A stretch of DNA of 64,000 nucleotides from Rebecca billardiae RCC1528 (GCA_965240325.2 OZ251230.1:1984001-2048000), one strand, 5' to 3'; numbered from the stretch's first letter, positions 1 through 64,000 are shown. Numbers and translations are program-made. The notes: a model not told the origin generated them from the sequence alone.

Positions 1-150
1 GCCGTCGCCCCGCGGCCCGCCCCGCAGCCCGGGCCGGCCGGCGGATTGGCGCGGCAGTCACTCGGTCCGCGCGGCGGGAGCGGGGCGGACGTGAGCCACG
101 ACTGGGCCCTGGGGCCCTGGCACAATAAGGCGGACGACGAACTGCGATGA
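1..150 (+). CDS. Possible 3' end of a gene starting before the window
   Basis: Frame 1 is open from base 1 (AVAPRPAPQ...KADDELR) to TGA at 148-150, followed by a TGA/CAT-rich tract like those downstream of other genes here. Confidence 0.25.
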   Translation, partial: AVAPRPAPQPGPAGGLARQSLGPRGGSGADVSHDWALGPWHNKADDELR

Positions 151-248
151 TGCGTAGTAGTCACTGTGTTGATGCTGCTGCTGCCTGATGATGAAGCCTG
201 ATGAGTGAATATCACTATCAGTGATGATGACGTGATGACGATGCCGAT

Positions 249-1472
249 TCACGTCGATCGCTTGCGATTGCTCATCGCCTGAAGAACGCGTGCCAGGAGC
301 GGCGCGAGCTCGGGGTCACGCGCGTACTCGCCAAGCCGCGACGGATCCGCCTGGATCGCCGCCAACGCGCGCGCCACGCGCGGGTCACGGGCAATGGCTG
401 CCACCTCGGCGAGAGCGCGCGGGCTCGCCGCGAGTCGCGCACGCATGGCAGCGGCAGCCGGGTCGGCGTCAGGATCGCCACCGTCATCGGCGCTCGAGAC
501 GCGCCCAGCCTCGTCGGGCCCTTCCATGCCCAGCAGTGTCGCCGGCGCGGCGCGCGGGAGGAGCGCGTGGAAGAGCACACCTTGGTCGTCGCCTTCGTCA
601 CGGCCTGTGCGGGCCAGGAGTGCCGCTGCCGCGGCTGCGCCCTCACCGCCCTCGGCGCCACCACCGCTGGCGGCACCCACTGTGTATGAACCGCCCTCGC
701 AGTGCACGACCCCCTCCGCATCATCGTCACAGCGCCAGCGGAGCGTGTCCAGGGCGAGGACGTGCAGCGCACTCGCGTTGTCGTACGTCGGCGAGCACAG
801 CGCGGCGATCTCGCGCACGCCGATCGTGCCGCCACTGCTGCCGCCACTGCTGCCGCCGTGAGCCCATGCGCACGGCTCGTACACACGCACGGGCCGACGC
901 AGCTCGTTGGCGAGGGCGACGAGCTCGGCGCCGCCGGCCCACTCACCGAGCTCGTACACACGCCGCAGGTACTCGATCGACGTCGCGCCCGGACCCAGCC
1001 GTCGCTTCGCAGCCATCGCGACTAGGTCCCCCGCGGCGATCGTCGCCCGGCCGCCAAGGATGAGGTGCCGGCCGCGCGAGGCGAGGGCTTCGACGGCGAG
1101 CTCGCGGAGGCGCATGGCGAGCGGCGGAAGGAACGGCGAGAGCATCCCAGTGTCGACGCCGTCCTCAGCGAACCTCAGCGCGATGCCCACAGCATGGTAG
1201 AGGCTGTCGCCGCCTGCGAGCGTGCGCGCCACGCCAAATGCGCGCGCAGGCGGCCCCGACGCGGGCGCGCCAGGCCCCACGGTCACGAGTGGGTACGTGG
1301 GCGTGCAAAGACCACGCGGGGAGCCGCCATCTAAATCTTCGCAGGAGATGGACCGCGCGCGCAGCCGCGACGAGCAACAGAGCGCACACGCGCCGAGGAG
1401 GCCCGCGGCGCGCATCCTGCTTCCGCTCCCACACAGCGGCGGCGGAAATGTGAAATGGAAATCGCGCGACAT
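249..1472 (-). CDS. OTU-like (probably inactive) domain protein with C-terminal STI1/HOP-type DP repeats; start may be 1415
   Basis: AGGDSLYHAV aligns to OTU GDGNCLFRAV; also LRELAV, YLRRV...WAGGAELVALA..LRRPVRVY. The C-terminus ARDPRVARALAAIQADPSRLGEYARDPELAPLL is STI1-like. Confidence 0.65.
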   Translation of the reverse strand: MSRDFHFTFPPPLCGSGSRMRAAGLLGACALCCSSRLRARSISCEDLDGGSPRGLCTPTYPLVTVGPGAPASGPPARAFGVARTLAGGDSLYHAVGIALRFAEDGVDTGMLSPFLPPLAMRLRELAVEALASRGRHLILGGRATIAAGDLVAMAAKRRLGPGATSIEYLRRVYELGEWAGGAELVALANELRRPVRVYEPCAWAHGGSSGGSSGGTIGVREIAALCSPTYDNASALHVLALDTLRWRCDDDAEGVVHCEGGSYTVGAASGGGAEGGEGAAAAAALLARTGRDEGDDQGVLFHALLPRAAPATLLGMEGPDEAGRVSSADDGGDPDADPAAAAMRARLAASPRALAEVAAIARDPRVARALAAIQADPSRLGEYARDPELAPLLARVLQAMSNRKRST

Positions 1473-1638
1473 TGTTTAGCCGGTGTAGTCTCTCAGATTC
1501 TACTTAAGTTAGTAGTACAAACTGTACTCGCCACACGGCCTGATGCAGCCAGGTTGTCTCAGGTCACAGGTGCCGATCGAGCAGCTCCGGGACAGCACGT
1601 GTGCCCCTGCGCGCCTGCGGACAGCGACCCACGCCTCA

Positions 1639-3445
1639 TCATGCGGGGCCGCCAGGCGCGCTCGGCGCGAGGTAGGAGCTGGCGGGTGTGGCCGCGGCCA
1701 TGGCGGGCTGCGCTGGGCTCGTGAGTGCGCCGAGCAGTGTCTGGATGTGCCCGGCCACCTCGCGGTTCGTGTCCATCAGGCTGCGGAAGTCGTCCACCTT
1801 GAAGTTGGACAGCACCTTGGCGAGCGCGTCCCGGTCCTTCATGGTCTTGAGCTGCGACTTGAGCTCATCGCCCTCCTGCGCGCGCGGGGCACGCACGCGC
1901 GGCGCGCGCGCGCGCGGTCGGCGGCGGTCGGCGCGGCCCGGCGGTCGGCGCGGGGCGTCGCGCGTGCGCGGCGGCACGCACCGACTGCGCCGAGGTGAGG
2001 TCCGTGCGCAGCTGCTCGACGAGCGAGCCCATCTGCGTCGCGCGCTCGAGCAGCAGCCTGTTCTCCTGCGCCAGCTTCGCCGCGTCCTCCTCCTGCTGCC
2101 CGTAGTGCTCCTCCTTGACGGCGGCGCGGCGGCGCGCGGCGCGCAGCTCCTTGTCGAGCTCGTCGTATCGCTGAGAGGCGCGCGCGAGCTCTCGAAAGTT
2201 CTCAGCGATCTGGTCCTTGGTCTCCTTGTGCAGCTCGAGCGTCTCGAGCGTCTTCTCGCGCTGCTTCCGGAACATGAAGGTGCTCAGCACGCGGTCCACC
2301 TTGGAGCGGTCCATCTCGTCCATCAGCCGTTGTCGCTCCTTCTCCGCGTGCGACGCGGCCGACGCGGCCGAGGCGGCGGTCGCCTGCAGCTGTGCGTTTT
2401 CCATGATGAGGAACTTGACGTCGTCCTGGAGCTTGGCGTGCGCCTCGGTGGCGTTCTGCAGCTCGAGCTTCGCGAGCCGCGCCTCGCCGTCCGCCTTGGT
2501 CTGCGCGTCGCGCGCCTCCTTCGCCTCCGCCTTCAGGCTGCCCAACACGCTCTGCAGCGAGCCCAGCCTCCCCTCCGCGACCTCAGCCGCGGCCTTGGCC
2601 TCGCTCAGCCCGGCGCGCGCGCGCGCGAGGTCCTTGTCCGTCTTCGCCTTGGCGGCGATCGCGTCGTCCCGCTTGGCCTGCAGCTCGCGCATGTCGACGT
2701 CGTACGTCGAGAACCGCCGCTTCAGCTCGTGCAGCTGCTCGGTCAGCGCGGACACGTCGGAGCGTAACGACTTCTCCGTCACCGCGCGATGCTCGAGCTG
2801 CCGCTGCAGGTTGACGCTCTCCGAGACGACCTGCTGCATGGCCGTGGCGTGCTCCGCCTTGAGCTGCGCGGCGCGGCGCGCGGCGCGGGGCGCGGGCGAC
2901 GCCGGTGAGCCCCGCCGCCGCGGCGCGCGGGCGCGACGGCCGCCGAGGAGCGCGCGTGGAGGGCCGCGGCTGGCGAGCTCGGCAAGGCGCACCCGCGCGT
3001 GCGCGCGAGCGCGCGCCGCGGCGAGCGCCCGCGTGCGGGGCAGCCGCAGTGCGTCGCTCGCGCGCGCGCGCGGAAGGGAGGCGGGTCCGAGCGGCAGCGC
3101 CGGGCCGCCGGGCCGTACCGCACCTTGTCTACCACCGCCTCTGCCCTCGCGCGCTCCTCGTGCGCGCGCTGCTCCGAGAGCTGCGCCTGCATCTTCTCCT
3201 GCACCGCGCGATCGAGCCGCTGCTCAGACGCTGCGAGGGCCGACTGCGAGCGCTGCTCCATGTCTGCGTACTGGTGGCGGAGCTGCGCCATCATGTCGTC
3301 GAGGCCGCCGTCGCCGGAGAGCTGTGGCGGTGGGAGCGACGACGGCACGTACCCTCCCTGTGCCCGCGAGATGGGCGGCTGGTGCATCGGCAGGCCGCCG
3401 CCGCCGCCGCCGCCGCCACCGCCATAGGAGCTACTGCGCGCGCCT

Positions 3446-3479
<34 letters not shown>

Positions 3480-3780
3480 ACCCCGCGCCACCGGCCTGGG
3501 CGGCGAGGCCCGTCGCGCCACTCGCCTGCCCGCCGTGCTCGCGCATGTACTTCATCTCGAGCTCGAGGAAGTAGATCTGCTGCTGCAGGTTGTAGATGTA
3601 TTCCTTCTCGAGCGCGCCGCCGCTATTCGCGCGCGGGGTGCCGCCAAACGCGCCCGGGGCGCTCGGGTCGGTGGGGGAGCCGCCGCGTGGCGAGTACGAC
3701 GGGACGGAGACGGGCTTGGTGCCGTACCGCCCGAGCGCGTTCGTCTTCGACGTCGTGCCCACCTGGGGCAACGCCTTCAT
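1639..3780 (-). CDS. Coiled-coil protein, ~591 aa, 3 exons: 3780-3124, 2863-1982, 1875-1639
   Basis: Three ORF-track segments join in frame through GT..AG introns 3123-2864 and 1981-1876. The sequence is long E/K/Q/A heptad-rich and includes the motif KEYIYNLQQQIYFLELEMKY. Confidence 0.75.
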
Positions 3781-3934
3781 CGATCGCGCGAACGCGAGCG
3801 GCGCCGCCACCCTTTTGAACACGGGCGAAGGCCGCCAACCGCCTCGATAAATATTATTGGGCGCGCGCGAAAACGAGCAGGTGCCTGCACCGCGACCGAC
3901 GCAGAAAAAAACGCGTTGCCTCGACTGGAGCACG

Positions 3935-5101
3935 ATGGTGGGCACGATGGCGGCCAGCCTCGCGGCGCTGCTCATCACGGGCTCTTCCGCCGCCGGCGAC
4001 GTTGGCGCCGACGCCGCGAGCGCCGCGTGCACGGCGCACCCGCGCTTCGCGGCGCTCGATCCCTCGACGCGCGCGCTCACCATGGACTGCGGCCGCAGCT
4101 GGGAGGTGGACGTGCTTGCGGACGAGGACTGCGCGGCGCGCTGCCACGCGCGCTACACGCTCGGCTGGGAGGCGATGGAGGTGAACCTGTACCGCGGGCC
4201 GGTGGCGGTGGAGCACGAGTATGCGCATGCGTACTGCGACGTCTGGGGCTTCGGCCGCGCCGAGCAGGTCTTCGCCCAGCCGCGCGAGCGAGCGGCGGTC
4301 GCGGCGGGCGCGCGCGCCGCGCGCAAGTCGGCGCCGCGCGGCACGCTCACGCGCGACGTGGTGATGGTGCTCGTCGAGGGCGCGAGCGGCGCGCAGCTCG
4401 CCACGGCGCTGCCGCGCACGCTGCGCGAGCTCGCCGAGCTCGAGGAGCCCTTCGGCCTGCGCCTGCATACGCTCAGCCAGCAGCGGGCCCCGCCGCCAGC
4501 GGCTGACGGCACGCGCGCGCGCGCGTGGGCTGAGCTGCTGGGCGGACCGGCGGGCGGCGACGGCGCGCCGAGCGGCGGCGAGTCGCTGGCGTGCGCGTTC
4601 GCGCGGCGCGGGTACGTCACGTCGCTCGCCGCCACGCGCTGCCACTCGCCCGCGCTCGACGCCGCCGGCGCCACTCTCGAGGCGGCGGCGGCGCCGTGGC
4701 GCGGCGGCGCGCGCCCGCCGGACGTCGACGGCGCCGCCGGCAGCGGCGCGGCGGCGTCATGCTGGGACCACCTGCTGCTCGAGCCGTTCTGCACGCCCGC
4801 GCTGCAGCGCCCCGCCGGCGCCGGGCGCGTGCGCGCCTGCCTCGGCGGCGAGCCCGTCCACCGTTACGCCCTTAACTATTCGGAGCAGCTGCTCGGCACC
4901 ACCGTGCGCCGCGCCGCTCGCGAGAGCGAGCCGCAGGCTGGCGCCGCCGGCAGCGCGGCAGGCGGCGGCGGGGCCGCGGAGGTGCAGGGCGTGCTCTACG
5001 CCGGCGTCCCGCGCCTCGCCGTGCTCGCGCTCGAGCTGGAGGCCGCCGAGCCAGCGCCGCCCACGGGCACCCTGTCCGCGTCGGAGGCGCGCGCGGGCGC
5101 A

Positions 5102-5132
<31 letters not shown>

Positions 5133-6475
5133 CGGAGGCAGCCGAGGCCGCGGCCGCGCCGCCGGCATCGGCCGCCGCCGGTCTGGATGGCGACCTCGCC
5201 GCGTGGATCGTCGGGCTGTGCGCGCAGCGCCGCGCGCTCCGCGCGCCGCAGCCCATCTTCGTCCTCTGGTCCGACGGCGGCGCCTCGGCGGACCAAGTAT
5301 CGGCCATGCATTTTGCCCTGCCCACTTTCCTGCTCTCGGTGCGGCCGGGCGCGGCCGAGGCGCTCGCGGCGAGCGCGCGGCGCGCGCTGAGCCCTGCGCA
5401 CGTGCGCGCGACCGTGCTCGACCTGCTCGGCGCGGAGCCGGCGCAGCCCAGCGCGGCGGCCGAGGGCGCGCCCGCGGCGCCGTCCCTGCTGCGCGCGCCC
5501 GCCGGCGCGGACGGCGCGGGCGCTGGCGAGGGCCAGCCGGCGCCGCCCACGCCCGGGGAGACGGGCGAGCAGGCGGCGGCGGCGGCGCGCGCGACCGCAG
5601 GCGCCGCCGAGGCGTCCGCACCGGCCGAGCCTGCGCACCCCGCGCGCGAGCGCGCCGCGCGCGCGCCCGGCGCGGCGTTCAGCTGCTCGCGCGAGGCGGC
5701 CGCGGCCGCGCGGCCGACGCGGTGCGTGGAGCGAGCGGTCGAGCCGCCGGCCGCGGACGCGGTGCTGCGCGTGCGCGCGCAGGCGGACCTGCCCACGTGC
5801 GCCCACGCGCCCACGTACGCCAGCCTCTCCCCCGACGGCGTGCTCGCTGTGCACGGCTGCGACAACGGCACGCGCGCATCCTACTCTCTCGGCCTTGACC
5901 CGCGCGCGTTTGCGCTGCCGCCGCCGCGGCCGGGCGCGCCGGCGCGCGCGCGGCTGCCGGCGGGGGCGGAGACGGCGTTCGTGTACTGCCACGCGCCGGC
6001 GGCCGCCGGCGCGCAGCAGCAGCAGGCGCAGCCGCCGCAGCCGCCGCCGCAGCCGCAGCGCCGGCAGCTGCGCAGCGCCGGCCCGGAGCGTCCCGCCTCC
6101 GAAGGCGCGCCGGCCGCGGACGGCGGCGCGCGCGCGCGCCGCGTGACGGCGGCGGCCGAGGCCGACTCGGCGGCCGAGCTCGGCGATGGGTGGATGTACG
6201 GCGTCGAGCCCGCGCTGACGCCGTGCGAGGCCGCCGCCGCGCCGCGCCGCGCCTCCAACCACGCCGTCCTGCGACACCGCTGCGACGTGCAACGCGGCGC
6301 GCGCCCAGCCCTCAACGTGCGCGTGCGCAACGCGCGCCGGCCGGCGCTCGCGCGTGAGCTGGCGCGCGCGCGCGCGCGCGCGCTGCGCGCGCTCGGCGTG
6401 GCGGCGCGCCGGCCAGGAGCCGCCGACGCCGCCGACGGCGTGAGCGACGCCGACGCCGCGGCCGACGCCGACGCC

Positions 6476-6512
<37 letters not shown>

Positions 6513-7657
6513 GCGCCGTCGAGCGCAACGCCTCGCTCGCGTGGCTGCACGCACACGGCGCGCGCGGCCTGTCGGTGGCGGTGGTGCTGATCGACTCGAT
6601 CTCGGCGGTGCGCTTCCGCGAGCTGATGCCGCAGACGCACGCCTTCTTCGCGCGGCGCTCCGCCAGCGCCGCCCCGCGCCGCGCGGCCGCGCCAGCGTCC
6701 GCGCGGCCGGCGCGGGCCGAGGCGGAGCGCGGGTGGGCGGCCTTCGACTTTGAGCGCTTCTCGACGGTGGGCCCCAACTCGCCGTTCAACCAGATCCCGC
6801 TGCTCTCCGGCTTCGCTGGCTCGGAGTACGCGTCCGAGCAGCGCGGCCTCGGCCTGCCCTGCGGCGTGCGCTCGGGCTGGCCCTTCGCGCGGCCGCGCGC
6901 CAACCACTCGTGCGACCGCTGGCTGTTTGGTCGGTACGCTGACGCCGGGTACGCGACCGCGTTCGCGAGCAACATGTGCGACTGGGGCGTGATGGAGGAG
7001 GTGCACCCGCTGCGCACGGCGCACCCGCCCGCGCACCACCGCCTCGTCGAGCCGTGGTGCCACGCCGAGTACGACGTGGACAAGCTCTACTTCCGCTGGC
7101 TGCGGCGCTGCCTCGGCGACGCGCCCGCGCACGCGCCGCTGCTCGAGTACACGCGCGCGTTCCTGCGCAACTACGCGGACGTGCCGCGGCTCGCGTGGGG
7201 CGTGCTGCTCGAGGGGCACGAGCCGACCGGCGTCGCCGCGCGCTCGCTCGACGCCGACCTCGCCGCGCACCTCGCCGACCTCGAGCGCGCGCACGGCGAC
7301 GAGCTCGGCCTCGTGCTGCTCAGCGACCACGGCATCCACTACGGGCCGCTGTACGACGCGTCGGAGGGCGTGCGCGCGGAGCACGTGCGGCCGATGCTGC
7401 ACGTCGCGCTGCCGCACGGCTGGCTCCGCGCGCACCCGCGCGCGGCCGCGAGCCTGTGCGCCAACCAGCGGCGCCTCGTGACCGCGTTCGACGTGCACGC
7501 CACGCTCGCGCACGTGCTCGCGCTGCCCGGCGCGCCGTCGTACCCGCAGTGGGCGTCGCACCGGCGGCAGCCGCCCATCTCGCTCCTCGAGCCCGTCCCC
7601 GCCTCGCGCGACTGCGAGGACGCGTGGATCCCGAGCACGCACTGCCCGTGCGCGTGA
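3935..7657 (+). CDS. Secreted DUF229-like / alkaline-phosphatase-sulfatase superfamily protein with two related domains
   Basis: Hydrophobic leader (MAASLAALLITGSSA). The C-terminal domain has VLIDSIS, VGPNSPFN, RRCLG, EGHE, LLSDHG and NQRRLVTAFDVHATL; the N-terminal half has degenerate equivalents. Confidence 0.7.
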
Positions 7658-8346
7658 GGAGGAGGGCGCCTCGGTTATGTCCACGAGGGGATGAGCGCGG
7701 CGGCCATTGTGATTTACTGATTTTTAAGATTCTGAGATAAAGGCAGGAGATGCTTCGACGAGATTCTGAACAATATCATACCCCCATATGGGGGTATACC
7801 ACTATACCCCCATCAGGTGACCCCCATCGGAGGTGGGGGTATGGGGGGGGTACGCACATAATTTTTACGACCGTCGTTTGGGTGTCTTGGTCTGTTGCCG
7901 CGTCGCATGTGTGGAACTACCCGAGCCCTGCTCCGAATTGTGCGAGGGCTGCGTATTCGGCTTCGTCTTTTTCTGCGTCGAGATTGTCGTGATGAATATT
8001 GAGCTCGCACGTCTCGGACTCTCGGTAGGCCCACGAGCGCCGCCGACTGGCGCCCACAGGCTCACACATATGAGACGCGGTTGGAAAACCGCACCCCAAA
8101 CGGTACCGTACTCAGCTTCCACCCAGCCCTACCCGACCGGTACATATGGGCGGTGACAGTTGGCGGGCGTCAATCTCGCCTGCCTGAGCTGTGTGCGTCT
8201 CTTATTCTTAGTAAACTGTACGGTCTTTGGACCTGAATCGGAGCATTTACCGACACGGTTCCGAACTGGGGCTCTCAGGGGTAAAACCCGCCGACAACCA
8301 AGGAACACGCGTCCACACACCTCGACCACCGCGGCGGACCACAAAG

Positions 8347-9231
8347 ATGAACGAGGCCGCGCTCATCCACGACTCCCCAACAGACATCACGGAGGGGCCC
8401 ACGAGCCCACGCCCCGTGAGAAAGCTCAGACCGTCGAGCACGACGTGCGCGACGGTCGCCGACCTGGCGATCGCCCACCAGCACAGGCTGCAGAAGCGCG
8501 CGTCCACGTCGGCGCTCGAGCTGCCCGCCACCGCGCGCGCGCTCGACCTCGCGGCATGGCGACACGAGCCGCACGACGTGATCGACGCGGGCATCGCCGC
8601 TGCGCTCTTCGTCCACCTCGACGCGAGCGTGCGCGACGGCGCCCCCGCGGGCGCCGCCTTCGAGCCGCAATTCGCCGCGTCGCAACTGTGCACCTTTGAC
8701 GAGGTCGAATGCGCCGCCGCGCTGCGCCTGCTCCGCTCCGAGCTCGACCTGGACGACGCGTCGCCGATCATCGCGCTGGCTCTCATCGAGCGGTGCATCC
8801 TCGCGACACCCGACCACCGGCTCCTCACGCTCGCGAACTGGCGCGCCGTCCTTGCGACCGCCATCAGCCTCGCGCACAAGATGGCCTCGGACGAAGCGCC
8901 GCGCAGCCGCGAGATCGCCGTGGTGGCGAGCGTCGCGCTGGGCGAGCCGGGCCTGAAGCTCGGCGCGCTCGAGGCGCACATGTCGGAGCTGCTCGGCTAC
9001 CAACTACATGTCTCGCAGGCGGCCTTCTTCCGCTACCACACCGCCGTGCGCGAGCTCGGGCAGCAGCGCGTCGCGCTCGCATACTGGAGCGCGCTCGACT
9101 GCGGCCGCGGCGCCGACTCTGACGCCGCGCTGAGCAGGCGAGACAGCAGCGTCGCCGGCAGCCTTGACGATCCGATGTCGTCGGATTGCGACCTGGCCTC
9201 CGACGACGGGCTGTTCGACGACTGGTGCTGA
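8347..9231 (+). CDS. Cyclin, Y/P/U (PHO80-like) type
   Basis: Cyclin-box motifs IIALALIER, LTLANWRAVLATAISLAHKMASDE and LEAHMSELLGYQLHVSQAAFFRY. Confidence 0.75.
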   Translation: MNEAALIHDSPTDITEGPTSPRPVRKLRPSSTTCATVADLAIAHQHRLQKRASTSALELPATARALDLAAWRHEPHDVIDAGIAAALFVHLDASVRDGAPAGAAFEPQFAASQLCTFDEVECAAALRLLRSELDLDDASPIIALALIERCILATPDHRLLTLANWRAVLATAISLAHKMASDEAPRSREIAVVASVALGEPGLKLGALEAHMSELLGYQLHVSQAAFFRYHTAVRELGQQRVALAYWSALDCGRGADSDAALSRRDSSVAGSLDDPMSSDCDLASDDGLFDDWC

Positions 9232-10683
9232 TTGTCGCGACTCGGATATCAGACTGTTAGACTGTGCTCGGAGTCAGCTTCAGTTTGATCTGCGGAACTT
9301 GTGGGCTGCCAACTTTCGCGTCGTCGGCTGCGTGAGATTGAAGGGTCACGAGCGAGCGAGCGCAGGTGTGTGTGCGGGTTGCGGTCGGAAGACTGTGACT
9401 GCGAATTGCAGAATTCAGGGCCAAGTACATATTATTACTGCTGAGAATGAGCTGAATGAGGTAGAGAATCGTCATATTATGATGAGCAGCAGACTTCGCG
9501 TTCCACAAAGCGTCCAACATTCATTCGCAGCCCATGTTTGATGCGTTCTCATGGGCAACCAGCCAATCACGGTGTAGGTTCAAGGCCCATATTGCTCGAA
9601 AGACGAATCTGACTCGAAGAGACCACGGTATCTCATAGTCATACGGAATGTGTGTTGCCGGCGCACCGAAGCAGGCATGTGGGCCGGTGAGGTCGTAATA
9701 ATGCGCGCGCCGAAAAAAATGTTCTAGAAGTTGTCTTCCCGCGTCCGTGGGTCCAGGGGGGCGGGTCGTAGTTTTCAGGAGGATGTGGAAACACACAGCA
9801 AAAAGGCCGGAAAAACAATTGAATCGCCCAAATCGCTTTCGAACGATGGGTGACACAACTCACAACTCACATTCTCACAACTCCCGTCCGCGCCGTGCTT
9901 GTCGAGATCCTCATAACCGGAGGGCAGCGAGCGTTGCGAGTCAACGTGGGACCTGGCATGGGTGATACGTGTGTCTCGATGTCCCGCAACGCGTCCCTCC
10001 CGTGCTGCTGAGGTCTGTGGGCATCAACGCGCTCGTCGCAGCATCATGATCATTCCCGCACCTGAATCCCCACCTGTCTGCATCAGTGCCTGACGAGGTT
10101 GCTTGGAGCGCACTCAACCCCTTGCCGCCGTACTGTTCAGGGCGGAACTCCATCGCAATATTGAAGCATGCGGCTGCCCTTGACAAACGTAGGTAGGCAC
10201 ATGCGCCCCCCGCTCCCACTGCGACAGCCAATGTGATCGTCGAGCGGTCGCCGGTCCGGGAGCAATTTTAGCGGCGCGCCAGCGGCTCCACCAACAGAGG
10301 CGGGGCCTTGTGCTGTAAGTATAGCAATCATGGATCGACTCGCGAGCACGGGCGCAGTCAGCAAGCCGTGCGCCATGCCCACGCCTCTGCCACGGGCACT
10401 CACGGTATTACACGCGGACGTTGTACTGGCTGACGTCGGTCTTATCGTCGTCAGGCGGGCGCCGATACGAAACGAAGCCTGGTAACTACTGATAAATGAA
10501 GCAGTTCGACTTAATTTGCTCGCCAGTTGGGCCGAGCAGTCTGCATAAGTAGCAGAGTAGTATTAATAAGACCCTAGTCTACAGGCTGCAGCCGATGGCA
10601 GCGGTCGTCTGCATCAGACCGGCGCACGTTCGGACGTGGTGTCTGGAGTGAAGTGAGCGACACGCGCGGCTCCGCGGACGACA

Positions 10684-10721
10684 CTATAACTATAACTATC
10701 TATCTATCTATCTATCTATCT

Positions 10722-10759
<38 letters not shown>
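10684..10759. repeat. Compound microsatellite (CTATAA)n(TATC)n(TC)n(TA)n
   Basis: Directly visible. Confidence 0.9.
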
Positions 10760-10954
10760 TTGTCAGGCGGGGACTACGGAGTCTAGACTCCACGATGCGA
10801 GCGATCGTATACTCGGCCGATTTCCCGTCCTCGCCGATGAGAAGTTGAAAGTAGATGGAGTCAACCAAGAAGAATCCAAGATCGATCTTCTCCACGGTCT
10901 CCACCCCTTCATAATCATACGCAGTCTGCACAGGCTGCTCTCGCCTCTCAGCGC

Positions 10955-13315
10955 TCAGCGCAGCGGCGTGAGCTTCTTCTGCTTGTGCACCGCGTCGACC
11001 ACCTCGAAGAACATGTTCATGTCCTTGCGCGTCATCATGGAGAAGAAGCGGCCGACCGCGTCCTGCATCATGCGCTCGCCGCCCGCCGACTGCGCGAGCA
11101 TCGACTTCTTGTGCGCCGGCGCCGCCGCGCCGCGCGCCGCGGCCGAGGGCGCGTCCGCGTGCAGCCCGAGCAGCCGGACAGCGTCGGACGGGAAGGCGTA
11201 CCGGCTGTACATCCAGTCGACCGCGTCCGCGTCGGGCTTCGGGCCGCCGAGCGCGCCCGCGTCGCCCTCGATGAAGTCGCCTCCCGGTCGCAGCACCTCG
11301 TCCGCGTACGCGCGCGCGAGCTCGGGCGCCGCGGCGAAGATCGTCCGCGCCTGCTCGAGGTGCGTCGTCGGGTCGGTCCGCGTGTGCGCCGGCACGCTGA
11401 AGTCCGCCTGGCCCAGCCGGATCCCGGCGCACACGACGCAGATCCAGCCGAGCTGCTCGTCCGCGTTCCACGCGCGGTGCTTGTACGCGCCGCTCGCCCA
11501 GCCCGTCGCGTACAGCGGCAGCAGCTTCCACGCGTGCGTCGCGATGAGCTCGACCGCCTCGATGATGAAGTCGATCTCGTCGGGCGGCATCGCCCAGCAG
11601 AAGTTGACGCGCGCCCACCCCGGCTTGGCCGCCTCGAGGCCGTGGCGCACGACGATGGCGCGGCAGCGCGCCACCTTCGCCTCGTCCCAGCCCCACTGCA
11701 GCCGCAGGCCACCCACAGCGCGCAGGGCACAGACAGGGCGGCGGCGCGCGCGCGCAGCGGAGGACGCGCGTCACGCCGAGGCCGGGCGGCGCGCGCGCGC
11801 GTCCTCGGCGCGCGTGGTGCTGCGCGTGGCGCGGCGCGGCGCGGCGCCGCCCGTACCAGTCGGAACGCGTACGGGCCGGCGCAGCTGCAGCCCGAGCGGC
11901 CCTGGATGCCGAACAGGTCGTTGAGCACGGTGCACACAAAGTGCGGCGACAGCAGCTTGCGTTTCTCGAGCGCCTTCGGCCCGAGCCGGCTCGGCGGCTC
12001 GGCGCCCCCGCCGTCCTTGTCGAGCGGGAGCAGCACGTTGAACGAGACGATGGGCAGCCGCTTCTTGTACTCGAAGTAGGAGGCGCGGTCGGCGCCGAGC
12101 AGGTACAGGTTGGGGTGGCGCGACCACCGCTCGATCGCCCTCTGCGCCGCGCCGCCGGTGATGGACTGCGCAAGCGGCAGCGTGACCAGCTTGCGCACCT
12201 GGAACGCCAGCCCGGTCCGGATGGCCTGCAGGATGGCGGGCGTGCCGCCGTCCTCGCGCTGCTCGATCACGTCGGCGTAGTCGTGGCCCGCGGCGGACAC
12301 GAAGCGGATGGTGCCGCCGCCCGGCTGCGAGGGCACCTCGTTCGCGAGCAGCGAGCGCCGCACGCACAGCACGCCCGCCGAGCCCGGCCCGCCCACAAAC
12401 TTGTGCGGCGAGCACACGAGCGCGTCGAGGTGGGCGCCGCCCTCGAGCTCCACGCTCATCGGCACGTACGGGCCGGCGCCCGCGTAGTCGGCGATGCACA
12501 CCGCGCCCGCCTGGTTGCACACGCGCGCGATCTCGGCCACGTCCGCGCTGATCCCCGTCACGTTCGAGCCCGCCGAGAACGAGACGATACGCATCGGCCG
12601 CGCCTTGTACGCTGGCTTGGCGAGCTTGGCGCGCAGCCACGTGGCGTCCATCGCGCCCGACGGCAGCTCGGGGATCACGAGCACGTCGGCGATCGACTCG
12701 CGCCAGGGCAGCTCGTTCGAGTGGTGCTCCATGTGCCCCACGAACACGACGGGGCGCGCCTCCGGCGGGATGAGCGAGGAGAGGTTGAACTTCTTGTCGA
12801 GCGCGGAAGGCAGCCGGATGCCGAGGCAGTCGATCAGCTTGTCGAGCGCGCCCGTCATGCCCGTGCCCACAAAGAGCGTGGCGTACGTCTCCGGGTTGGC
12901 GTGCAGCGCGTACTGCGCGGAGCAGCGCAGCGCCGGAGGGCGCGCGCGTGAGACGGCGCGCGGCGCGCGTGCGGCGGCGGCGACGGCGCCCGTGCCGAGG
13001 CGCGGGCAGGGCGCGCACCTGCACGATGGCACGCGCCTCCTCGCGGTAGTGGTTCGTTTGCCTGCCCGTCGCGCTGAGCTCGGTGTGCGTGTTCGCGTAC
13101 ATCGGCAGCACATCACGCCGCAAAAAGTCCTCGACAATGCCCACGCAGCGGCCGCTCGCCGTGTAGTCGGCGTACGTGAGCGCGCGCGAGCCAAAGGGCG
13201 TCTGGATCGTGGCGTCTGCGCCGATCACGTTCTGCTGGATGAGCCCGACGAGGCGCTCGGGCGGCATCGTCTTCTTGTCGGGCATCGCCTGCGGGAGGCA
13301 GAGGGATCGCAGCAT
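10955..13315 (-). CDS. PLP-dependent aminotransferase class V (cysteine-desulfurase-like), ~697 aa; exons 13315-13019, 12912-11857, 11695-10955
   Basis: Motifs YADYTASGR, YANTHTE, EHHSNELPW, SAGSNVTG, SPHKFVGGPG (PLP Lys), REDGGTP, GCSCAGPY and KPGWARVNF. Introns 13018-12913 and 11856-11696 are GT..AG and keep the frame. Confidence 0.9.
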
Positions 13316-13476
13316 CGTTGCCGATCGGAGTGGCCAGCGCCAAGAGCCCAAGACCAATTGCCAAGACCCGCCTCCGTCAGCTCAAAGGCGGGCGGCCGAA
13401 AGGGGCGTCCCGGCTCCACGCCAAGCCGAAGGCCGAAGGGCCTTGTCCACGCGCACTCCGGCGAGTTAAGATTATT

Positions 13477-13632
13477 ATAAGTACTGACGGCGGTGAGTAA
13501 GAGTAGTTGCGATCGTAACCGTATATAGGTTGCGACCGCCAACCGGGCGGCGCCAAGGCGCCAGGCGAATACATAAGTATGACGGCGGTGAGTAATAGTG
13601 GTTGCGGTCGTAACCGTATATGGGTTGCGACC
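13477..13632. repeat. Two ~60-bp direct repeats (13477-13537, 13573-13632), each ending in a stem-loop
   Basis: ATAAGTA(C)TGACGGCGGTGAGTAA...G(A/G)TCGTAACCGTATAT(A/G)GGTTGCGACC occurs twice, with a 35-bp spacer. Confidence 0.85.
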
Positions 13633-14686
13633 TTTTTTTTAAAAAATCCCCTTTATAACGGGCTCCGGGTGATCAGACCGCCGCCGGAGGCGGGTGCGCA
13701 GGTCCAAGCCGCCACCCATGAATTCATCAGATATACCCGCCATTACGATTTACGTACATTTGGACCACACGGTATCGGGTCTGGCTGGTTCAGACCCAGC
13801 CGTTTCGTGGTACCCACGAACAATAAATTGCTCCGTGCGGAGCGGCTGGGAAAGTCCAGCAAGGGCCTGAAAGGAGATCCGGCCACGAGGGCCTCGGCGT
13901 GCCGCCCGCCCGCGTGCCGACGCGCCGTCGCGCTCGCGGCTGTGACGCGTCGGCGGTCGCGCGCGCGGCTCTCGCGCGAGTCGGATGGACGTGGATCCCT
14001 CTTCGCCGGCGCCTCCACCTGGTGAGCGGTGCTCTCCCCCCCTTCGCGCTCGCCGCGCACTGCTTCTGTCCCAGAGTGCGGTCTGTGGGGCACCGCGCGT
14101 ACGCGTGGCCGGGCACCTCGCAAAACCTTCGCGGGCAACACTTTTGAGTGGCTGGCATGGGGGGGGACAATGTGTACCGTGAGCTGAGTGGCTACCCGTG
14201 TGCGAGCGCGGAGGGGCCAGCCCTCTTTTTCGGCCACACGTCTCACACTGTTCCATGGCCCGTTCTACCTTGTGTCCGTGTGCACGTACAAGTGGAGCAG
14301 GGCGGGGTGGGCGGCCCTTATCGCCGTCGGATGAGACCCAAAGATAGCATGTGCCACGCCGCACCGCGCTGCACCACCAGCCAACAATCTGGGCGGGCGG
14401 TACCGGCGATCTGCGCGGCGCGATGGGCACGGGCAGCATGCCTGCCAGCATGACGGCGAACACGGCAAACCGCCTGCAAATCAGGTTCAACGCGGTCTGA
14501 ACTCCGCGAATCCGGATTTCACGCACGGGAAGACCGAAACGCTTTTCCACTGGATATCGCTAGCCGCTCCGCGGGGCCGCGGAGCGGCCTCCCAAAAGGA
14601 GCGGCGGGTCTGAACTAGCCAGGTATCGGGTATCCTGGTAAGGGTCGTAGTACTAATTGCTTGCGCAAGCTTTTCGTCCGTGGACG

Positions 14687-15196
14687 ATGGGCGCCTGCGT
14701 CTCCTCCTGCGTCGGCCAGGGGGGAGGAGGCGCTCAGCCGAGATCAGAATCACCGCGCAGCCGACTCATGCCCGATGGTAGCGGGAGCGCCCCCGCTCCT
14801 CGTGCCGCTCGGCCTGCATCGACGTCCTCGTCCATCAGCAAGCGCTCGCGAGTGCAGCCGGGCAAGCTCGCTGCGCTGAGCGAAATCCACGCGCTCGCTG
14901 AGGTGGCGGACGACACGAGCCCACTGCTCGTCGACTTCTACGCCGACTGGTGCGTCCCGTGCCACGGGATGGACGTCGACCTGCACGAGGCAGCGAAGCG
15001 GCTGCGTGGGCGTGTGCGCGTCGTCAAGGTGGACTGGGACACCGCCACAACCTTTGCAGATCAAACGCGTGTGCTGGCGCTGCCGACAGTGTTGGCATAC
15101 CGCCACGGCCAAATCGCGTATCGGCATACAGGTCGACTGAATGCGGACGAGCTCGAGGCTCTCGCAGAACGCTATCTCCTGATGGATACGGCCTAG
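14687..15196 (+). CDS. Thioredoxin with N-terminal extension
   Basis: LLVDFYADWCVPC active site, VVKVD and cis-Pro ALPT; starts MGACVSSC. Confidence 0.85.
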   Translation: MGACVSSCVGQGGGGAQPRSESPRSRLMPDGSGSAPAPRAARPASTSSSISKRSRVQPGKLAALSEIHALAEVADDTSPLLVDFYADWCVPCHGMDVDLHEAAKRLRGRVRVVKVDWDTATTFADQTRVLALPTVLAYRHGQIAYRHTGRLNADELEALAERYLLMDTA

Positions 15197-17143
15197 CACA
15201 GGCTCATCCGTCGAAGCTGACTACAGTTGACTTCACGCCTCCGTTACCATTCAGATTCTTACTCTTAGCAGTGTACTATAGTAATCTGCATGAGCCAGAC
15301 GAATCCCCTGGGCACTCAGACTGTTCGGTCCGATGTAGATCGAGCCTTCCGGCTGGCGGACTCCGCCCTCCGGAAGCCTGTGGATTGACCGCCCATCGGT
15401 CCGGCTGCGCGGGACGGGCTCGGACGGGCTATGAAGTATGACGGACAGTGCGCGGAGCAGTATATGCCGCCGAACAGTAATCAGTATATGATATTTATTT
15501 CAGTCGCGGACCGGCTTCGGGCTCGTCAGGCCGTTGCAAGCTTGCCAGGGCGCTGGACACTTCCCGACTCCGCACCCGCTGACTGCCATCACGAGTAGAG
15601 CTGGCTTCGCGAACGGGTACTGCGCCGTGGCAAAACGGTAGTTACTGCTATTTCATTCAAATCGTCGTCGCGGATCACACGTCCGAACCGGGCGCGGTAG
15701 GCCACCGCTACCAGGCTGCTCTTAACCTACGACACTACTGTGACTACACGTGCCACCATGACCATCGAAGCCTGGGGGGTGCGACCAATGGGCTGCCATG
15801 CCATCCGATCTCCCGTTTTTCGAGTGCAGTCAGTCGGCCTGGCCGCCCTCACTCAGTCAGAATGCGTGCCGTATGAGACAGCAGAGCAGTGCGTTGCCTC
15901 TTGTCGTTCGATACACGCCTGCTACCCCAACCGATGACAGTGGGGAGTGGGGCTCCAGCATTCCCTACCGTACTATGTACGTCTGATCCAGTGCCATCCA
16001 GCATCCCAGTGTCGGCAGCGCGCTGTCGCATCGGATTCGGCGCCCCGGACCCGGTGCCTTTGTCAGCAGTCACTGACAGTCGTCAGAGATCAGACCGTGT
16101 TCGGAGACGACGACGTTACTGTAGTCGCATGTGGCTGTGCCGATGTGATTTTGTGCGGGCGCGATGTGGGCGCAGACAGCGGGGCAAGGAATAGGATGAC
16201 GGGCCCTGGCACGCCGCGAGGCGGCCGCTGCCCTGACCGTTCCAGGCCCCGCTTAGGCGGACGGCTGAATGGATTGTCCGGCGGCGCTATGAGCCCAGAT
16301 CGGCGACTACGGCTTCATGATTGATGTTCAATGTGCGGTGACTCAGGACAGAGGGCGAGAATCCGTCCAGATGAGAGAGTGGACTCTGTGGAGTCACTGT
16401 GGAGACGGAGTGGGGGTCCGACTATCTCGCCTGCGTCTCTCATTCGTAGCCGATGGGGGTACTGCAAACTGTGGGCATGAGGGCGCGGCGTCAGCGGTGA
16501 CCGACGAGGTCGTGGGCGCGCTCTTCGCGGGCCCACTCGCCCCGATGGGGCGTGGGGCCGCGCCTGGCCCTGCTCACAAGGTGTATGTGTTCAGGGCAGG
16601 CAAAGGCTCTGTGCCGCAGGCCGGGGTAGGTGGGCAGCCAGGGGCTGGCGGCAACCGAGAGGGGCCGCTTTCCCCCGCCCCCGCTGCTTGCGAAGGCGGC
16701 GGGGGTGCGCTGCTTGCCTCCGCGGGCGAGCAGCGCGCAGTTTACGCCGGGCATGTGGACCTGCCCGCACCCTTCAAGTCTTCCAGTTCATTCACTTCCG
16801 CGACTTCGGCTGGGGCTCGATCCGAGTCGACGCGGCGTCGCTCACAGCGCAGGCAGGTGTAAGTGTTTGGCGTGGCTGCACTCTCGAGGTGGCTGGGATA
16901 CAACATCCAGGTGCAGCACCCTCCCCGTGTGGTGTCAGAGCGCGCTCTCGAGCGCGTGCCTCCGAGCGCGGGGCGGCCGCTTGCTGCAAGTAGTGGGCTA
17001 CTACTTGCTTGTACCCGCATTCCGAGTAAACTCACCAACAGGGGCGTTCCCCGCGCGGGTCATGCGCCAATAAAAACTCACGCGCGAAAACAAAGCGCGG
17101 GAAAATGAAAACGCGCTTGGCGCGAAGGCGCTGGCGTCGATGG

Positions 17144-18044
17144 GCGCTTGGCGCGCGCGCGGCGCGGCGCGCTGCGGCCTTCGAGTTGCCGTGCGAAGGC
17201 GGCGCGTTGCTTGAGTGGCATCGGAACACGGCCATGCTCCGCACTGCGCCCCGCAGCTCGCTCCTCGTCGACTTTGCCGCGCCTACGATCAGCGCGCATG
17301 CGAGCGTCGCCTCGGAATGAGCAGCCCGCGCCGGCCTCAGCCGTGAGCGCCCGCCTGGCGCGCGATGCGATCAACTCGGGGCACGAGCTGCGGCTGCGCG
17401 AGGAAGCATGTGCCTGCGCGCAAGCCGCGCCGCCTTGAGACACCGATCGTGAGCAGGGCATGCACCTTGCACGCAACTATTCTTCTTGCCCTTGCGAATG
17501 TCGCGGTGCCCTTGACAGGACTCCTCATCAGAGCAACTACTCAAGCATAGCATGACGGCAGCCACGCGCAGGCGATGCATACAGATGTACACGAGTCGCT
17601 GCGCGCACACGCAACCCGAAGACTCCTATTCATCGCTTCAGGGCGCTCACGATCTGTTGTTTCATCTCCACTGCATGCAAGGCTCGTGCATGCTGATCGG
17701 CATTCGTCGACAGCCGTCTGAAGCTGCATCAACGCTCACGATCGGTGTCTCAAGGCGGCGCGGCTTGCGCGCAGGCACATGCTTCCTCGCGCAAGCGCAG
17801 CTCGTGCCCCGAGTTGATCGCATCGCGCGCCAGGCGGGCGCTCACGGCCGAGGCCGGCGCGGGCTGCTCATTCCGAGGCGACGCTCGCATGCGCGCTGAT
17901 CGTAGGCGCGGTTAAGTCGACGAGGAGCGAGCTGCGAGGCGCAGTGCGGAGCATGGCCGTGTTCCGATGCCACGCAAGCGCCGCGCCGCCTTCGCACGGC
18001 AACTCGACGGCCGCAGCGCGCCGCGCCGCGCGCGCGCCAAGCGC
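17144..18044. repeat. Long inverted repeat: 311-bp arms (17144-17454, 17734-18044) and a 279-bp spacer
   Basis: The arms are reverse complements with few mismatches; the same translation (...ELPCEGGA...ISAHASVASE) appears on opposite strands. Confidence 0.9.
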
Positions 18045-18258
18045 TGGTGCGCTGCAGTCCGGGTTGGCGGCCGCCACTGGCGCAGCGCCAGTCCGGAGAG
18101 GTTTTCCCCCCCAGGGGGGCAAAACCCCTCGCGGAGCGTGTGGCAGGATCCCGGGAACGCCCTTGCTGGCAAACTGTACCCGCCACCCAGGACTGACAGG
18201 CGTCGAGAGAGGGCGGCGCGGTGGGCGCATAGCCGCTCGCGCCGCGAGGCGGGTCCCG

Positions 18259-20322
18259 ATGCGCACGGCCGGTGCGCCGGCAGCGAAGGGCGCGCCCGAC
18301 GTCGATGCGGTGCTGATTGACGCCACGGGCGACGAGGACGCGCTCCGAGTCGCCGGGCCCGACCCGAGCATGGGCGCGGACGACGCGCTGGCCGGCGGCG
18401 TCAAGGCGCGCCCCGGCACCCTCCCCGCGGGTGAGGACGCGAGCACGAGCTGGTTCGCGAGGACAAGCCTCGGGCGCAAGCTCGGGCGAGGGCGCGCCTG
18501 GCTCGACGAGCACCCGCGGTACAAGCTGCTCTACATCTGCAGCGTGTACTGCCCGCTCGTCATCGCGTTCACCGTCGTGAAGGAAGCGCCGCAGGTGGTG
18601 CTCGCGCGCAAGAGCTTCTTCCTGCAGGTGGTGTACATCTCGGTGCGGGACTCCGCGGGGTGGTTGCAGAATATGTGCACGTTCTTCTGGTGCGCGCAGG
18701 CCGCCCGCCTTCCGTCCGCGCGCGCGCCGCGCGCCCCGCGGCCGAGCGTGACGCCGCGCCGCTGTTCGCCGCCCTCGCTGCGCGCCGCCGCGCCCGCGCT
18801 TCCGGCAGGTACGTGCAGATGAACCTGATCGCGCGACTGCGCGGCGAGGGGGCGCTCGAGCGCGCGGGGCGGTTCATCCACTGGGCCACGCTCGCGGCCT
18901 TTGCGTGCGGCCTCGTGCTGATGGGCGCGATGTGCGCGGCGGGCCGCTCGCTGCTCGCATTCACTTCGCCCACCGACCCGGAGGCGGTCGTGGGCCTTGG
19001 GCTGCATGCGCTGTACGCGTGGGCGGTGGGGCTGCCGGCGAGCGTGATGCAGATCCCGATCGGCGGCTCGCTGATGGGGATGCACGAGTTCGTGAGCTCC
19101 ACCGCCACCCTCGCCGCGTGGGGCGCGCTCGGCCTGCTCGTCGCGTTCGTCCTCGTCGAGCTGATGGTCGACTGCTCGACCAAGCCCGAGCAGATTGACG
19201 ACGCGACGTACGTGTGCCCGGGCTCGCGCGCGTTCCTCACGGCGGTGTCGGTGGCGGGCTCGGCGATCATGTGGGGGCTCGTGCTGCACGTGGGCACGCT
19301 GCAGTACGTCTTCGCCAGGCGGCAGGGCATGTTCCCCCACGGCCCGCCCCGGTGCGGCGCGGACGGGCCGGCCGAGGCGCTCGGCGCGCTGCGGAGCGAG
19401 TGGGGCCGAGACACGGCGGGCGTGGCGGTGCGCTCGGTGCTCAACAACTCGCGCGACTTCATCTCGCTGCTCGTCTCGCTCCGGCTCGGCGTGAACGCCG
19501 CGACGGTGTACGCGCTCTTCTCCACCGCAAGCGCTCTCTCCTATGCCGTCCCAAACATGATCTCGACCGCGGTCATGACCGAGGGCTCGAAGCAGCACGG
19601 GCTGGGGCGGTGGGGCGTCGTGCTCTGGTGCCTCCGCTTCTTCCACGCGTTCGCGGCGTGCGCGGGCGTGCTGTTCGGCGCGATCATCCTGAGCCAGCGC
19701 GCGCGCATCCTCGGCTTCTACTCCGACGAGACCGAGTACGCCGGCTTCGCCGAGCTCTTCGAGACCGTCTGGCCGCTCTTCGTCGTCTTCCAGCCCGTGT
19801 ACGCGCTGGTCGCCGTGCTCGGGCCGCTGCTGATGACCACGCAGAACTACGTGTTCTGGGGACAGGCGGTGGCGGCGTGCTTCTTCCCCGTGTTCCTGCC
19901 GGTGCGCGCGCGCGGCCGCGCGGCCGCGAGGCGGCGGGGCGTGGCCCACCGCGCGCTCGGCCAGGTTCCCCACCCCGCCGACCCCGCGCCCCGCGCCCCC
20001 CGCCGCCCCGCCCCGCGCGCGCCGCTGCGCCGCTCGGCTCCGCCGGCTGCCAACGAACGGGACGGGACGGATGGCCGCTGCGCCGGGCTGGCAGATCACC
20101 ATCTACGCGGCCGTGACCGGCTCCGTCTTCCACGTCATCCTGGCGGACGTGCTGTACAACGCGGCGCACCTGCTGCTGCTGCTGTACAAGGTGAGCTTCG
20201 TCGAGATGAGGAAGATCGCGGCGCTCGCGCGGGAGGAGCGGGCGGCGCTGGCGGCGCACGCGCCGGCCGACGCGCCGACGACGGCGCCGCGGGCGTCGCA
20301 CGATGAGCGCTATAGTTATTAG
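18259..20322 (+). CDS. MATE-like multi-pass membrane transporter, ~583 aa; exons 18259-18689, 18809-19901, 20095-20322
   Basis: Many hydrophobic segments. LLVSLRLGVNAATVYALFSTASALSYAVPNMISTAVMTEGSKQHGLG resembles the MATE repeat. The two GT..AG introns keep the frame. Confidence 0.6.
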
Positions 20323-20792
20323 CAGCAGCAGCAGATATATTCTGTAATGACGCGCGCGGGTCATCTTAATAAGCCTGCGCGGGCAGACTTACTGCCTCCG
20401 CGGGGCGCTGCCTGCCCGAGCGCCGCCGACCTGACCGGTACTGGTACGGCCGCGCCCGCGGCCCGCGGCTCGGCCGCCAGTATGGACTACGGCCAGGCCC
20501 AGGGCGGGGCCCGCCGCAACGCACTCGCGAGCCGCTTCCTCGGCGTCATCACCCAGCAGCGCGCCCGCTTCTTCGAGCGCAGCGCGCACGTGCGGCGCGA
20601 GCCGCGGCAGCAGGCGCACCTGCACGCGTGCAGCGCGTTCGGCTTGGCGACGGCCACGGTCGGACCGATTTGGCCGCCATCGTGGCGATGACGACCGAAA
20701 AGCCCGCGCTGGAGCGCTGAGCCAGGCACCCGTGACGCTGGCGGAGCGGCGTGTCTTGCTACACGCGGCGTCACGGCGCACGTGGACAAGGA

Positions 20793-23273
20793 ATGCTCGG
20801 GCTGTTAGGGCGGTTGGTGAGCACCAATGCGGCCGCATGCCCGCGTAGCGCGTATGGGCTGCGAGTGCGCATGCCGCTTTCGCCCGCACTCGCCTGTGCT
20901 GCGCAACGGGCGACGATGCATGCGGGCGGCCCATCCCGCCGGCCAGACAACAAGATGATCAACCGGCAGCTCACGGATGCACGTGACGCGAAACGCATCC
21001 TCGAAGTGTGCGCCGCTCATGGGCACGCGTTCAACATGGTGAACGAGGCCACCGCCATCTCTCGGCTGGGTCGCCATGCGCGCACGTTGCGCGGCCACGC
21101 GCTGCGCGCCGACGAGCGCTTCGGCGCCCTCCTCGCGCGCGTGGAGCGGCGGCTTGAGGGCAAGGCAGTCGACGGCTCGACGTATAGTGCCCGCGAAGTG
21201 GCTAATGTAGCGCACGGCCTGGCCAAGCTGCGGCCAACCAAGTGTGGTGCCGAGCGCGCATTCGGCGCGATCGCGCGGGAGGCCGAGGCGCGCGTGAGCG
21301 AGTTCAATGCGCAGGGGCTGGCCAACACGTCGTGGGCGTACGCCACCGCTGGCGTGGACGCACCCGCGCTGTATGGCGCAATCGCGCGGGAGGCCGAGGC
21401 GCGCGCGAGCGAGTTCAATGCGCAGGACATGGCCAACACGGCGTGGGCGTACGCCACAGCTGGCGTGGACGCACCCGCGCTGTATGGCGCGATCGCGCGG
21501 GAGGCTGTGGCGCGCGCGAGCGAGTTCAAGGCGCAGGGGCTGGCCAACACGGCGTGGGCGTACGCCACCGCGGGCGTGGACGCACCCGCGCTGTATGGCG
21601 CGATCGCGCGGGAGGCCGTGGCGCGCGCGAGCGAGTTCAATGCGCAGGGCATGGCCAACACGGCGTGGGCGTACGCCACCGCGGGCGTGGACGCACCCGC
21701 GCTGTATGGCGCGATCGCGCGGGAGGCCGAGGCGCGCGTGAGCGAGTTCAATGCGCAGGACATGGCCAACACGGCGTGGGCGTACGCCACCGCTGGCGTG
21801 CACGCACCCGCGCTGTATGGCGCGATCGCGCGGGAGGCCGAGGCGCGCGCGAGCGAGTTCAATGCGCAGGGGCTGGCCAACACGGCGTGGGCGTACGCCA
21901 ACGCGGGCGTGGACGCACCCGCGCTGTATGGCGCGATCGCGCGGGAGGCTGTGGCGCGCGCGAGCGAGTTCAAGGCGCAGGGGCTGGCCAACACGGCGTG
22001 GGCGTACGCCACCGCGGGCGTGGACGCACCCGCGCTGTATGGCGTGATCGCGCGGGAGGCAGAGGCGCGCGTGAGCGAGTTCAATGCGCAGGACATGGCC
22101 AACACGGCGTGGGCGTACGCCACAGCTGGCGTGGACGCACCCGCGCTGTATGGCGCGATCGCGCGGGAGGCCGAGGCGCGCGCGAGCGAGTTCGATACGC
22201 AGGGGCTGGCCAACACGGCGTGGGCGTACGCCACCGCTGGCGTGGACGCACCCGCGCTGTATGGCGCGATCGCGCGGGAGGCTGTGGCGCGCGCGAGCGA
22301 GTTCAAGGCGCAGAACCTGGCCAACACGGCGTGGGCGTACGCCACCGCTGGCGTGGACGCACCCGCGCTGTATGGCGCGATCGCGCGGGAGGCCGAGGCG
22401 CGCGTGAGCGAGTTCAATGCGCAGGACATGGCCAACACGGCGTGGGCGTACGCCACAGCTGGCGTGGACGCACCCGCGCTGTATGGCGCGATCGCGCGGG
22501 AGGCCGAGGCGCGCGCGAGCGAGTTCAATGCGCAGGGGCTGGCCAACACGGCGTGGGCGTACGCCACCGCTGGCGTGGACGCACCCGCGCTGTATGGCGT
22601 GATCGCGCGGGAGGCTGTGGCGCGCGCGAGCGAGTTCAATGCGCAGAACCTGGCCAACACGGCGTGGGCGTATGCGACGGCTGCCCAGCACATGGAGCAC
22701 CTGCAGCTCGTGCTGTCCCTGTGCGAGCGATGCCTTGCTGCGCCCGGGCTGCAGGCGCAACTCAGAGTGGAGGGCCATGTCAATGTGGCGCAGGCACTGC
22801 TCACGCTGCACGTTGATCCACGCCTGCCCGTTGGCACAGCACGCACACGTGTGGAGACGATGCTGGTGCAGTGCCTGGGTCACCAGCTGCTTCGTGACGC
22901 AGCTTCACAGGCGGTGCGCCCGTCGTCATCGCAGCGGGCGCTCTCTCGCGCGCTCGCAGAGTGCGGCTGGGCGCACGAGGAGGAGGTGCGCATCGGCGAG
23001 GGCGGGCTGCTCGTCGTGGACATGGTGTGCACCGCGTCCAAGGTGGCTGTGGAGTACGATGGGCCGTCCCACTTTGTGACCGACCCGTGGACGGGCGCGC
23101 AGCGGCTCAACGGGCCCAGCCAGTGGAAGACGCGCGTGCTCGAATCGCTGGGCTGGCAGGTCGTGCGCGTGAGCTACAAGGACTACAGCGGCGGTGCATC
23201 TGGCTCAGCCTCGAAGAATGCACGCTTTGCAGAAGGGCTGGCTCGAGACTTGGTGTCGTTGTTCTCGTCCTGA
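20793..23273 (+). CDS. 37-aa-repeat (HPR/OPR-like) RAP-domain protein, copy 1 (826 aa, 12.5 repeats)
   Basis: Repeat [33 protein letters not shown](V/E)AR(A/V) at 21297-22682; RAP motif [11 protein letters not shown]...[15 protein letters not shown]. Confidence 0.9.
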   Translation: MLGLLGRLVSTNAAACPRSAYGLRVRMPLSPALACAAQRATMHAGGPSRRPDNKMINRQLTDARDAKRILEVCAAHGHAFNMVNEATAISRLGRHARTLRGHALRADERFGALLARVERRLEGKAVDGSTYSAREVANVAHGLAKLRPTKCGAERAFGAIAREAEARVSEFNAQGLANTSWAYATAGVDAPALYGAIAREAEARASEFNAQDMANTAWAYATAGVDAPALYGAIAREAVARASEFKAQGLANTAWAYATAGVDAPALYGAIAREAVARASEFNAQGMANTAWAYATAGVDAPALYGAIAREAEARVSEFNAQDMANTAWAYATAGVHAPALYGAIAREAEARASEFNAQGLANTAWAYANAGVDAPALYGAIAREAVARASEFKAQGLANTAWAYATAGVDAPALYGVIAREAEARVSEFNAQDMANTAWAYATAGVDAPALYGAIAREAEARASEFDTQGLANTAWAYATAGVDAPALYGAIAREAVARASEFKAQNLANTAWAYATAGVDAPALYGAIAREAEARVSEFNAQDMANTAWAYATAGVDAPALYGAIAREAEARASEFNAQGLANTAWAYATAGVDAPALYGVIAREAVARASEFNAQNLANTAWAYATAAQHMEHLQLVLSLCERCLAAPGLQAQLRVEGHVNVAQALLTLHVDPRLPVGTARTRVETMLVQCLGHQLLRDAASQAVRPSSSQRALSRALAECGWAHEEEVRIGEGGLLVVDMVCTASKVAVEYDGPSHFVTDPWTGAQRLNGPSQWKTRVLESLGWQVVRVSYKDYSGGASGSASKNARFAEGLARDLVSLFSS

Positions 23274-24221
23274 AGCGGGAATACAGCCGCCCCGTCGACC
23301 CGTCGCGGTCACTGGCACTGCGTCGGTGCCTGACCCGGCGCCGCCGCCCTGCCGCCGCCTGCCCGCCTGGGACGACGACCACTGCGGTCCGACGTCGGAC
23401 TCCGCAACGGTCCGCCGAGCCGCAGCAGCAGTGAGCAGAAGTCCTGCTGCGTGTGACGCTACTGATCCCCGCCCTGAAGCAATTATCTATAAATATAAGC
23501 GCGCGCATCATCATCATCATCATCATCGTCTCGGTTGTAGCCTCATGCTGCTGTCTGCTGACGACCGAGCTGCCCCTGCGTGCTGATGCGCGCTGAAAGT
23601 CGTATATAGCGCGCGTCACTCATCAGTCATCAGCGCGCTTATTCATCACTACTACTACGATGACTCATTAGCAGCGGCGGCGGCGATTGCGCTGATGATG
23701 CCGCAGCATCCTGCTGCGAATATAAGTCACGACAGTCGCGCTGCTGTATGCGACTGCTACTACTTATGCTGACGAGTCGTGCTTATTATCAGTGCGCGCG
23801 CGGCCAACCGCCCCGTGGCGGCCCACCGACGGCGGTCAGGGATAGTCTGGGCGCGCCAGCACTGAGGGCATCACTGCCCACCCATATCCGCCGAGCCCCG
23901 CCCCTCCGCGGGCGCTGGAAGCGCCGAGTGCCCGCCGCCCTCGCGGTGCCCGCGCTCGAGCCGCCCGAGGGTCCCGCGTTGGCCCGTTGCCGCCCTCCTC
24001 GTCTGCTGGCATCTCCACCAGCTTCTCAAGCTCGCCCAGGTCGTAGCCTCTGACGGTCGCCGAGCGGTCTGCTGCGCGGCAGGCGCGGCCGCCTTGGGAT
24101 CGAAGCCTGCGCGCGCCCAGCGCCCCCCGCCGCCCCGCCCCGCGCGCGCCGCTGCGCCGCTCGGCTCCGCCGGCTGCCAACGAACGGCACGGGACGGATG
24201 GCCGCTGCGCCGGGCTGGCAG

Positions 24222-24449
24222 ATCACCATCTACGCGGCCGTGACCGGCTCCGTCTTCCACGTCATCCTGGCGGACGTGCTGTACAACGCGGCGCACCTGC
24301 TGCTGCTGCTGTACAAGGTGAGCTTCGTCGAGATGAGGAAGATCGCGGCGCTCGCGCGGGAGGAGCGGGCGGCGCTGGCGGCGCACGCGCCGGCCGACGC
24401 GCCGACGACGGTGCCGCGGGCGTCGCACGATGAGCGCTATAGTTATTAG
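24222..24449 (+). pseudogene. Orphan duplicate of the MATE-like terminal exon
   Basis: Near-identical to 20095-20322, preceded by part of intron 2 only. Confidence 0.8.
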
Positions 24450-24883
24450 CAGCAGCAGCAGAGATATTCTGTAATGACGCGCGCGGGTCATCTTAAATAA
24501 GCCTGCGCGGGCAGGCTTACTGCCTCCGCGGGGCGCTGCCTGCCCGAGCGCCGCCGCCACCTGACTTTAGCGGTAGGCCGCGGCGCCGCCGAGCCCGACG
24601 GTACGACCAGGCCCAGGGCGGGGCCCGCCGCCACGCACTCGCGAGCCGCTCCCTCGGCGTCATCGCTCAGCAGCGCGCCCGCTTCTTCGAGCGCAGCGCG
24701 CACGTGCGGCGCGAGCCGCGGCAGCAGGCGCACCTGCACGCGTGCAGCGCGTTCGGCTTGGCGACGGTCGGACCGATTGGCCGCCATCGTGCCGATGACG
24801 ACCGGTGGGTTCGAGCCCGCGTGGCGCAGGCACGTGAGGCTGGTGTGTCTCACACGCGGCGTCACGGCGCACGTGCACAAGGA

Positions 24884-27364
24884 ATGCTCGGGCTGTTAGG
24901 GCGGTTGGTGAGCACCAGTGCGGCCGCATGCCCGCGTAGCGCGTATGGGCTGCGAGTGCGCATGCCGCTTTCGCCCGCACTCGCCTGTGCTGCGCAACGG
25001 GCGACGATGCATGCGGGCGGCCCATCCCGCCGGCTAGACAACAAGATGATCAACCGGCAGCTCACGGATGCACGTGACGCGAAACGCATCCTCGAAGTGT
25101 GCGCCGCGCATGGGCACACGTTCGACAAGGTGAACGAGGCCACCGCCATCTCTCGGCTGGGCCGCCATGCGCGCACGTTGCGCGGCCACGCGCTGCGTGC
25201 CGACGAGCGCTTCGGCGCCCTCCTCGCGCGCGTGGAGCGGCGGCTTGAGGGCAAGGCAGTCGACGGCTCGACGTATAGTGCCCGCGAAGTGGCTAATGTA
25301 GCGCACGGCCTGGCCAAGCTGCGGCCAACCAAGTGTGGTGCCGAGCGCGCATTCGGCGCGATCGCGCGGGAGGCCGAGGCGCGCGTGAGCGAGTTCAATG
25401 CGCAGGGGCTGGCCAACACGTCGTGGGCGTACGCCACCGCTGGCGTGGACGCACCCGCGCTGTATGGCGCAATCGCGCGGGAGGCTGTGGAGCGCGCGAG
25501 CGAGTTCAATGCGCAGAACCTGGCCAACACGGCGTGGGCGTACGCCACCGCTGGCGTGGACGCACCCGCGCTGTATGGCGCGATCGCGCGGGAGGCTGTG
25601 GCGCGCGCGAGCGAGTTCAATGCGCAGGCGCTGGCCAACACGGCGTGGGCGTACGCCACCGCGGGCGTGGACGCGCCCGCGCTGTATGGCGCGATCGCGC
25701 GGGAGGCCGAGGCGCGCGCGAGCGAGTTCAAGGCGCAGAACCTGGCCAACACGGCGTGGGCGTACGCCACAGCTGGCGTGGACGCACCCGCGCTGTATGG
25801 CGCGATCGCGCGGGAGGCTGTGGCGCGCGCGAGCGAGTTCAAGGCGCAGAACCTGGCCAACACGGCGTGGGCGTACGCCACAGCTGGCGCGGACGCGCCC
25901 GCGCTGTATGGCGCGATCGCGCGGGAGGCCGAGGCGCGCGTGGGCGAGTTCAAGGCGCAGGAGCTGGCCAACACGGCGTGGGCGTACGCCACAGCTGGCG
26001 TGGACGCACCCGCGCTGTATGGCGCGATCGCGCGGGAGGCTGTGGCGCGCGCGAGCGAGTTCAAGGCGCAGGAGCTGGCCAGCACGGCGTGGGCGTACGC
26101 CACCGCTGGCGTGGACGCACCCGCGCTGTATGGCGCGATCGCGCGGGAGGCTGTGGCGCGCGCGAGCGAGTTCAATGCGCAGAACCTGGCCAACACGGCG
26201 TGGGCGTACGCCACCGCTGGCGTGGACGCACCCGCGCTGTATGGCGCGATCGCGCGGGAGGCTGTGGCGCGCGCGAGCGAGTTCAATGCGCAGAACCTGG
26301 CCAACACGGCGTGGGCGTACGCCACAGCGGGCGTGGACGCACCCGCGCTGTATGGCGCGATCGCGCGGGAGGCCGAGGCGCGCGCGAGCGAGTTCAATGC
26401 GCAGGGGCTGGCCAACACGGCGTGGGCGTACGCCACAGCTGGCATGGACGCACCCGCGCTGTATGGCGCAATCGCGCGGGAGGCTGTGGCGCGCGCGAGC
26501 GAGTTCAAGGCGCAGAACCTGGCCAACACGGCGTGGGCGTACGCCACCGCTGGCGTGGACGCACCCGCGCTGTATGGCGCGATCGCGCGGGAGGCCGAGG
26601 CGCGCGCGAGCGAGTTCAATGCGCAGAACCTGGCCAACACGGCGTGGGCGTACGCCACAGCTGGCGTGGACGCACCCGCGCTGTATGGCGTGATCGCGCG
26701 GGAGGCTGTGGCGCGCGCGAGCGAGTTCAATGCGCAGAACCTGGCCAACACGGCGTGGGCGTATGCGACTGCTGCCCAGCACATGGAGCACCTGCAGCTC
26801 GTGCTGTCCTTGTGCGAGCGGCTCCTTGCTGCGCCTGGGCTGCAGGCGCAACTCGGAGTGGAGGACCATGTCAATGTGGCGCAGGCACTGCTCACGCTGC
26901 ACGTCGATCCACGCCTGCCCGTTGGCACAGCACGCACACGTGTGGAGACGATGCTGGTGCAGTGCCTGGGTCACCAGCTGCTTCGTGACGCAGCTTCACA
27001 GGCGGTGCGCCCGTCGTCATCGCAGCGGGCGCTCTCTCGCGCGCTCGCAGAGTGCGGCTGGGCGCACGAGGAGGAGGTGCGCATCGGCGAGGGCGGGCTG
27101 CTCGTCGTGGACATGGTGTGCACCGCGTCCAAGGTGGCTGTGGAGTACGATGGGCCGTCCCACTTTGTGACCGACCCGTGGACGGGCGCGCAGCGGCTCA
27201 ACGGGCCCAGCCAGTGGAAGACGCGCGTGCTCGAATCGCTGGGCTGGCAGGTCGTGCGCGTGAGCTACAAGGACTACAGCGGCGGTGCATCTGGCTCAGC
27301 CTCGAAGAATGCACGCTTTGCAGAAGGGCTGGCTCGAGACTTGGTGTCGTTGTTCTCGTCCTGA
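24884..27364 (+). CDS. 37-aa-repeat RAP-domain protein, copy 2 (826 aa, 12.5 repeats)
   Basis: Paralogue of copy 1 at +4091; repeats at 25388-26773. Confidence 0.9.
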   Translation: MLGLLGRLVSTSAAACPRSAYGLRVRMPLSPALACAAQRATMHAGGPSRRLDNKMINRQLTDARDAKRILEVCAAHGHTFDKVNEATAISRLGRHARTLRGHALRADERFGALLARVERRLEGKAVDGSTYSAREVANVAHGLAKLRPTKCGAERAFGAIAREAEARVSEFNAQGLANTSWAYATAGVDAPALYGAIAREAVERASEFNAQNLANTAWAYATAGVDAPALYGAIAREAVARASEFNAQALANTAWAYATAGVDAPALYGAIAREAEARASEFKAQNLANTAWAYATAGVDAPALYGAIAREAVARASEFKAQNLANTAWAYATAGADAPALYGAIAREAEARVGEFKAQELANTAWAYATAGVDAPALYGAIAREAVARASEFKAQELASTAWAYATAGVDAPALYGAIAREAVARASEFNAQNLANTAWAYATAGVDAPALYGAIAREAVARASEFNAQNLANTAWAYATAGVDAPALYGAIAREAEARASEFNAQGLANTAWAYATAGMDAPALYGAIAREAVARASEFKAQNLANTAWAYATAGVDAPALYGAIAREAEARASEFNAQNLANTAWAYATAGVDAPALYGVIAREAVARASEFNAQNLANTAWAYATAAQHMEHLQLVLSLCERLLAAPGLQAQLGVEDHVNVAQALLTLHVDPRLPVGTARTRVETMLVQCLGHQLLRDAASQAVRPSSSQRALSRALAECGWAHEEEVRIGEGGLLVVDMVCTASKVAVEYDGPSHFVTDPWTGAQRLNGPSQWKTRVLESLGWQVVRVSYKDYSGGASGSASKNARFAEGLARDLVSLFSS

Positions 27365-28312
27365 AGCGGGAATACAGCCGCCCCGTCGACCCGTCGCGGT
27401 CACTGGCACTGCGTCGGTGCCTGACCCGGCGCCGCCGCCCTGCCGCCGCCTGCCCGCCTGGGACGACGACCACTGCGGTCCGACGTCGGACTCCGCAACG
27501 GTCCGCCGAGCCGCAGCAGCAGTGAGCAGAAGTCCTGCTGCGTGTGACGCTACTGATCCCCGCCCTGAAGCAATTATCTATAAATATAAGCGCGCGCATC
27601 ATCATCATCATCATCATCGTCTCGGTTGTAGCCTCATGCTGCTGTCTGCTGACGACCGAGCTGCCCCTGCGTGCTGATGCGCGCTGAAAGTCGTATATAG
27701 CGCGCGTCACTCATCAGTCATCAGCGCGCTTATTCATCACTACTACTACGATGACTCATTAGCAGCGGCGGCGGCGATTGCGCTGATGATGCCGCAGCAT
27801 CCTGCTGCGAATATAAGTCACGACAGTCGCGCTGCTGTATGCGACTGCTACTACTTATGCTGACGAGTCGTGCTTATTATCAGTGCGCGCGCGGCCAACC
27901 GCCCCGTGGCGGCCCACCGACGGCGGTCAGGGATAGTCTGGGCGCGCCAGCACTGAGGGCATCACTACCCACCCATATCCGCCGAGCCCCGCCCCTCCGC
28001 GGGCGCTGGAAGCGCCGAGTGCCCGCCGCCCTCGCGGTGCCCGCGCTCGAGCCGCCCGAGGGTCCCGCGTTGGCCCGTTGCCGCCCTCCTCGTCTGCTGG
28101 CATCTCCACCAGCTTCTCAAGCTCGCCCAGGTCGTAGCCTCTGACGGTCGCCGAGCGGTCTGCTGCGCGGCAGGCGCGGCCGCCTTGGGATCGAAGCCTG
28201 CGCGCGCCCAGCGCCCCCCGCCGCCCCGCCCCGCGCGCGCCGCTGCGCCGCTCGGCTCCGCCGGCTGCCAACGAACGGGACGGGACGGATGGCCGCTGCG
28301 CCGGGCTGGCAG

Positions 28313-28540
28313 ATCACCATCTACGCGGCCGTGACCGGCTCCGTCTTCCACGTCATCCTGGCGGACGTGCTGTACAACGCGGCGCACCTGCTGCTGCTGC
28401 TGTACAAGGTGAGCTTCGTCGAGATGAGGAAGATCGCGGCGCTCGCGCGGGAGGAGCGGGCGGCGCTGGCGGCGCACGCGCCGGCCGACGCGCCGACGAC
28501 GGCGCCGCGGGCGTCGCACGATGAGCGCTATAGTTATTAG
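28313..28540 (+). pseudogene. Orphan duplicate of the MATE-like terminal exon
   Basis: Same translation as 20095-20322. Confidence 0.8.
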
Positions 28541-29009
28541 CAGCAGCAGCAGATATATTCTGTAATGACGCGCGCGGGTCATCTTAATAAGCCTGCGCGG
28601 GCAGGCTTACTGCCTCCGCGGGGCGCTGCCTGCCCGAGCGCCGCCGACCTGACCGGTACTGGTACGGCCGCGCCCCCGCGGCTCCGGGCCGCCACTGTAC
28701 GGACTACGGCCAGGCCCAGGGCGGGGCCCGCCGCAACGCACTCGCGAGCCGCTTCCTCGGCGTCATCACCCAGCAGCGCGCCCGCTTCTTCGAGCGCAGC
28801 GCGCACGTGCGGCGCGAGCCGCGGCAGCAGGCGCACCTGCACGCGTGCAGCGCGTTCGGCTTGGCGACGGCCACGGTCGGACCGATTTGGCCGCCATCGT
28901 GGCGATGACGACCGAAAAGCCCGCGCTGGAGCGCTGAGCCAGGCACCCGTGACGCTGGCGGAGCGGCGTGTCTTGCTACACGCGGCGTCACGGCGCACGT
29001 GGACAAGGA

Positions 29010-31157
29010 ATGCTCGGGCTGTTAGGGCGGTTGGTGAGCACCAGTGCGGCCGCATGCCCGCGTAGCGCGTATGGGCTGCGAGTGCGCATGCCGCTTTCGC
29101 CCGCACTCGCCTGTGCTGCGCAACGGGCGACGATGCATGCGGGCGGCCCATCCCGCCGGCCAGACAACAAGATGATCAACCGGCAGCTCACGGATGCACG
29201 TGACGCGAAACGCATCCTCGAAGTGTGCGCCGCGCATGGGCACGCGTTCAACATGGTGAACGAGGCCACCGCCATCTCTCGGCTGGGTCGCCATGCGCGC
29301 ACGTTGCGCGGCCACGCGCTGCGCGCCGACAAGCGCCTCGGCGCCCTCCTCGCGCGCGTGGAGCGGCGGCTTGAGGGCAAGGCAGTCGACGGCTCGACGT
29401 ATAGTGCCCGCGAAGTGGCTAACGTAGCGCACGGCCTGGCCAAGCTGCGGCCAACTAAATGTGGTGCCGAGCGCGCATTCGGCGCGATCGCGCGGGAGGC
29501 CGAGGCGCGCGTGAGCGAGTTCGATGCGCAGGCGCTGGCCAACACGGCGTGGGCGTACGCCACCGCTGGCGTGGACGCACCCGCGCTGTATGGCGCGATC
29601 GCGCGGGAGGCTGTGGCGCGCGCGAGCGAGTTCAAGGCGCAGGGGCTGGCCAACACGGCGTGGGCGTACGCCACAGCTGGCGTGGACGCACCCGCGCTGT
29701 ATGGCGCGATCGCGCGGGAGGCCGAGGCGCGCGCGAGCGAGTTCAAGGCGCAGGGGCTGGCCAACACGGCATGGGCGTACGCCACGGCTGGCGTGGACGC
29801 ACCCTTGCTGTATGGCGCGATCGCGCGGGAGGCCGAGGCGCGCGTGAGCGACTTCAATGCGCAGGACATGGCCAACACGGCGTGGGCGTATGCCACCGCT
29901 GGCGTGGACGCACCCGCGCTGTATGGCGCGATCGCGCGGGAGGCCGAGGTGCGCGCGAGCGAGTTCAAGGCGCAGGAGCTGGCGAACACGGCGTGGGCGT
30001 ACGCCACGGCTGGCGTGGACGCACCCGCGCTGTATGGCGCGATCGCGCGGGAGGCTGTGGCGCGCGTGAGCGAGTTCAAGGCGCAGGACATGGCCAACAC
30101 GGCGTGGGCGTACGCCACCGCTGGCGTGGACGCACCCGCGCTGTATGGCACGATCGCGCGGGAGGCCGAGGTGCGCGCGAGCGAGTTCAAGGCGCAGGAG
30201 CTGGCCAACACGGCGTGGGCGTACGCCACCGCTGGCGTGGACGCACCCGCGCTGTATGGCGCGATCGCGCGGGAGGCCGAGGCGCGCGCGAGCGAGTTCA
30301 ATGCGCAGAACATGGCCAACACGGCATGGGCGTACGCCACCGCTGGCGTGGACGCACCCGCGCTGTATGGCGCGATCGCACGGGAGGCCGAGGCGCGCGC
30401 GGGCGAGTTCAATGCGCAGGCCATGGCCAACACGGCGTGGGCGTACGCCACAGCTGGCGTGGACGCACCCGCGCTGTATGGCGCGATCGCGCGGGAGGCC
30501 GAGGCGCGCGCGAGCGAGTTCAATGCGCAGGCCATGGCCAACACGGCGTGGGCGTATGCGACTGCTGCCCAGCACATGGAGCATCTGCACCTCGTGCTGT
30601 CCCTGTGCGAGCGATGCCTTGCTGCGCCTGGGCTGCAGGCGCAACTCGGAATGGAGGGCCATGCCAATGTGGCGCAGGCACTGCTCACGCTGCACGTCGA
30701 TCCACGCCTGCCCGTTGGCACAGCACGCACACGTGTGGAGTCCATGCTGGCGCAGTGCCTCGGTAGCCAGCTGCTTCGTGACGCAGCTTCTCAGGCGGTG
30801 CGCCCGTCGTCATCGCAGCGAGCGCTCTCTCGCGCGCTCGCAGAGTGCGGCTGGGCGCACGAGGAGGAGGTGCGCATCGGCGAGGGCGGGCTGCTCGTCG
30901 TGGACATGGCGTGCACCGCGTCCAAGGTGGCTGTGGAGTACGATGGGCCGTCCCACTTTGTGACCGACCCGTGGACGGGCGCGCAGCGGCTCAACGGGCC
31001 CAGCCAGTGGAAGACGCGCGTGCTCGAATCGCTGGGCTGGCGGGTCGTGCGCGTGAGCTACAAGGACTACAGCGGCGGTGCATCTGGCTCAGCCTCGAAG
31101 AATGAACGCTTTGCAGAAGGGCTGGCTCGCGACTTGGTGTCGTTGTTCTCGTCCTGA
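29010..31157 (+). CDS. 37-aa-repeat RAP-domain protein, copy 3 (715 aa, 9.5 repeats)
   Basis: Repeats at 29514-30566; RAP motif intact. Confidence 0.9.
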   Translation: MLGLLGRLVSTSAAACPRSAYGLRVRMPLSPALACAAQRATMHAGGPSRRPDNKMINRQLTDARDAKRILEVCAAHGHAFNMVNEATAISRLGRHARTLRGHALRADKRLGALLARVERRLEGKAVDGSTYSAREVANVAHGLAKLRPTKCGAERAFGAIAREAEARVSEFDAQALANTAWAYATAGVDAPALYGAIAREAVARASEFKAQGLANTAWAYATAGVDAPALYGAIAREAEARASEFKAQGLANTAWAYATAGVDAPLLYGAIAREAEARVSDFNAQDMANTAWAYATAGVDAPALYGAIAREAEVRASEFKAQELANTAWAYATAGVDAPALYGAIAREAVARVSEFKAQDMANTAWAYATAGVDAPALYGTIAREAEVRASEFKAQELANTAWAYATAGVDAPALYGAIAREAEARASEFNAQNMANTAWAYATAGVDAPALYGAIAREAEARAGEFNAQAMANTAWAYATAGVDAPALYGAIAREAEARASEFNAQAMANTAWAYATAAQHMEHLHLVLSLCERCLAAPGLQAQLGMEGHANVAQALLTLHVDPRLPVGTARTRVESMLAQCLGSQLLRDAASQAVRPSSSQRALSRALAECGWAHEEEVRIGEGGLLVVDMACTASKVAVEYDGPSHFVTDPWTGAQRLNGPSQWKTRVLESLGWRVVRVSYKDYSGGASGSASKNERFAEGLARDLVSLFSS

Positions 31158-31370
31158 AGCGGGAATACGGCCGCCCCGTCGACCCGTCGCGGTCACTGGC
31201 ACTGCGTCGGTGCCTGACCCGGCGCCGCCGCCCTGCCGCCGCCTGCCCGCCTGGGACGACGGCCACTGCGGTCCGACGTCGGACTCCGCAACGGCCCGCC
31301 GAGCCGCAGCTGCAGCAGCCCTGCTGAGTGTGACGCTACTGATCCCCGCCCTGGAGCAATTATTTAAATA

Positions 31371-33205
31371 TGACCGCGTTCCGCGGTCCTTCCGTAGAAC
31401 CAACGTAGTTAGGGGCCCGCGATGCAACCTCCGTCGGCTGCTGTCGATCAGTCTGACACTCTGACTGACATGGCGGGCCGAGGACTCAGCCGCGGGCCGC
31501 GCGGCGGGAAGCGCGGCCGCCGGGGCGGCGCGCGCGCGCAGGGCGAGAGGCGCCGCGCGGCGCGGGCCGGCGCGTGCGGGCGTGCGGGCGCACCTGCTTG
31601 AGGTGTTCGCGCTGCGCCATGCGCTCGACGACGGGCCGCTGGTCGCTCAGCCGGCGCGCTTCGTGCCGGCAGAGCGAGAGCGCGCGCCACTCGGCCAGCG
31701 GGCACTGCTGCCCTGCGGCCCCGGTGCGCTGCGCAGCCGCGCACCGATCGCCAGAGGCGAGACCGAGCGGAGCTCGGAGTGGAACGAGGCGAGCGACGCG
31801 TCGCGCCTGCCGCCGCGCGTGCGCGCCTGCTCCACCGCGCCGCGCCGTGCTCGCCCGCCGCCTCCTCGTCCGCCACGTCGGCCTCGAAGCCACGCAGCGG
31901 CGGCGGCCAGCGCGGCAGGCCGTGACAATCGGCAGCCCGTGGCCGTGCGTGCTCGCCGAGTTGCTGCTGCTGCACCTCCGGCGCGGTCGACGACCGAGTT
32001 GAGGAGGAGCTCGCGCTCGGCGTCGAGGAGCGAGCTCGCGAGCTCGAGCTCGCCCTTCAGCCGCACTACTAGCTCCGGGCGCATCCGGCTCATCTCCGCT
32101 GCGGCGTGCCGTCGCGGCACGCTCCCGTCCTCATTCATTCCTCAAGCGACGAGCTCGCGTAGTGCTCCGGACTCGGCTCGCCCTTCGCTCCTCCTCGAGC
32201 GACGAACGCGCCTGCGGGTAGGTTGTTGGGCGCGCGCCGACTCGGCGTGACTCGGCCACGCGGCCCGGCGAGACGACAGACCGGTGGGCGCGCTGGGGCG
32301 CTCGGTGAGAGCGGAGTGCGAGGGCCGGGTGGGCGCGCTCGGTGAGAGCGGAGTGCGAGGGCCGGACGAGACGGAGTAGACGCGGGGCCTGCGAGGCGAC
32401 AGGCGCGCTCGGGGAGAGCAGAGTGCGAGGGCGAGAGGCAGCGGCCGGCCGGCCCCCGCCACCACCTCGCGCACCGCGGCGTACTGCGGCGGCACGCGCA
32501 CGCACGCGGTCCGCCCGGTCCGAGTCAAGGGCTCCAGTTCCACGCGTCGCGGTCGCGCCGGCACGTCACCGGCGCGAGTCGTCAAGGGCCTTGCCCCATA
32601 TAGTGCAATTTCGTCTGCGTGCTGTATATTCGTATCACGAATACCCTACTATAGGGGTACGGAGTGATCATCTTTTCATCTGCAGTGCGCCCTCTACTGT
32701 AGCTAGTGGCTTCCGCGGGAACCATGTCCATTTACGACCATGCACGTTCAACCGTATCGTCGGAAGATTGAACGGGAACCCCCTTGGTAGAATACCCTGC
32801 TACTGTAGGACCCCCGTGCACATGCACTTTAAAAAAACACGTCCGGCCCTGGGTCCGGTTGGTCCCGGGCTGGCGACCAAGTTTTGTTCCGTATGAATAT
32901 TTACAACAAATCGCAGCTAGATATTCGTTCACTACCCAGATATACTGACAAAGGCACGCCCAGGCTCACGTCCGTCCATCGACATATGCGGAATGGCGTG
33001 GGCGCGCTTATTTCGTCAACCGCGTAGTTGCTAATGCAGAGCACTATGGGCCAACGTACCCCTCGAAAAAGCGAAAACTCACCCTCCAACACCCCTCAGA
33101 ATCGTCCCCCGTCCCCTTTTCTTTGATCAAAAGATCTTTTTGACAACGTAGTGAGGCCCCCCGGCGGGGCTCCACGCTACGCGCTCCGCCCTACACCGCG
33201 GGCCA
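31371..33205. mobile_element. 1.8-kb insertion in the array spacer carrying a degenerate intron-containing gene fragment (- strand, ~31480-32590)
   Basis: Absent from the other spacers at the AAATA^TAAGCGCGCG site. Ends TG...CA flanked by TA; subterminal CAACGTAGT direct repeats and a 3' hairpin. Confidence 0.55.
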
Positions 33206-33924
33206 TAAGCGCGCGCATCATCATCATCATCATCATCTCGGTTGTAGCCTCATGCTGTCTGCTGACCGAGCTGCCCCTGCGAATGCTGATGCGTTGAAAG
33301 TATATAGCGCGCGTCACTCTGATAAATCTTCAGCGCTCATTCACTATACGACTCATTAGCAGCGGCGGCGGCGATTGCGCTGATGATGCCGCAGCAGCAT
33401 CATGCTGCGAATATAAGCTAATCACGACAGTCGCGCTGCTGTATGCGACTGCTACTACTTATGCTGACGAGTCGTGCTTATTATCAGTGCGCGTGCGGCC
33501 AACCGCCCCGTGGCGGCCCACCGACGGCGGTCAGGGATAGTCTGGGCGCGCCAGCACTGAGGGCATCACTGCCCACCCATATCCGCCGAGCCCCGCCCCT
33601 CCGCGGGCGCTGGAAGCGCCGAGTGCCCGCCGCCCTCGCGGTGCCCGCGCTCGAGACGCCCGAGGGTCCCGCGTTGGCCCGTTGCCGCCCTCCTCGTCTG
33701 GCCGTCTGCTGGCATCTCCACCAGCTTCTCAAGCTCGCCCAGGTCGTAGCCTCTGACAGTCGCCGAGCGGTCTGCTGCGCGGCAGGCGCGGCCGCCTTGG
33801 GATCGAAGCCTGCGCGCGCCCAGCGCCCCCCGCCGCCCCGCCCCGCGCGCGCCGCTGCGCCGCTCGGCTCCGCCGGCTGCCAACGAACGGGACGGGACGG
33901 ATGGCCGCTGCGCCGGGCTGGCAG

Positions 33925-34152
33925 ATCACCATCTACGCGGCCGTGACCGGCTCCGTCTTCCACGTCATCCTGGCGGACGTGCTGTACAACGCGGCGCACT
34001 TGCTGCTGCTGCTGTACAAGGTGAGCTTCGTCGAGATGAGGAAGATCGCGGCGCTCGCGCGGGAGGAGCGGGCGGCGCTGGCGGCGCACGCGCCCGCCGA
34101 CGCGCCGACGACGGTGCCGCGGGCGTCGCACGATGAGCGCTGTAGTTATTAG
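33925..34152 (+). pseudogene. Orphan duplicate of the MATE-like terminal exon
   Basis: Near-identical to 20095-20322. Confidence 0.8.
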
Positions 34153-34585
34153 CAGCAGCAGCAGAGATACTCTGCAATGACGCGCGCGGGTCATCTTAAA
34201 TAAGCCTGCGCGGGCAGGCTTACTGCCTCCGCGGGGCGCTGCCTGCCCGAGCGCCGCCGCCACCTGACTTTTGCGGTAGGCCGCGGCGCCGCCGAGCCCG
34301 ACGGTACGACCAGGCCCAGGGCGGGGCCCGCCGCCACGCACTCGCGAGCCGCTCCCTCGGCGTCATCGCTCAGCAGCGCGCCCGCTTCTTCGAGCGCAGC
34401 GCGCACGTGCGGCGCGAGCCGCGGCAGCAGGCGCACCTGCACGCGTGCAGCGCGTTCGGCTTGGCGACGGTCGGACCGATTGGCCGCCATCGTGCCGATG
34501 ACGACCGGTGGGTTCGAGCCCGCGTGGCGCAGGCACGTGAGGCTGGTGTGTCTCACACGCGGCGTCACGGCGCACGTGCACAAGG

Positions 34586-37500
34586 ATGCTCGGGCTGTTA
34601 GGGCGGTTGGTGAGCACCAATGCGGCCGCATGCCCGCGTAGCGCGTATGGGCTGCGAGTGCGCATGCCGCTTTCGCCCGCACTCGCCTGTGCTGCGCAAC
34701 GGGCGACGATGCATGCGGGCGGCCCATCCCGCCGGCCAGACAACAAGATGATCAACCGGCAGCTCACAGATGCACGTGACGCGAAACGCATCCTCGAAGT
34801 GTGCGCCGCGCATGGGCACACGTTCGACAAGGTGAACGAGGCCACCGCCATCTCTCGGCTGGGCCGCCATGCGCGCACGTTGCGCGGCCACGCGCTGCGT
34901 GCCGACGAGCGCTTCGGCGCCCTCCTCGCGCGCGTGGAGCGGCGGCTTGAGGGCAAGGCAGTCGACGGCTCGACGTATAGTGCCCGCGAAGTGGCTAATG
35001 TAGCGCACGGCCTGGCCAAGCTGCGGCCAACCAAGTTTGGTGCCGAGCGCGCATTCGGCGCGATCGCGCGGGAGGCTGTGGCGCGCACGAGCGAGTTCAA
35101 TGCGCAGAACCTGGCCAACACGGCGTGGGCGTACGCCACCGCTGGCGTGGACGCACCCGCGCTGTATGGCGCGATCGCGCGGGAGGCTGTGGCGCGCGCG
35201 AGCGAGTTCAATGCGCAGGAGCTGGCCAACACGGCGTGGGCGTACGCCACCGCTGGCGTGGACGCACCCGCGCTGTATGGCGCGATCGCGCGGGAGGCTG
35301 TGGCGCGCGCGAGCGAGTTCAAGGCGCAGAACCTGGCCAACACGGCGTGGGCGTACGCCACCGCTGGCGTGGACGCACCCGCGCTGTATGGCGCGATCGC
35401 GCGGGAGGCTGTGGCGCGCGCGAGCGAGTTCAATGCGCAGGAGCTGGCCAACACGGCGTGGGCGTACGCCACCGCTGGCGTGGACGCACCCTTGCTGTAT
35501 GGCGCGATCGCGCGGGAGGCTGTGGCGCGCGCGAGCGAGTTCAAGGCGCAGAACCTGGCCAACACGGCGTGGGCGTACGCCACCGCTGGCGTGGACGCAC
35601 CCACGCTGTATGGCGTGATCGCGCGGGAGGCTGCGGCGCGCGCGAGCGAGTTCAATGCGCAGAACCTGGCCAACACGGCGTGGGCGTACGCCACAGCGGG
35701 CGTGGACGCACCCGCGCTGTATGGCGCGATCGCGCGGGAGGCCGAGGCGCGCGCAAGCGAGTTCAATGCGCAGGGGCTGGCCAACACGGCGTGGGCGTAC
35801 GCCACAGCGGGCGTGGACGCACCCGCGCTGTATGGCGCGATCGCGCGGGAGGCTGTGGCGCGCGCGAGCGAGTTCAAGGCGCAGAACCTGGCCAACTCGG
35901 CGTGGGCGTACGCCACCGCTGGCGTGGACGCACCCGCGCTGTATGGCGCGATCGCGCGGGAGGCTGTGGCGCGCGCGAGCGAGTTCAATGCGCAGAACCT
36001 GGCCAACACGGCGTGGGCGTACGCCACCGCTGGCGTGGACGCACCCGCGCTGTATGGCGCGATCGCGCGGGAGGCTGTGGCGCGCGCGAGCGAGTTCAAT
36101 GCGCAGGAGCTGGCCAACACGGCGTGGGCGTACGCCACCGCTGGCGTGGACGCACCCGCGCTGTATGGCGCGATCGCGCGGGAGGCTGTGGCGCGCGCGA
36201 GCGAGTTCAAGGCGCAGAACCTGGCCAACACGGCGTGGGCGTACGCCACCGCTGGCGTGGACGCACCCACGCTGTATGGCGTGATCGCGCGGGAGGCTGC
36301 GGCGCGCGCGAGCGAGTTCAATGCGCAGAACCTGGCCAACACGGCGTGGGCGTACGCCACAGCGGGCGTGGACGCACCCGCGCTGTATGGCGCGATCGCG
36401 CGGGAGGCCGAGGCGCGCGCAAGCGAGTTCAATGCGCAGGGGCTGGCCAACACGGCGTGGGCGTACGCCACAGCGGGCGTGGACGCACCCGCGCTGTATG
36501 GCGCGATCGCGCGGGAGGCTGTGGCGCGCGCGAGCGAGTTCAAGGCGCAGAACCTGGCCAACTCGGCGTGGGCGTACGCCACCGCTGGCGTGGACGCACC
36601 CGCGCTGTATGGCGCGATCGCGCGGGAGGCTGTGGCGCGCGCGAGCGAGTTCAATGCGCAGAACCTGGCCAACACGGCGTGGGCGTACGCCACCGCTGGC
36701 GTGGACGCACCCTTGCTGTATGGCGCGATCGCGCGGGAGGCTGTGGCGCGCGCGAGCGAGTTCAATGCGCAGAACCTGGCCAACACGGCGTGGGCGTACG
36801 CCACAGCGGGCGTGGACGCACCCGCGCTGTATGGCGCGATCGCGCGGGAGGCTGTGGCGCGCGCGAGCGAGTTCAATGCGCAGGACATGGCCAACACGGC
36901 GTGGGCGTACGCCACCGCTGGCGTGGACGCACCCGCGCTGTATGGCGCGATCGCGCGGGAGGCTGTGGCGCGCGCGAGCGAGTTCAAGGCGCAGGGGCTG
37001 GCTAACACGGCGTGGGCGTACGCCACCGCTGGCGTGGACGCACCCGCGCTGTATGGCGCGATCGCGCGGGAGGCCGTGGCGCGCGCGAGCGAGTTCAAGG
37101 CGCAGAACCTGGCCAACACGGCGTGGGCGTACGCCACAGCTGGCGTGGACGCACCCGCGCTGTATGGCGCGATCGCGCGGGAGGCCGAGGCGCGCGTGAG
37201 CGAGTTCAATGCGCAGGAGCTGGCCAACACGGCGTGGGCGTACGCCACCGCTGGCGTGGACGCACCCGCGCTGTATGGCGCGATCGCGCGGGAGGCCGAG
37301 GCGCGCGCGAGCGAGTTCAATGCGCAGAACCTGGCCAACACGGCGTGGGCGTACGCCACAGCGGGCGTGGACGCACCCGCGCTGTATGGCGCGATCGCGC
37401 GGGAGGCTGTGGCGCGCTCGGGCGAGTTCAATGCGCAGAACCTGGCCAACACGGCGTGGGCGTATGCGACGGCTGCCCAGCACATGGAGCACCTGCAGCT

Positions 37501-38065
37501 CGTGCTGTCCCTGTGCGAGCGATGCCTTGCTGCGCCTGGGCTGCAGGCGCAACTCAGAGTGGAGGACCATGCCAATGTGGCGCAGGCACTGCTCACGCTG
37601 CACGTCGATCCACGCCTGCCCGTTGGCACAGCACGCACACGTGTGGAGTCCATGCTGGCGCAGTGCCTCGGTAGCCAGCTGCTTCGTGACGCAGCTTCAC
37701 AGGCGGTGCGCCCGTCGTCATCGCAGCGGGCGCTCTCTCGCGCGCTCGCAGAGTGCGGCTGGGCGCACGAGGAGGAGGTGCGCATCGGCGAGGGCGGGCT
37801 GCTCGTCGTGGACATGGCGTGCACCGCGTCCAAGGTGGTTGTGGAGTACGATGGGCCGTCCCACTTTGTGACGGACCCGTGGACGGGCGCGCAGCGGCTC
37901 AACGGGCCCAGCCAGTGGAAGACGCGCGTGCTCGAATCGCTGGGCTGGCGGGTCGTGCGCGTGAGCTACAAGGACTACAGCGGCGGTGCATCTGGCTCAG
38001 CCTCGAAGAATGCACGCTTTGCAGAAGGGCTGGCTCGCGACTTGGTGTCGTTGTTCTCGTCCTGA
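34586..38065 (+). CDS. 37-aa-repeat RAP-domain protein, copy 4 (1159 aa, 21.5 repeats)
   Basis: Repeats at 35090-37474; RAP motif intact. Confidence 0.9.
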   Translation: MLGLLGRLVSTNAAACPRSAYGLRVRMPLSPALACAAQRATMHAGGPSRRPDNKMINRQLTDARDAKRILEVCAAHGHTFDKVNEATAISRLGRHARTLRGHALRADERFGALLARVERRLEGKAVDGSTYSAREVANVAHGLAKLRPTKFGAERAFGAIAREAVARTSEFNAQNLANTAWAYATAGVDAPALYGAIAREAVARASEFNAQELANTAWAYATAGVDAPALYGAIAREAVARASEFKAQNLANTAWAYATAGVDAPALYGAIAREAVARASEFNAQELANTAWAYATAGVDAPLLYGAIAREAVARASEFKAQNLANTAWAYATAGVDAPTLYGVIAREAAARASEFNAQNLANTAWAYATAGVDAPALYGAIAREAEARASEFNAQGLANTAWAYATAGVDAPALYGAIAREAVARASEFKAQNLANSAWAYATAGVDAPALYGAIAREAVARASEFNAQNLANTAWAYATAGVDAPALYGAIAREAVARASEFNAQELANTAWAYATAGVDAPALYGAIAREAVARASEFKAQNLANTAWAYATAGVDAPTLYGVIAREAAARASEFNAQNLANTAWAYATAGVDAPALYGAIAREAEARASEFNAQGLANTAWAYATAGVDAPALYGAIAREAVARASEFKAQNLANSAWAYATAGVDAPALYGAIAREAVARASEFNAQNLANTAWAYATAGVDAPLLYGAIAREAVARASEFNAQNLANTAWAYATAGVDAPALYGAIAREAVARASEFNAQDMANTAWAYATAGVDAPALYGAIAREAVARASEFKAQGLANTAWAYATAGVDAPALYGAIAREAVARASEFKAQNLANTAWAYATAGVDAPALYGAIAREAEARVSEFNAQELANTAWAYATAGVDAPALYGAIAREAEARASEFNAQNLANTAWAYATAGVDAPALYGAIAREAVARSGEFNAQNLANTAWAYATAAQHMEHLQLVLSLCERCLAAPGLQAQLRVEDHANVAQALLTLHVDPRLPVGTARTRVESMLAQCLGSQLLRDAASQAVRPSSSQRALSRALAECGWAHEEEVRIGEGGLLVVDMACTASKVVVEYDGPSHFVTDPWTGAQRLNGPSQWKTRVLESLGWRVVRVSYKDYSGGASGSASKNARFAEGLARDLVSLFSS

Positions 38066-39032
38066 AGCGGGAATACGGCCGCCCCGTCGACCCGTCGCGG
38101 TCACTGGCACTGCGTCGGTGCCTGACCCGGCGCCGCCGCCCTGCCGCCGCCTGCCCGCCTGGGACGACGACCACTGCGGTCCGACGTCGGACTCCGCAAC
38201 GGTCCGCCGAGCGGGGCCCGAGCCGCAGCAGCAGAAGTCCTGCTGAGTGTGACGCTACTGATCCCCGCCCTGGAGCAATTATCTAATAAATATATGCGCG
38301 CGCATCATCATCATCATCATCATCTCGGTTGTAGCCTCATGCTGCTGCTGTCTGCTGACCGAGCTGCCCCTGCGTGCTGATGATGCGCGCTGAAAGGATA
38401 TAGCGCGCGTCACTCAGTCATTAGCAGCGCGCTTATATTCACTATATATACGACTACGACTCATTAGCAGCGGCGGCGGCGATTGCGCTGATGATGCCGC
38501 AGCAGCATCATGCTGCGAATATAAGTCACGACAGTCGCGCTGCTGTATGCGACTGCTACTACTTATGCTGACGAGTCGAGTGCTTATTATATCAGTGCGC
38601 GCGCGGCCAACCGCCCCGTGGCGGCCCACCGACGGCGGTCAGGGATAGTCTGGGCGCGCCAGCACTGAGGGCATCACTACCCACCCATATCCGCCGAGCC
38701 CCGCCCCTCCGCGGGCGCTGGAAGCGCCGAGTACCCGCCGCCCTCGCGGTGCCCGCGCTCGAGCCGCCCGAGGGTCCCGCGTTGGCCCGTTGCCGCCCTC
38801 CTCGTCTGGCCGTCTGCTGGCATCTCCACCAGCTTCTCAAGCTCGCCCAGGTCGTAGCCTCTGACGGTCGCCGAGCGGTCTGCTGCGCGGCAGGCGCGGC
38901 CGCCTTGGGATCGAAGCCTGCGCGCGCCCCGCGCCCCCCGCCGCCCCGCCCCGCGCGCGCCGCCGCGCCGCTCGGCTCCGCCGGCTGCCAACGAACGGCA
39001 CGGGACGGATGGCCGCTGCGTCGGGCTGGCAG

Positions 39033-39260
39033 ATCACCATCTACGCGGCCGTGACTGGCTCCGCCTTCCACGTCATCCTGGCGGACGTGCTGTACAACGC
39101 GGCGCACCTGCTGCTGCTGCTGTACAAGGTGAGCTTCGTCGAGATGAGGAAGATCGCGGCGCTCGCGCGGGAGGAGCGGGCGGCGCAGGCGGCGCACGCG
39201 CCGGCCGACGCGCCGACGACGGTGCCGCGGGCGTCGCACGATGAGCGCTATAGTTATTAG
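39033..39260 (+). pseudogene. Orphan duplicate of the MATE-like terminal exon
   Basis: Near-identical to 20095-20322 with a few substitutions. Confidence 0.8.
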
Positions 39261-39693
39261 CAGCAGCAGCAGAGATATTCTGTAAAGACGCGCGCGGGTC
39301 ATCTTAAATAAGCCTGCGCGGGCAGGCTTACTGCCTCCGCGGGGCGCTGCCTGCCCGAGCGCCGCCGCCACCTGACTTCAGCGGTAGGCCGCGGCGCCGC
39401 CGAGCCCGACGGTACGACCAGGCCCAGGGCGGGGCCCGCCGCCACGCACTCGCGAGCCGCTCCCTCGGCGTCATCGCTCAGCAGCGCGCCCGCTTCTTCG
39501 AGCGCAGCGCGCACGTGCGGTGCGAGCCGCGGCAGCAGGCGCACCTGCACGCGTGCAGCGCGTTCGGCTTGGCGACGGTCGGACCGATTGGCCGCCATCG
39601 TGCCGATGACGACCGGTGGGTTCGAGCCCGCGTGGCGCAGGCACGTGAGGCTGGTGTGTCTCACACGCGGCGTCACGGCGCACGTGCACAAGG

Positions 39694-42285
39694 ATGCTCG
39701 GGCTGTTAGGGCGGTTGGTGAGCACCAATGCGGCCGCATGCCCGCGTAGCGCGTATGGGCTGCGAGTGCGCATGCCGCTTTCGCCCGCACTCGCCTGTGC
39801 TGCGCAACGGGCGACGATGCATGCGGGCGGCCCATCCCGCCGGCCAGACAACAAGATGATCAACCGGCAGCTCACGGATGCACGTGACGCGAAGCGCATC
39901 CTCGAAGTGTGCGCCGCGCATGGGCACACGTTCGACAAGGTGAACGAGGCCACCGCCATCTCTCGGCTGGGCCGCCATGCGCGCACGTTGTGCTTCCACG
40001 CGCTGCGAGCCGACGAGCGCTTCGACGCCCTCCTCGCGCGCGTGGAGCGGCGGCTTGAGGGCAAGGCAGTCGACGGCTCGACGTATAGTGCCCGCGAAGT
40101 GGCTAATGTAGCGCACGGCCTGGCCAAGCTGCGGCCAACCAAGTTTGGTGCCGAGCGCGCATTCGGCGCGATCGCGCGGGCGGCTGTGGCGCGCGCGAGC
40201 GAGTTCAATGCGCAGGCGCTGGCCAACACGGCGTGGGCGTACGCCACCGCTGGCGTGGACGCACCCGCGCTGTATGGCGCGATCGCGCGGGAGGCTGTGG
40301 CGCGCGCGAGCGAGTTCAAGGCGCAGGAGCTGGCCAACACGGCGTGGGCGTACGCCACCGCTGGCGTGGACGCACCCTTGCTGTATGGCGCGATCGCGCG
40401 GGAGGCTGTGGCGCGCGCGAGCGAGTTCAAGGCGCAGAACCTGGCCAACACGGCGTGGGCGTACGCCACCGCTGGCGTGGACGCACCCGCGCTGTATGGC
40501 GCGATCGCGCGGGAGGCTGTGGCGCGCGCGAGCGAGTTCAAGGCGCAGGAGCTGGCCAACACGGCGTGGGCGTACGCCACCGCTGGCGTGGACGCACCCG
40601 CGCTGTATGGCGCGATCGCGCGGGAGGCTGTGGCGCGCGCGAGCGAGTTCAATGCGCAGAACCTGGCCAACACGGCGTGGGCGTACGCCACAGCGGGCGT
40701 GGACGCACCCGCGCTGTATGGCGCGATCGCGCGGGAGGCTGTGGCGCGCGCGAGCGAGTTCAAGGCGCAGAACCTGGCCAACACGGCGTGGGCGTACGCC
40801 ACAGCGGGCGTGGACGCACCCGCGCTGTATGGCGCGATCGCGCGGGAGGCCGAGGCGCGCGTGGGCGAGTTCAAGCCGCAGGAGCTGGCCAACACGGCGT
40901 GGGCGTACGCCACCGCTGGCGTGGACGCACCCGCGCTGTATGGCGCGATCGCGCGGGAGGCCGAGGCGCGCGCGAGCGAGTTCAAGGCGCAGGACATGGC
41001 CAACACGGCGTGGGCGTACGCCACCGCTGGCGTGGACGCACCCGCGCTGTATGGCGCGATCGCGCGGGAGGCTGTGGCGCGCGCGAGCGAGTTCAAGGCG
41101 CAGAACCTGGCCAACACGGCGTGGGCGTACGCCACCGCTGGCGTGGACGCACCCGCGCTGTATGGCGCGATCGCGCGGGAGGCCGAGGCGCGCGCGAGCG
41201 AGTTCAATGCGCAGAACCTGGCCAACACGGCGTGGGCGTACGCCACAGCTGGCGTGGACGCACCCGCGCTGTATGGCGCAATCGCGCGGGAGGCTGTGGA
41301 GCGCGCGAGCGAGTTCAATGCGCAGGGGCTGGCCAACACGGCGTGGGCGTACGCCACCGCTGGCGTGGACGCACCCGCGCTGTATGGCGCGATCGCGCGG
41401 GAGGCCGAGGCGCGCGCGAGCGAGTTCAAGGCGCAGAACCTGGCCAACACGGCGTGGGCGTACGCCACAGCTGGCATGGACGCACCCGCGCTGTATGGCG
41501 CAATCGCGCGGGAGGCTGTGGCGCGCGCGAGCGAGTTCAAGGCGCAGAACCTGGCCAACACGGCGTGGGCGTACGCCACCGCTGGCGTGGACGCACCCGC
41601 GCTGTATGGCGCGATCGCGCGGGAGGCCGAGGCGCGCGCGAGCGAGTTCAATGCGCAGAACCTGGCCAACACGGCGTGGGCGTACGCGACGGCTGCCCAG
41701 CACATGGAGCACCTGCAGCTCGTGCTGTCCCTGTGCGAGCGATGCCTTGCTGCGCCTGGGCTGCAGGCGCAACTCAGAGTGGAGGACCATGCCAATGTGG
41801 CGCAGGCACTGCTCACGCTGCACGTCGATCCACGCCTGCCCGTTGGCACAGCACGCACACGTGTGGAGACGATGCTGGCGCAGTGCCTCGGTAGCCAGCT
41901 GCTTCGTGACGCAGCTTCACAGGCGGTGCGCCCGTCGTCATCGCAGCGGGCGCTCTCTCGTGCGCTCGCAGAGTGCGGCTGGTCGCACGAAGAGGAGGTG
42001 CGCATCGGCGAGGGCGGGCTGCTCGTCGTGGACATGGTGTGCACGGCGTCCAAGGTGGCTGTGGAGTACGATGGGCCGTCCCACTTTGTGACCGACCCGT
42101 GGACGGGCGCGCAGCGACTCAACGGGCCCAGCCAGTGGAAGACGCGCGTGCTCGAATCGCTGGGCTGGCGGGTCGTGCGCGTGAGCTACAAGGACTACAG
42201 CGGCGGTGCATCTGGCTCAGCCTCGAAGAATGCACGCTTTGCAGAAGGGCTGGCTCGCGACTTGGTGTCGTTGTTCTCGTCCTGA
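39694..42285 (+). CDS. 37-aa-repeat RAP-domain protein, copy 5 (863 aa, 13.5 repeats)
   Basis: Repeats at 40198-41694; RAP motif intact. Confidence 0.9.
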
Positions 42286-42514
42286 AGCGGGAATACGGCC
42301 GCCCCGTCGACCCGTCGCGGTCACTGGCACTGCGTCGGTGCCTGTCGCCTGACCCGGCGCCGCCGCCCTGCCGCCGCCTGCCCGCCTGGGACGACGACCA
42401 CTGCGGTCGGACGTCGGACTCCGCAACGGTCCGCCGAGCCGCAGCAGCAGAAGTCCTGCTGAGTGTGACGCTGATCCGCCCTTAATTGCCCTTGGAGCAG
42501 CAAAGTAATAAGCG

Positions 42515-42617
<103 letters not shown>

Positions 42618-42965
42618 TAGAGTAGTCATCATCATCATCACTCGGACTCGGTGGTCGTAGCCTGCCGCTGACAGCTGCCCCTGCACTCTGCAGCCTGCTG
42701 ATGCGCGCTGAAAGTAAATAGCGCGCGTCACTCGTCTAATCGCGCGTCGTCAGCGCTTCAGTCTTCACGAGTACTACTACGACTCATCAGCGCAGCGGCG
42801 ACGACGGCGACGATTGGCGGGCATATTGGCCGCGATTGCGGCTGATGATGATATCGTATCGTCAATTATCATGATGATGCCGCGCAGTATAGCATATCGG
42901 CGCTGCTGCGAATATGAATAATAAGCGCAGCAGTCAGCCGGCACGACTCAGTCATCAATAACATC

Positions 42966-43399
42966 TAGTGGGGTCAGAGCTCCGACCGTTACACTCCCGA
43001 GTGACACAATCTCCCGAAATCTCGAAATATGAAATATCTCCTCGGTTTGTAACTGTTTGAGTCCGTTTAAGTTCGTTTAGGCTTAATTCCAGGGTGTAGA
43101 ATCCGCCTGTGCCAATTTCAGACTGCCAAAATGTGATCTAGACGGTGCGATTCTGGTGCAAATAGCGAGATCACCTTGGAGATCGCGTATCTCCCCTACT
43201 AATGTTGCCGAGATCGCGTCGAGATTGAGATCGTATATCTCCAGTATGTGACCTTTTTTCGCAAAACTTGTCAGCGTGACCCCAGCTCATTTCATCAGGC
43301 GAATATTGACATCCCGAAGTTTGAGAGCCTCATCTCAAGACGACAGGAAGTTGGATTTTGGGCCACGCACCCCCTGGCAGTGGGGCTCTGACCCCTCTA
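42966..43399. mobile_element. 434-bp non-autonomous DNA transposon (MITE)
   Basis: TIRs TAGTGGGGTCAGAGCTCC / GGGGCTCTGACCCCTCTA (16 of 18 match); 9-bp duplication AATAACATC at 42957-42965 and 43400-43408; AT-rich interior; absent from paralogous spacers. Confidence 0.9.
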
Positions 43400-43835
43400 A
43401 ATAACATCATCACGCGCTGCCGTGTATGCGACTGCTGCTTATGCCGTGAGTGCTTATCAGTGCGCGCGCGGCCAACCGCCCTGGCGGCCCACCGACGGCG
43501 GTCAGGGATAGTCTGGGCGCGCCAGCACTGAGGGCATTGTCACTACCCACCCATATCCGCCGAGCCCCGCCCCTCCGCGGGCGCGGCCTGGGGTGCTGCT
43601 GAGCTGGAAGCGCCGAGTGCCCGCCGCCCTCGCGGTGCCCGCGCTCGAGCCGCCCGAGGGTCCCGCGTTGGCCCGTTGCCGCCCTCCTCGTCTGCTGCCA
43701 TCTCCACCAGCTTCTCAAGCTCGCCCAGGTCGTAGCCTCTGACGGCCGCCGAGCGGTCTGCCGCGCGGCAGCCGCGGCCGCCTTGGGACTACCGCTGCCT
43801 GCGCGTGCCTCGCCGCCTGCCGCCGCCGGAGCCTG

Positions 43836-46800
43836 CTACTGGGACCAGCGCGGAGGCCTCGATGGCTGCCACGTGGCACTCGCAGCCTCCGCCGCCGAGT
43901 CGCTCTGGTGAAAGTCGACGTGCCGCGACCTGCGGCGTGCCGCCGTGGGCGACGCGCTGTCATCGTCTGGCGGCGGCGAGGTCGGCGGCGGCGGCCGCCG
44001 ATGAATCAAGCGCGACCGCTGCCCGGGCGTGGACTGGGCACTGCGCGGAGTGGCGCCGGCGGCGGCCGCGTCCCCGCACGCGCCCGGCGCCGGCGTCGGC
44101 GGCGCGGACGTCGGCGCGCCGAGCCCGAGCTCGATCGCCGCCGCCCGCGCAGCCGCCTCCGCCTCCGCGTCGTCGCGAGGCGGTCGGCCGCTACTGGCGG
44201 CGCGGCGGCGGCGGTCGCCACTCGGTGAGCCAGCCGTCCCCGCGCGCGACGCCCACGCGGGCGGGTCGCGGGGGCGGGGTTCGGCGTGGCTGGCCAGTGG
44301 GGAGGACCAGCGCGGGGGCCGCGCCGGCTGGTGCGAGGCCCGCTGCGGCGAGCCGTCGCCGCTCAGGGCGTCGGTGTCGGAGTGGCGCGCCGGCCGCGCC
44401 GGCAGCTCGGCCTGCTGGAAGGCTACGTGTCGCGAGCGGCGGCGCGCCGGCGGCGAGCTTCCCTGGGAGCGCGGGCGCGTGAGCCCGGGGCGCGGCGCCT
44501 CGCCTGGGACGATCTCGCTGCCGCGCCTCACCGCGCCCACCTCCCCGCCCGCGCCCGTCGCCGTCGGCGCGGCCGTCGGCGCGGTGTACCCGAACGCAAT
44601 CGCAGCGGCGCGCGCCGCCGCCTCCACCTCTGCATCGGTGTGCGGCGCTCTCGCGCCGCCGCGCGCGGCCGAGGCGGAGGCGGAGGCGGTGGCGGGGCGG
44701 GGTGAGCCGGCGAGGCCGGGCGTGCTGCGGCCCGACGCGTTGGCCGTGCTCGGATCCGCCGGGTCGGCGCCGCTGCCGCTGCTGCTCGAGACACTCGACA
44801 CCGACGGCCTCACCGAGCGCTGCGCCGCCGCTGCGCGCTGCGGCTTGCACGCGGCCAGTTCGGCCGGCGCGGGCGCGGCGCGCGCTTGGGGCGAGCGCGG
44901 GCGGCGCGGCGTGGTGGAGCTCGCGATTGGCTCAACGCTCAGCCTGCGTGCCGGCGGTAGCGCGGGGCCCGGCGGCGGCGGCGGCGCGGGCTCGATGCTC
45001 AGCCTGCGCGCCGGCGGCGGCGGCGGCGCGGCTGCCGCCTGCCGTGCGGGCGGCGGCGCGCTCGGCGGCGGCTGCACTCCAAGTCGGCAGAGCGGAGGCT
45101 GCGGCGCCGGCCGCGGCGCGTCTGCCGCGGCCGCGGGCGTGTGCGGCTTGGCGGGCGGTGGGCCGGGGGCGCGCTCGAGGCTCAGCCGGCGCGGCGGCGG
45201 CATCGGCGGCGGGCGGCGCGACGAGGCGGCGGCGGCGGCGGCGGCGGCCGCGCCGGCGGCGGCCGCGCCGGCCGGCCGCGCTGGCTCGCGCGAAGGTTGC
45301 GGCGCGCGCGCCGTCACGGCTAGCGGCGGCGGCGGCGGCGGCGGCGTGGACGGCGGCGGCGGGCGGCGGGGCTTGGTGCCAGCCGCGCTCGACGCAGCCG
45401 GCGGCGCGCTCGGCGGCGGCCTCGGCGGCATCGCGGCCGGCGGCGGACGTCGCGGCGCTGGCGCGGAGCGCGGCGCGACATCGGCGGCTGTGGCGGCGCC
45501 GGGCCGGTGTGGCGAGCGAGCGCGCGGCGCCGGCACCGTGGCCGCGCCCGCGGTGGTGGGCGCGCGGCGCGCGCGCTCGGCGGCGGCGCGCTCGCGCTCG
45601 CGCCGCCCGCGCGCGCCGTCGGCGGCTGCGCCACCGCCGCCGCCGCCCGCGGGCTCAGCACGCCGCGTGGCGGGCGCGACGGCGGCGGCGACGACTGCGC
45701 CGAGCCAGCCGCCGTCGCCGCCGCCGCCGGCGCGGCGCTTTCGAAGCGCGGCCGGTCGCGGCACGATGCGCACGCGCGTGTGCGCGCCGAGCTCGCCCGC
45801 GCGCCCGAGCGCGCGCTGCCTCGCGCCGCGCGTGCGCAGCGCGCACAGCGCGACGCAGCACAGCAGCGCCGCGCACACCAGCACCACCACCACCGCCGGC
45901 GCGATCCCGCCCAGCCCGTCTCCGAGCGCGGACAGCGCGGCCGCGGCCGCAGTGATGCGTTGCGTCGACTGCGCGGTGAAGGCGTCGGGCGCGGCGTCGG
46001 AGAGGAGGACGTGCTCGGCGTTGAGCGCGCGCGTGCGCAGCTGCACGAGGGGCACGCTGCCGCCGCCCTCCTCGCGCACCACCAGCGTCACGCTCGGCTC
46101 GGACCCGTCGCTCTCATCCACCACCCAGCCGGCGGGCGCGCCCGGCGCGGCGCGCGCCCAGCGCGCATGATGGGCGCCAGTGCCAATGGCGCCCAGGCCG
46201 GCGCCGCCGGGGACGGGGAGGGAGATGGTGACGGCGGCGTCGAGGGTGCGCGCGGCGCGCAGCTCGAGCAGCTCGTCCGCGCTGAGCACCGCCAGCGTGA
46301 GCGCCGCCGTCACCTGCGCCGTGCCCGCGGGCGGCGCGCGCGCGGGCGCACTGTGCGCGGCCGCAATCAGTGCGACCGGCGCCGCCGCCGCCGGTAGCGC
46401 CGCCGATGCCGCGAGCGCGCCGTTCGGTGCGTCGGGCAGGCGGGCGGAGGCCTCGTCCGCGGCGGAGGTGCCTCCGCCGCGCGTGCGCAGCACCCACCCG
46501 CGCAGCGCCGACGCGGGCACCACCTCGAGCACCGCCTCCGCCGCGGGCGTGCGCAGCCGCAGCGGCTGCTCAAGTGGCGCGCGGCCGGCGAGCGCGCCCG
46601 CGGCCACGCGCGCGAGCGCGCGCCGCGACGCGTCGGCGAGCGCGGCCGAGGCGGACGGGTCGAGGTCGGGCGCGGCGGGCGCGCTCGCGCACGCGCCGAG
46701 CGCGCCCGCGAGCTGCCGCGCGTGCGCGCCGCGCACGCCGCCGCGCACGCCGTGCGCGCCGAGCGGCGCGGCCGCGGCCGCGGCCGCGGGCGCGACGGCC

Positions 46801-49800
46801 GCGTCGGCGGCGAGGGCAAAAGCGCGCGCGCACCCAATGGCTGTCGGCGGCGGCGCGCCGCCGGGCGCCGGGCTGACGAGGGCGAGCGCGAGCGCGCTGG
46901 CCCAGCCCACGGCGTGCGCGGACGGCGGCTCGAGCGCGAGCGCCGCGCGCGCGAGCGCCGGACCCAGCTCGAGCGCCGCGCCGAGCTCCGCGCAGCCGGC
47001 GGCAGCGGCCGCGCCCTCCGCGCCAGACGCGCAGCCGCGCTGCGCGGCGCGCGCGCCGATCGCGAGCGTTGCGCTTAGCAGCTCAGCGGCGGCGGCGGCG
47101 CCGTCGGCGCGGGCGAGCGCGTCGATCGCGGGCGCGAGCGCCGCGTGCGCCCCCTCGCCCGCCTCCGCCGCAACCACCGCGCCGTGCGCCCGCGCCTGCG
47201 CGCCCGCGCCCTCGTCACTCCAACTGTCGCCGTCCGCGTCGCCGCGCGCCACGCTCGCCGCCACGAGCGCGCGCGCGCCGCTCGGCGACTGCACGACACC
47301 CACGAGGGCGTGCTCGCCCGGGGGCAGGGTGAGCGGCGGCTCGAGCGTGGGCCAGAGGTGCGCGCGCGCGCCGAGCGGCACCGCCGGCCGCCCCGCCCCG
47401 CCGCCGTCCGCGTACACCGCGCGCGCACCGTCCGCCGCATCCCACGCCGCCGCGAGCGTCGCGCCGCCGGCGCCACTCGCGCCGAGCGCCGCACTCGGCG
47501 CGCCGTCGTCTGCCGCGTCGGCGTCGACGTCGAGCCAGCGGCGCAGCAGCGGCGCGGCGGCGCGCACCGCCGCGCCACCGTCCGCGCCGTCGTCGTCCGC
47601 GCCCGCCGGCGCGCGCGCGTCGCGCTTGAGCCAGAACGAGTAGAGCAGCGGCAAGTCGTCCGCCTCCGAGCCCGCGGCGGCGGCGGCGGCGCCCGCGGCC
47701 GCGCCGGCGGCGGCGGCGGCAGCGGCGGCGGCGGCGGCGGCGGGCGCTGTGGGCGGCGCCCAGCCGCTGAGCGAGGCGCGCACGGCGTTGGGCGTGGGCA
47801 TGGCGGTGCGCAGCGCGCCGCCGAACGGCGGCGCCGCGGTGCGCACCACCAGCGTCGCGCGCGCCGCGCCCGCGCCGAGCCCGCCGTCCGCCATCGTGAA
47901 ATGGTACTCTGCGGCGGGCCGGAGCGCGGCCGCGCGCACGACTAGATGCGACGCGCCGCCGAGCGGGGTGGCGGCGTTGGCGGGGTACGCGAGCGCGGCG
48001 GCGGTGACGGGCAGGCCGCGCGGCGCGCGCCACACGCTGCTCGCCGGCGCGGCCGCACCGCCGCCGCCCAGCGCCGCAGCCTCCGCCGCCGAGCCGGGCG
48101 CGAGGCCGCGCGCGCGCAGGCGCGCGCCATCATGCGCCGTGGATGCGGGCAGCGCGCGCGCGCCCGCCGCAGCGTCTGGCGGCGCGCCGCCGCGCGCGTC
48201 GAGGTGCGCGGCGGCGCTCGGCGCGTCCGAGCCGGCGAGCACGCGCACGCGCGCCGTCGCCGTCGCGTTGCCCGGCGCGCCGCCGCCCTCGCCCGGCAGC
48301 CGGCGCGAGACAGTCAGCGAGAACAGATAGAAATCGGCGGCGCCTGCGCTCGGCGGCGGCAGCTCGGCCGCGCCGCCGCGCAGTCTGAGCGCGGCGGCGC
48401 CGTCGGCGCGCGTGCCGGCGAGGATGGGCTCGGTGCCGAGCGCGCCGCCGCACGCGCCGCCCGCCGCGTCCGCGCAGCGCCACTCGAACCACAGCCCCTC
48501 GCCCTCCTCCTCGCCGCCCTCGCCGCCGCCTGACGCGTCGTCGTCGGCGGCGGCGGCCGCCGCGCCGGCGGCGCCCGCGCCCGCGGCGGCGGGGTCGAAT
48601 GACGCTGCTCCGTCGAGAAAGAGGGTGCCGCTTGCGCCGACGGTGCGCTCGGCGCCGCCGCTGATGAGCGCGCGCGGCGGCTCGGCGCGCACGCCGAGCG
48701 CGAGCGCCGCCGAGCCCACGCCCGCGCCGCCCGCCGCGGCGAGCACCGCCGCGTCGTGACCCGCCGCGCGCGACGCGGCGGCGCCGGCCGCTGCGAGCGG
48801 CGCGCCGCCCGCGCTGACGAGCCAACTGCTCACGCGCACGGCGTAGGCGCGGCCGGCGCGCAGCGACAGGGGCGGGAGGGCGAGGTGCACGCCGCGCACG
48901 CGCGCCTCGGCGCGCCACGCCGCGCGCGCGCCGAGCGTCGGGTGCGCCTCCCAGTCATCGCCGAGCAGCGTGTCCGCGCCGCCCGGCGGCGCGCGCGCCG
49001 CGGCGCCGAGCGGCGGCGCGCGCGGCGGCGGCGGCGGCGCGGGCGGCGGCGCGGGCGCGCCGCCGCCCGGCGCGACGAGCGAGCCGTTCGAGTCGAGCGC
49101 GAAGCCGGCGGACGCGGCGTACACGCTGCCGTTCCACGCCCACGCCGCGCCGAGCGGCTCACTGCCGTTCCGCGCCACCACCAGCCCGGCGCCCAGCCGC
49201 GCATCGGCGTGCACTCGCGCGAGCGCGCGCGCGGCCGCGCCTGCCGCGGCGGCCGCGCGCGCCGCGCGGCCGCGCAGCGCGGCGGTGAGCTGCGCAAAGG
49301 GGCCCGTGGCGAGCTCGTCGGCGGCGGCGTCGTCGTCGTCGTCCTCCTCCGCGCCCGCGCCGTCGAGCCCGCCGCCGAGCGCCGCCTCCGAGCCGTTGAA
49401 CCACCCGCCGCCCGCCTCCTGCCCGGCGCGCGGCGGCGGCACGCCACCGCCGTCCGGCGGCGCGCCCGTGCGCGCGTCCACCACATCCCAGCGCACGCGC
49501 GCGCGGCTGCCGGCCGGCGCGCACGGCGGGAGGGCGAGCGAGACGCGCACGCCGAGCGGCGCGCCGGCGGGCACGCCGAGAAGCCGGGGCGCGTGCACCG
49601 TGACCACCGGCGCGGGCGCGCTCGCGCCCACCCCGTCCGCCACGCGCACGATCGCCGCGCTCGCGCCCGCGCCCTCGCCGCGCGCGCCGGTCGCGCGCGC
49701 GGCCACGTGATAAGTCCCCCCAGCTGCGGCGGTGTGCGCGGACTCGAAGGCGAAGGGGCGCAGCGCGAGGCTGGCGCCGCCGTCGGCGGACGCGGCGGAC

Positions 49801-51432
49801 GCGGCGCGCAGCGCCGCGCGCAACGCGCGCGCGTCCGCGGCGTGCGGCAGCACGTCCCAACGCACCGCCACGCCGCCGCCGCCCGCCGCGCCGCCGCCGC
49901 CGCCGCCGCCGGCCGCGCCGGCCGCCGCCGCTGCGTCGCCGCCGAGCGCCGCCGCCGGCGCGCGCCAGTGCACGCCGGCGCCGCCGAGAACGGCGGCGGC
50001 GAGCTCGAGCTCGCGCGCGTCGGCGGCGGCGGGGTCGGCGCCCGCGCACGCGCGCGCCGGCGGCGGCACCGAGTCCGGCGCGCTCAGCGCCAGCGTGAGC
50101 GGCTCGGCGCGCGCGCCGGCCGCGACTGAGGCCAGCTCGGCCGCGGCCGCGGCGCGGCGCGCGTCGTCGTCGGCGTCGGCTGAATCGTCGTCGTCGTCCT
50201 CGTCCTCGTCGGCGGCGTGGGTGGCGGCGGCGGCGCTCGCGCCGGCGTACGCGAAGAGCGCCGCGCTCGCGCCGCGCGCGCCGCCGCCGTGCGCGCGCAG
50301 CGTCAGGTTCGCCGCGCGCGCGCACTCATCGACGCCAGCGCGCACGCAGCCCGCGTCTGCGCCCGCGTCCGCGTCCGCCGCCGCGTCGGCCGCGGGCGCG
50401 AGCGCGGCGGGGAGGATGCCAATGGCGTCGCCCACGTCGATGGCGGCGCCCGGCGCGACGCGCGCGACGAGCACGCGCGCCGCGTCCTCCCACACGCACG
50501 CCGCCTCACCCTCCGCGCCGCTCGCCGCCGGCAGCAGCTTAGTAACGGTCGCCACATCGAGCACGGCTGAGCACGGCCAGATTGCATCTCGGCGCGCCGG
50601 TGCGAGCCGCGAGGCGCCGCGCGCGTCCAAGCGGATGCGGACGGAGGAGCGGTCGGCGCTGAGCGTCGCGCTGAGCGGGGCGAGCGGCCAGCGCGCCGGC
50701 GTGCCGTCGTCGAAGCCGAACGACCTCCCCGCCTCCGCCGCCGCCGCCGCCTCGCCGCCGCCGCCGTCCGCCGCCGCCGCCTCGCCGAAAGACTGGCCGC
50801 CGTCGAGTGACACACGCACGCGCGCGCTGCCGCCGTCGGCGCGCGCGCGCGTCGCGAGACAGGTGAGCTCGGCGTCGGAGAGGTTGAGCGCGGGGCTGAA
50901 GCCGCCCTCGCACGCCGCGCCGTCCGAGCCCGCCGCGCCGCAGTCGCTCCCGAAGTCGCAGAGCGCGTGAGCCAGCGCGCTCGCGCGCGCCGCCGCGCCG
51001 CCGCCGAGCGCGCTCGCCAGGCCGTCAAGCCGCGCGCCTCGGACCGTGACGATTGTGGCGGCGGCCGCGCCCGTGGCGGGGGCGACGGCGTGCACGGCGG
51101 GCGGCGCGTACCACGCGAAGGGCAGCGCGCCCGCCTCGCCCTGCCCCACGCCGTCCGCCGCCGCCGCCGACACCGCCGTGCCATTCAGACCGAAGGCGGC
51201 GGCGGCGGCGGCCGCGCGCGCGCACTCTGCGGCGCCGCCGCCGCCGCCGGCGGCAGCGTCGGCGTCGGCGGCGGCGTGTGTGCAGTTGGCAAGCGCGTCG
51301 GCGGAGCGGCCGGCGGCGAGCCAGAGCCGCCCGGCGCCGGCGGCGCTCGCCGCGGGCACGCGGCAGGCGAAGCGCGCGCCCAAGCCCCCCACACGCACCG
51401 CGCGCACCACGGCCAGCGCCGCGCCCGTGCCC

Positions 51433-51487
<55 letters not shown>

Positions 51488-52627
51488 GCGGAGCCTCGAA
51501 GACGCAGGCCAGCCCGGGCGCGCGCGCGGCCGCGGGCACCGCGGCGGCGAGCGCGGCCAGCTGCGCCGCGGCGCGCACGACGACGAGGGTGCCGCCGCCG
51601 AGCGGCGCGCCCGCCGGCTGCGGCGCGGCACCTGTCTCGGCGAGCGGCGCGGCGGCGCCACCGCCCAGCAACGCGATGCGAACTCGCTCACAGCAGAAGA
51701 GCGGCCGCACCTCCAGCGCCGCGCCGAAGCCGCCGCCGCCGCCGAGCGCCAGGCTCACGTGGACGCTCGCGCCAGCCCAGCGCGCGGCCGCCTCGTCGTA
51801 CGCGCCGCCCTCGGCGCCGAGCGCGGCCGCGGCGGCGGTTACGTTGGCGGTTACGTTGAGCACAGCCGCTGGCACCTCACAGCTCGCCCACGCGCCATCT
51901 GGTGAGAGCGTAGCCGCCGACTCGCCGAGCGCCGCGCCGAGCTCGGCGCCGTCGGCGGCGTCCGCGCCCGCGCGCGCCGCCGCGTCCACCGCCGCGCCGT
52001 CGCGGAAGCGGCAGCGCGCGCCGCCGCCCTCGCCGACGCCGAAGAGCCCGCGGCCGCGCACGCGGATGCGCGCGCTGTGGTCGGCGCGCGCGCGCAAGAC
52101 GCGCGGCCACACCGCGCTGACGAAGCCGACGGTGTAGCCGAAGCCCACCGCTGGGGCGCTCGCGTTGGTGCGCGCCCACGCGGCGCGCACGCCGCCGCCC
52201 GCCGCCGCCGCGCCGCCGATCGCGCGCGGCGCGAGCAGCCCCGCAGGCAGCGGCAGCCGCGCGCCGAGCGCTGAGCCGTTGGGGTCGCGCAGCGCGGCGG
52301 CGCGCGCCGCCTCGCCCGCGCCCGCGCCCACGCCGAGCGGCAGCGACGGCGCGGCGTCGAGGTCGAGCACGGCGAGCGAGACGAGCGCGCCGAGCGGCGC
52401 CGCGCCCGCCGGCGGCACGGGCCCGCGCGCCGGCGGCACCTCGCACGCGCACGCCAGCTCGGCGCCGCCGGAGGCCGCGGCGGCGGCGGGCGCGTCCGCC
52501 GCGCGCACGGTGTCTCGGCCAAAGGCGCAGGCGAGCGCGCCGCACGCGCGCACGCCCGTGCTCAGCAGCAGCAGCCGGGCGCCGCCCTCGGCCGGCGCGT
52601 GCAGGGGCCCGAGCGCGCGCAGCACGC

Positions 52628-52658
<31 letters not shown>

Positions 52659-54016
52659 GCTCGCGGGCGGCGCGCACCACGCCGTGCGAGGGCACGCCGA
52701 CGCGCCCACCGCCGCGCGTGCGCTCTCAAGGGCTGCCCTTCCCGCCGCCGCGTCCGCCGCGTCCGCCGCGGCGCCCGCGAGCGCGGCGAGCGCGGCGAGC
52801 GCCTCCGTCGCGTCGGCGCCGTGCTCCGCGCCCGTCCCGTTCGCGCCCGTCCCGTTGGGCTGCGCGCCGGCGCTGCCGTTGCCGCCCGCCACCGTGGTGC
52901 CGTTGGCGGCGCCGGTGCCGTTGCGCGGCGCGCCGCTCAGCCCAAGGGCCGCGAACGGCTGGGCGGCGCGCGCGAGCAGCGCGCCGCCCAGGTAGCTGCC
53001 GCCCGCGCCGACGCGGCGCACGTACTCGCCGGCGGCGCTCGCCGCGCCCTCGCTCGCGCTCTGCGCGGCGCGCACCGCCGCCGCCGCCGGCGCGACGAAC
53101 TCGCGCACGGCGCGCACGCCGGCGGACGCGAGCGTCGCGAGGGGCGCGACGCTTGCGCCCGGCACACGCGCGGAGGGCGGCTGCTGCCCGTCTGCGTTGG
53201 TCACGATGGCGCGGAGCGTCGCGTCCGCGCCGAGGTCGAGGGCGCACGACGCGTTCGCCGCGACCGCCGCGTCGCTCGAGCCCGCCGCGAGCGCGGCCGC
53301 CTGCACCGCGTCCGCGAGCGCGTCGGCGAGCGCGCGCTGCACGCGCATCGCGTGCGGGCGCACGCGCGCCGCCGAGTAGGCCGCGCCCGGCGCGCCTCGC
53401 TCATACGCGGCAAGCGCGCCGGAGAGGAGGGTGGTGACGGCGTGCAGCGCGGCCGTCGCCTCCGCCAGCGCCGCGCGCGCCGCGGACGACTCGCCGCCCA
53501 GCCACAGCGCCGGGAACGGGTCGCCCAGCCCGCCGGTCGCGCGCGCGTCCACGCCGAGGCAGTGCGCCACAGCCAGCTCGGTCGCGAGCTCGAGATCGGA
53601 GTCGAGATCGGGCGAGGCGCCGGCGAGCGCGGGGAGGCGCGCGATCGCGGCGGCGTCGACGGCGCGCGCGTCGAGCTCGCGCGCCGCGAGCAGCACCGCC
53701 GTGGTCAGCGACGAGATCGACGCCTGCCCCGCCCCCGCCAGCAGCGGGATCCTCACGCCCAGCCCGGAGTCCGAGTCGACGCACGCGCCGCCCTCGGACG
53801 CGCTCAGCGCGTACGGCGCCGCGCCGTAGTCGCCGTTCTCGTTGAGCAGCGGGAAGCCACCGTCGGCGTCGGTCGGCGTGGAGGGCTCGCCCGGGTCGAG
53901 GACGCCGTCGCCGTCGAGGTCGACGAAGACCGTGCAGTCGCCGAGATAGCCGTCGTACGCGCGGCCGGTCGAGAACAGCGGCGGCGGCGGCGGAGAGGGC
54001 GACGGCGGCGGCGGCG

Positions 54017-54049
<33 letters not shown>

Positions 54050-56949
54050 GAGACGGCGGGCTGGGCGGCGGGAACGGCTCCGTGCGAGGCGGCGGCGGCG
54101 GGCTCGAGGGCGGCGAGGGCGGCGGCGGCGACGGCGGAGGTGCGGGCGGCGCCGACGGCGGCGGCGGGGACGGCGGCGGGCGCGGCGGGGGCGACGGCGG
54201 CGCCGCTGGCGGCGCCGACGGCGGCGGCGGCGGCTGCAGCGGCGGCGGCGTGGAGGGAGGCGGGCTCGGCGGCGGCATGGGCGGCGGGCTCGGCGGCGGC
54301 GCCGGAGGGCGCAGCGGCGGCGGCGAGGGCGGCGGCGAGGGCGGCGGCGAGGGCGGCGGCGGCGGCGGTGGTGACGGCGGCGGCGTGGGCGGCGGCGAGG
54401 GCGGCGGGCGCGGCGGCGGGCTCGGCGGGCGCGAGGGCGGCGGCGAGGGCGGCGGCGTCGGCGGTGGTAGCGAGGGCGGCGGCGACGGCGGCGGCGAGGG
54501 CGGAGCTGACGGCGGCGGCGATGGCGGCGGCGATGGCGGCGGCGAGGGCGGCGACGTGGGCGGCGGCGATGGCGGCGGGCGCGGCGGCGGGCTCGGCGGG
54601 CGCGACGGTGGTGGCGACGGTGGGGGCGATGGCGGCGGTGGCGAGGGCGGCGGCGAGGGCGGCGGCGAGGGCGGCGGGTGCGGCGGTGGCGAAGGCGGCG
54701 GGTGCGGCGGCGGGCTCGGCGGCCGCGATGGCGGCGGCGACGGTGGTGGCGAGGGTGGTGGTGGCGAGGGCGGCGGCGAGGGTGGAGGTGAGGGCGGCTG
54801 ACGGGGTGGTGGCGACGGCGGCGGGCTCGGCGGCGACGGCGGCGGGAACGGCTCTGTGCGCGGCGGTGGCGGCGGCGTGGGCGGCGGCGATGGCGGCGGC
54901 GATGGCGGCGGCGATGGCGGCGGCGACGGCGGTGGGAATGGCGGCAGCGGTGGCGGCGACGGTGGAGGCGCCGGTGGCGGCGAGGGCGGCGGCGCCGGCG
55001 GCAGGCTCGGCGGCGGCGACGGAGGCGGCGACGGCGCGAGCGGCGGTGGAAGCGGCGGATGCGAGGGCGGCGGCGAGGGCGACGGCGAGGGTGGCGGCGA
55101 GGGTGGTGGCGACGGCGGAGGTGACGGCGCGGTTGGTGGCTGGAAGGGCGGTGGCGATGGCGGAGCCGACGGCGGCGGCTGAGGCAGTGGCGACGGCGGT
55201 GGCGACGGCGGCGGCGACGGCGGCGGCGACGGCGGCGGCGACGGCGGCGGTGGCGATGGTGGCGGCGATGGTGGCGGCGAGGGCGGTGGCGATGGCGGCG
55301 GCGACGGCGGCGGTGAGGGCGGGGGTGAGGGCGGCGGTGAGGGCGGCGAGGGCGGCGGCAGCGGATCTGTGCGCGGCGGTGGCGGCGGCGCAGGTGGCGG
55401 ATAAGGGGGAGGCGACGGTGGTGAATGCGGTGGCGGCGATGGTGGCGGCGATGGTGGCGGCGATGGTGGCGACGGCGATGGCGGCGGCGTTGGCGGTGGA
55501 GACGGCGGGGGTGACGGCGGCGGCGGCGGCGGGAGTGGTGGCGGTGAGGGCGGCGGTGACGGTAGCGGCGATGGCGGTGGAGACGGTGGCGGCATCGGCG
55601 TTGGCGGCGGTGGGTCTGGTGGCGGTGATGGCGGTGGCAAAGGCGGAGGCGACGGCAGCGGCAAAGGTGGCGGCGCCGGTGGCGGCGATGGCGGTGGTGA
55701 CGGCAAGGGTGACGGCGGTGGCGGCGGTGGCGTGGGCGGCGGCTGTGGTGGCAGACTCGGCGGTGGCGCCGGCGGCGGTGATGGCGGTGGCGATGGTAGC
55801 GGGGAGGGCGGTGGTGATGGCGGCGGTGCCGGTGGGAGCGCCGGCGGCGGTGCCGGCGGTGGTGAGGGCGGCGGTGAGGGCGGCGAGGGCGGCGGCAGCG
55901 GATCTGTGCGCGGCGGTGGCGGCGGCGCAGGTGGCGGGGACGGTGGAGGCGACGGCGGCGCCGATGGCGGAGGTGATGGCGGCGGTGATGGCGGTTGCGA
56001 TGGCGGCGGTGAGGGCGGCGGCGACGGCGGTAGCCTCGGCAGCGGAGGCGGTGGCGATGGTGGCGATGGTGGCGGCGACGGCGGCGGTGGTAGCGACGGT
56101 GGCGGCGATGGCGGCGGCCGTGGCGGTGGCGTTGGCGGCGGTGACTGTGGCGGCGACGGCGAGAGTGGCGGTGGGGATGGCGGTGGAGACGGTGGCGGCA
56201 CGGGCGCGGATGACGGAGGTGGGCTCGGCGGCGGCAATGGTGGCGGCGGGTCTGGCGGTGGTGATGGCGGCGGAATCGGCGGCAGCACAGGCGGCGGCTT
56301 CGGTGGCAGCGCGGGTGGCGGCGACGGCGGTGGGAACGGCAAGGGTGGCGGCGGTGACGGCGGTGGCGATGGCGGCGGTATGGGCGATGGCTGCGGCGGC
56401 GTTGCTGGCGGCGGCGATGACGGTGGCGACGGCGGTGGCGATGGTGGTGATGACGGCGGCGGCGATGGCGGCGGCGGCGATGGCGGCGGTGATGGTGGTG
56501 GCGACGGTGGTGGCGACGGCGGCGGCGATGGCGGGGGTGACGGCGGCGGTGAGTGCGGCGAGGGCGGCGGCAACGGATCTGTGCGCGGCGGTGGCGGCGG
56601 CGCAGGTGGCGGGTACGGCGGAGGTGACGGCGGCGGCACAGGTGGCGTTGCTGGCGGCGGCGATGGCGGTTGCAATGGCGGCGGTGAGGGCGGTGGGCTT
56701 GGTGGCGGCGATGGCGGCGGCACCGGAAGTGGCGGCGGCGGCGATGGCGGTGGTGAGGGCGGCGACGACGGCGGCGGTGACGGCGGAGGCGATGGCGCGA
56801 GCGGCGGTGGCGATGGCGGTGGAGACGGTGGCAGCACAGGAGGCGGCGACGGTGGCGGCGATGGCGGCGGCGGCGGTGGTGACGAGGGCAGTGGCGACGG
56901 CGGTGGCGATGGCGGCGGTGATGGTGGTGGCGGCGACGGTGGCGGTAAT

Positions 56950-56980
<31 letters not shown>

Positions 56981-57675
56981 GCGAGGGCGGTGGTGATGGC
57001 GGTGGCGATGGCGGCGGAGATGGCGGCGGCGCGGGCGGTGGCGCTGGCGGCGGCGATGGCGGAGGCGACGGTGGCGGACTGGGTGGTGATGGTGGCGGCA
57101 GTGGCTCGGTGCGGGGCGGTGGTGGCGGCGCAGGCGGCGGCGCTGGCGGCGGCGCTGGCGGTGGCGATGGCGGCGGCAGCGGTGGCAGCCCGGGCGGCGG
57201 GCTTGGCGGTGGCGCCGGCGGCGGCAATGACGGCGGCGCTGGCGGCGGCGGCGAGGGCGGCGGCGAGGGCGGTGGCGAGGGCGGCGCCACGGGCGGCGGT
57301 GCTGGTGGCGGCGAGGGCGGCGGTGAGGGCGGCGGTAAGGGCGGCGGCGACGGCGGCGGTGAGGGCGGTGGCACGGGTGGCGGTGACGGTGGCAGTCCCG
57401 GCGGTGGCGAGGGCGGCGGCGACGGCCCCGGAGGTGGCGACGACGGCGGAGGCGACGGTGGAGGCTGCGGTGGCGCCGACGGCGGCGGACTGGGCGGCGG
57501 CAGTGGCGGCGGCACCGGTGGCGGTGACGGTGGCGGCGATGGCGGCGCCGACGGCGGTGGCGAGGGCGGCGGCGATGGCGGTGGCGAGGGCGGCGGCGAT
57601 GGCGGATGTGATGGCGGTGGTGACGGCGGTGGCGACGGCGGCGGCGACGGCGGTGGCGGCGACGGTGGCGGTAAT

Positions 57676-57706
<31 letters not shown>

Positions 57707-58437
57707 GCGAGGGCGGTGGCGATGGCGGTGGCGAGGGCGGCGGAGATGGCGGCGGCGCGGGCGGTGGCGATGGCGGCGGCGATGGCGGAGGCGACGGTGG
57801 CGGACTGGGTGGTGATGGTGGCGGCAGTGGCTCGGTGCGGGGCGGTGGTGGCGGCGCAGGCGGCGGCGCTGGCGGCGGCGATGGCGGTGGCGATGGCGGC
57901 GGCAGCGGTGGCAGCCCGGGCGGCGGGCTTGGCGGTGGCGCCGGCGGCGGCAATGGCGGCGGCGCTGGCGGCGGCGGCGAGGGCGGCGGCGAGGGCGGTG
58001 GCGAGGGCGGCGCCACGGGCGGCGGTGCTGGTGGCGGCGAGGGCGGCGGTGAGGGCGGCGGTGCTGGCGGCGGTGAGGGCGGCGGCACGGGCGGTGGTGA
58101 TGGCGGCGGTGACGGCGGCGGTGAGGGCGGCGGCACGGGCGGCGGTGACGGTGGCAGTCCCGGCGGTGGCGAGGGCGGCGGCGACGGCCCCGGAGGTGGC
58201 GACGACGGCGGAGGCGACGGTGGAGGCTGCGGTGGCGCCGACGGCGGCGGACTAGGCGGCGGCAGTGGCGGCGGCACCGGTGGCGGTGACGGTGGCGGCG
58301 ATGGCGGCGCCGACGGTGGGGGCGAGGGCGGCGGCGATGGCGGTGGCGAGGGCGGCGGCGATGGCGGATGTGATGGCGGTGGTGACGGCGGTGGCGACGG
58401 CGGCGGCGGCGGCGGTGGCGGCGACGGTGGCGGTAAT

Positions 58438-58468
<31 letters not shown>

Positions 58469-59199
58469 GCGAGGGCGGTGGCGATGGCGGTGGCGAGGGC
58501 GGCGGAGATGGCGGCGGCGCTGGCGGTGGCGATGGCGGCGGAGATGGCGGCGGCGCGGGCGGTGGCGATGGCGGCGGCGATGGCGGAGGCGACGGTGGCG
58601 GACTGGGCGGTGATGGTGGCGGCAGTGGCTCGGTGCGGGGCGGTGGTGGCGGCGCAGGCGGCGGCGCTGGCGGCGGCGATGGCGGTGGCGATGGCGGCGG
58701 CAGCGGTGGCAGCCCGGGCGGCGGGCTTGGCGGTGGCGCCGGCGGCGGCAATGGCGGCGGCGCTGGCGGCGGCGGCGAGGGCGGCGGCGAGGGCGGTGGC
58801 GAGGGCGGCGCCACGGGCGGCGGTGCTGGTGGCGGCGAGGGCGGCGGTGAGGGCGGCGGTAAGGGCGGCGGCGACGGCGGCGGTGAGGGCGGTGGCACGG
58901 GTGGCGGGGACGGTGGCAGTCCCGGCGGTGGCGAGGGCGGCGGCGACGGCCCCGGAGGTGGCGACGACGGCGGAGGCGACGGTGGAGGCTGCGGTGGCGC
59001 CGACGGCGGCGGACTGGGCGGCGGCAGTGGCGGCGGCACCGGTGGCGGTGACGGTGGCGGCGATAGCGGCGCCGACGGTGGTGGCGAGGGCGGCGGCGAT
59101 GGCGGTGGCGAGGGCGGCGGCGATGGCGGATGTGATGGCGGTGGTGACGGCGGTGGCGACGGCGGCGGCGACGGCGGTGGCGGCGACGGTGGCGGTAAT

Positions 59200-59230
<31 letters not shown>

Positions 59231-59961
59231 GCGAGGGCGGTGGCGATGGCGGTGGCGATGGCGGCGGAGATGGCGGCGGCGCGGGCGGTGGCGATGGCGG
59301 CGGCGATGGCGGAGGCGACGGTGGCGGACTGGGCGGTGATGGTGGCGGCAGTGGCTCGGTGCGGGGCGGTGGTGGCGGCGCAGGTGGCGGCGCTGGCGGC
59401 GGCGATGGCGGTGGCGATGGCGGCGGCAGCGGTGGCAGCCCGGGCGGCGGGCTTGGCGGTGGCGCTGGCGGCGGCAATGGCGGCGGCGCTGGCGGCGGCG
59501 GCGAGGGCGGCGGCGAGGGCGGTGGCGAGGGCGGCGCCACGGGCGGCGGTGCTGGTGGCGGCGAGGGCGGCGGTGAGGGCGGCGGTGCTGGCGGCGGTGA
59601 GGGCGGCGGCACGGGCGGTGGTGATGGCGGCGGCGACGGCGGCGGTGAGGGCGGCGGCACGGGTGGCGGTGACGGTGGCAGTCCCGGCGGTGGCGAGGGC
59701 GGCGGCGACGGCCCCGGAGGTGGCGACGACGGCGGAGGCGACGGTGGAGGCTGCGGTGGCGCCGACGGCGGCGGACTGGGCGGCGGCAGTGGCGGCGGCA
59801 CCGGTGGCGGTGACGGTGGTGGCGATGGCGGCGCCGACGGTGGGGGCGAGGGCGGCGGCGATGGCGGTGGCGAGGGCGGCGGCGAAGGCGGATGTGATGG
59901 CGGTGGTGACGGCGGTGGCGACGGCGGCGGCGACGGCGGTGGCGGCGACGGTGGCGGTAAT

Positions 59962-59992
<31 letters not shown>

Positions 59993-62900
59993 GCGAGGGC
60001 GGTGGCGATGGCGGTGGCGAGGGCGGCGGAGATGGCGGCGGCGCGGGCGGTGGCGATGGCGGCGGCGATGGCGGAGGCGACGGTGGCGGACTGGGTGGTG
60101 ATGGTGGCGGCAGTGGCTCGGTGCGGGGCGGTGGTGGCGGCGCAGGTGGCGGCGGTGGCGGTGGCGATGGCGGTGGCGATGGCGGCGGCAGCGGTGGCAG
60201 CCCGGGCGGCGGGCTTGGCGGTGGCGCCGGCGGCGGCAATGGCGGCGGCGCTGGCGGCGGCGGCGAGGGCGGCGGCGAGGGCGGTGGCGAGGGCGGCGCC
60301 ACGGGCGGCGGTGCTGGTGGCGGCGAGGGCGGCGGTGCTGGCGGCGGTAAGGGCGGCGGCGACGGCGGCGGTGAGGGCGGCGGCACGGGTGGCGGTGACG
60401 GTGGCAGTCCCGGCGGTGGCGAGGGCGGCGGCGACGGCCCCGGAGGTGGCGACGACGGCGGAGGCGACGGTGGAGGCTGCGGTGGCGCCGACGGCGGCGG
60501 ACTGGGCGGCGGCAGTGGCGGCGGCACCGGTGGCGGTGACGGTGGCGGCAATGGTGGCGGCGGCAACGGCGGTGGCGATGGCGGCGGGGATGGCGGCGGT
60601 GTAGGCGGGGGGGATGGCGGCGGCAGCGGAGGTGCCGTCGGCGGAGGCGACGGCGGCGGACTGGGCGGTGATGGCGGCGGCAGTGGCTCGGTGCGTGGCG
60701 GTGGCGGAGGTAAGGGTGGCGGCGCTGGCGGCGGCGAGGGCGGCGGCAGCGGCGGCATCGACGGCGGCGGCGAGGGCGGCGGGAGCGGCGGCGGGAGCGG
60801 CGGCATCGACGGCGGCGGCGAGGGCGGCGGGAGCGGCGGTGTGGCTGGAGGCGGTGGCGCAGGCGGCGGGCTGGGCGGCGGGCTGGGCGGCAGTCTCGGC
60901 GGCTTCGACGGCGGAGGCGGCGGAGACGGTGGCGCGGGCGGTGGCGGAGATGGAGCGGGAGGGCTCGGCGGCGGCAGCGGCGGCGGTGGGCCCGGAAGTG
61001 GCGGCGGTGACGGATGCGCGGGCGGCGGTCTCGGCGGCGGCGAGGGTGGGCGTGGCGGCGGCGGCGACGGCAGAGGTGGCGGAGGTGGGAGCGGCGGGGC
61101 CAGCGGTGGCGGCGAGGGCGGAGGCGATGGTGGTGAGCTCGGCGGTGACGGCGGTGGCAGCGGCAGCGTGCGCGGCGGCGGCGGCGGCGCAGGTGGAGGC
61201 GACGTGGGCGGCACTGGCGGCGGCAACGGCGGCGGTGATGGCGGCGGTGATGGCGGCGGTGTCGGCGGCGGCCCCGGTGGCTGGCTCGGCGGCGGCGAGG
61301 GTGGCGGTGACGGCGGCGGCGAGGGTGGCGGCGACGGCGGTGGGCTCGGCGGCACCGATGGCGGCGGCGATGGTGGCGATACTGGTGGCGGCGAGGGCGG
61401 TGGTCGCGGTGGCAGGCCTGGAGGCCGGCTGGGCGGCGGTGACGGCGGCGGCGACGGTGGCGGCGATGGTGGCGGCGTGGGTAGCTGCTGCGGTGGCGGC
61501 GACGGCGGTGGCGACGGCGGCGGCGATGGTGGCGATACTGGTGGCGGCGAGGGCGGTGGTCGCGGTGGCAGGCCTGGCGGCGGGCTGGGCGGCGGTGATG
61601 GCGGCAGCGATGGCGGCGGCGACGGTGGCGGCGTCGGCAGCGGTGGTGGCGGCGAGGGTGGCGGTGAAGGCGGCGGCCGCGGCGGCAGTGCCGGCGGTGG
61701 GCTGGGTGGCGGCGATGGCGGCGGCGACGGCGGCGGCGACGGCGGTGGCGACGGCGGCGGCGATGGTGGCGATACTGGTGGCGGCGAGGGCGGTGGTCGC
61801 GGTGGCAGGCCTGGCGGCGGGCTGGGCGGCGGTGATGGCGGCAGCGATGGCGGCGGCGACGGTGGCGGCGTCGGCAGCGGTGGTGGCGGCGAGGGTGGCG
61901 GTGAAGGCGGCGGCTGCGGCGGCAGTGCCGGCGGTGGGCTGGGTGGAGGCGATGGCGGCGGCGACGGCGGCGGCGACGGCGGCGGCGATGGTGGCGATAC
62001 TGGTGGCGGCGAGGGCGGTGGCAACGGCGGTGGTGGCGAAGGTGGTGGCGAGGGCGGCGGCGAGGGTGGCGGGTGCGGCGGCGGATGTGGCGGCGGGCTC
62101 GGAGGTGGCGAGGGTGGCGGCTTCGGCGGTGGGCTGGGGGGCGATGGCGGCGGGAGCGGCTCTGTGCGCGGTGGGGGCGGCGGCGAGGAGGGTGGTGGCG
62201 ACGGCGGAGGCGATGGCGGCGGTGACGGTGGCGGCGACGGCGGCGGCCTTGGGGGGGGCGATGGCGGCGGCGATGGTTGTGGCGGCGGCGGCGATGGCGG
62301 CGGTGACGGCGGCGGCGACGGAGGGGGCGTCGGCGGCGGCGAAGGCGGCGGTCTCGGCGGAGGCGCAGGCGGGGGAGACGGTGGTGGGCTCGGTGGGGAT
62401 GGCGGAGATGCCGGCGGAGGCGAGGGCGGGGGCACCGGCGGTGGCGACGGCGGCGGCCGCGGTGGCGGGCTTGGCGGCGGTGACGGGGGCAACGGCAGTG
62501 GCGGCGGGGGCGTGGGTGGCACTGGTGGCGAGGGCGGCGACGGTGGAGGCGGGGGCGGCGATGGCGGCGGACCCGGCGGCGGGCTCGGCGGTGGCTTTGG
62601 CGGGCGCGACGGCGGCGGCGGCGATGGGACGGGTGGCGGCGGCGGTGGGAACGGCTCAGTGCGAGGTGGCGGCGGTGGCGCTGGCGGCGGGGCCGGTGGC
62701 GAGGGTGGCGGGAACGGCGGGGGCGAGGGCGGCGGGCTCGGCGGCGGCGAGGGCGGCGGGCTCGGCGGCGGGCTCGGCGGTGGGCTCGGCGGCGGCGAAG
62801 GCGGCGGCGGGCTTGGCGGCGGACTGGGTGGTGGGCTTGGCGGCGGGCTCGGCGGCGGCGAGGGCGGCGGTGAGGGCGGAGGCGTCGGCGGCGGACTTGG

Positions 62901-63404
62901 CGGTGGCGAGGGTGGCGGGCTCGGCGGCGGGCTGGGCGGCGGGCTCGGCGGTGGCGGGCTCGGCGGCGGGCTCGGAGGTGGGGTCGGCGGCGAGCCCGGC
63001 GGAGGCGGGCTTGGCGGCGGGCTCGGTGGCGGACTCGGTGGCGGGCTCGGCGGCGGCGGGCTCGGCGGCGGCAGCGGCGGAGGGCTCGGTGGCACCGGCG
63101 GAGGCGTGGGGGGCGACGGCGGTGGTGGCGACGGCAATGGAGGCGGTGGCGTGGGCGGCGCCAGCGGGGGCGGCGGCGAGGGCGGTGGCGAGGGCGGCGG
63201 GCCCGGCGTCGAGCTCAGCTGCCTGCTCGAGCTGCCCCAGCTGCGGCTGGCCGCTGAGGCGGGCCCATCCGCGGGAGTAGCCGTCCCTCGGAGTGTGACG
63301 CCCGGCGCGCCCGCGCTGCGCGGGGCGCCCAGCAGCCAAAGCAGCGTGAAGAGCGCGGCGGCCGGCGGCCGTCGCCTCATCTGCGTTGGAGATGCGGGCG
63401 CCAT
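43836..63404 (-). CDS. Giant (6522 aa) type I membrane protein: signal peptide, Ser-Pro stalk, SdrD-B-like, IPT/TIG-like and REJ/PKD-like domains, TM helix, Pro/Ala-rich tail
   Basis: Uninterrupted ORF. Leader AAALFTLLWLLGA; SPPP region ~53980-63210; DGYLGDCTVFVDLDGDGVLDPGEP; FAWYAPPAVHAVAPATG...VTVRG; ALISGGAERTVGASGTLFLDGAASFDP...FEWRC...PPFGGAL; TM IAPAVVVVLVCAALLCCVALCAL at ~45835-45905. Confidence 0.75.
56900..60560 (-). repeat. Higher-order tandem repeat (~726-798 bp units) within the Ser-Pro stalk
   Basis: The markers GGCTCGGTGCGGGGC and GACGGCCCCGGAGGTGGCGACGAC recur; RTEPL spacings are ~762, 726, 798 and 726 bp. Confidence 0.85.
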
Positions 63405-63554
63405 CGCCCAAATGTTGGCTTCAAAGGCTCAAAAGCTCGATCGCCTGAGTGCCAACCACCTCCTGACCATCCATCCGCCAACTGTTCGATCCGGGACGCC
63501 GGTGGTGACAGTCCGGCTGGCTCCGGAAGCTCGTCTCAAGCTGGCGACGCAATA

Positions 63555-64000
63555 ATGATGGATGTCCTCCCGCGGTTGGTGACGATGACGTTCTCCGACG
63601 ACTCGACGTACGCTGCGCGCCTGCGCCACGTGTTCGGCGCGTGGGATCCGACCCTGCTCGTTGTCCCCCGCGCCACGATCGATCGCTCTCGCCGGCTCGT
63701 GTCGCTCGCCGAGGAGGGTCGCGTCCTCCCTGCCAGCGTCACGCCGGCCGAGCTCACCCGCGCCAAGCAGATTGTCGCCGACGCCGTGCACCCGGTGACC
63801 GGCGACGTGCTGCCGAACTTCTGCCGGAAGTCCAGCGCGATCCCAGTGAACTCGCTCATCGCCGCGGCCATGATCTCCACCTCGTCCGTCAGTGGCACCG
63901 CCGGCCTGCACATCTACTACCAGGCGTACCAGTCGGCCGTGCGGTACGCAAACCACGCGGACGAGCGCCACCCGCTGCAGTCGCGCCGGTTGTGGCTCGG
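63555..64000 (+). CDS. Sideroflexin (mitochondrial tricarboxylate carrier family)-like protein, 5' partial
   Basis: Not in the ORF track because no stop falls in the window. Manual translation gives MMDVLPRL...DDSTYAARLRHVFGAWDP...ELTRAKQIVADAVHPVTGDVLPNFCRKSSAIPVNSLI...YQSAVRYAN, matching the sideroflexin pattern DQSTF.GR.RHF..DP / HPDTGE / RMS..P.N / VNY.N. Confidence 0.75.
   Translation, partial: MMDVLPRLVTMTFSDDSTYAARLRHVFGAWDPTLLVVPRATIDRSRRLVSLAEEGRVLPASVTPAELTRAKQIVADAVHPVTGDVLPNFCRKSSAIPVNSLIAAAMISTSSVSGTAGLHIYYQAYQSAVRYANHADERHPLQSRRLWL

Follow-up and report, generated by a model that had tools for sequence, protein, structure and literature searches.

A young tandem cluster of HPR/OPR-RAP genes with homogenised repeat arrays in Rebecca billardiae

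Gene cluster architecture

Five genes for helical-repeat proteins that end in a RAP domain (HPR-RAP genes, g1 to g5) are found in a 64,000-nucleotide stretch of DNA from Rebecca billardiae RCC1528 (GCA_965240325.2 OZ251230.1:1984001-2048000), which constitutes the window analysed here. All five are intact and lie on the + strand, and with ORF starts set at the first ATG they encode proteins of 826, 826, 715, 1159 and 863 amino acids. Each consists of an N-terminal region, an array of full repeat modules closed by one terminal module, and a RAP-containing C-terminus. In g1 (20793..23273), the array has 12 full modules (21264-22706) and is followed by the C-terminus at 22707-23273. The g2 gene (24884..27364) has the same 12 + 1 organisation (array 25355-26797; C-terminus 26798-27364). 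The shortest member, g3 (29010..31157), carries 9 + 1 modules (29481-30590; C-terminus 30591-31157), and the longest, g4 (34586..38065), carries 21 + 1 (35057-37498; C-terminus 37499-38065). The last gene, g5 (39694..42285), has 13 + 1 modules (40165-41718; C-terminus 41719-42285). There are no internal stops in these ORFs, and all domains of each gene share a single continuous frame.

An N-terminus of 157 residues and a C-terminus of 188 residues are common to g1-g5. The corresponding coding flanks (471 nt and 567 nt, respectively) are 96.4-99.2% identical among copies, and among the five C-termini variation is limited to 13 of 188 residues. These uninterrupted ORFs and closely similar flanks bear out a preliminary description of the locus as five intact, intronless paralogues with nearly the same termini. 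The duplication extends to intergenic DNA. The spacer at 23274..24883 has copies at 27365-29009, 31158-34585 and 38066-39693 with 92-98% identity, such that a gene and its spacer form a tandem unit of approximately 4.1 kb. An additional 1.8 kb or so of DNA (31380..33205) is confined to the spacer between g3 and g4, and no gene, Pfam match or terminal repeats were recognised within it. No mobile-element features were found around g1-g5. The cluster is a young tandem duplication of the 4.1-kb unit.

Repeat arrays and their recombination

Tandem Repeats Finder (TRF) reports five arrays with a period of 111 bp, containing 12.8, 12.8, 9.8, 21.8 and 13.8 copies with 93-95% matches and no indels. Read in register, they comprise 12, 12, 9, 21 and 13 full modules of 37 amino acids in g1-g5, each array being followed by one truncated module. 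This gives 13, 13, 10, 22 and 14 modules per array and 72 in total. The terminal module retains 29 of 37 residues, or about 0.8 of a unit. An earlier count of 72 near-identical modules of 111 bp is therefore correct, but the terminal unit is longer than the 'half-repeat' it was taken to be.

Several observations show that unequal recombination has reshaped these arrays, as was originally proposed. The same modules recur in different genes of the cluster, and the g1 array has a higher-order period of 333 bp. The g4 array contains an exact 553-bp direct duplication (35494..36712, + strand), in which 35494-36046 is repeated at 36160-36712 with an offset of 666 bp, or six modules. This duplication reflects either recent unequal recombination or an assembly duplication. 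Homogenised arrays are not peculiar to this locus, since less extreme examples are also present in many marine protists.

Near-identical 111-bp modules and 4.1-kb units with 97-98% identity are difficult to assemble. Together with the exact duplication in g4, this raises the possibility that assembly errors account for the lengths of the arrays or for the tandem of five, or that the genes are unexpressed duplicates turning into pseudogenes. We judge such an explanation very improbable. All five frames are intact across 2.1-3.5 kb, each copy has many private substitutions in its flanks, spacers and modules, and the window contains no N characters or gaps. In addition, flank dN/dS values of 0.45-0.56, at dS of 0.03-0.04 between copies, indicate from sequence comparison that the copies are under selection. 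One public DNA run yielded short fragments that are 90-95% similar.

Protein family and predicted fold

The repeats match the Pfam model DUF1601, which describes a 37-residue repeat, with E values from 1.6e-16 to 2.1e-22 (60-79 bits; cut-off 25). The motif F.xQ.L.N..WA.A..G had already been read as the helical hairpin of HPR/OPR proteins, and these matches confirm that reading. A word search returned 539 homologues, and an exhaustive HMMER search returned 8049 cluster representatives, 963 of them with E<=1e-30. Homologues bear RESC6, RESC8, FAST_1 and DUF1601 domains.

An AF2 model of the g3 protein (pLDDT 86.9, pTM 0.82) consists of a solenoid spanning residues 53-594 and an alpha/beta domain spanning residues 601-715. 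Within the array, where pLDDT is 93-98, each module is modelled as two helices. The alpha-solenoid anticipated for these proteins is thus predicted with confidence. Foldseek matches to the model include RESC6, the mitoribosomal HPR/OPR/RAP proteins of T. gondii and Chlamydomonas, and FASTKD4, while full-length matches include FASTKD1-5, plant RAP, Tbc2 and Raa3. The Polytomella ATP synthase subunit ASA2 is also among the structural matches. Because the Pfam results, the confident model and the fold matches agree, the proteins are assigned as HPR/OPR (FASTK-like) repeats joined to a RAP domain.

Members of the HPR family have RNA footprints (PMC6212722), and in OPR proteins single-stranded RNA lies in the inner groove (PMC8660880). 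The grooves of solved OPR-RNA structures are basic (PMC8660880). In contrast, the arrays described here are acidic, with net charges of -14 to -24 and pI values of 4.6-4.9, which counts against their being RNA readers.

RAP domain

The C-terminal domain was correctly identified as RAP in the preliminary description. Its Pfam scores (PF08373; 29.4-29.9 bits in the three copies scanned) exceed the gathering cut-off of 24.2, and it carries a full acidic/His/Lys set of the form D ... E-x-D-G-x-x-H ... K. In g3 numbering, this catalytic-type set consists of E620, D632, E643, D645, H649 and K668, all of which are conserved in the family and kept in all five copies. Neither of the two family alignments (A1 and A2) shows any change at E620, E643 or H649. 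At K668, A2 likewise shows no change and A1 retains the Lys in 50 of 51 sequences, and conservation in A2 reaches at least 90% for both D632 and D645. Asp-to-Glu spacings of 11 and 13 are both common in the RAP family.

Residues 601-715 of the g3 model form a mixed beta-sheet with helices on its flanks. Foldseek matches this region to the FAST1-FAST2-RAP portion of FASTKD4 (9gek) and to T. gondii RAP proteins, and a profile search with the C-terminus also matches T. gondii RAP protein chains (E 2e-9). Known relatives differ in activity. FASTKD5 cuts client RNAs in vitro (10.1101/2024.07.18.603998). Some members of the wider HPR/RAP family are structural or non-catalytic, examples being FASTKD4 (PMC11879112), mitoribosomal RAP/HPR proteins and ASA2.

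Variable module positions

Variation between modules is concentrated at codons 8, 11, 15, 18 and 19. Position 18 has the highest entropy (2.04 bits; N/G/E/D/A) and is followed by 15, 8, 11 and 19, the remaining positions being nearly invariant. Non-synonymous diversity (pN) is 0.53 at codon 18 and 0.26 across the five hot codons, which were picked after inspection of the data, against an array-wide pS of 0.066. The other 32 codons have a pN/pS of 0.21. Concerted evolution breaks the assumptions behind standard dN/dS tests. Moreover, not all of the module variation need reflect site-specific selection, because part of it travels as linked haplotypes. For example, one haplotype is E8-V11-D18-M19, and D18 invariably occurs with M19.

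The same positions vary in distantly related arrays. In three independent environmental arrays, the highest pN is again at codon 18 (0.51, 0.42 and 0.48, compared with pS of 0.25, 0.24 and 0.17). Approximately 70 independent arrays from other protists show the highest within-array variability at 18 (E/D/N/G/A) and 15 (N/K/T/S), with restricted alphabets. Among 52 homologues from the word search, position 18 is the most variable in 13 and within the top three in 27, and the variable-site result is reproduced in 22 representatives with mutual identity <=50%. The ratio of within-array to pooled entropy is highest at 18 (0.66) and 15 (0.62) and is 0.32-0.45 at other variable positions. These two sites also have the narrowest alphabets, their top five residues accounting for 92% and 89% of units, respectively. 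Variation at a few residues, resembling the repeat-variable diresidues (RVDs) of TAL effectors, is therefore evident in entropy and pN/pS at this locus and is repeated in other lineages.

Variation at 15 and 18 might simply be tolerated at the surface if the proteins serve as parts of a mitoribosome or another organellar complex, or as protein-binding solenoids, with neither sequence-specific RNA reading nor catalysis. Several top fold matches are indeed structural subunits (the T. gondii and Chlamydomonas mitoribosomal HPR/OPR/RAP proteins and Polytomella ASA2), FASTKD4 is reported to be inactive (PMC11879112), and the array is acidic. However, such subunits are normally single-copy and conserved, whereas this cluster has five young paralogues that differ in array length and composition. 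Within each array, and across many lineages, positions 18 and 15 draw repeatedly on a restricted set of polar or small residues, which the ordinary surface positions 5, 8, 9 and 12 do not. Finally, no RAP catalytic-type residue is missing here, whereas the set is degenerate in the best-aligning T. gondii mitoribosomal RAP protein. On balance, a purely structural role seems rather unlikely.

Probable mitochondrial targeting

The first 52 codons, located at 20793..20948 (+ strand) in g1, are identical in all five genes. The peptide they encode contains seven Arg residues and has a net charge of +6, with its sole acidic residue at position 52. It lacks a hydrophobic core (peak 12-residue hydropathy 1.09), and residues 1-47 are disordered in the AF2 model. 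By its composition, this N-terminus looks like a mitochondrial presequence. A role in defence against invading nucleic acids had also been suggested, and the analysis of the locus gave no sign of one.

Comparison with known systems

The OPR-RAP cluster of Chlamydomonas reinhardtii, cited in the preliminary description, is a genuine precedent (PMC8635915). According to the accounts in PMC8635915 and PMC13126933 of work by Boulouis et al. (2015), these NCL (NCC-like) genes form a nuclear cluster of young tandem paralogues with a central OPR/HPR-type helical array followed by a C-terminal RAP domain. NCL paralogues are described as destabilising chloroplast mRNAs (PMC8635915), with members gaining new organellar mRNA targets as the family evolves by gene diversification. 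The hallmark of tandem young OPR-RAP paralogues is present here as well, in the form of five roughly 4.1-kb units, with spacer identities of 92-98% and flank dS of 0.03-0.04. The NCL proteins of those accounts are green-algal and chloroplast-directed, with 7-12 repeats of 38-40 residues, whereas those studied here have 10-22 repeats of 37 residues per protein. The latter repeats are also far more uniform (93-95% DNA identity), and the presequence is mitochondrial-looking. No Chlamydomonas proteins occur among the named homologue matches. As Pavlovales sp. CCMP2436 and Chrysophaeum each carry a single-copy relative, the expansion is probably independent of NCL.

Human FASTK and FASTKD1-5 resemble the proteins over their full length in having a mitochondrial presequence (predicted here), HPR-type helices and a RAP/Vsr-like domain, and in vitro, FASTKD5 cuts specific mitochondrial pre-mRNAs (10.1101/2024.07.18.603998). 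However, the human proteins have few, highly degenerate repeats, share only 10-13% identity with those described here, and are not encoded in tandem gene clusters. Apicomplexan, chromerid and dinoflagellate HPR and RAP proteins (Hillebrand et al. 2018, PMC6212722; PMC11652630) share the 37-residue repeat and its core motif, often have an attached RAP domain, and function in organellar RNA (PMC6212722). Some of the strongest matches by fold and by sequence are to solved structures from the T. gondii mitoribosome (PMC11652630). These proteins have degenerate repeats, and many of them serve as structural components of ribosomes; the literature searched describes neither a recognition code nor homogenised arrays for them.

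Pentatricopeptide repeat (PPR) proteins read one nucleotide per repeat by means of the PPR code (Barkan et al. 2012, PMC3420917). They constitute a separate family with a 35-residue repeat, code positions 5 and 35, and repeats that are not near-identical as DNA. The plant Rf-like (RFL) PPR proteins are clustered, recombining organellar helical-repeat RNA binders with diversifying selection on nucleotide-specifying residues, and the cluster shares this organisation. Unlike the proteins described here, RFL proteins are not known to carry a fused nuclease domain.

The proteins also recall TAL effectors (TALEs), bacterial secreted DNA binders with 33-35-residue repeats and an RVD at positions 12/13, and their artificial nuclease fusions, TALENs. 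Common to both, as an analogy of organisation, are arrays whose almost identical helical hairpins vary at a couple of residues beside the inter-helix turn, a truncated last repeat, evolution by repeat recombination, and the coupling of a reader to a nuclease fold. TAL effector identity is rejected. No TAL-effector Pfam match was obtained, no TALE occurs among the fold matches, and the 37-residue repeat belongs to the HPR family. The designation 'natural TALEN' consequently holds only as an analogy.

A truly TALEN-like function would require the arrays to read organellar or nuclear DNA that the Vsr-like domain nicks or cuts, in recombination, copy-number control or selfish homing. The RAP fold has relatives among DNA endonucleases (Vsr, DUF559 and REase_MTES_1575), for which weak Pfam matches were obtained, and certain homologues are automatically annotated as very-short-patch repair endonucleases. 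TALE arrays are likewise acidic and nearly identical as DNA. Nevertheless, we consider DNA targeting improbable, as all characterised HPR, OPR, FASTK and RAP proteins act on RNA (PMC6212722, PMC8635915, PMC8660880, 10.1101/2024.07.18.603998), the repeats have no TALE homology, and the genes lack surrounding mobile-element features. Organellar RNA is the probable substrate, unlike that of TALEs.

Proposed function

The explanation we favour, with somewhat better than even confidence, is that a nuclear HPR/OPR-RAP gene has undergone a young tandem expansion to yield modular mitochondrial RNA readers, whose RAP domain cuts or holds RNA and whose arrays are diversified by recombination. By analogy, these proteins are most likely organellar RNA readers/cutters that diversify in the manner of the Chlamydomonas NCL or plant Rf-like PPR clusters. 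The Arg-rich presequence would direct import into mitochondria, where the solenoid would bind single-stranded organellar RNA in a modular fashion. Residue 18, which closely follows the Gln that is invariant in the F-x-x-Q-x-L-x-N-T-x-W-A motif, is predicted to sit in the opening turn of the second helix, and residue 15 to cap this helix. Jointly, the two residues may do most to specify the base that is read. The RAP domain, a putative Vsr-like PD-(D/E)xK fold with its D...E-x-D-G-x-x-H...K set intact, could then cut or hold the bound RNA. Unequal crossing-over and gene conversion among near-identical modules and the five copies would generate new arrays, and with them new RNA specificities.

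What is new at this locus is the concentration of module variation at codons 8, 11, 15, 18 and 19, with 18 and 15 recurring across protist arrays. Because the same residues vary in distant relatives, positions 18 and 15 are good candidates for the recognition code of the HPR/OPR family.

Organization of the gene cluster

Five tandem HPR-RAP genes lie on the + strand of the window, each a stop-free open reading frame (ORF) that runs from its first ATG: g1 at 20793-23273 (826 aa), g2 at 24884-27364 (826 aa), g3 at 29010-31157 (715 aa), g4 at 34586-38065 (1159 aa) and g5 at 39694-42285 (863 aa). In all five proteins, a 157-aa N-terminal part is followed by the repeat modules and then by a 188-aa C-terminal part. 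Tandem Repeats Finder places a single array with a 111-bp period in each gene (12.8, 12.8, 9.8, 21.8 and 13.8 copies from g1 to g5), with 93-95% matches and zero indels. These arrays hold 12, 12, 9, 21 and 13 full 37-aa modules, respectively, and each ends in one further terminal module. The total of 72 modules given in the preliminary description is recovered when units are counted in register; the terminal unit, described there as a half-repeat, retains the first 29 residues, or about four-fifths of a module.

Pfam domain matches are confined to the + frame of the cluster, and the long antisense and off-frame ORFs that cross it are by-products of the 70% GC repeat. Exact look-up of the g3 sequence in a public gene collection found no record. 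A search for public RNA runs yielded none. The only public DNA run listed contains matching contig fragments, 64-233 nt long and for the most part 90-95% similar, that represent another strain or a metagenome.

The gene directly upstream of the cluster, at 18660-20303 on the + strand, encodes a MatE-family transporter (27.4 bits versus a cut-off of 24.9). Also neighbouring the cluster is an uninterrupted ORF of 6522 aa at 43836-63404 on the - strand, in DNA of 80-84% GC. About 9 kb of this ORF (53978-62930) is a 12-nt repeat encoding (Ser/Val/Ala-Pro-Pro-Pro)n in the ORF frame, and its non-repeat part contains a REJ (polycystin-1-like) domain that scores 29.8 bits versus a cut-off of 25.

Family membership and predicted fold

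Pfam assigns the 37-aa repeat to DUF1601 (E down to 2e-22). The C-terminal RAP domain (PF08373) proposed from the sequence is found at 29.4-29.9 bits, versus a gathering score of 24.2, together with sub-threshold or borderline matches to DUF559 and REase_MTES_1575, two related families of endonucleases. A word-index search returned 539 homologues, with best identities of 46-55%, from Pelagophyceae sp. CCMP2097, Pavlovales sp. CCMP2436, Phaeocystis, Chrysotila, diatoms, Symbiodinium and many marine metagenomes. Precomputed domains in these homologues include RESC6, RESC8, FAST_1, DUF1601 and RAP. Exhaustive searching with HMMER gave 8049 cluster representatives, and 963 of these reach E<=1e-30; the best match is a 1699-aa RAP-domain protein from the pelagophyte Chrysophaeum taylorii.

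An AlphaFold2 model of g3, built from a 51-sequence alignment, is of high confidence, with a pLDDT of 86.9 and a pTM of 0.82. As expected from the repeat, residues 53-594 form a regular alpha-solenoid with two helices per module (array pLDDT 93-98). Residues 601-715 form an alpha/beta domain, and residues 1-47 are disordered. Foldseek matches to this model in the PDB are trypanosome RESC6, Polytomella ASA2, HPR/RAP proteins of the T. gondii mitoribosome, OPR proteins of the Chlamydomonas and Polytomella mitoribosomes, and the FAST1-FAST2-RAP module of human FASTKD4. Among reviewed AlphaFold models, the g3 model aligns over its own full length to FASTKD1-5, the plant chloroplast RAP protein, Tbc2 and Raa3. 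A profile of the C-terminal domain matches T. gondii RAP proteins (E 2e-9) and FASTKD4 (0.017). Taken together, the Pfam assignments, homologue domains, model and fold matches make it secure that the five products belong to the HPR/OPR-RAP (FASTK-like) family. The likeness to TALE proteins drawn in the preliminary description does not extend to descent, because the Pfam and fold matches rule out membership of, or any relationship to, the TAL effectors.

Protist homologues such as P0018, P0022, P0002 and P0028 carry arrays of this type with other C-terminal domains: FAD-dependent monooxygenase (PF01494), RRM (PF00076) or pseudouridine synthase (PF00849) with SAP. In a Chrysophaeum homologue, an N-terminal peptidase U32 domain is joined to the same array type. 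The HPR-type array seems to serve several effector domains as an all-purpose targeting module. Another homologue (P0075), of 585 aa, comprises nine 37-aa repeats that are semi-homogenised and ends in a RAP/MTES_1575-like region. It is encoded on a 22.9-kb contig with bacterial-looking neighbours, namely a PBP transpeptidase (FtsI-like), the RsmH methyltransferase and MraZ, and may be an HPR-RAP protein of eukaryotic type that a bacterium gained by horizontal transfer.

The RAP domain and the N-terminus

In a first whole-protein alignment, the window proteins have Val in a column that is Asp in 43 of 51 homologues, and their own Asp lies two residues further on. Loss of a catalytic Asp is nevertheless ruled out, because the family includes proteins with either of two Asp-Glu spacings. 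The Asp precedes the E-x-[DN]-G-x-x-H motif by 13 residues in 55 of 139 homologues and by 11 residues in 47, while 10 have none. Local realignment of the C-terminal region matches D632 (g3 numbering) with Asp in at least 90% of the sequences. In the same realignment D645 is at least 90% conserved, and S600, E620, G626, E643, G646, H649 and K668 are invariant.

The full conserved RAP residue set is intact in all five copies; in the mitoribosomal RAP protein of T. gondii that matches best, the Glu and the His are missing. The literature on related domains is divided, in that FASTKD5 cleaves its client RNAs in vitro (10.1101/2024.07.18.603998), whereas the Vsr-like pocket of FASTKD4 is inactive (PMC11879112). 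With a complete residue set and such mixed precedent, an active nuclease in the RAP domains of the cluster is plausible.

The first 52 residues of the five proteins include seven Arg, and residue 52 is their sole acidic one. Hydropathy over 12 residues peaks at 1.09 in the N-terminus, far under the level of a signal-peptide core. Algae with a secondary plastid require an ER signal peptide for plastid import. This N-terminus, being Arg-rich, nearly free of acidic residues, non-hydrophobic and disordered, and having no signal-peptide core, looks like a mitochondrial presequence.

Variation among modules

Of the 37 module positions, 27 are invariant or deviate in at most two of the 67 full modules; R5, R10, Q17 and N21 are among the conserved residues. 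Variation is greatest at position 18 (N29 G15 E11 D8 A4; 2.04 bits) and is also found at positions 15 (N36 K29 D2), 8 (V37 E28 A2), 11 (A55 V11 T1) and 19 (L56 M11). Over the five codons 8, 11, 15, 18 and 19, pN is 0.26, and codon 18 alone reaches 0.53, compared with an array-wide pS of 0.066. The remaining 32 codons have a pN of 0.0145 and a pN/pS of 0.21.

Residues 15 and 18 associate almost freely, since NN, KN, NG, KE, ND, KG, NA, NE and KD pairs are all found, and the strings of these pairs differ among all five arrays. Some of the variation is linked. D18 invariably occurs with M19 and frequently also with E8 and V11, so part of the pattern reflects a few old module types. In the g3 model, residue 15 is the final loop residue, or cap, before helix 2 of the module and residue 18 lies in the first turn of that helix; by secondary-structure position, the two adjoin near the inter-helix turn. 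This placement recalls the RVD loop of TALEs and the specificity residues of PUF and PPR proteins.

Many homologues also carry semi-homogenised arrays, with a within-protein mean repeat identity of 0.5-0.87 and 82% matches in their DNA arrays. For 52 homologues from the word search, position 18 heads the ranking of within-array variability in 13 cases and is one of the top three sites in 27, compared with chance expectations of about 1.4 and 4.2, and E, D, G, N and A account for 93% of units there. Position 18 again ranks first in a second set of 22 homologues, found without the word index and at most 50% identical in pairwise comparison (top in 7, top three in 11).

Entropy measures from 67 arrays (542 units) separate positions 15 and 18 from the rest. 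Within-array entropy is high at 18 (1.80 bits) and 15 (1.49 bits), the top values in combination with the highest within/pooled entropy ratio. This ratio is 0.66 and 0.62 at these positions versus 0.32-0.45 at the other variable ones. The five commonest residues cover 92% of units at 18 and 89% at 15, but only 60-74% at positions 5, 8, 9 and 12. A small alphabet reused within every array is the signature expected of specificity residues, and positions 5, 8, 9 and 12 behave instead like drifting surface residues. In three independent environmental arrays, codon 18 has the highest pN (0.51, 0.42 and 0.48, versus synonymous diversities of 0.25, 0.24 and 0.17); the array of a further homologue (P0001) was left out here, as indels put it out of register.

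Overall, the prominence of positions 15 and 18 recurs across about 70 arrays from pelagophytes, haptophytes, diatoms, dinoflagellates and Plasmodiophora, in homologue sets that are not fully independent and with a repeat HMM built from the window's own modules. A RAP-domain protein (P0174) of the plant pathogen Plasmodiophora brassicae has eight repeats with a mean identity of 0.77, and homogenised HPR arrays are therefore present in Rhizaria too.

Duplication and recombination

The cluster consists of a unit of about 4.1 kb, comprising a gene and a spacer of about 1.6 kb, that is present five times. Spacers between copies are 92-98% identical. Roughly the final 800 bp, on the promoter side of the spacer, are also found ahead of g1, and the first 190 bp plus one more piece follow g5. 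About 1.8 kb of additional DNA (31380-33205), present in the g3-g4 spacer only, holds a short internal 31-nt repeat family. Scans of the spacers and this insertion for genes, terminal repeats and Pfam domains gave only spurious GC-rich ORFs and no transposon ends. No tandem clusters were found near the six homologues with readable contigs.

The coding flanks of the five copies are 96.4-99.2% identical. Pooled dS is 0.030 for the N-terminal and 0.041 for the C-terminal flank, and the corresponding dN/dS values are 0.56 and 0.45. These values indicate that the gene copies are recent and under some purifying selection. The module pS of 0.066 exceeds the dS between gene copies, so the module types predate the gene duplications and were later redistributed. 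Some 111-bp modules are identical between genes (for example, module 10 of g1, module 3 of g4 and modules 3 and 9 of g5). In the g4 array a 553-bp stretch recurs without change six modules further on, and the g1 array has a three-module higher-order period (identity 0.951 at offset 333 versus about 0.925 at other offsets). Judged from these sequence patterns, the common modules, the g4 duplication and the g1 period appear to be marks of unequal crossing-over and gene conversion. Duplication during assembly is a possible alternative source of these patterns.

Proposed function and implications

HPR, OPR and FASTK proteins, which occur in organisms as far apart as humans and malaria parasites, form one of the large families of organellar RNA regulators. 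The proteins of the cluster are probably mitochondrial modular readers of single-stranded RNA that derive their specificity chiefly from residues 18 and 15 of every module. The coupled RAP domain would cut or anchor the RNA, and new arrays would arise in the cluster by recombination. Two observations count against an RNA reader: several relatives among the Foldseek matches are purely structural, and the repeat arrays are acidic (net charge -14 to -24), whereas the solved OPR grooves are basic (PMC8660880).

A stronger form of this proposal is possible but rather doubtful. Here, one module would read one nucleotide through a compact code at residue 18 (E/D/N/G/A), tuned by residue 15 (N/K/T/S). 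Homogenised HPR-RAP arrays would then be naturally programmable RNA cutters that the cell reprograms by repeat recombination, either in a nuclear-mitochondrial arms race or for adaptive control of organellar transcripts. If true, this would provide the first code for the large HPR/OPR family and a designer scaffold with its own built-in nuclease.

HPR/OPR-RAP proteins, their organellar RNA roles and the precedent of clustered OPR-RAP genes are already known. The literature searched gives no recognition code for HPR, OPR or FASTK repeats and does not mention HPR/OPR arrays as uniform as these or a wide occurrence of homogenised HPR arrays in marine protists. Nor does it report that position 15 and the residue directly following the invariant Gln are repeatedly hypervariable. 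The codes of TALEs and, in part, of PPR proteins became readable from natural arrays that are constant except at a few residues, and this locus is the most extreme such array among the examples found here.

Plant Rf-like PPR clusters are one of the two closest functional precedents. The other is the Chlamydomonas NCL cluster of OPR-RAP genes, whose members have gained new chloroplast mRNA targets, which they destabilise (PMC8635915). The locus described here is a haptophyte counterpart to both, which are known sources of fast-diversifying nuclear factors for organellar transcripts. Its practical value is as a route towards an HPR/OPR recognition code, since the recurrent variability at positions 15 and 18 turns the question of how these proteins choose their RNAs into a testable one.
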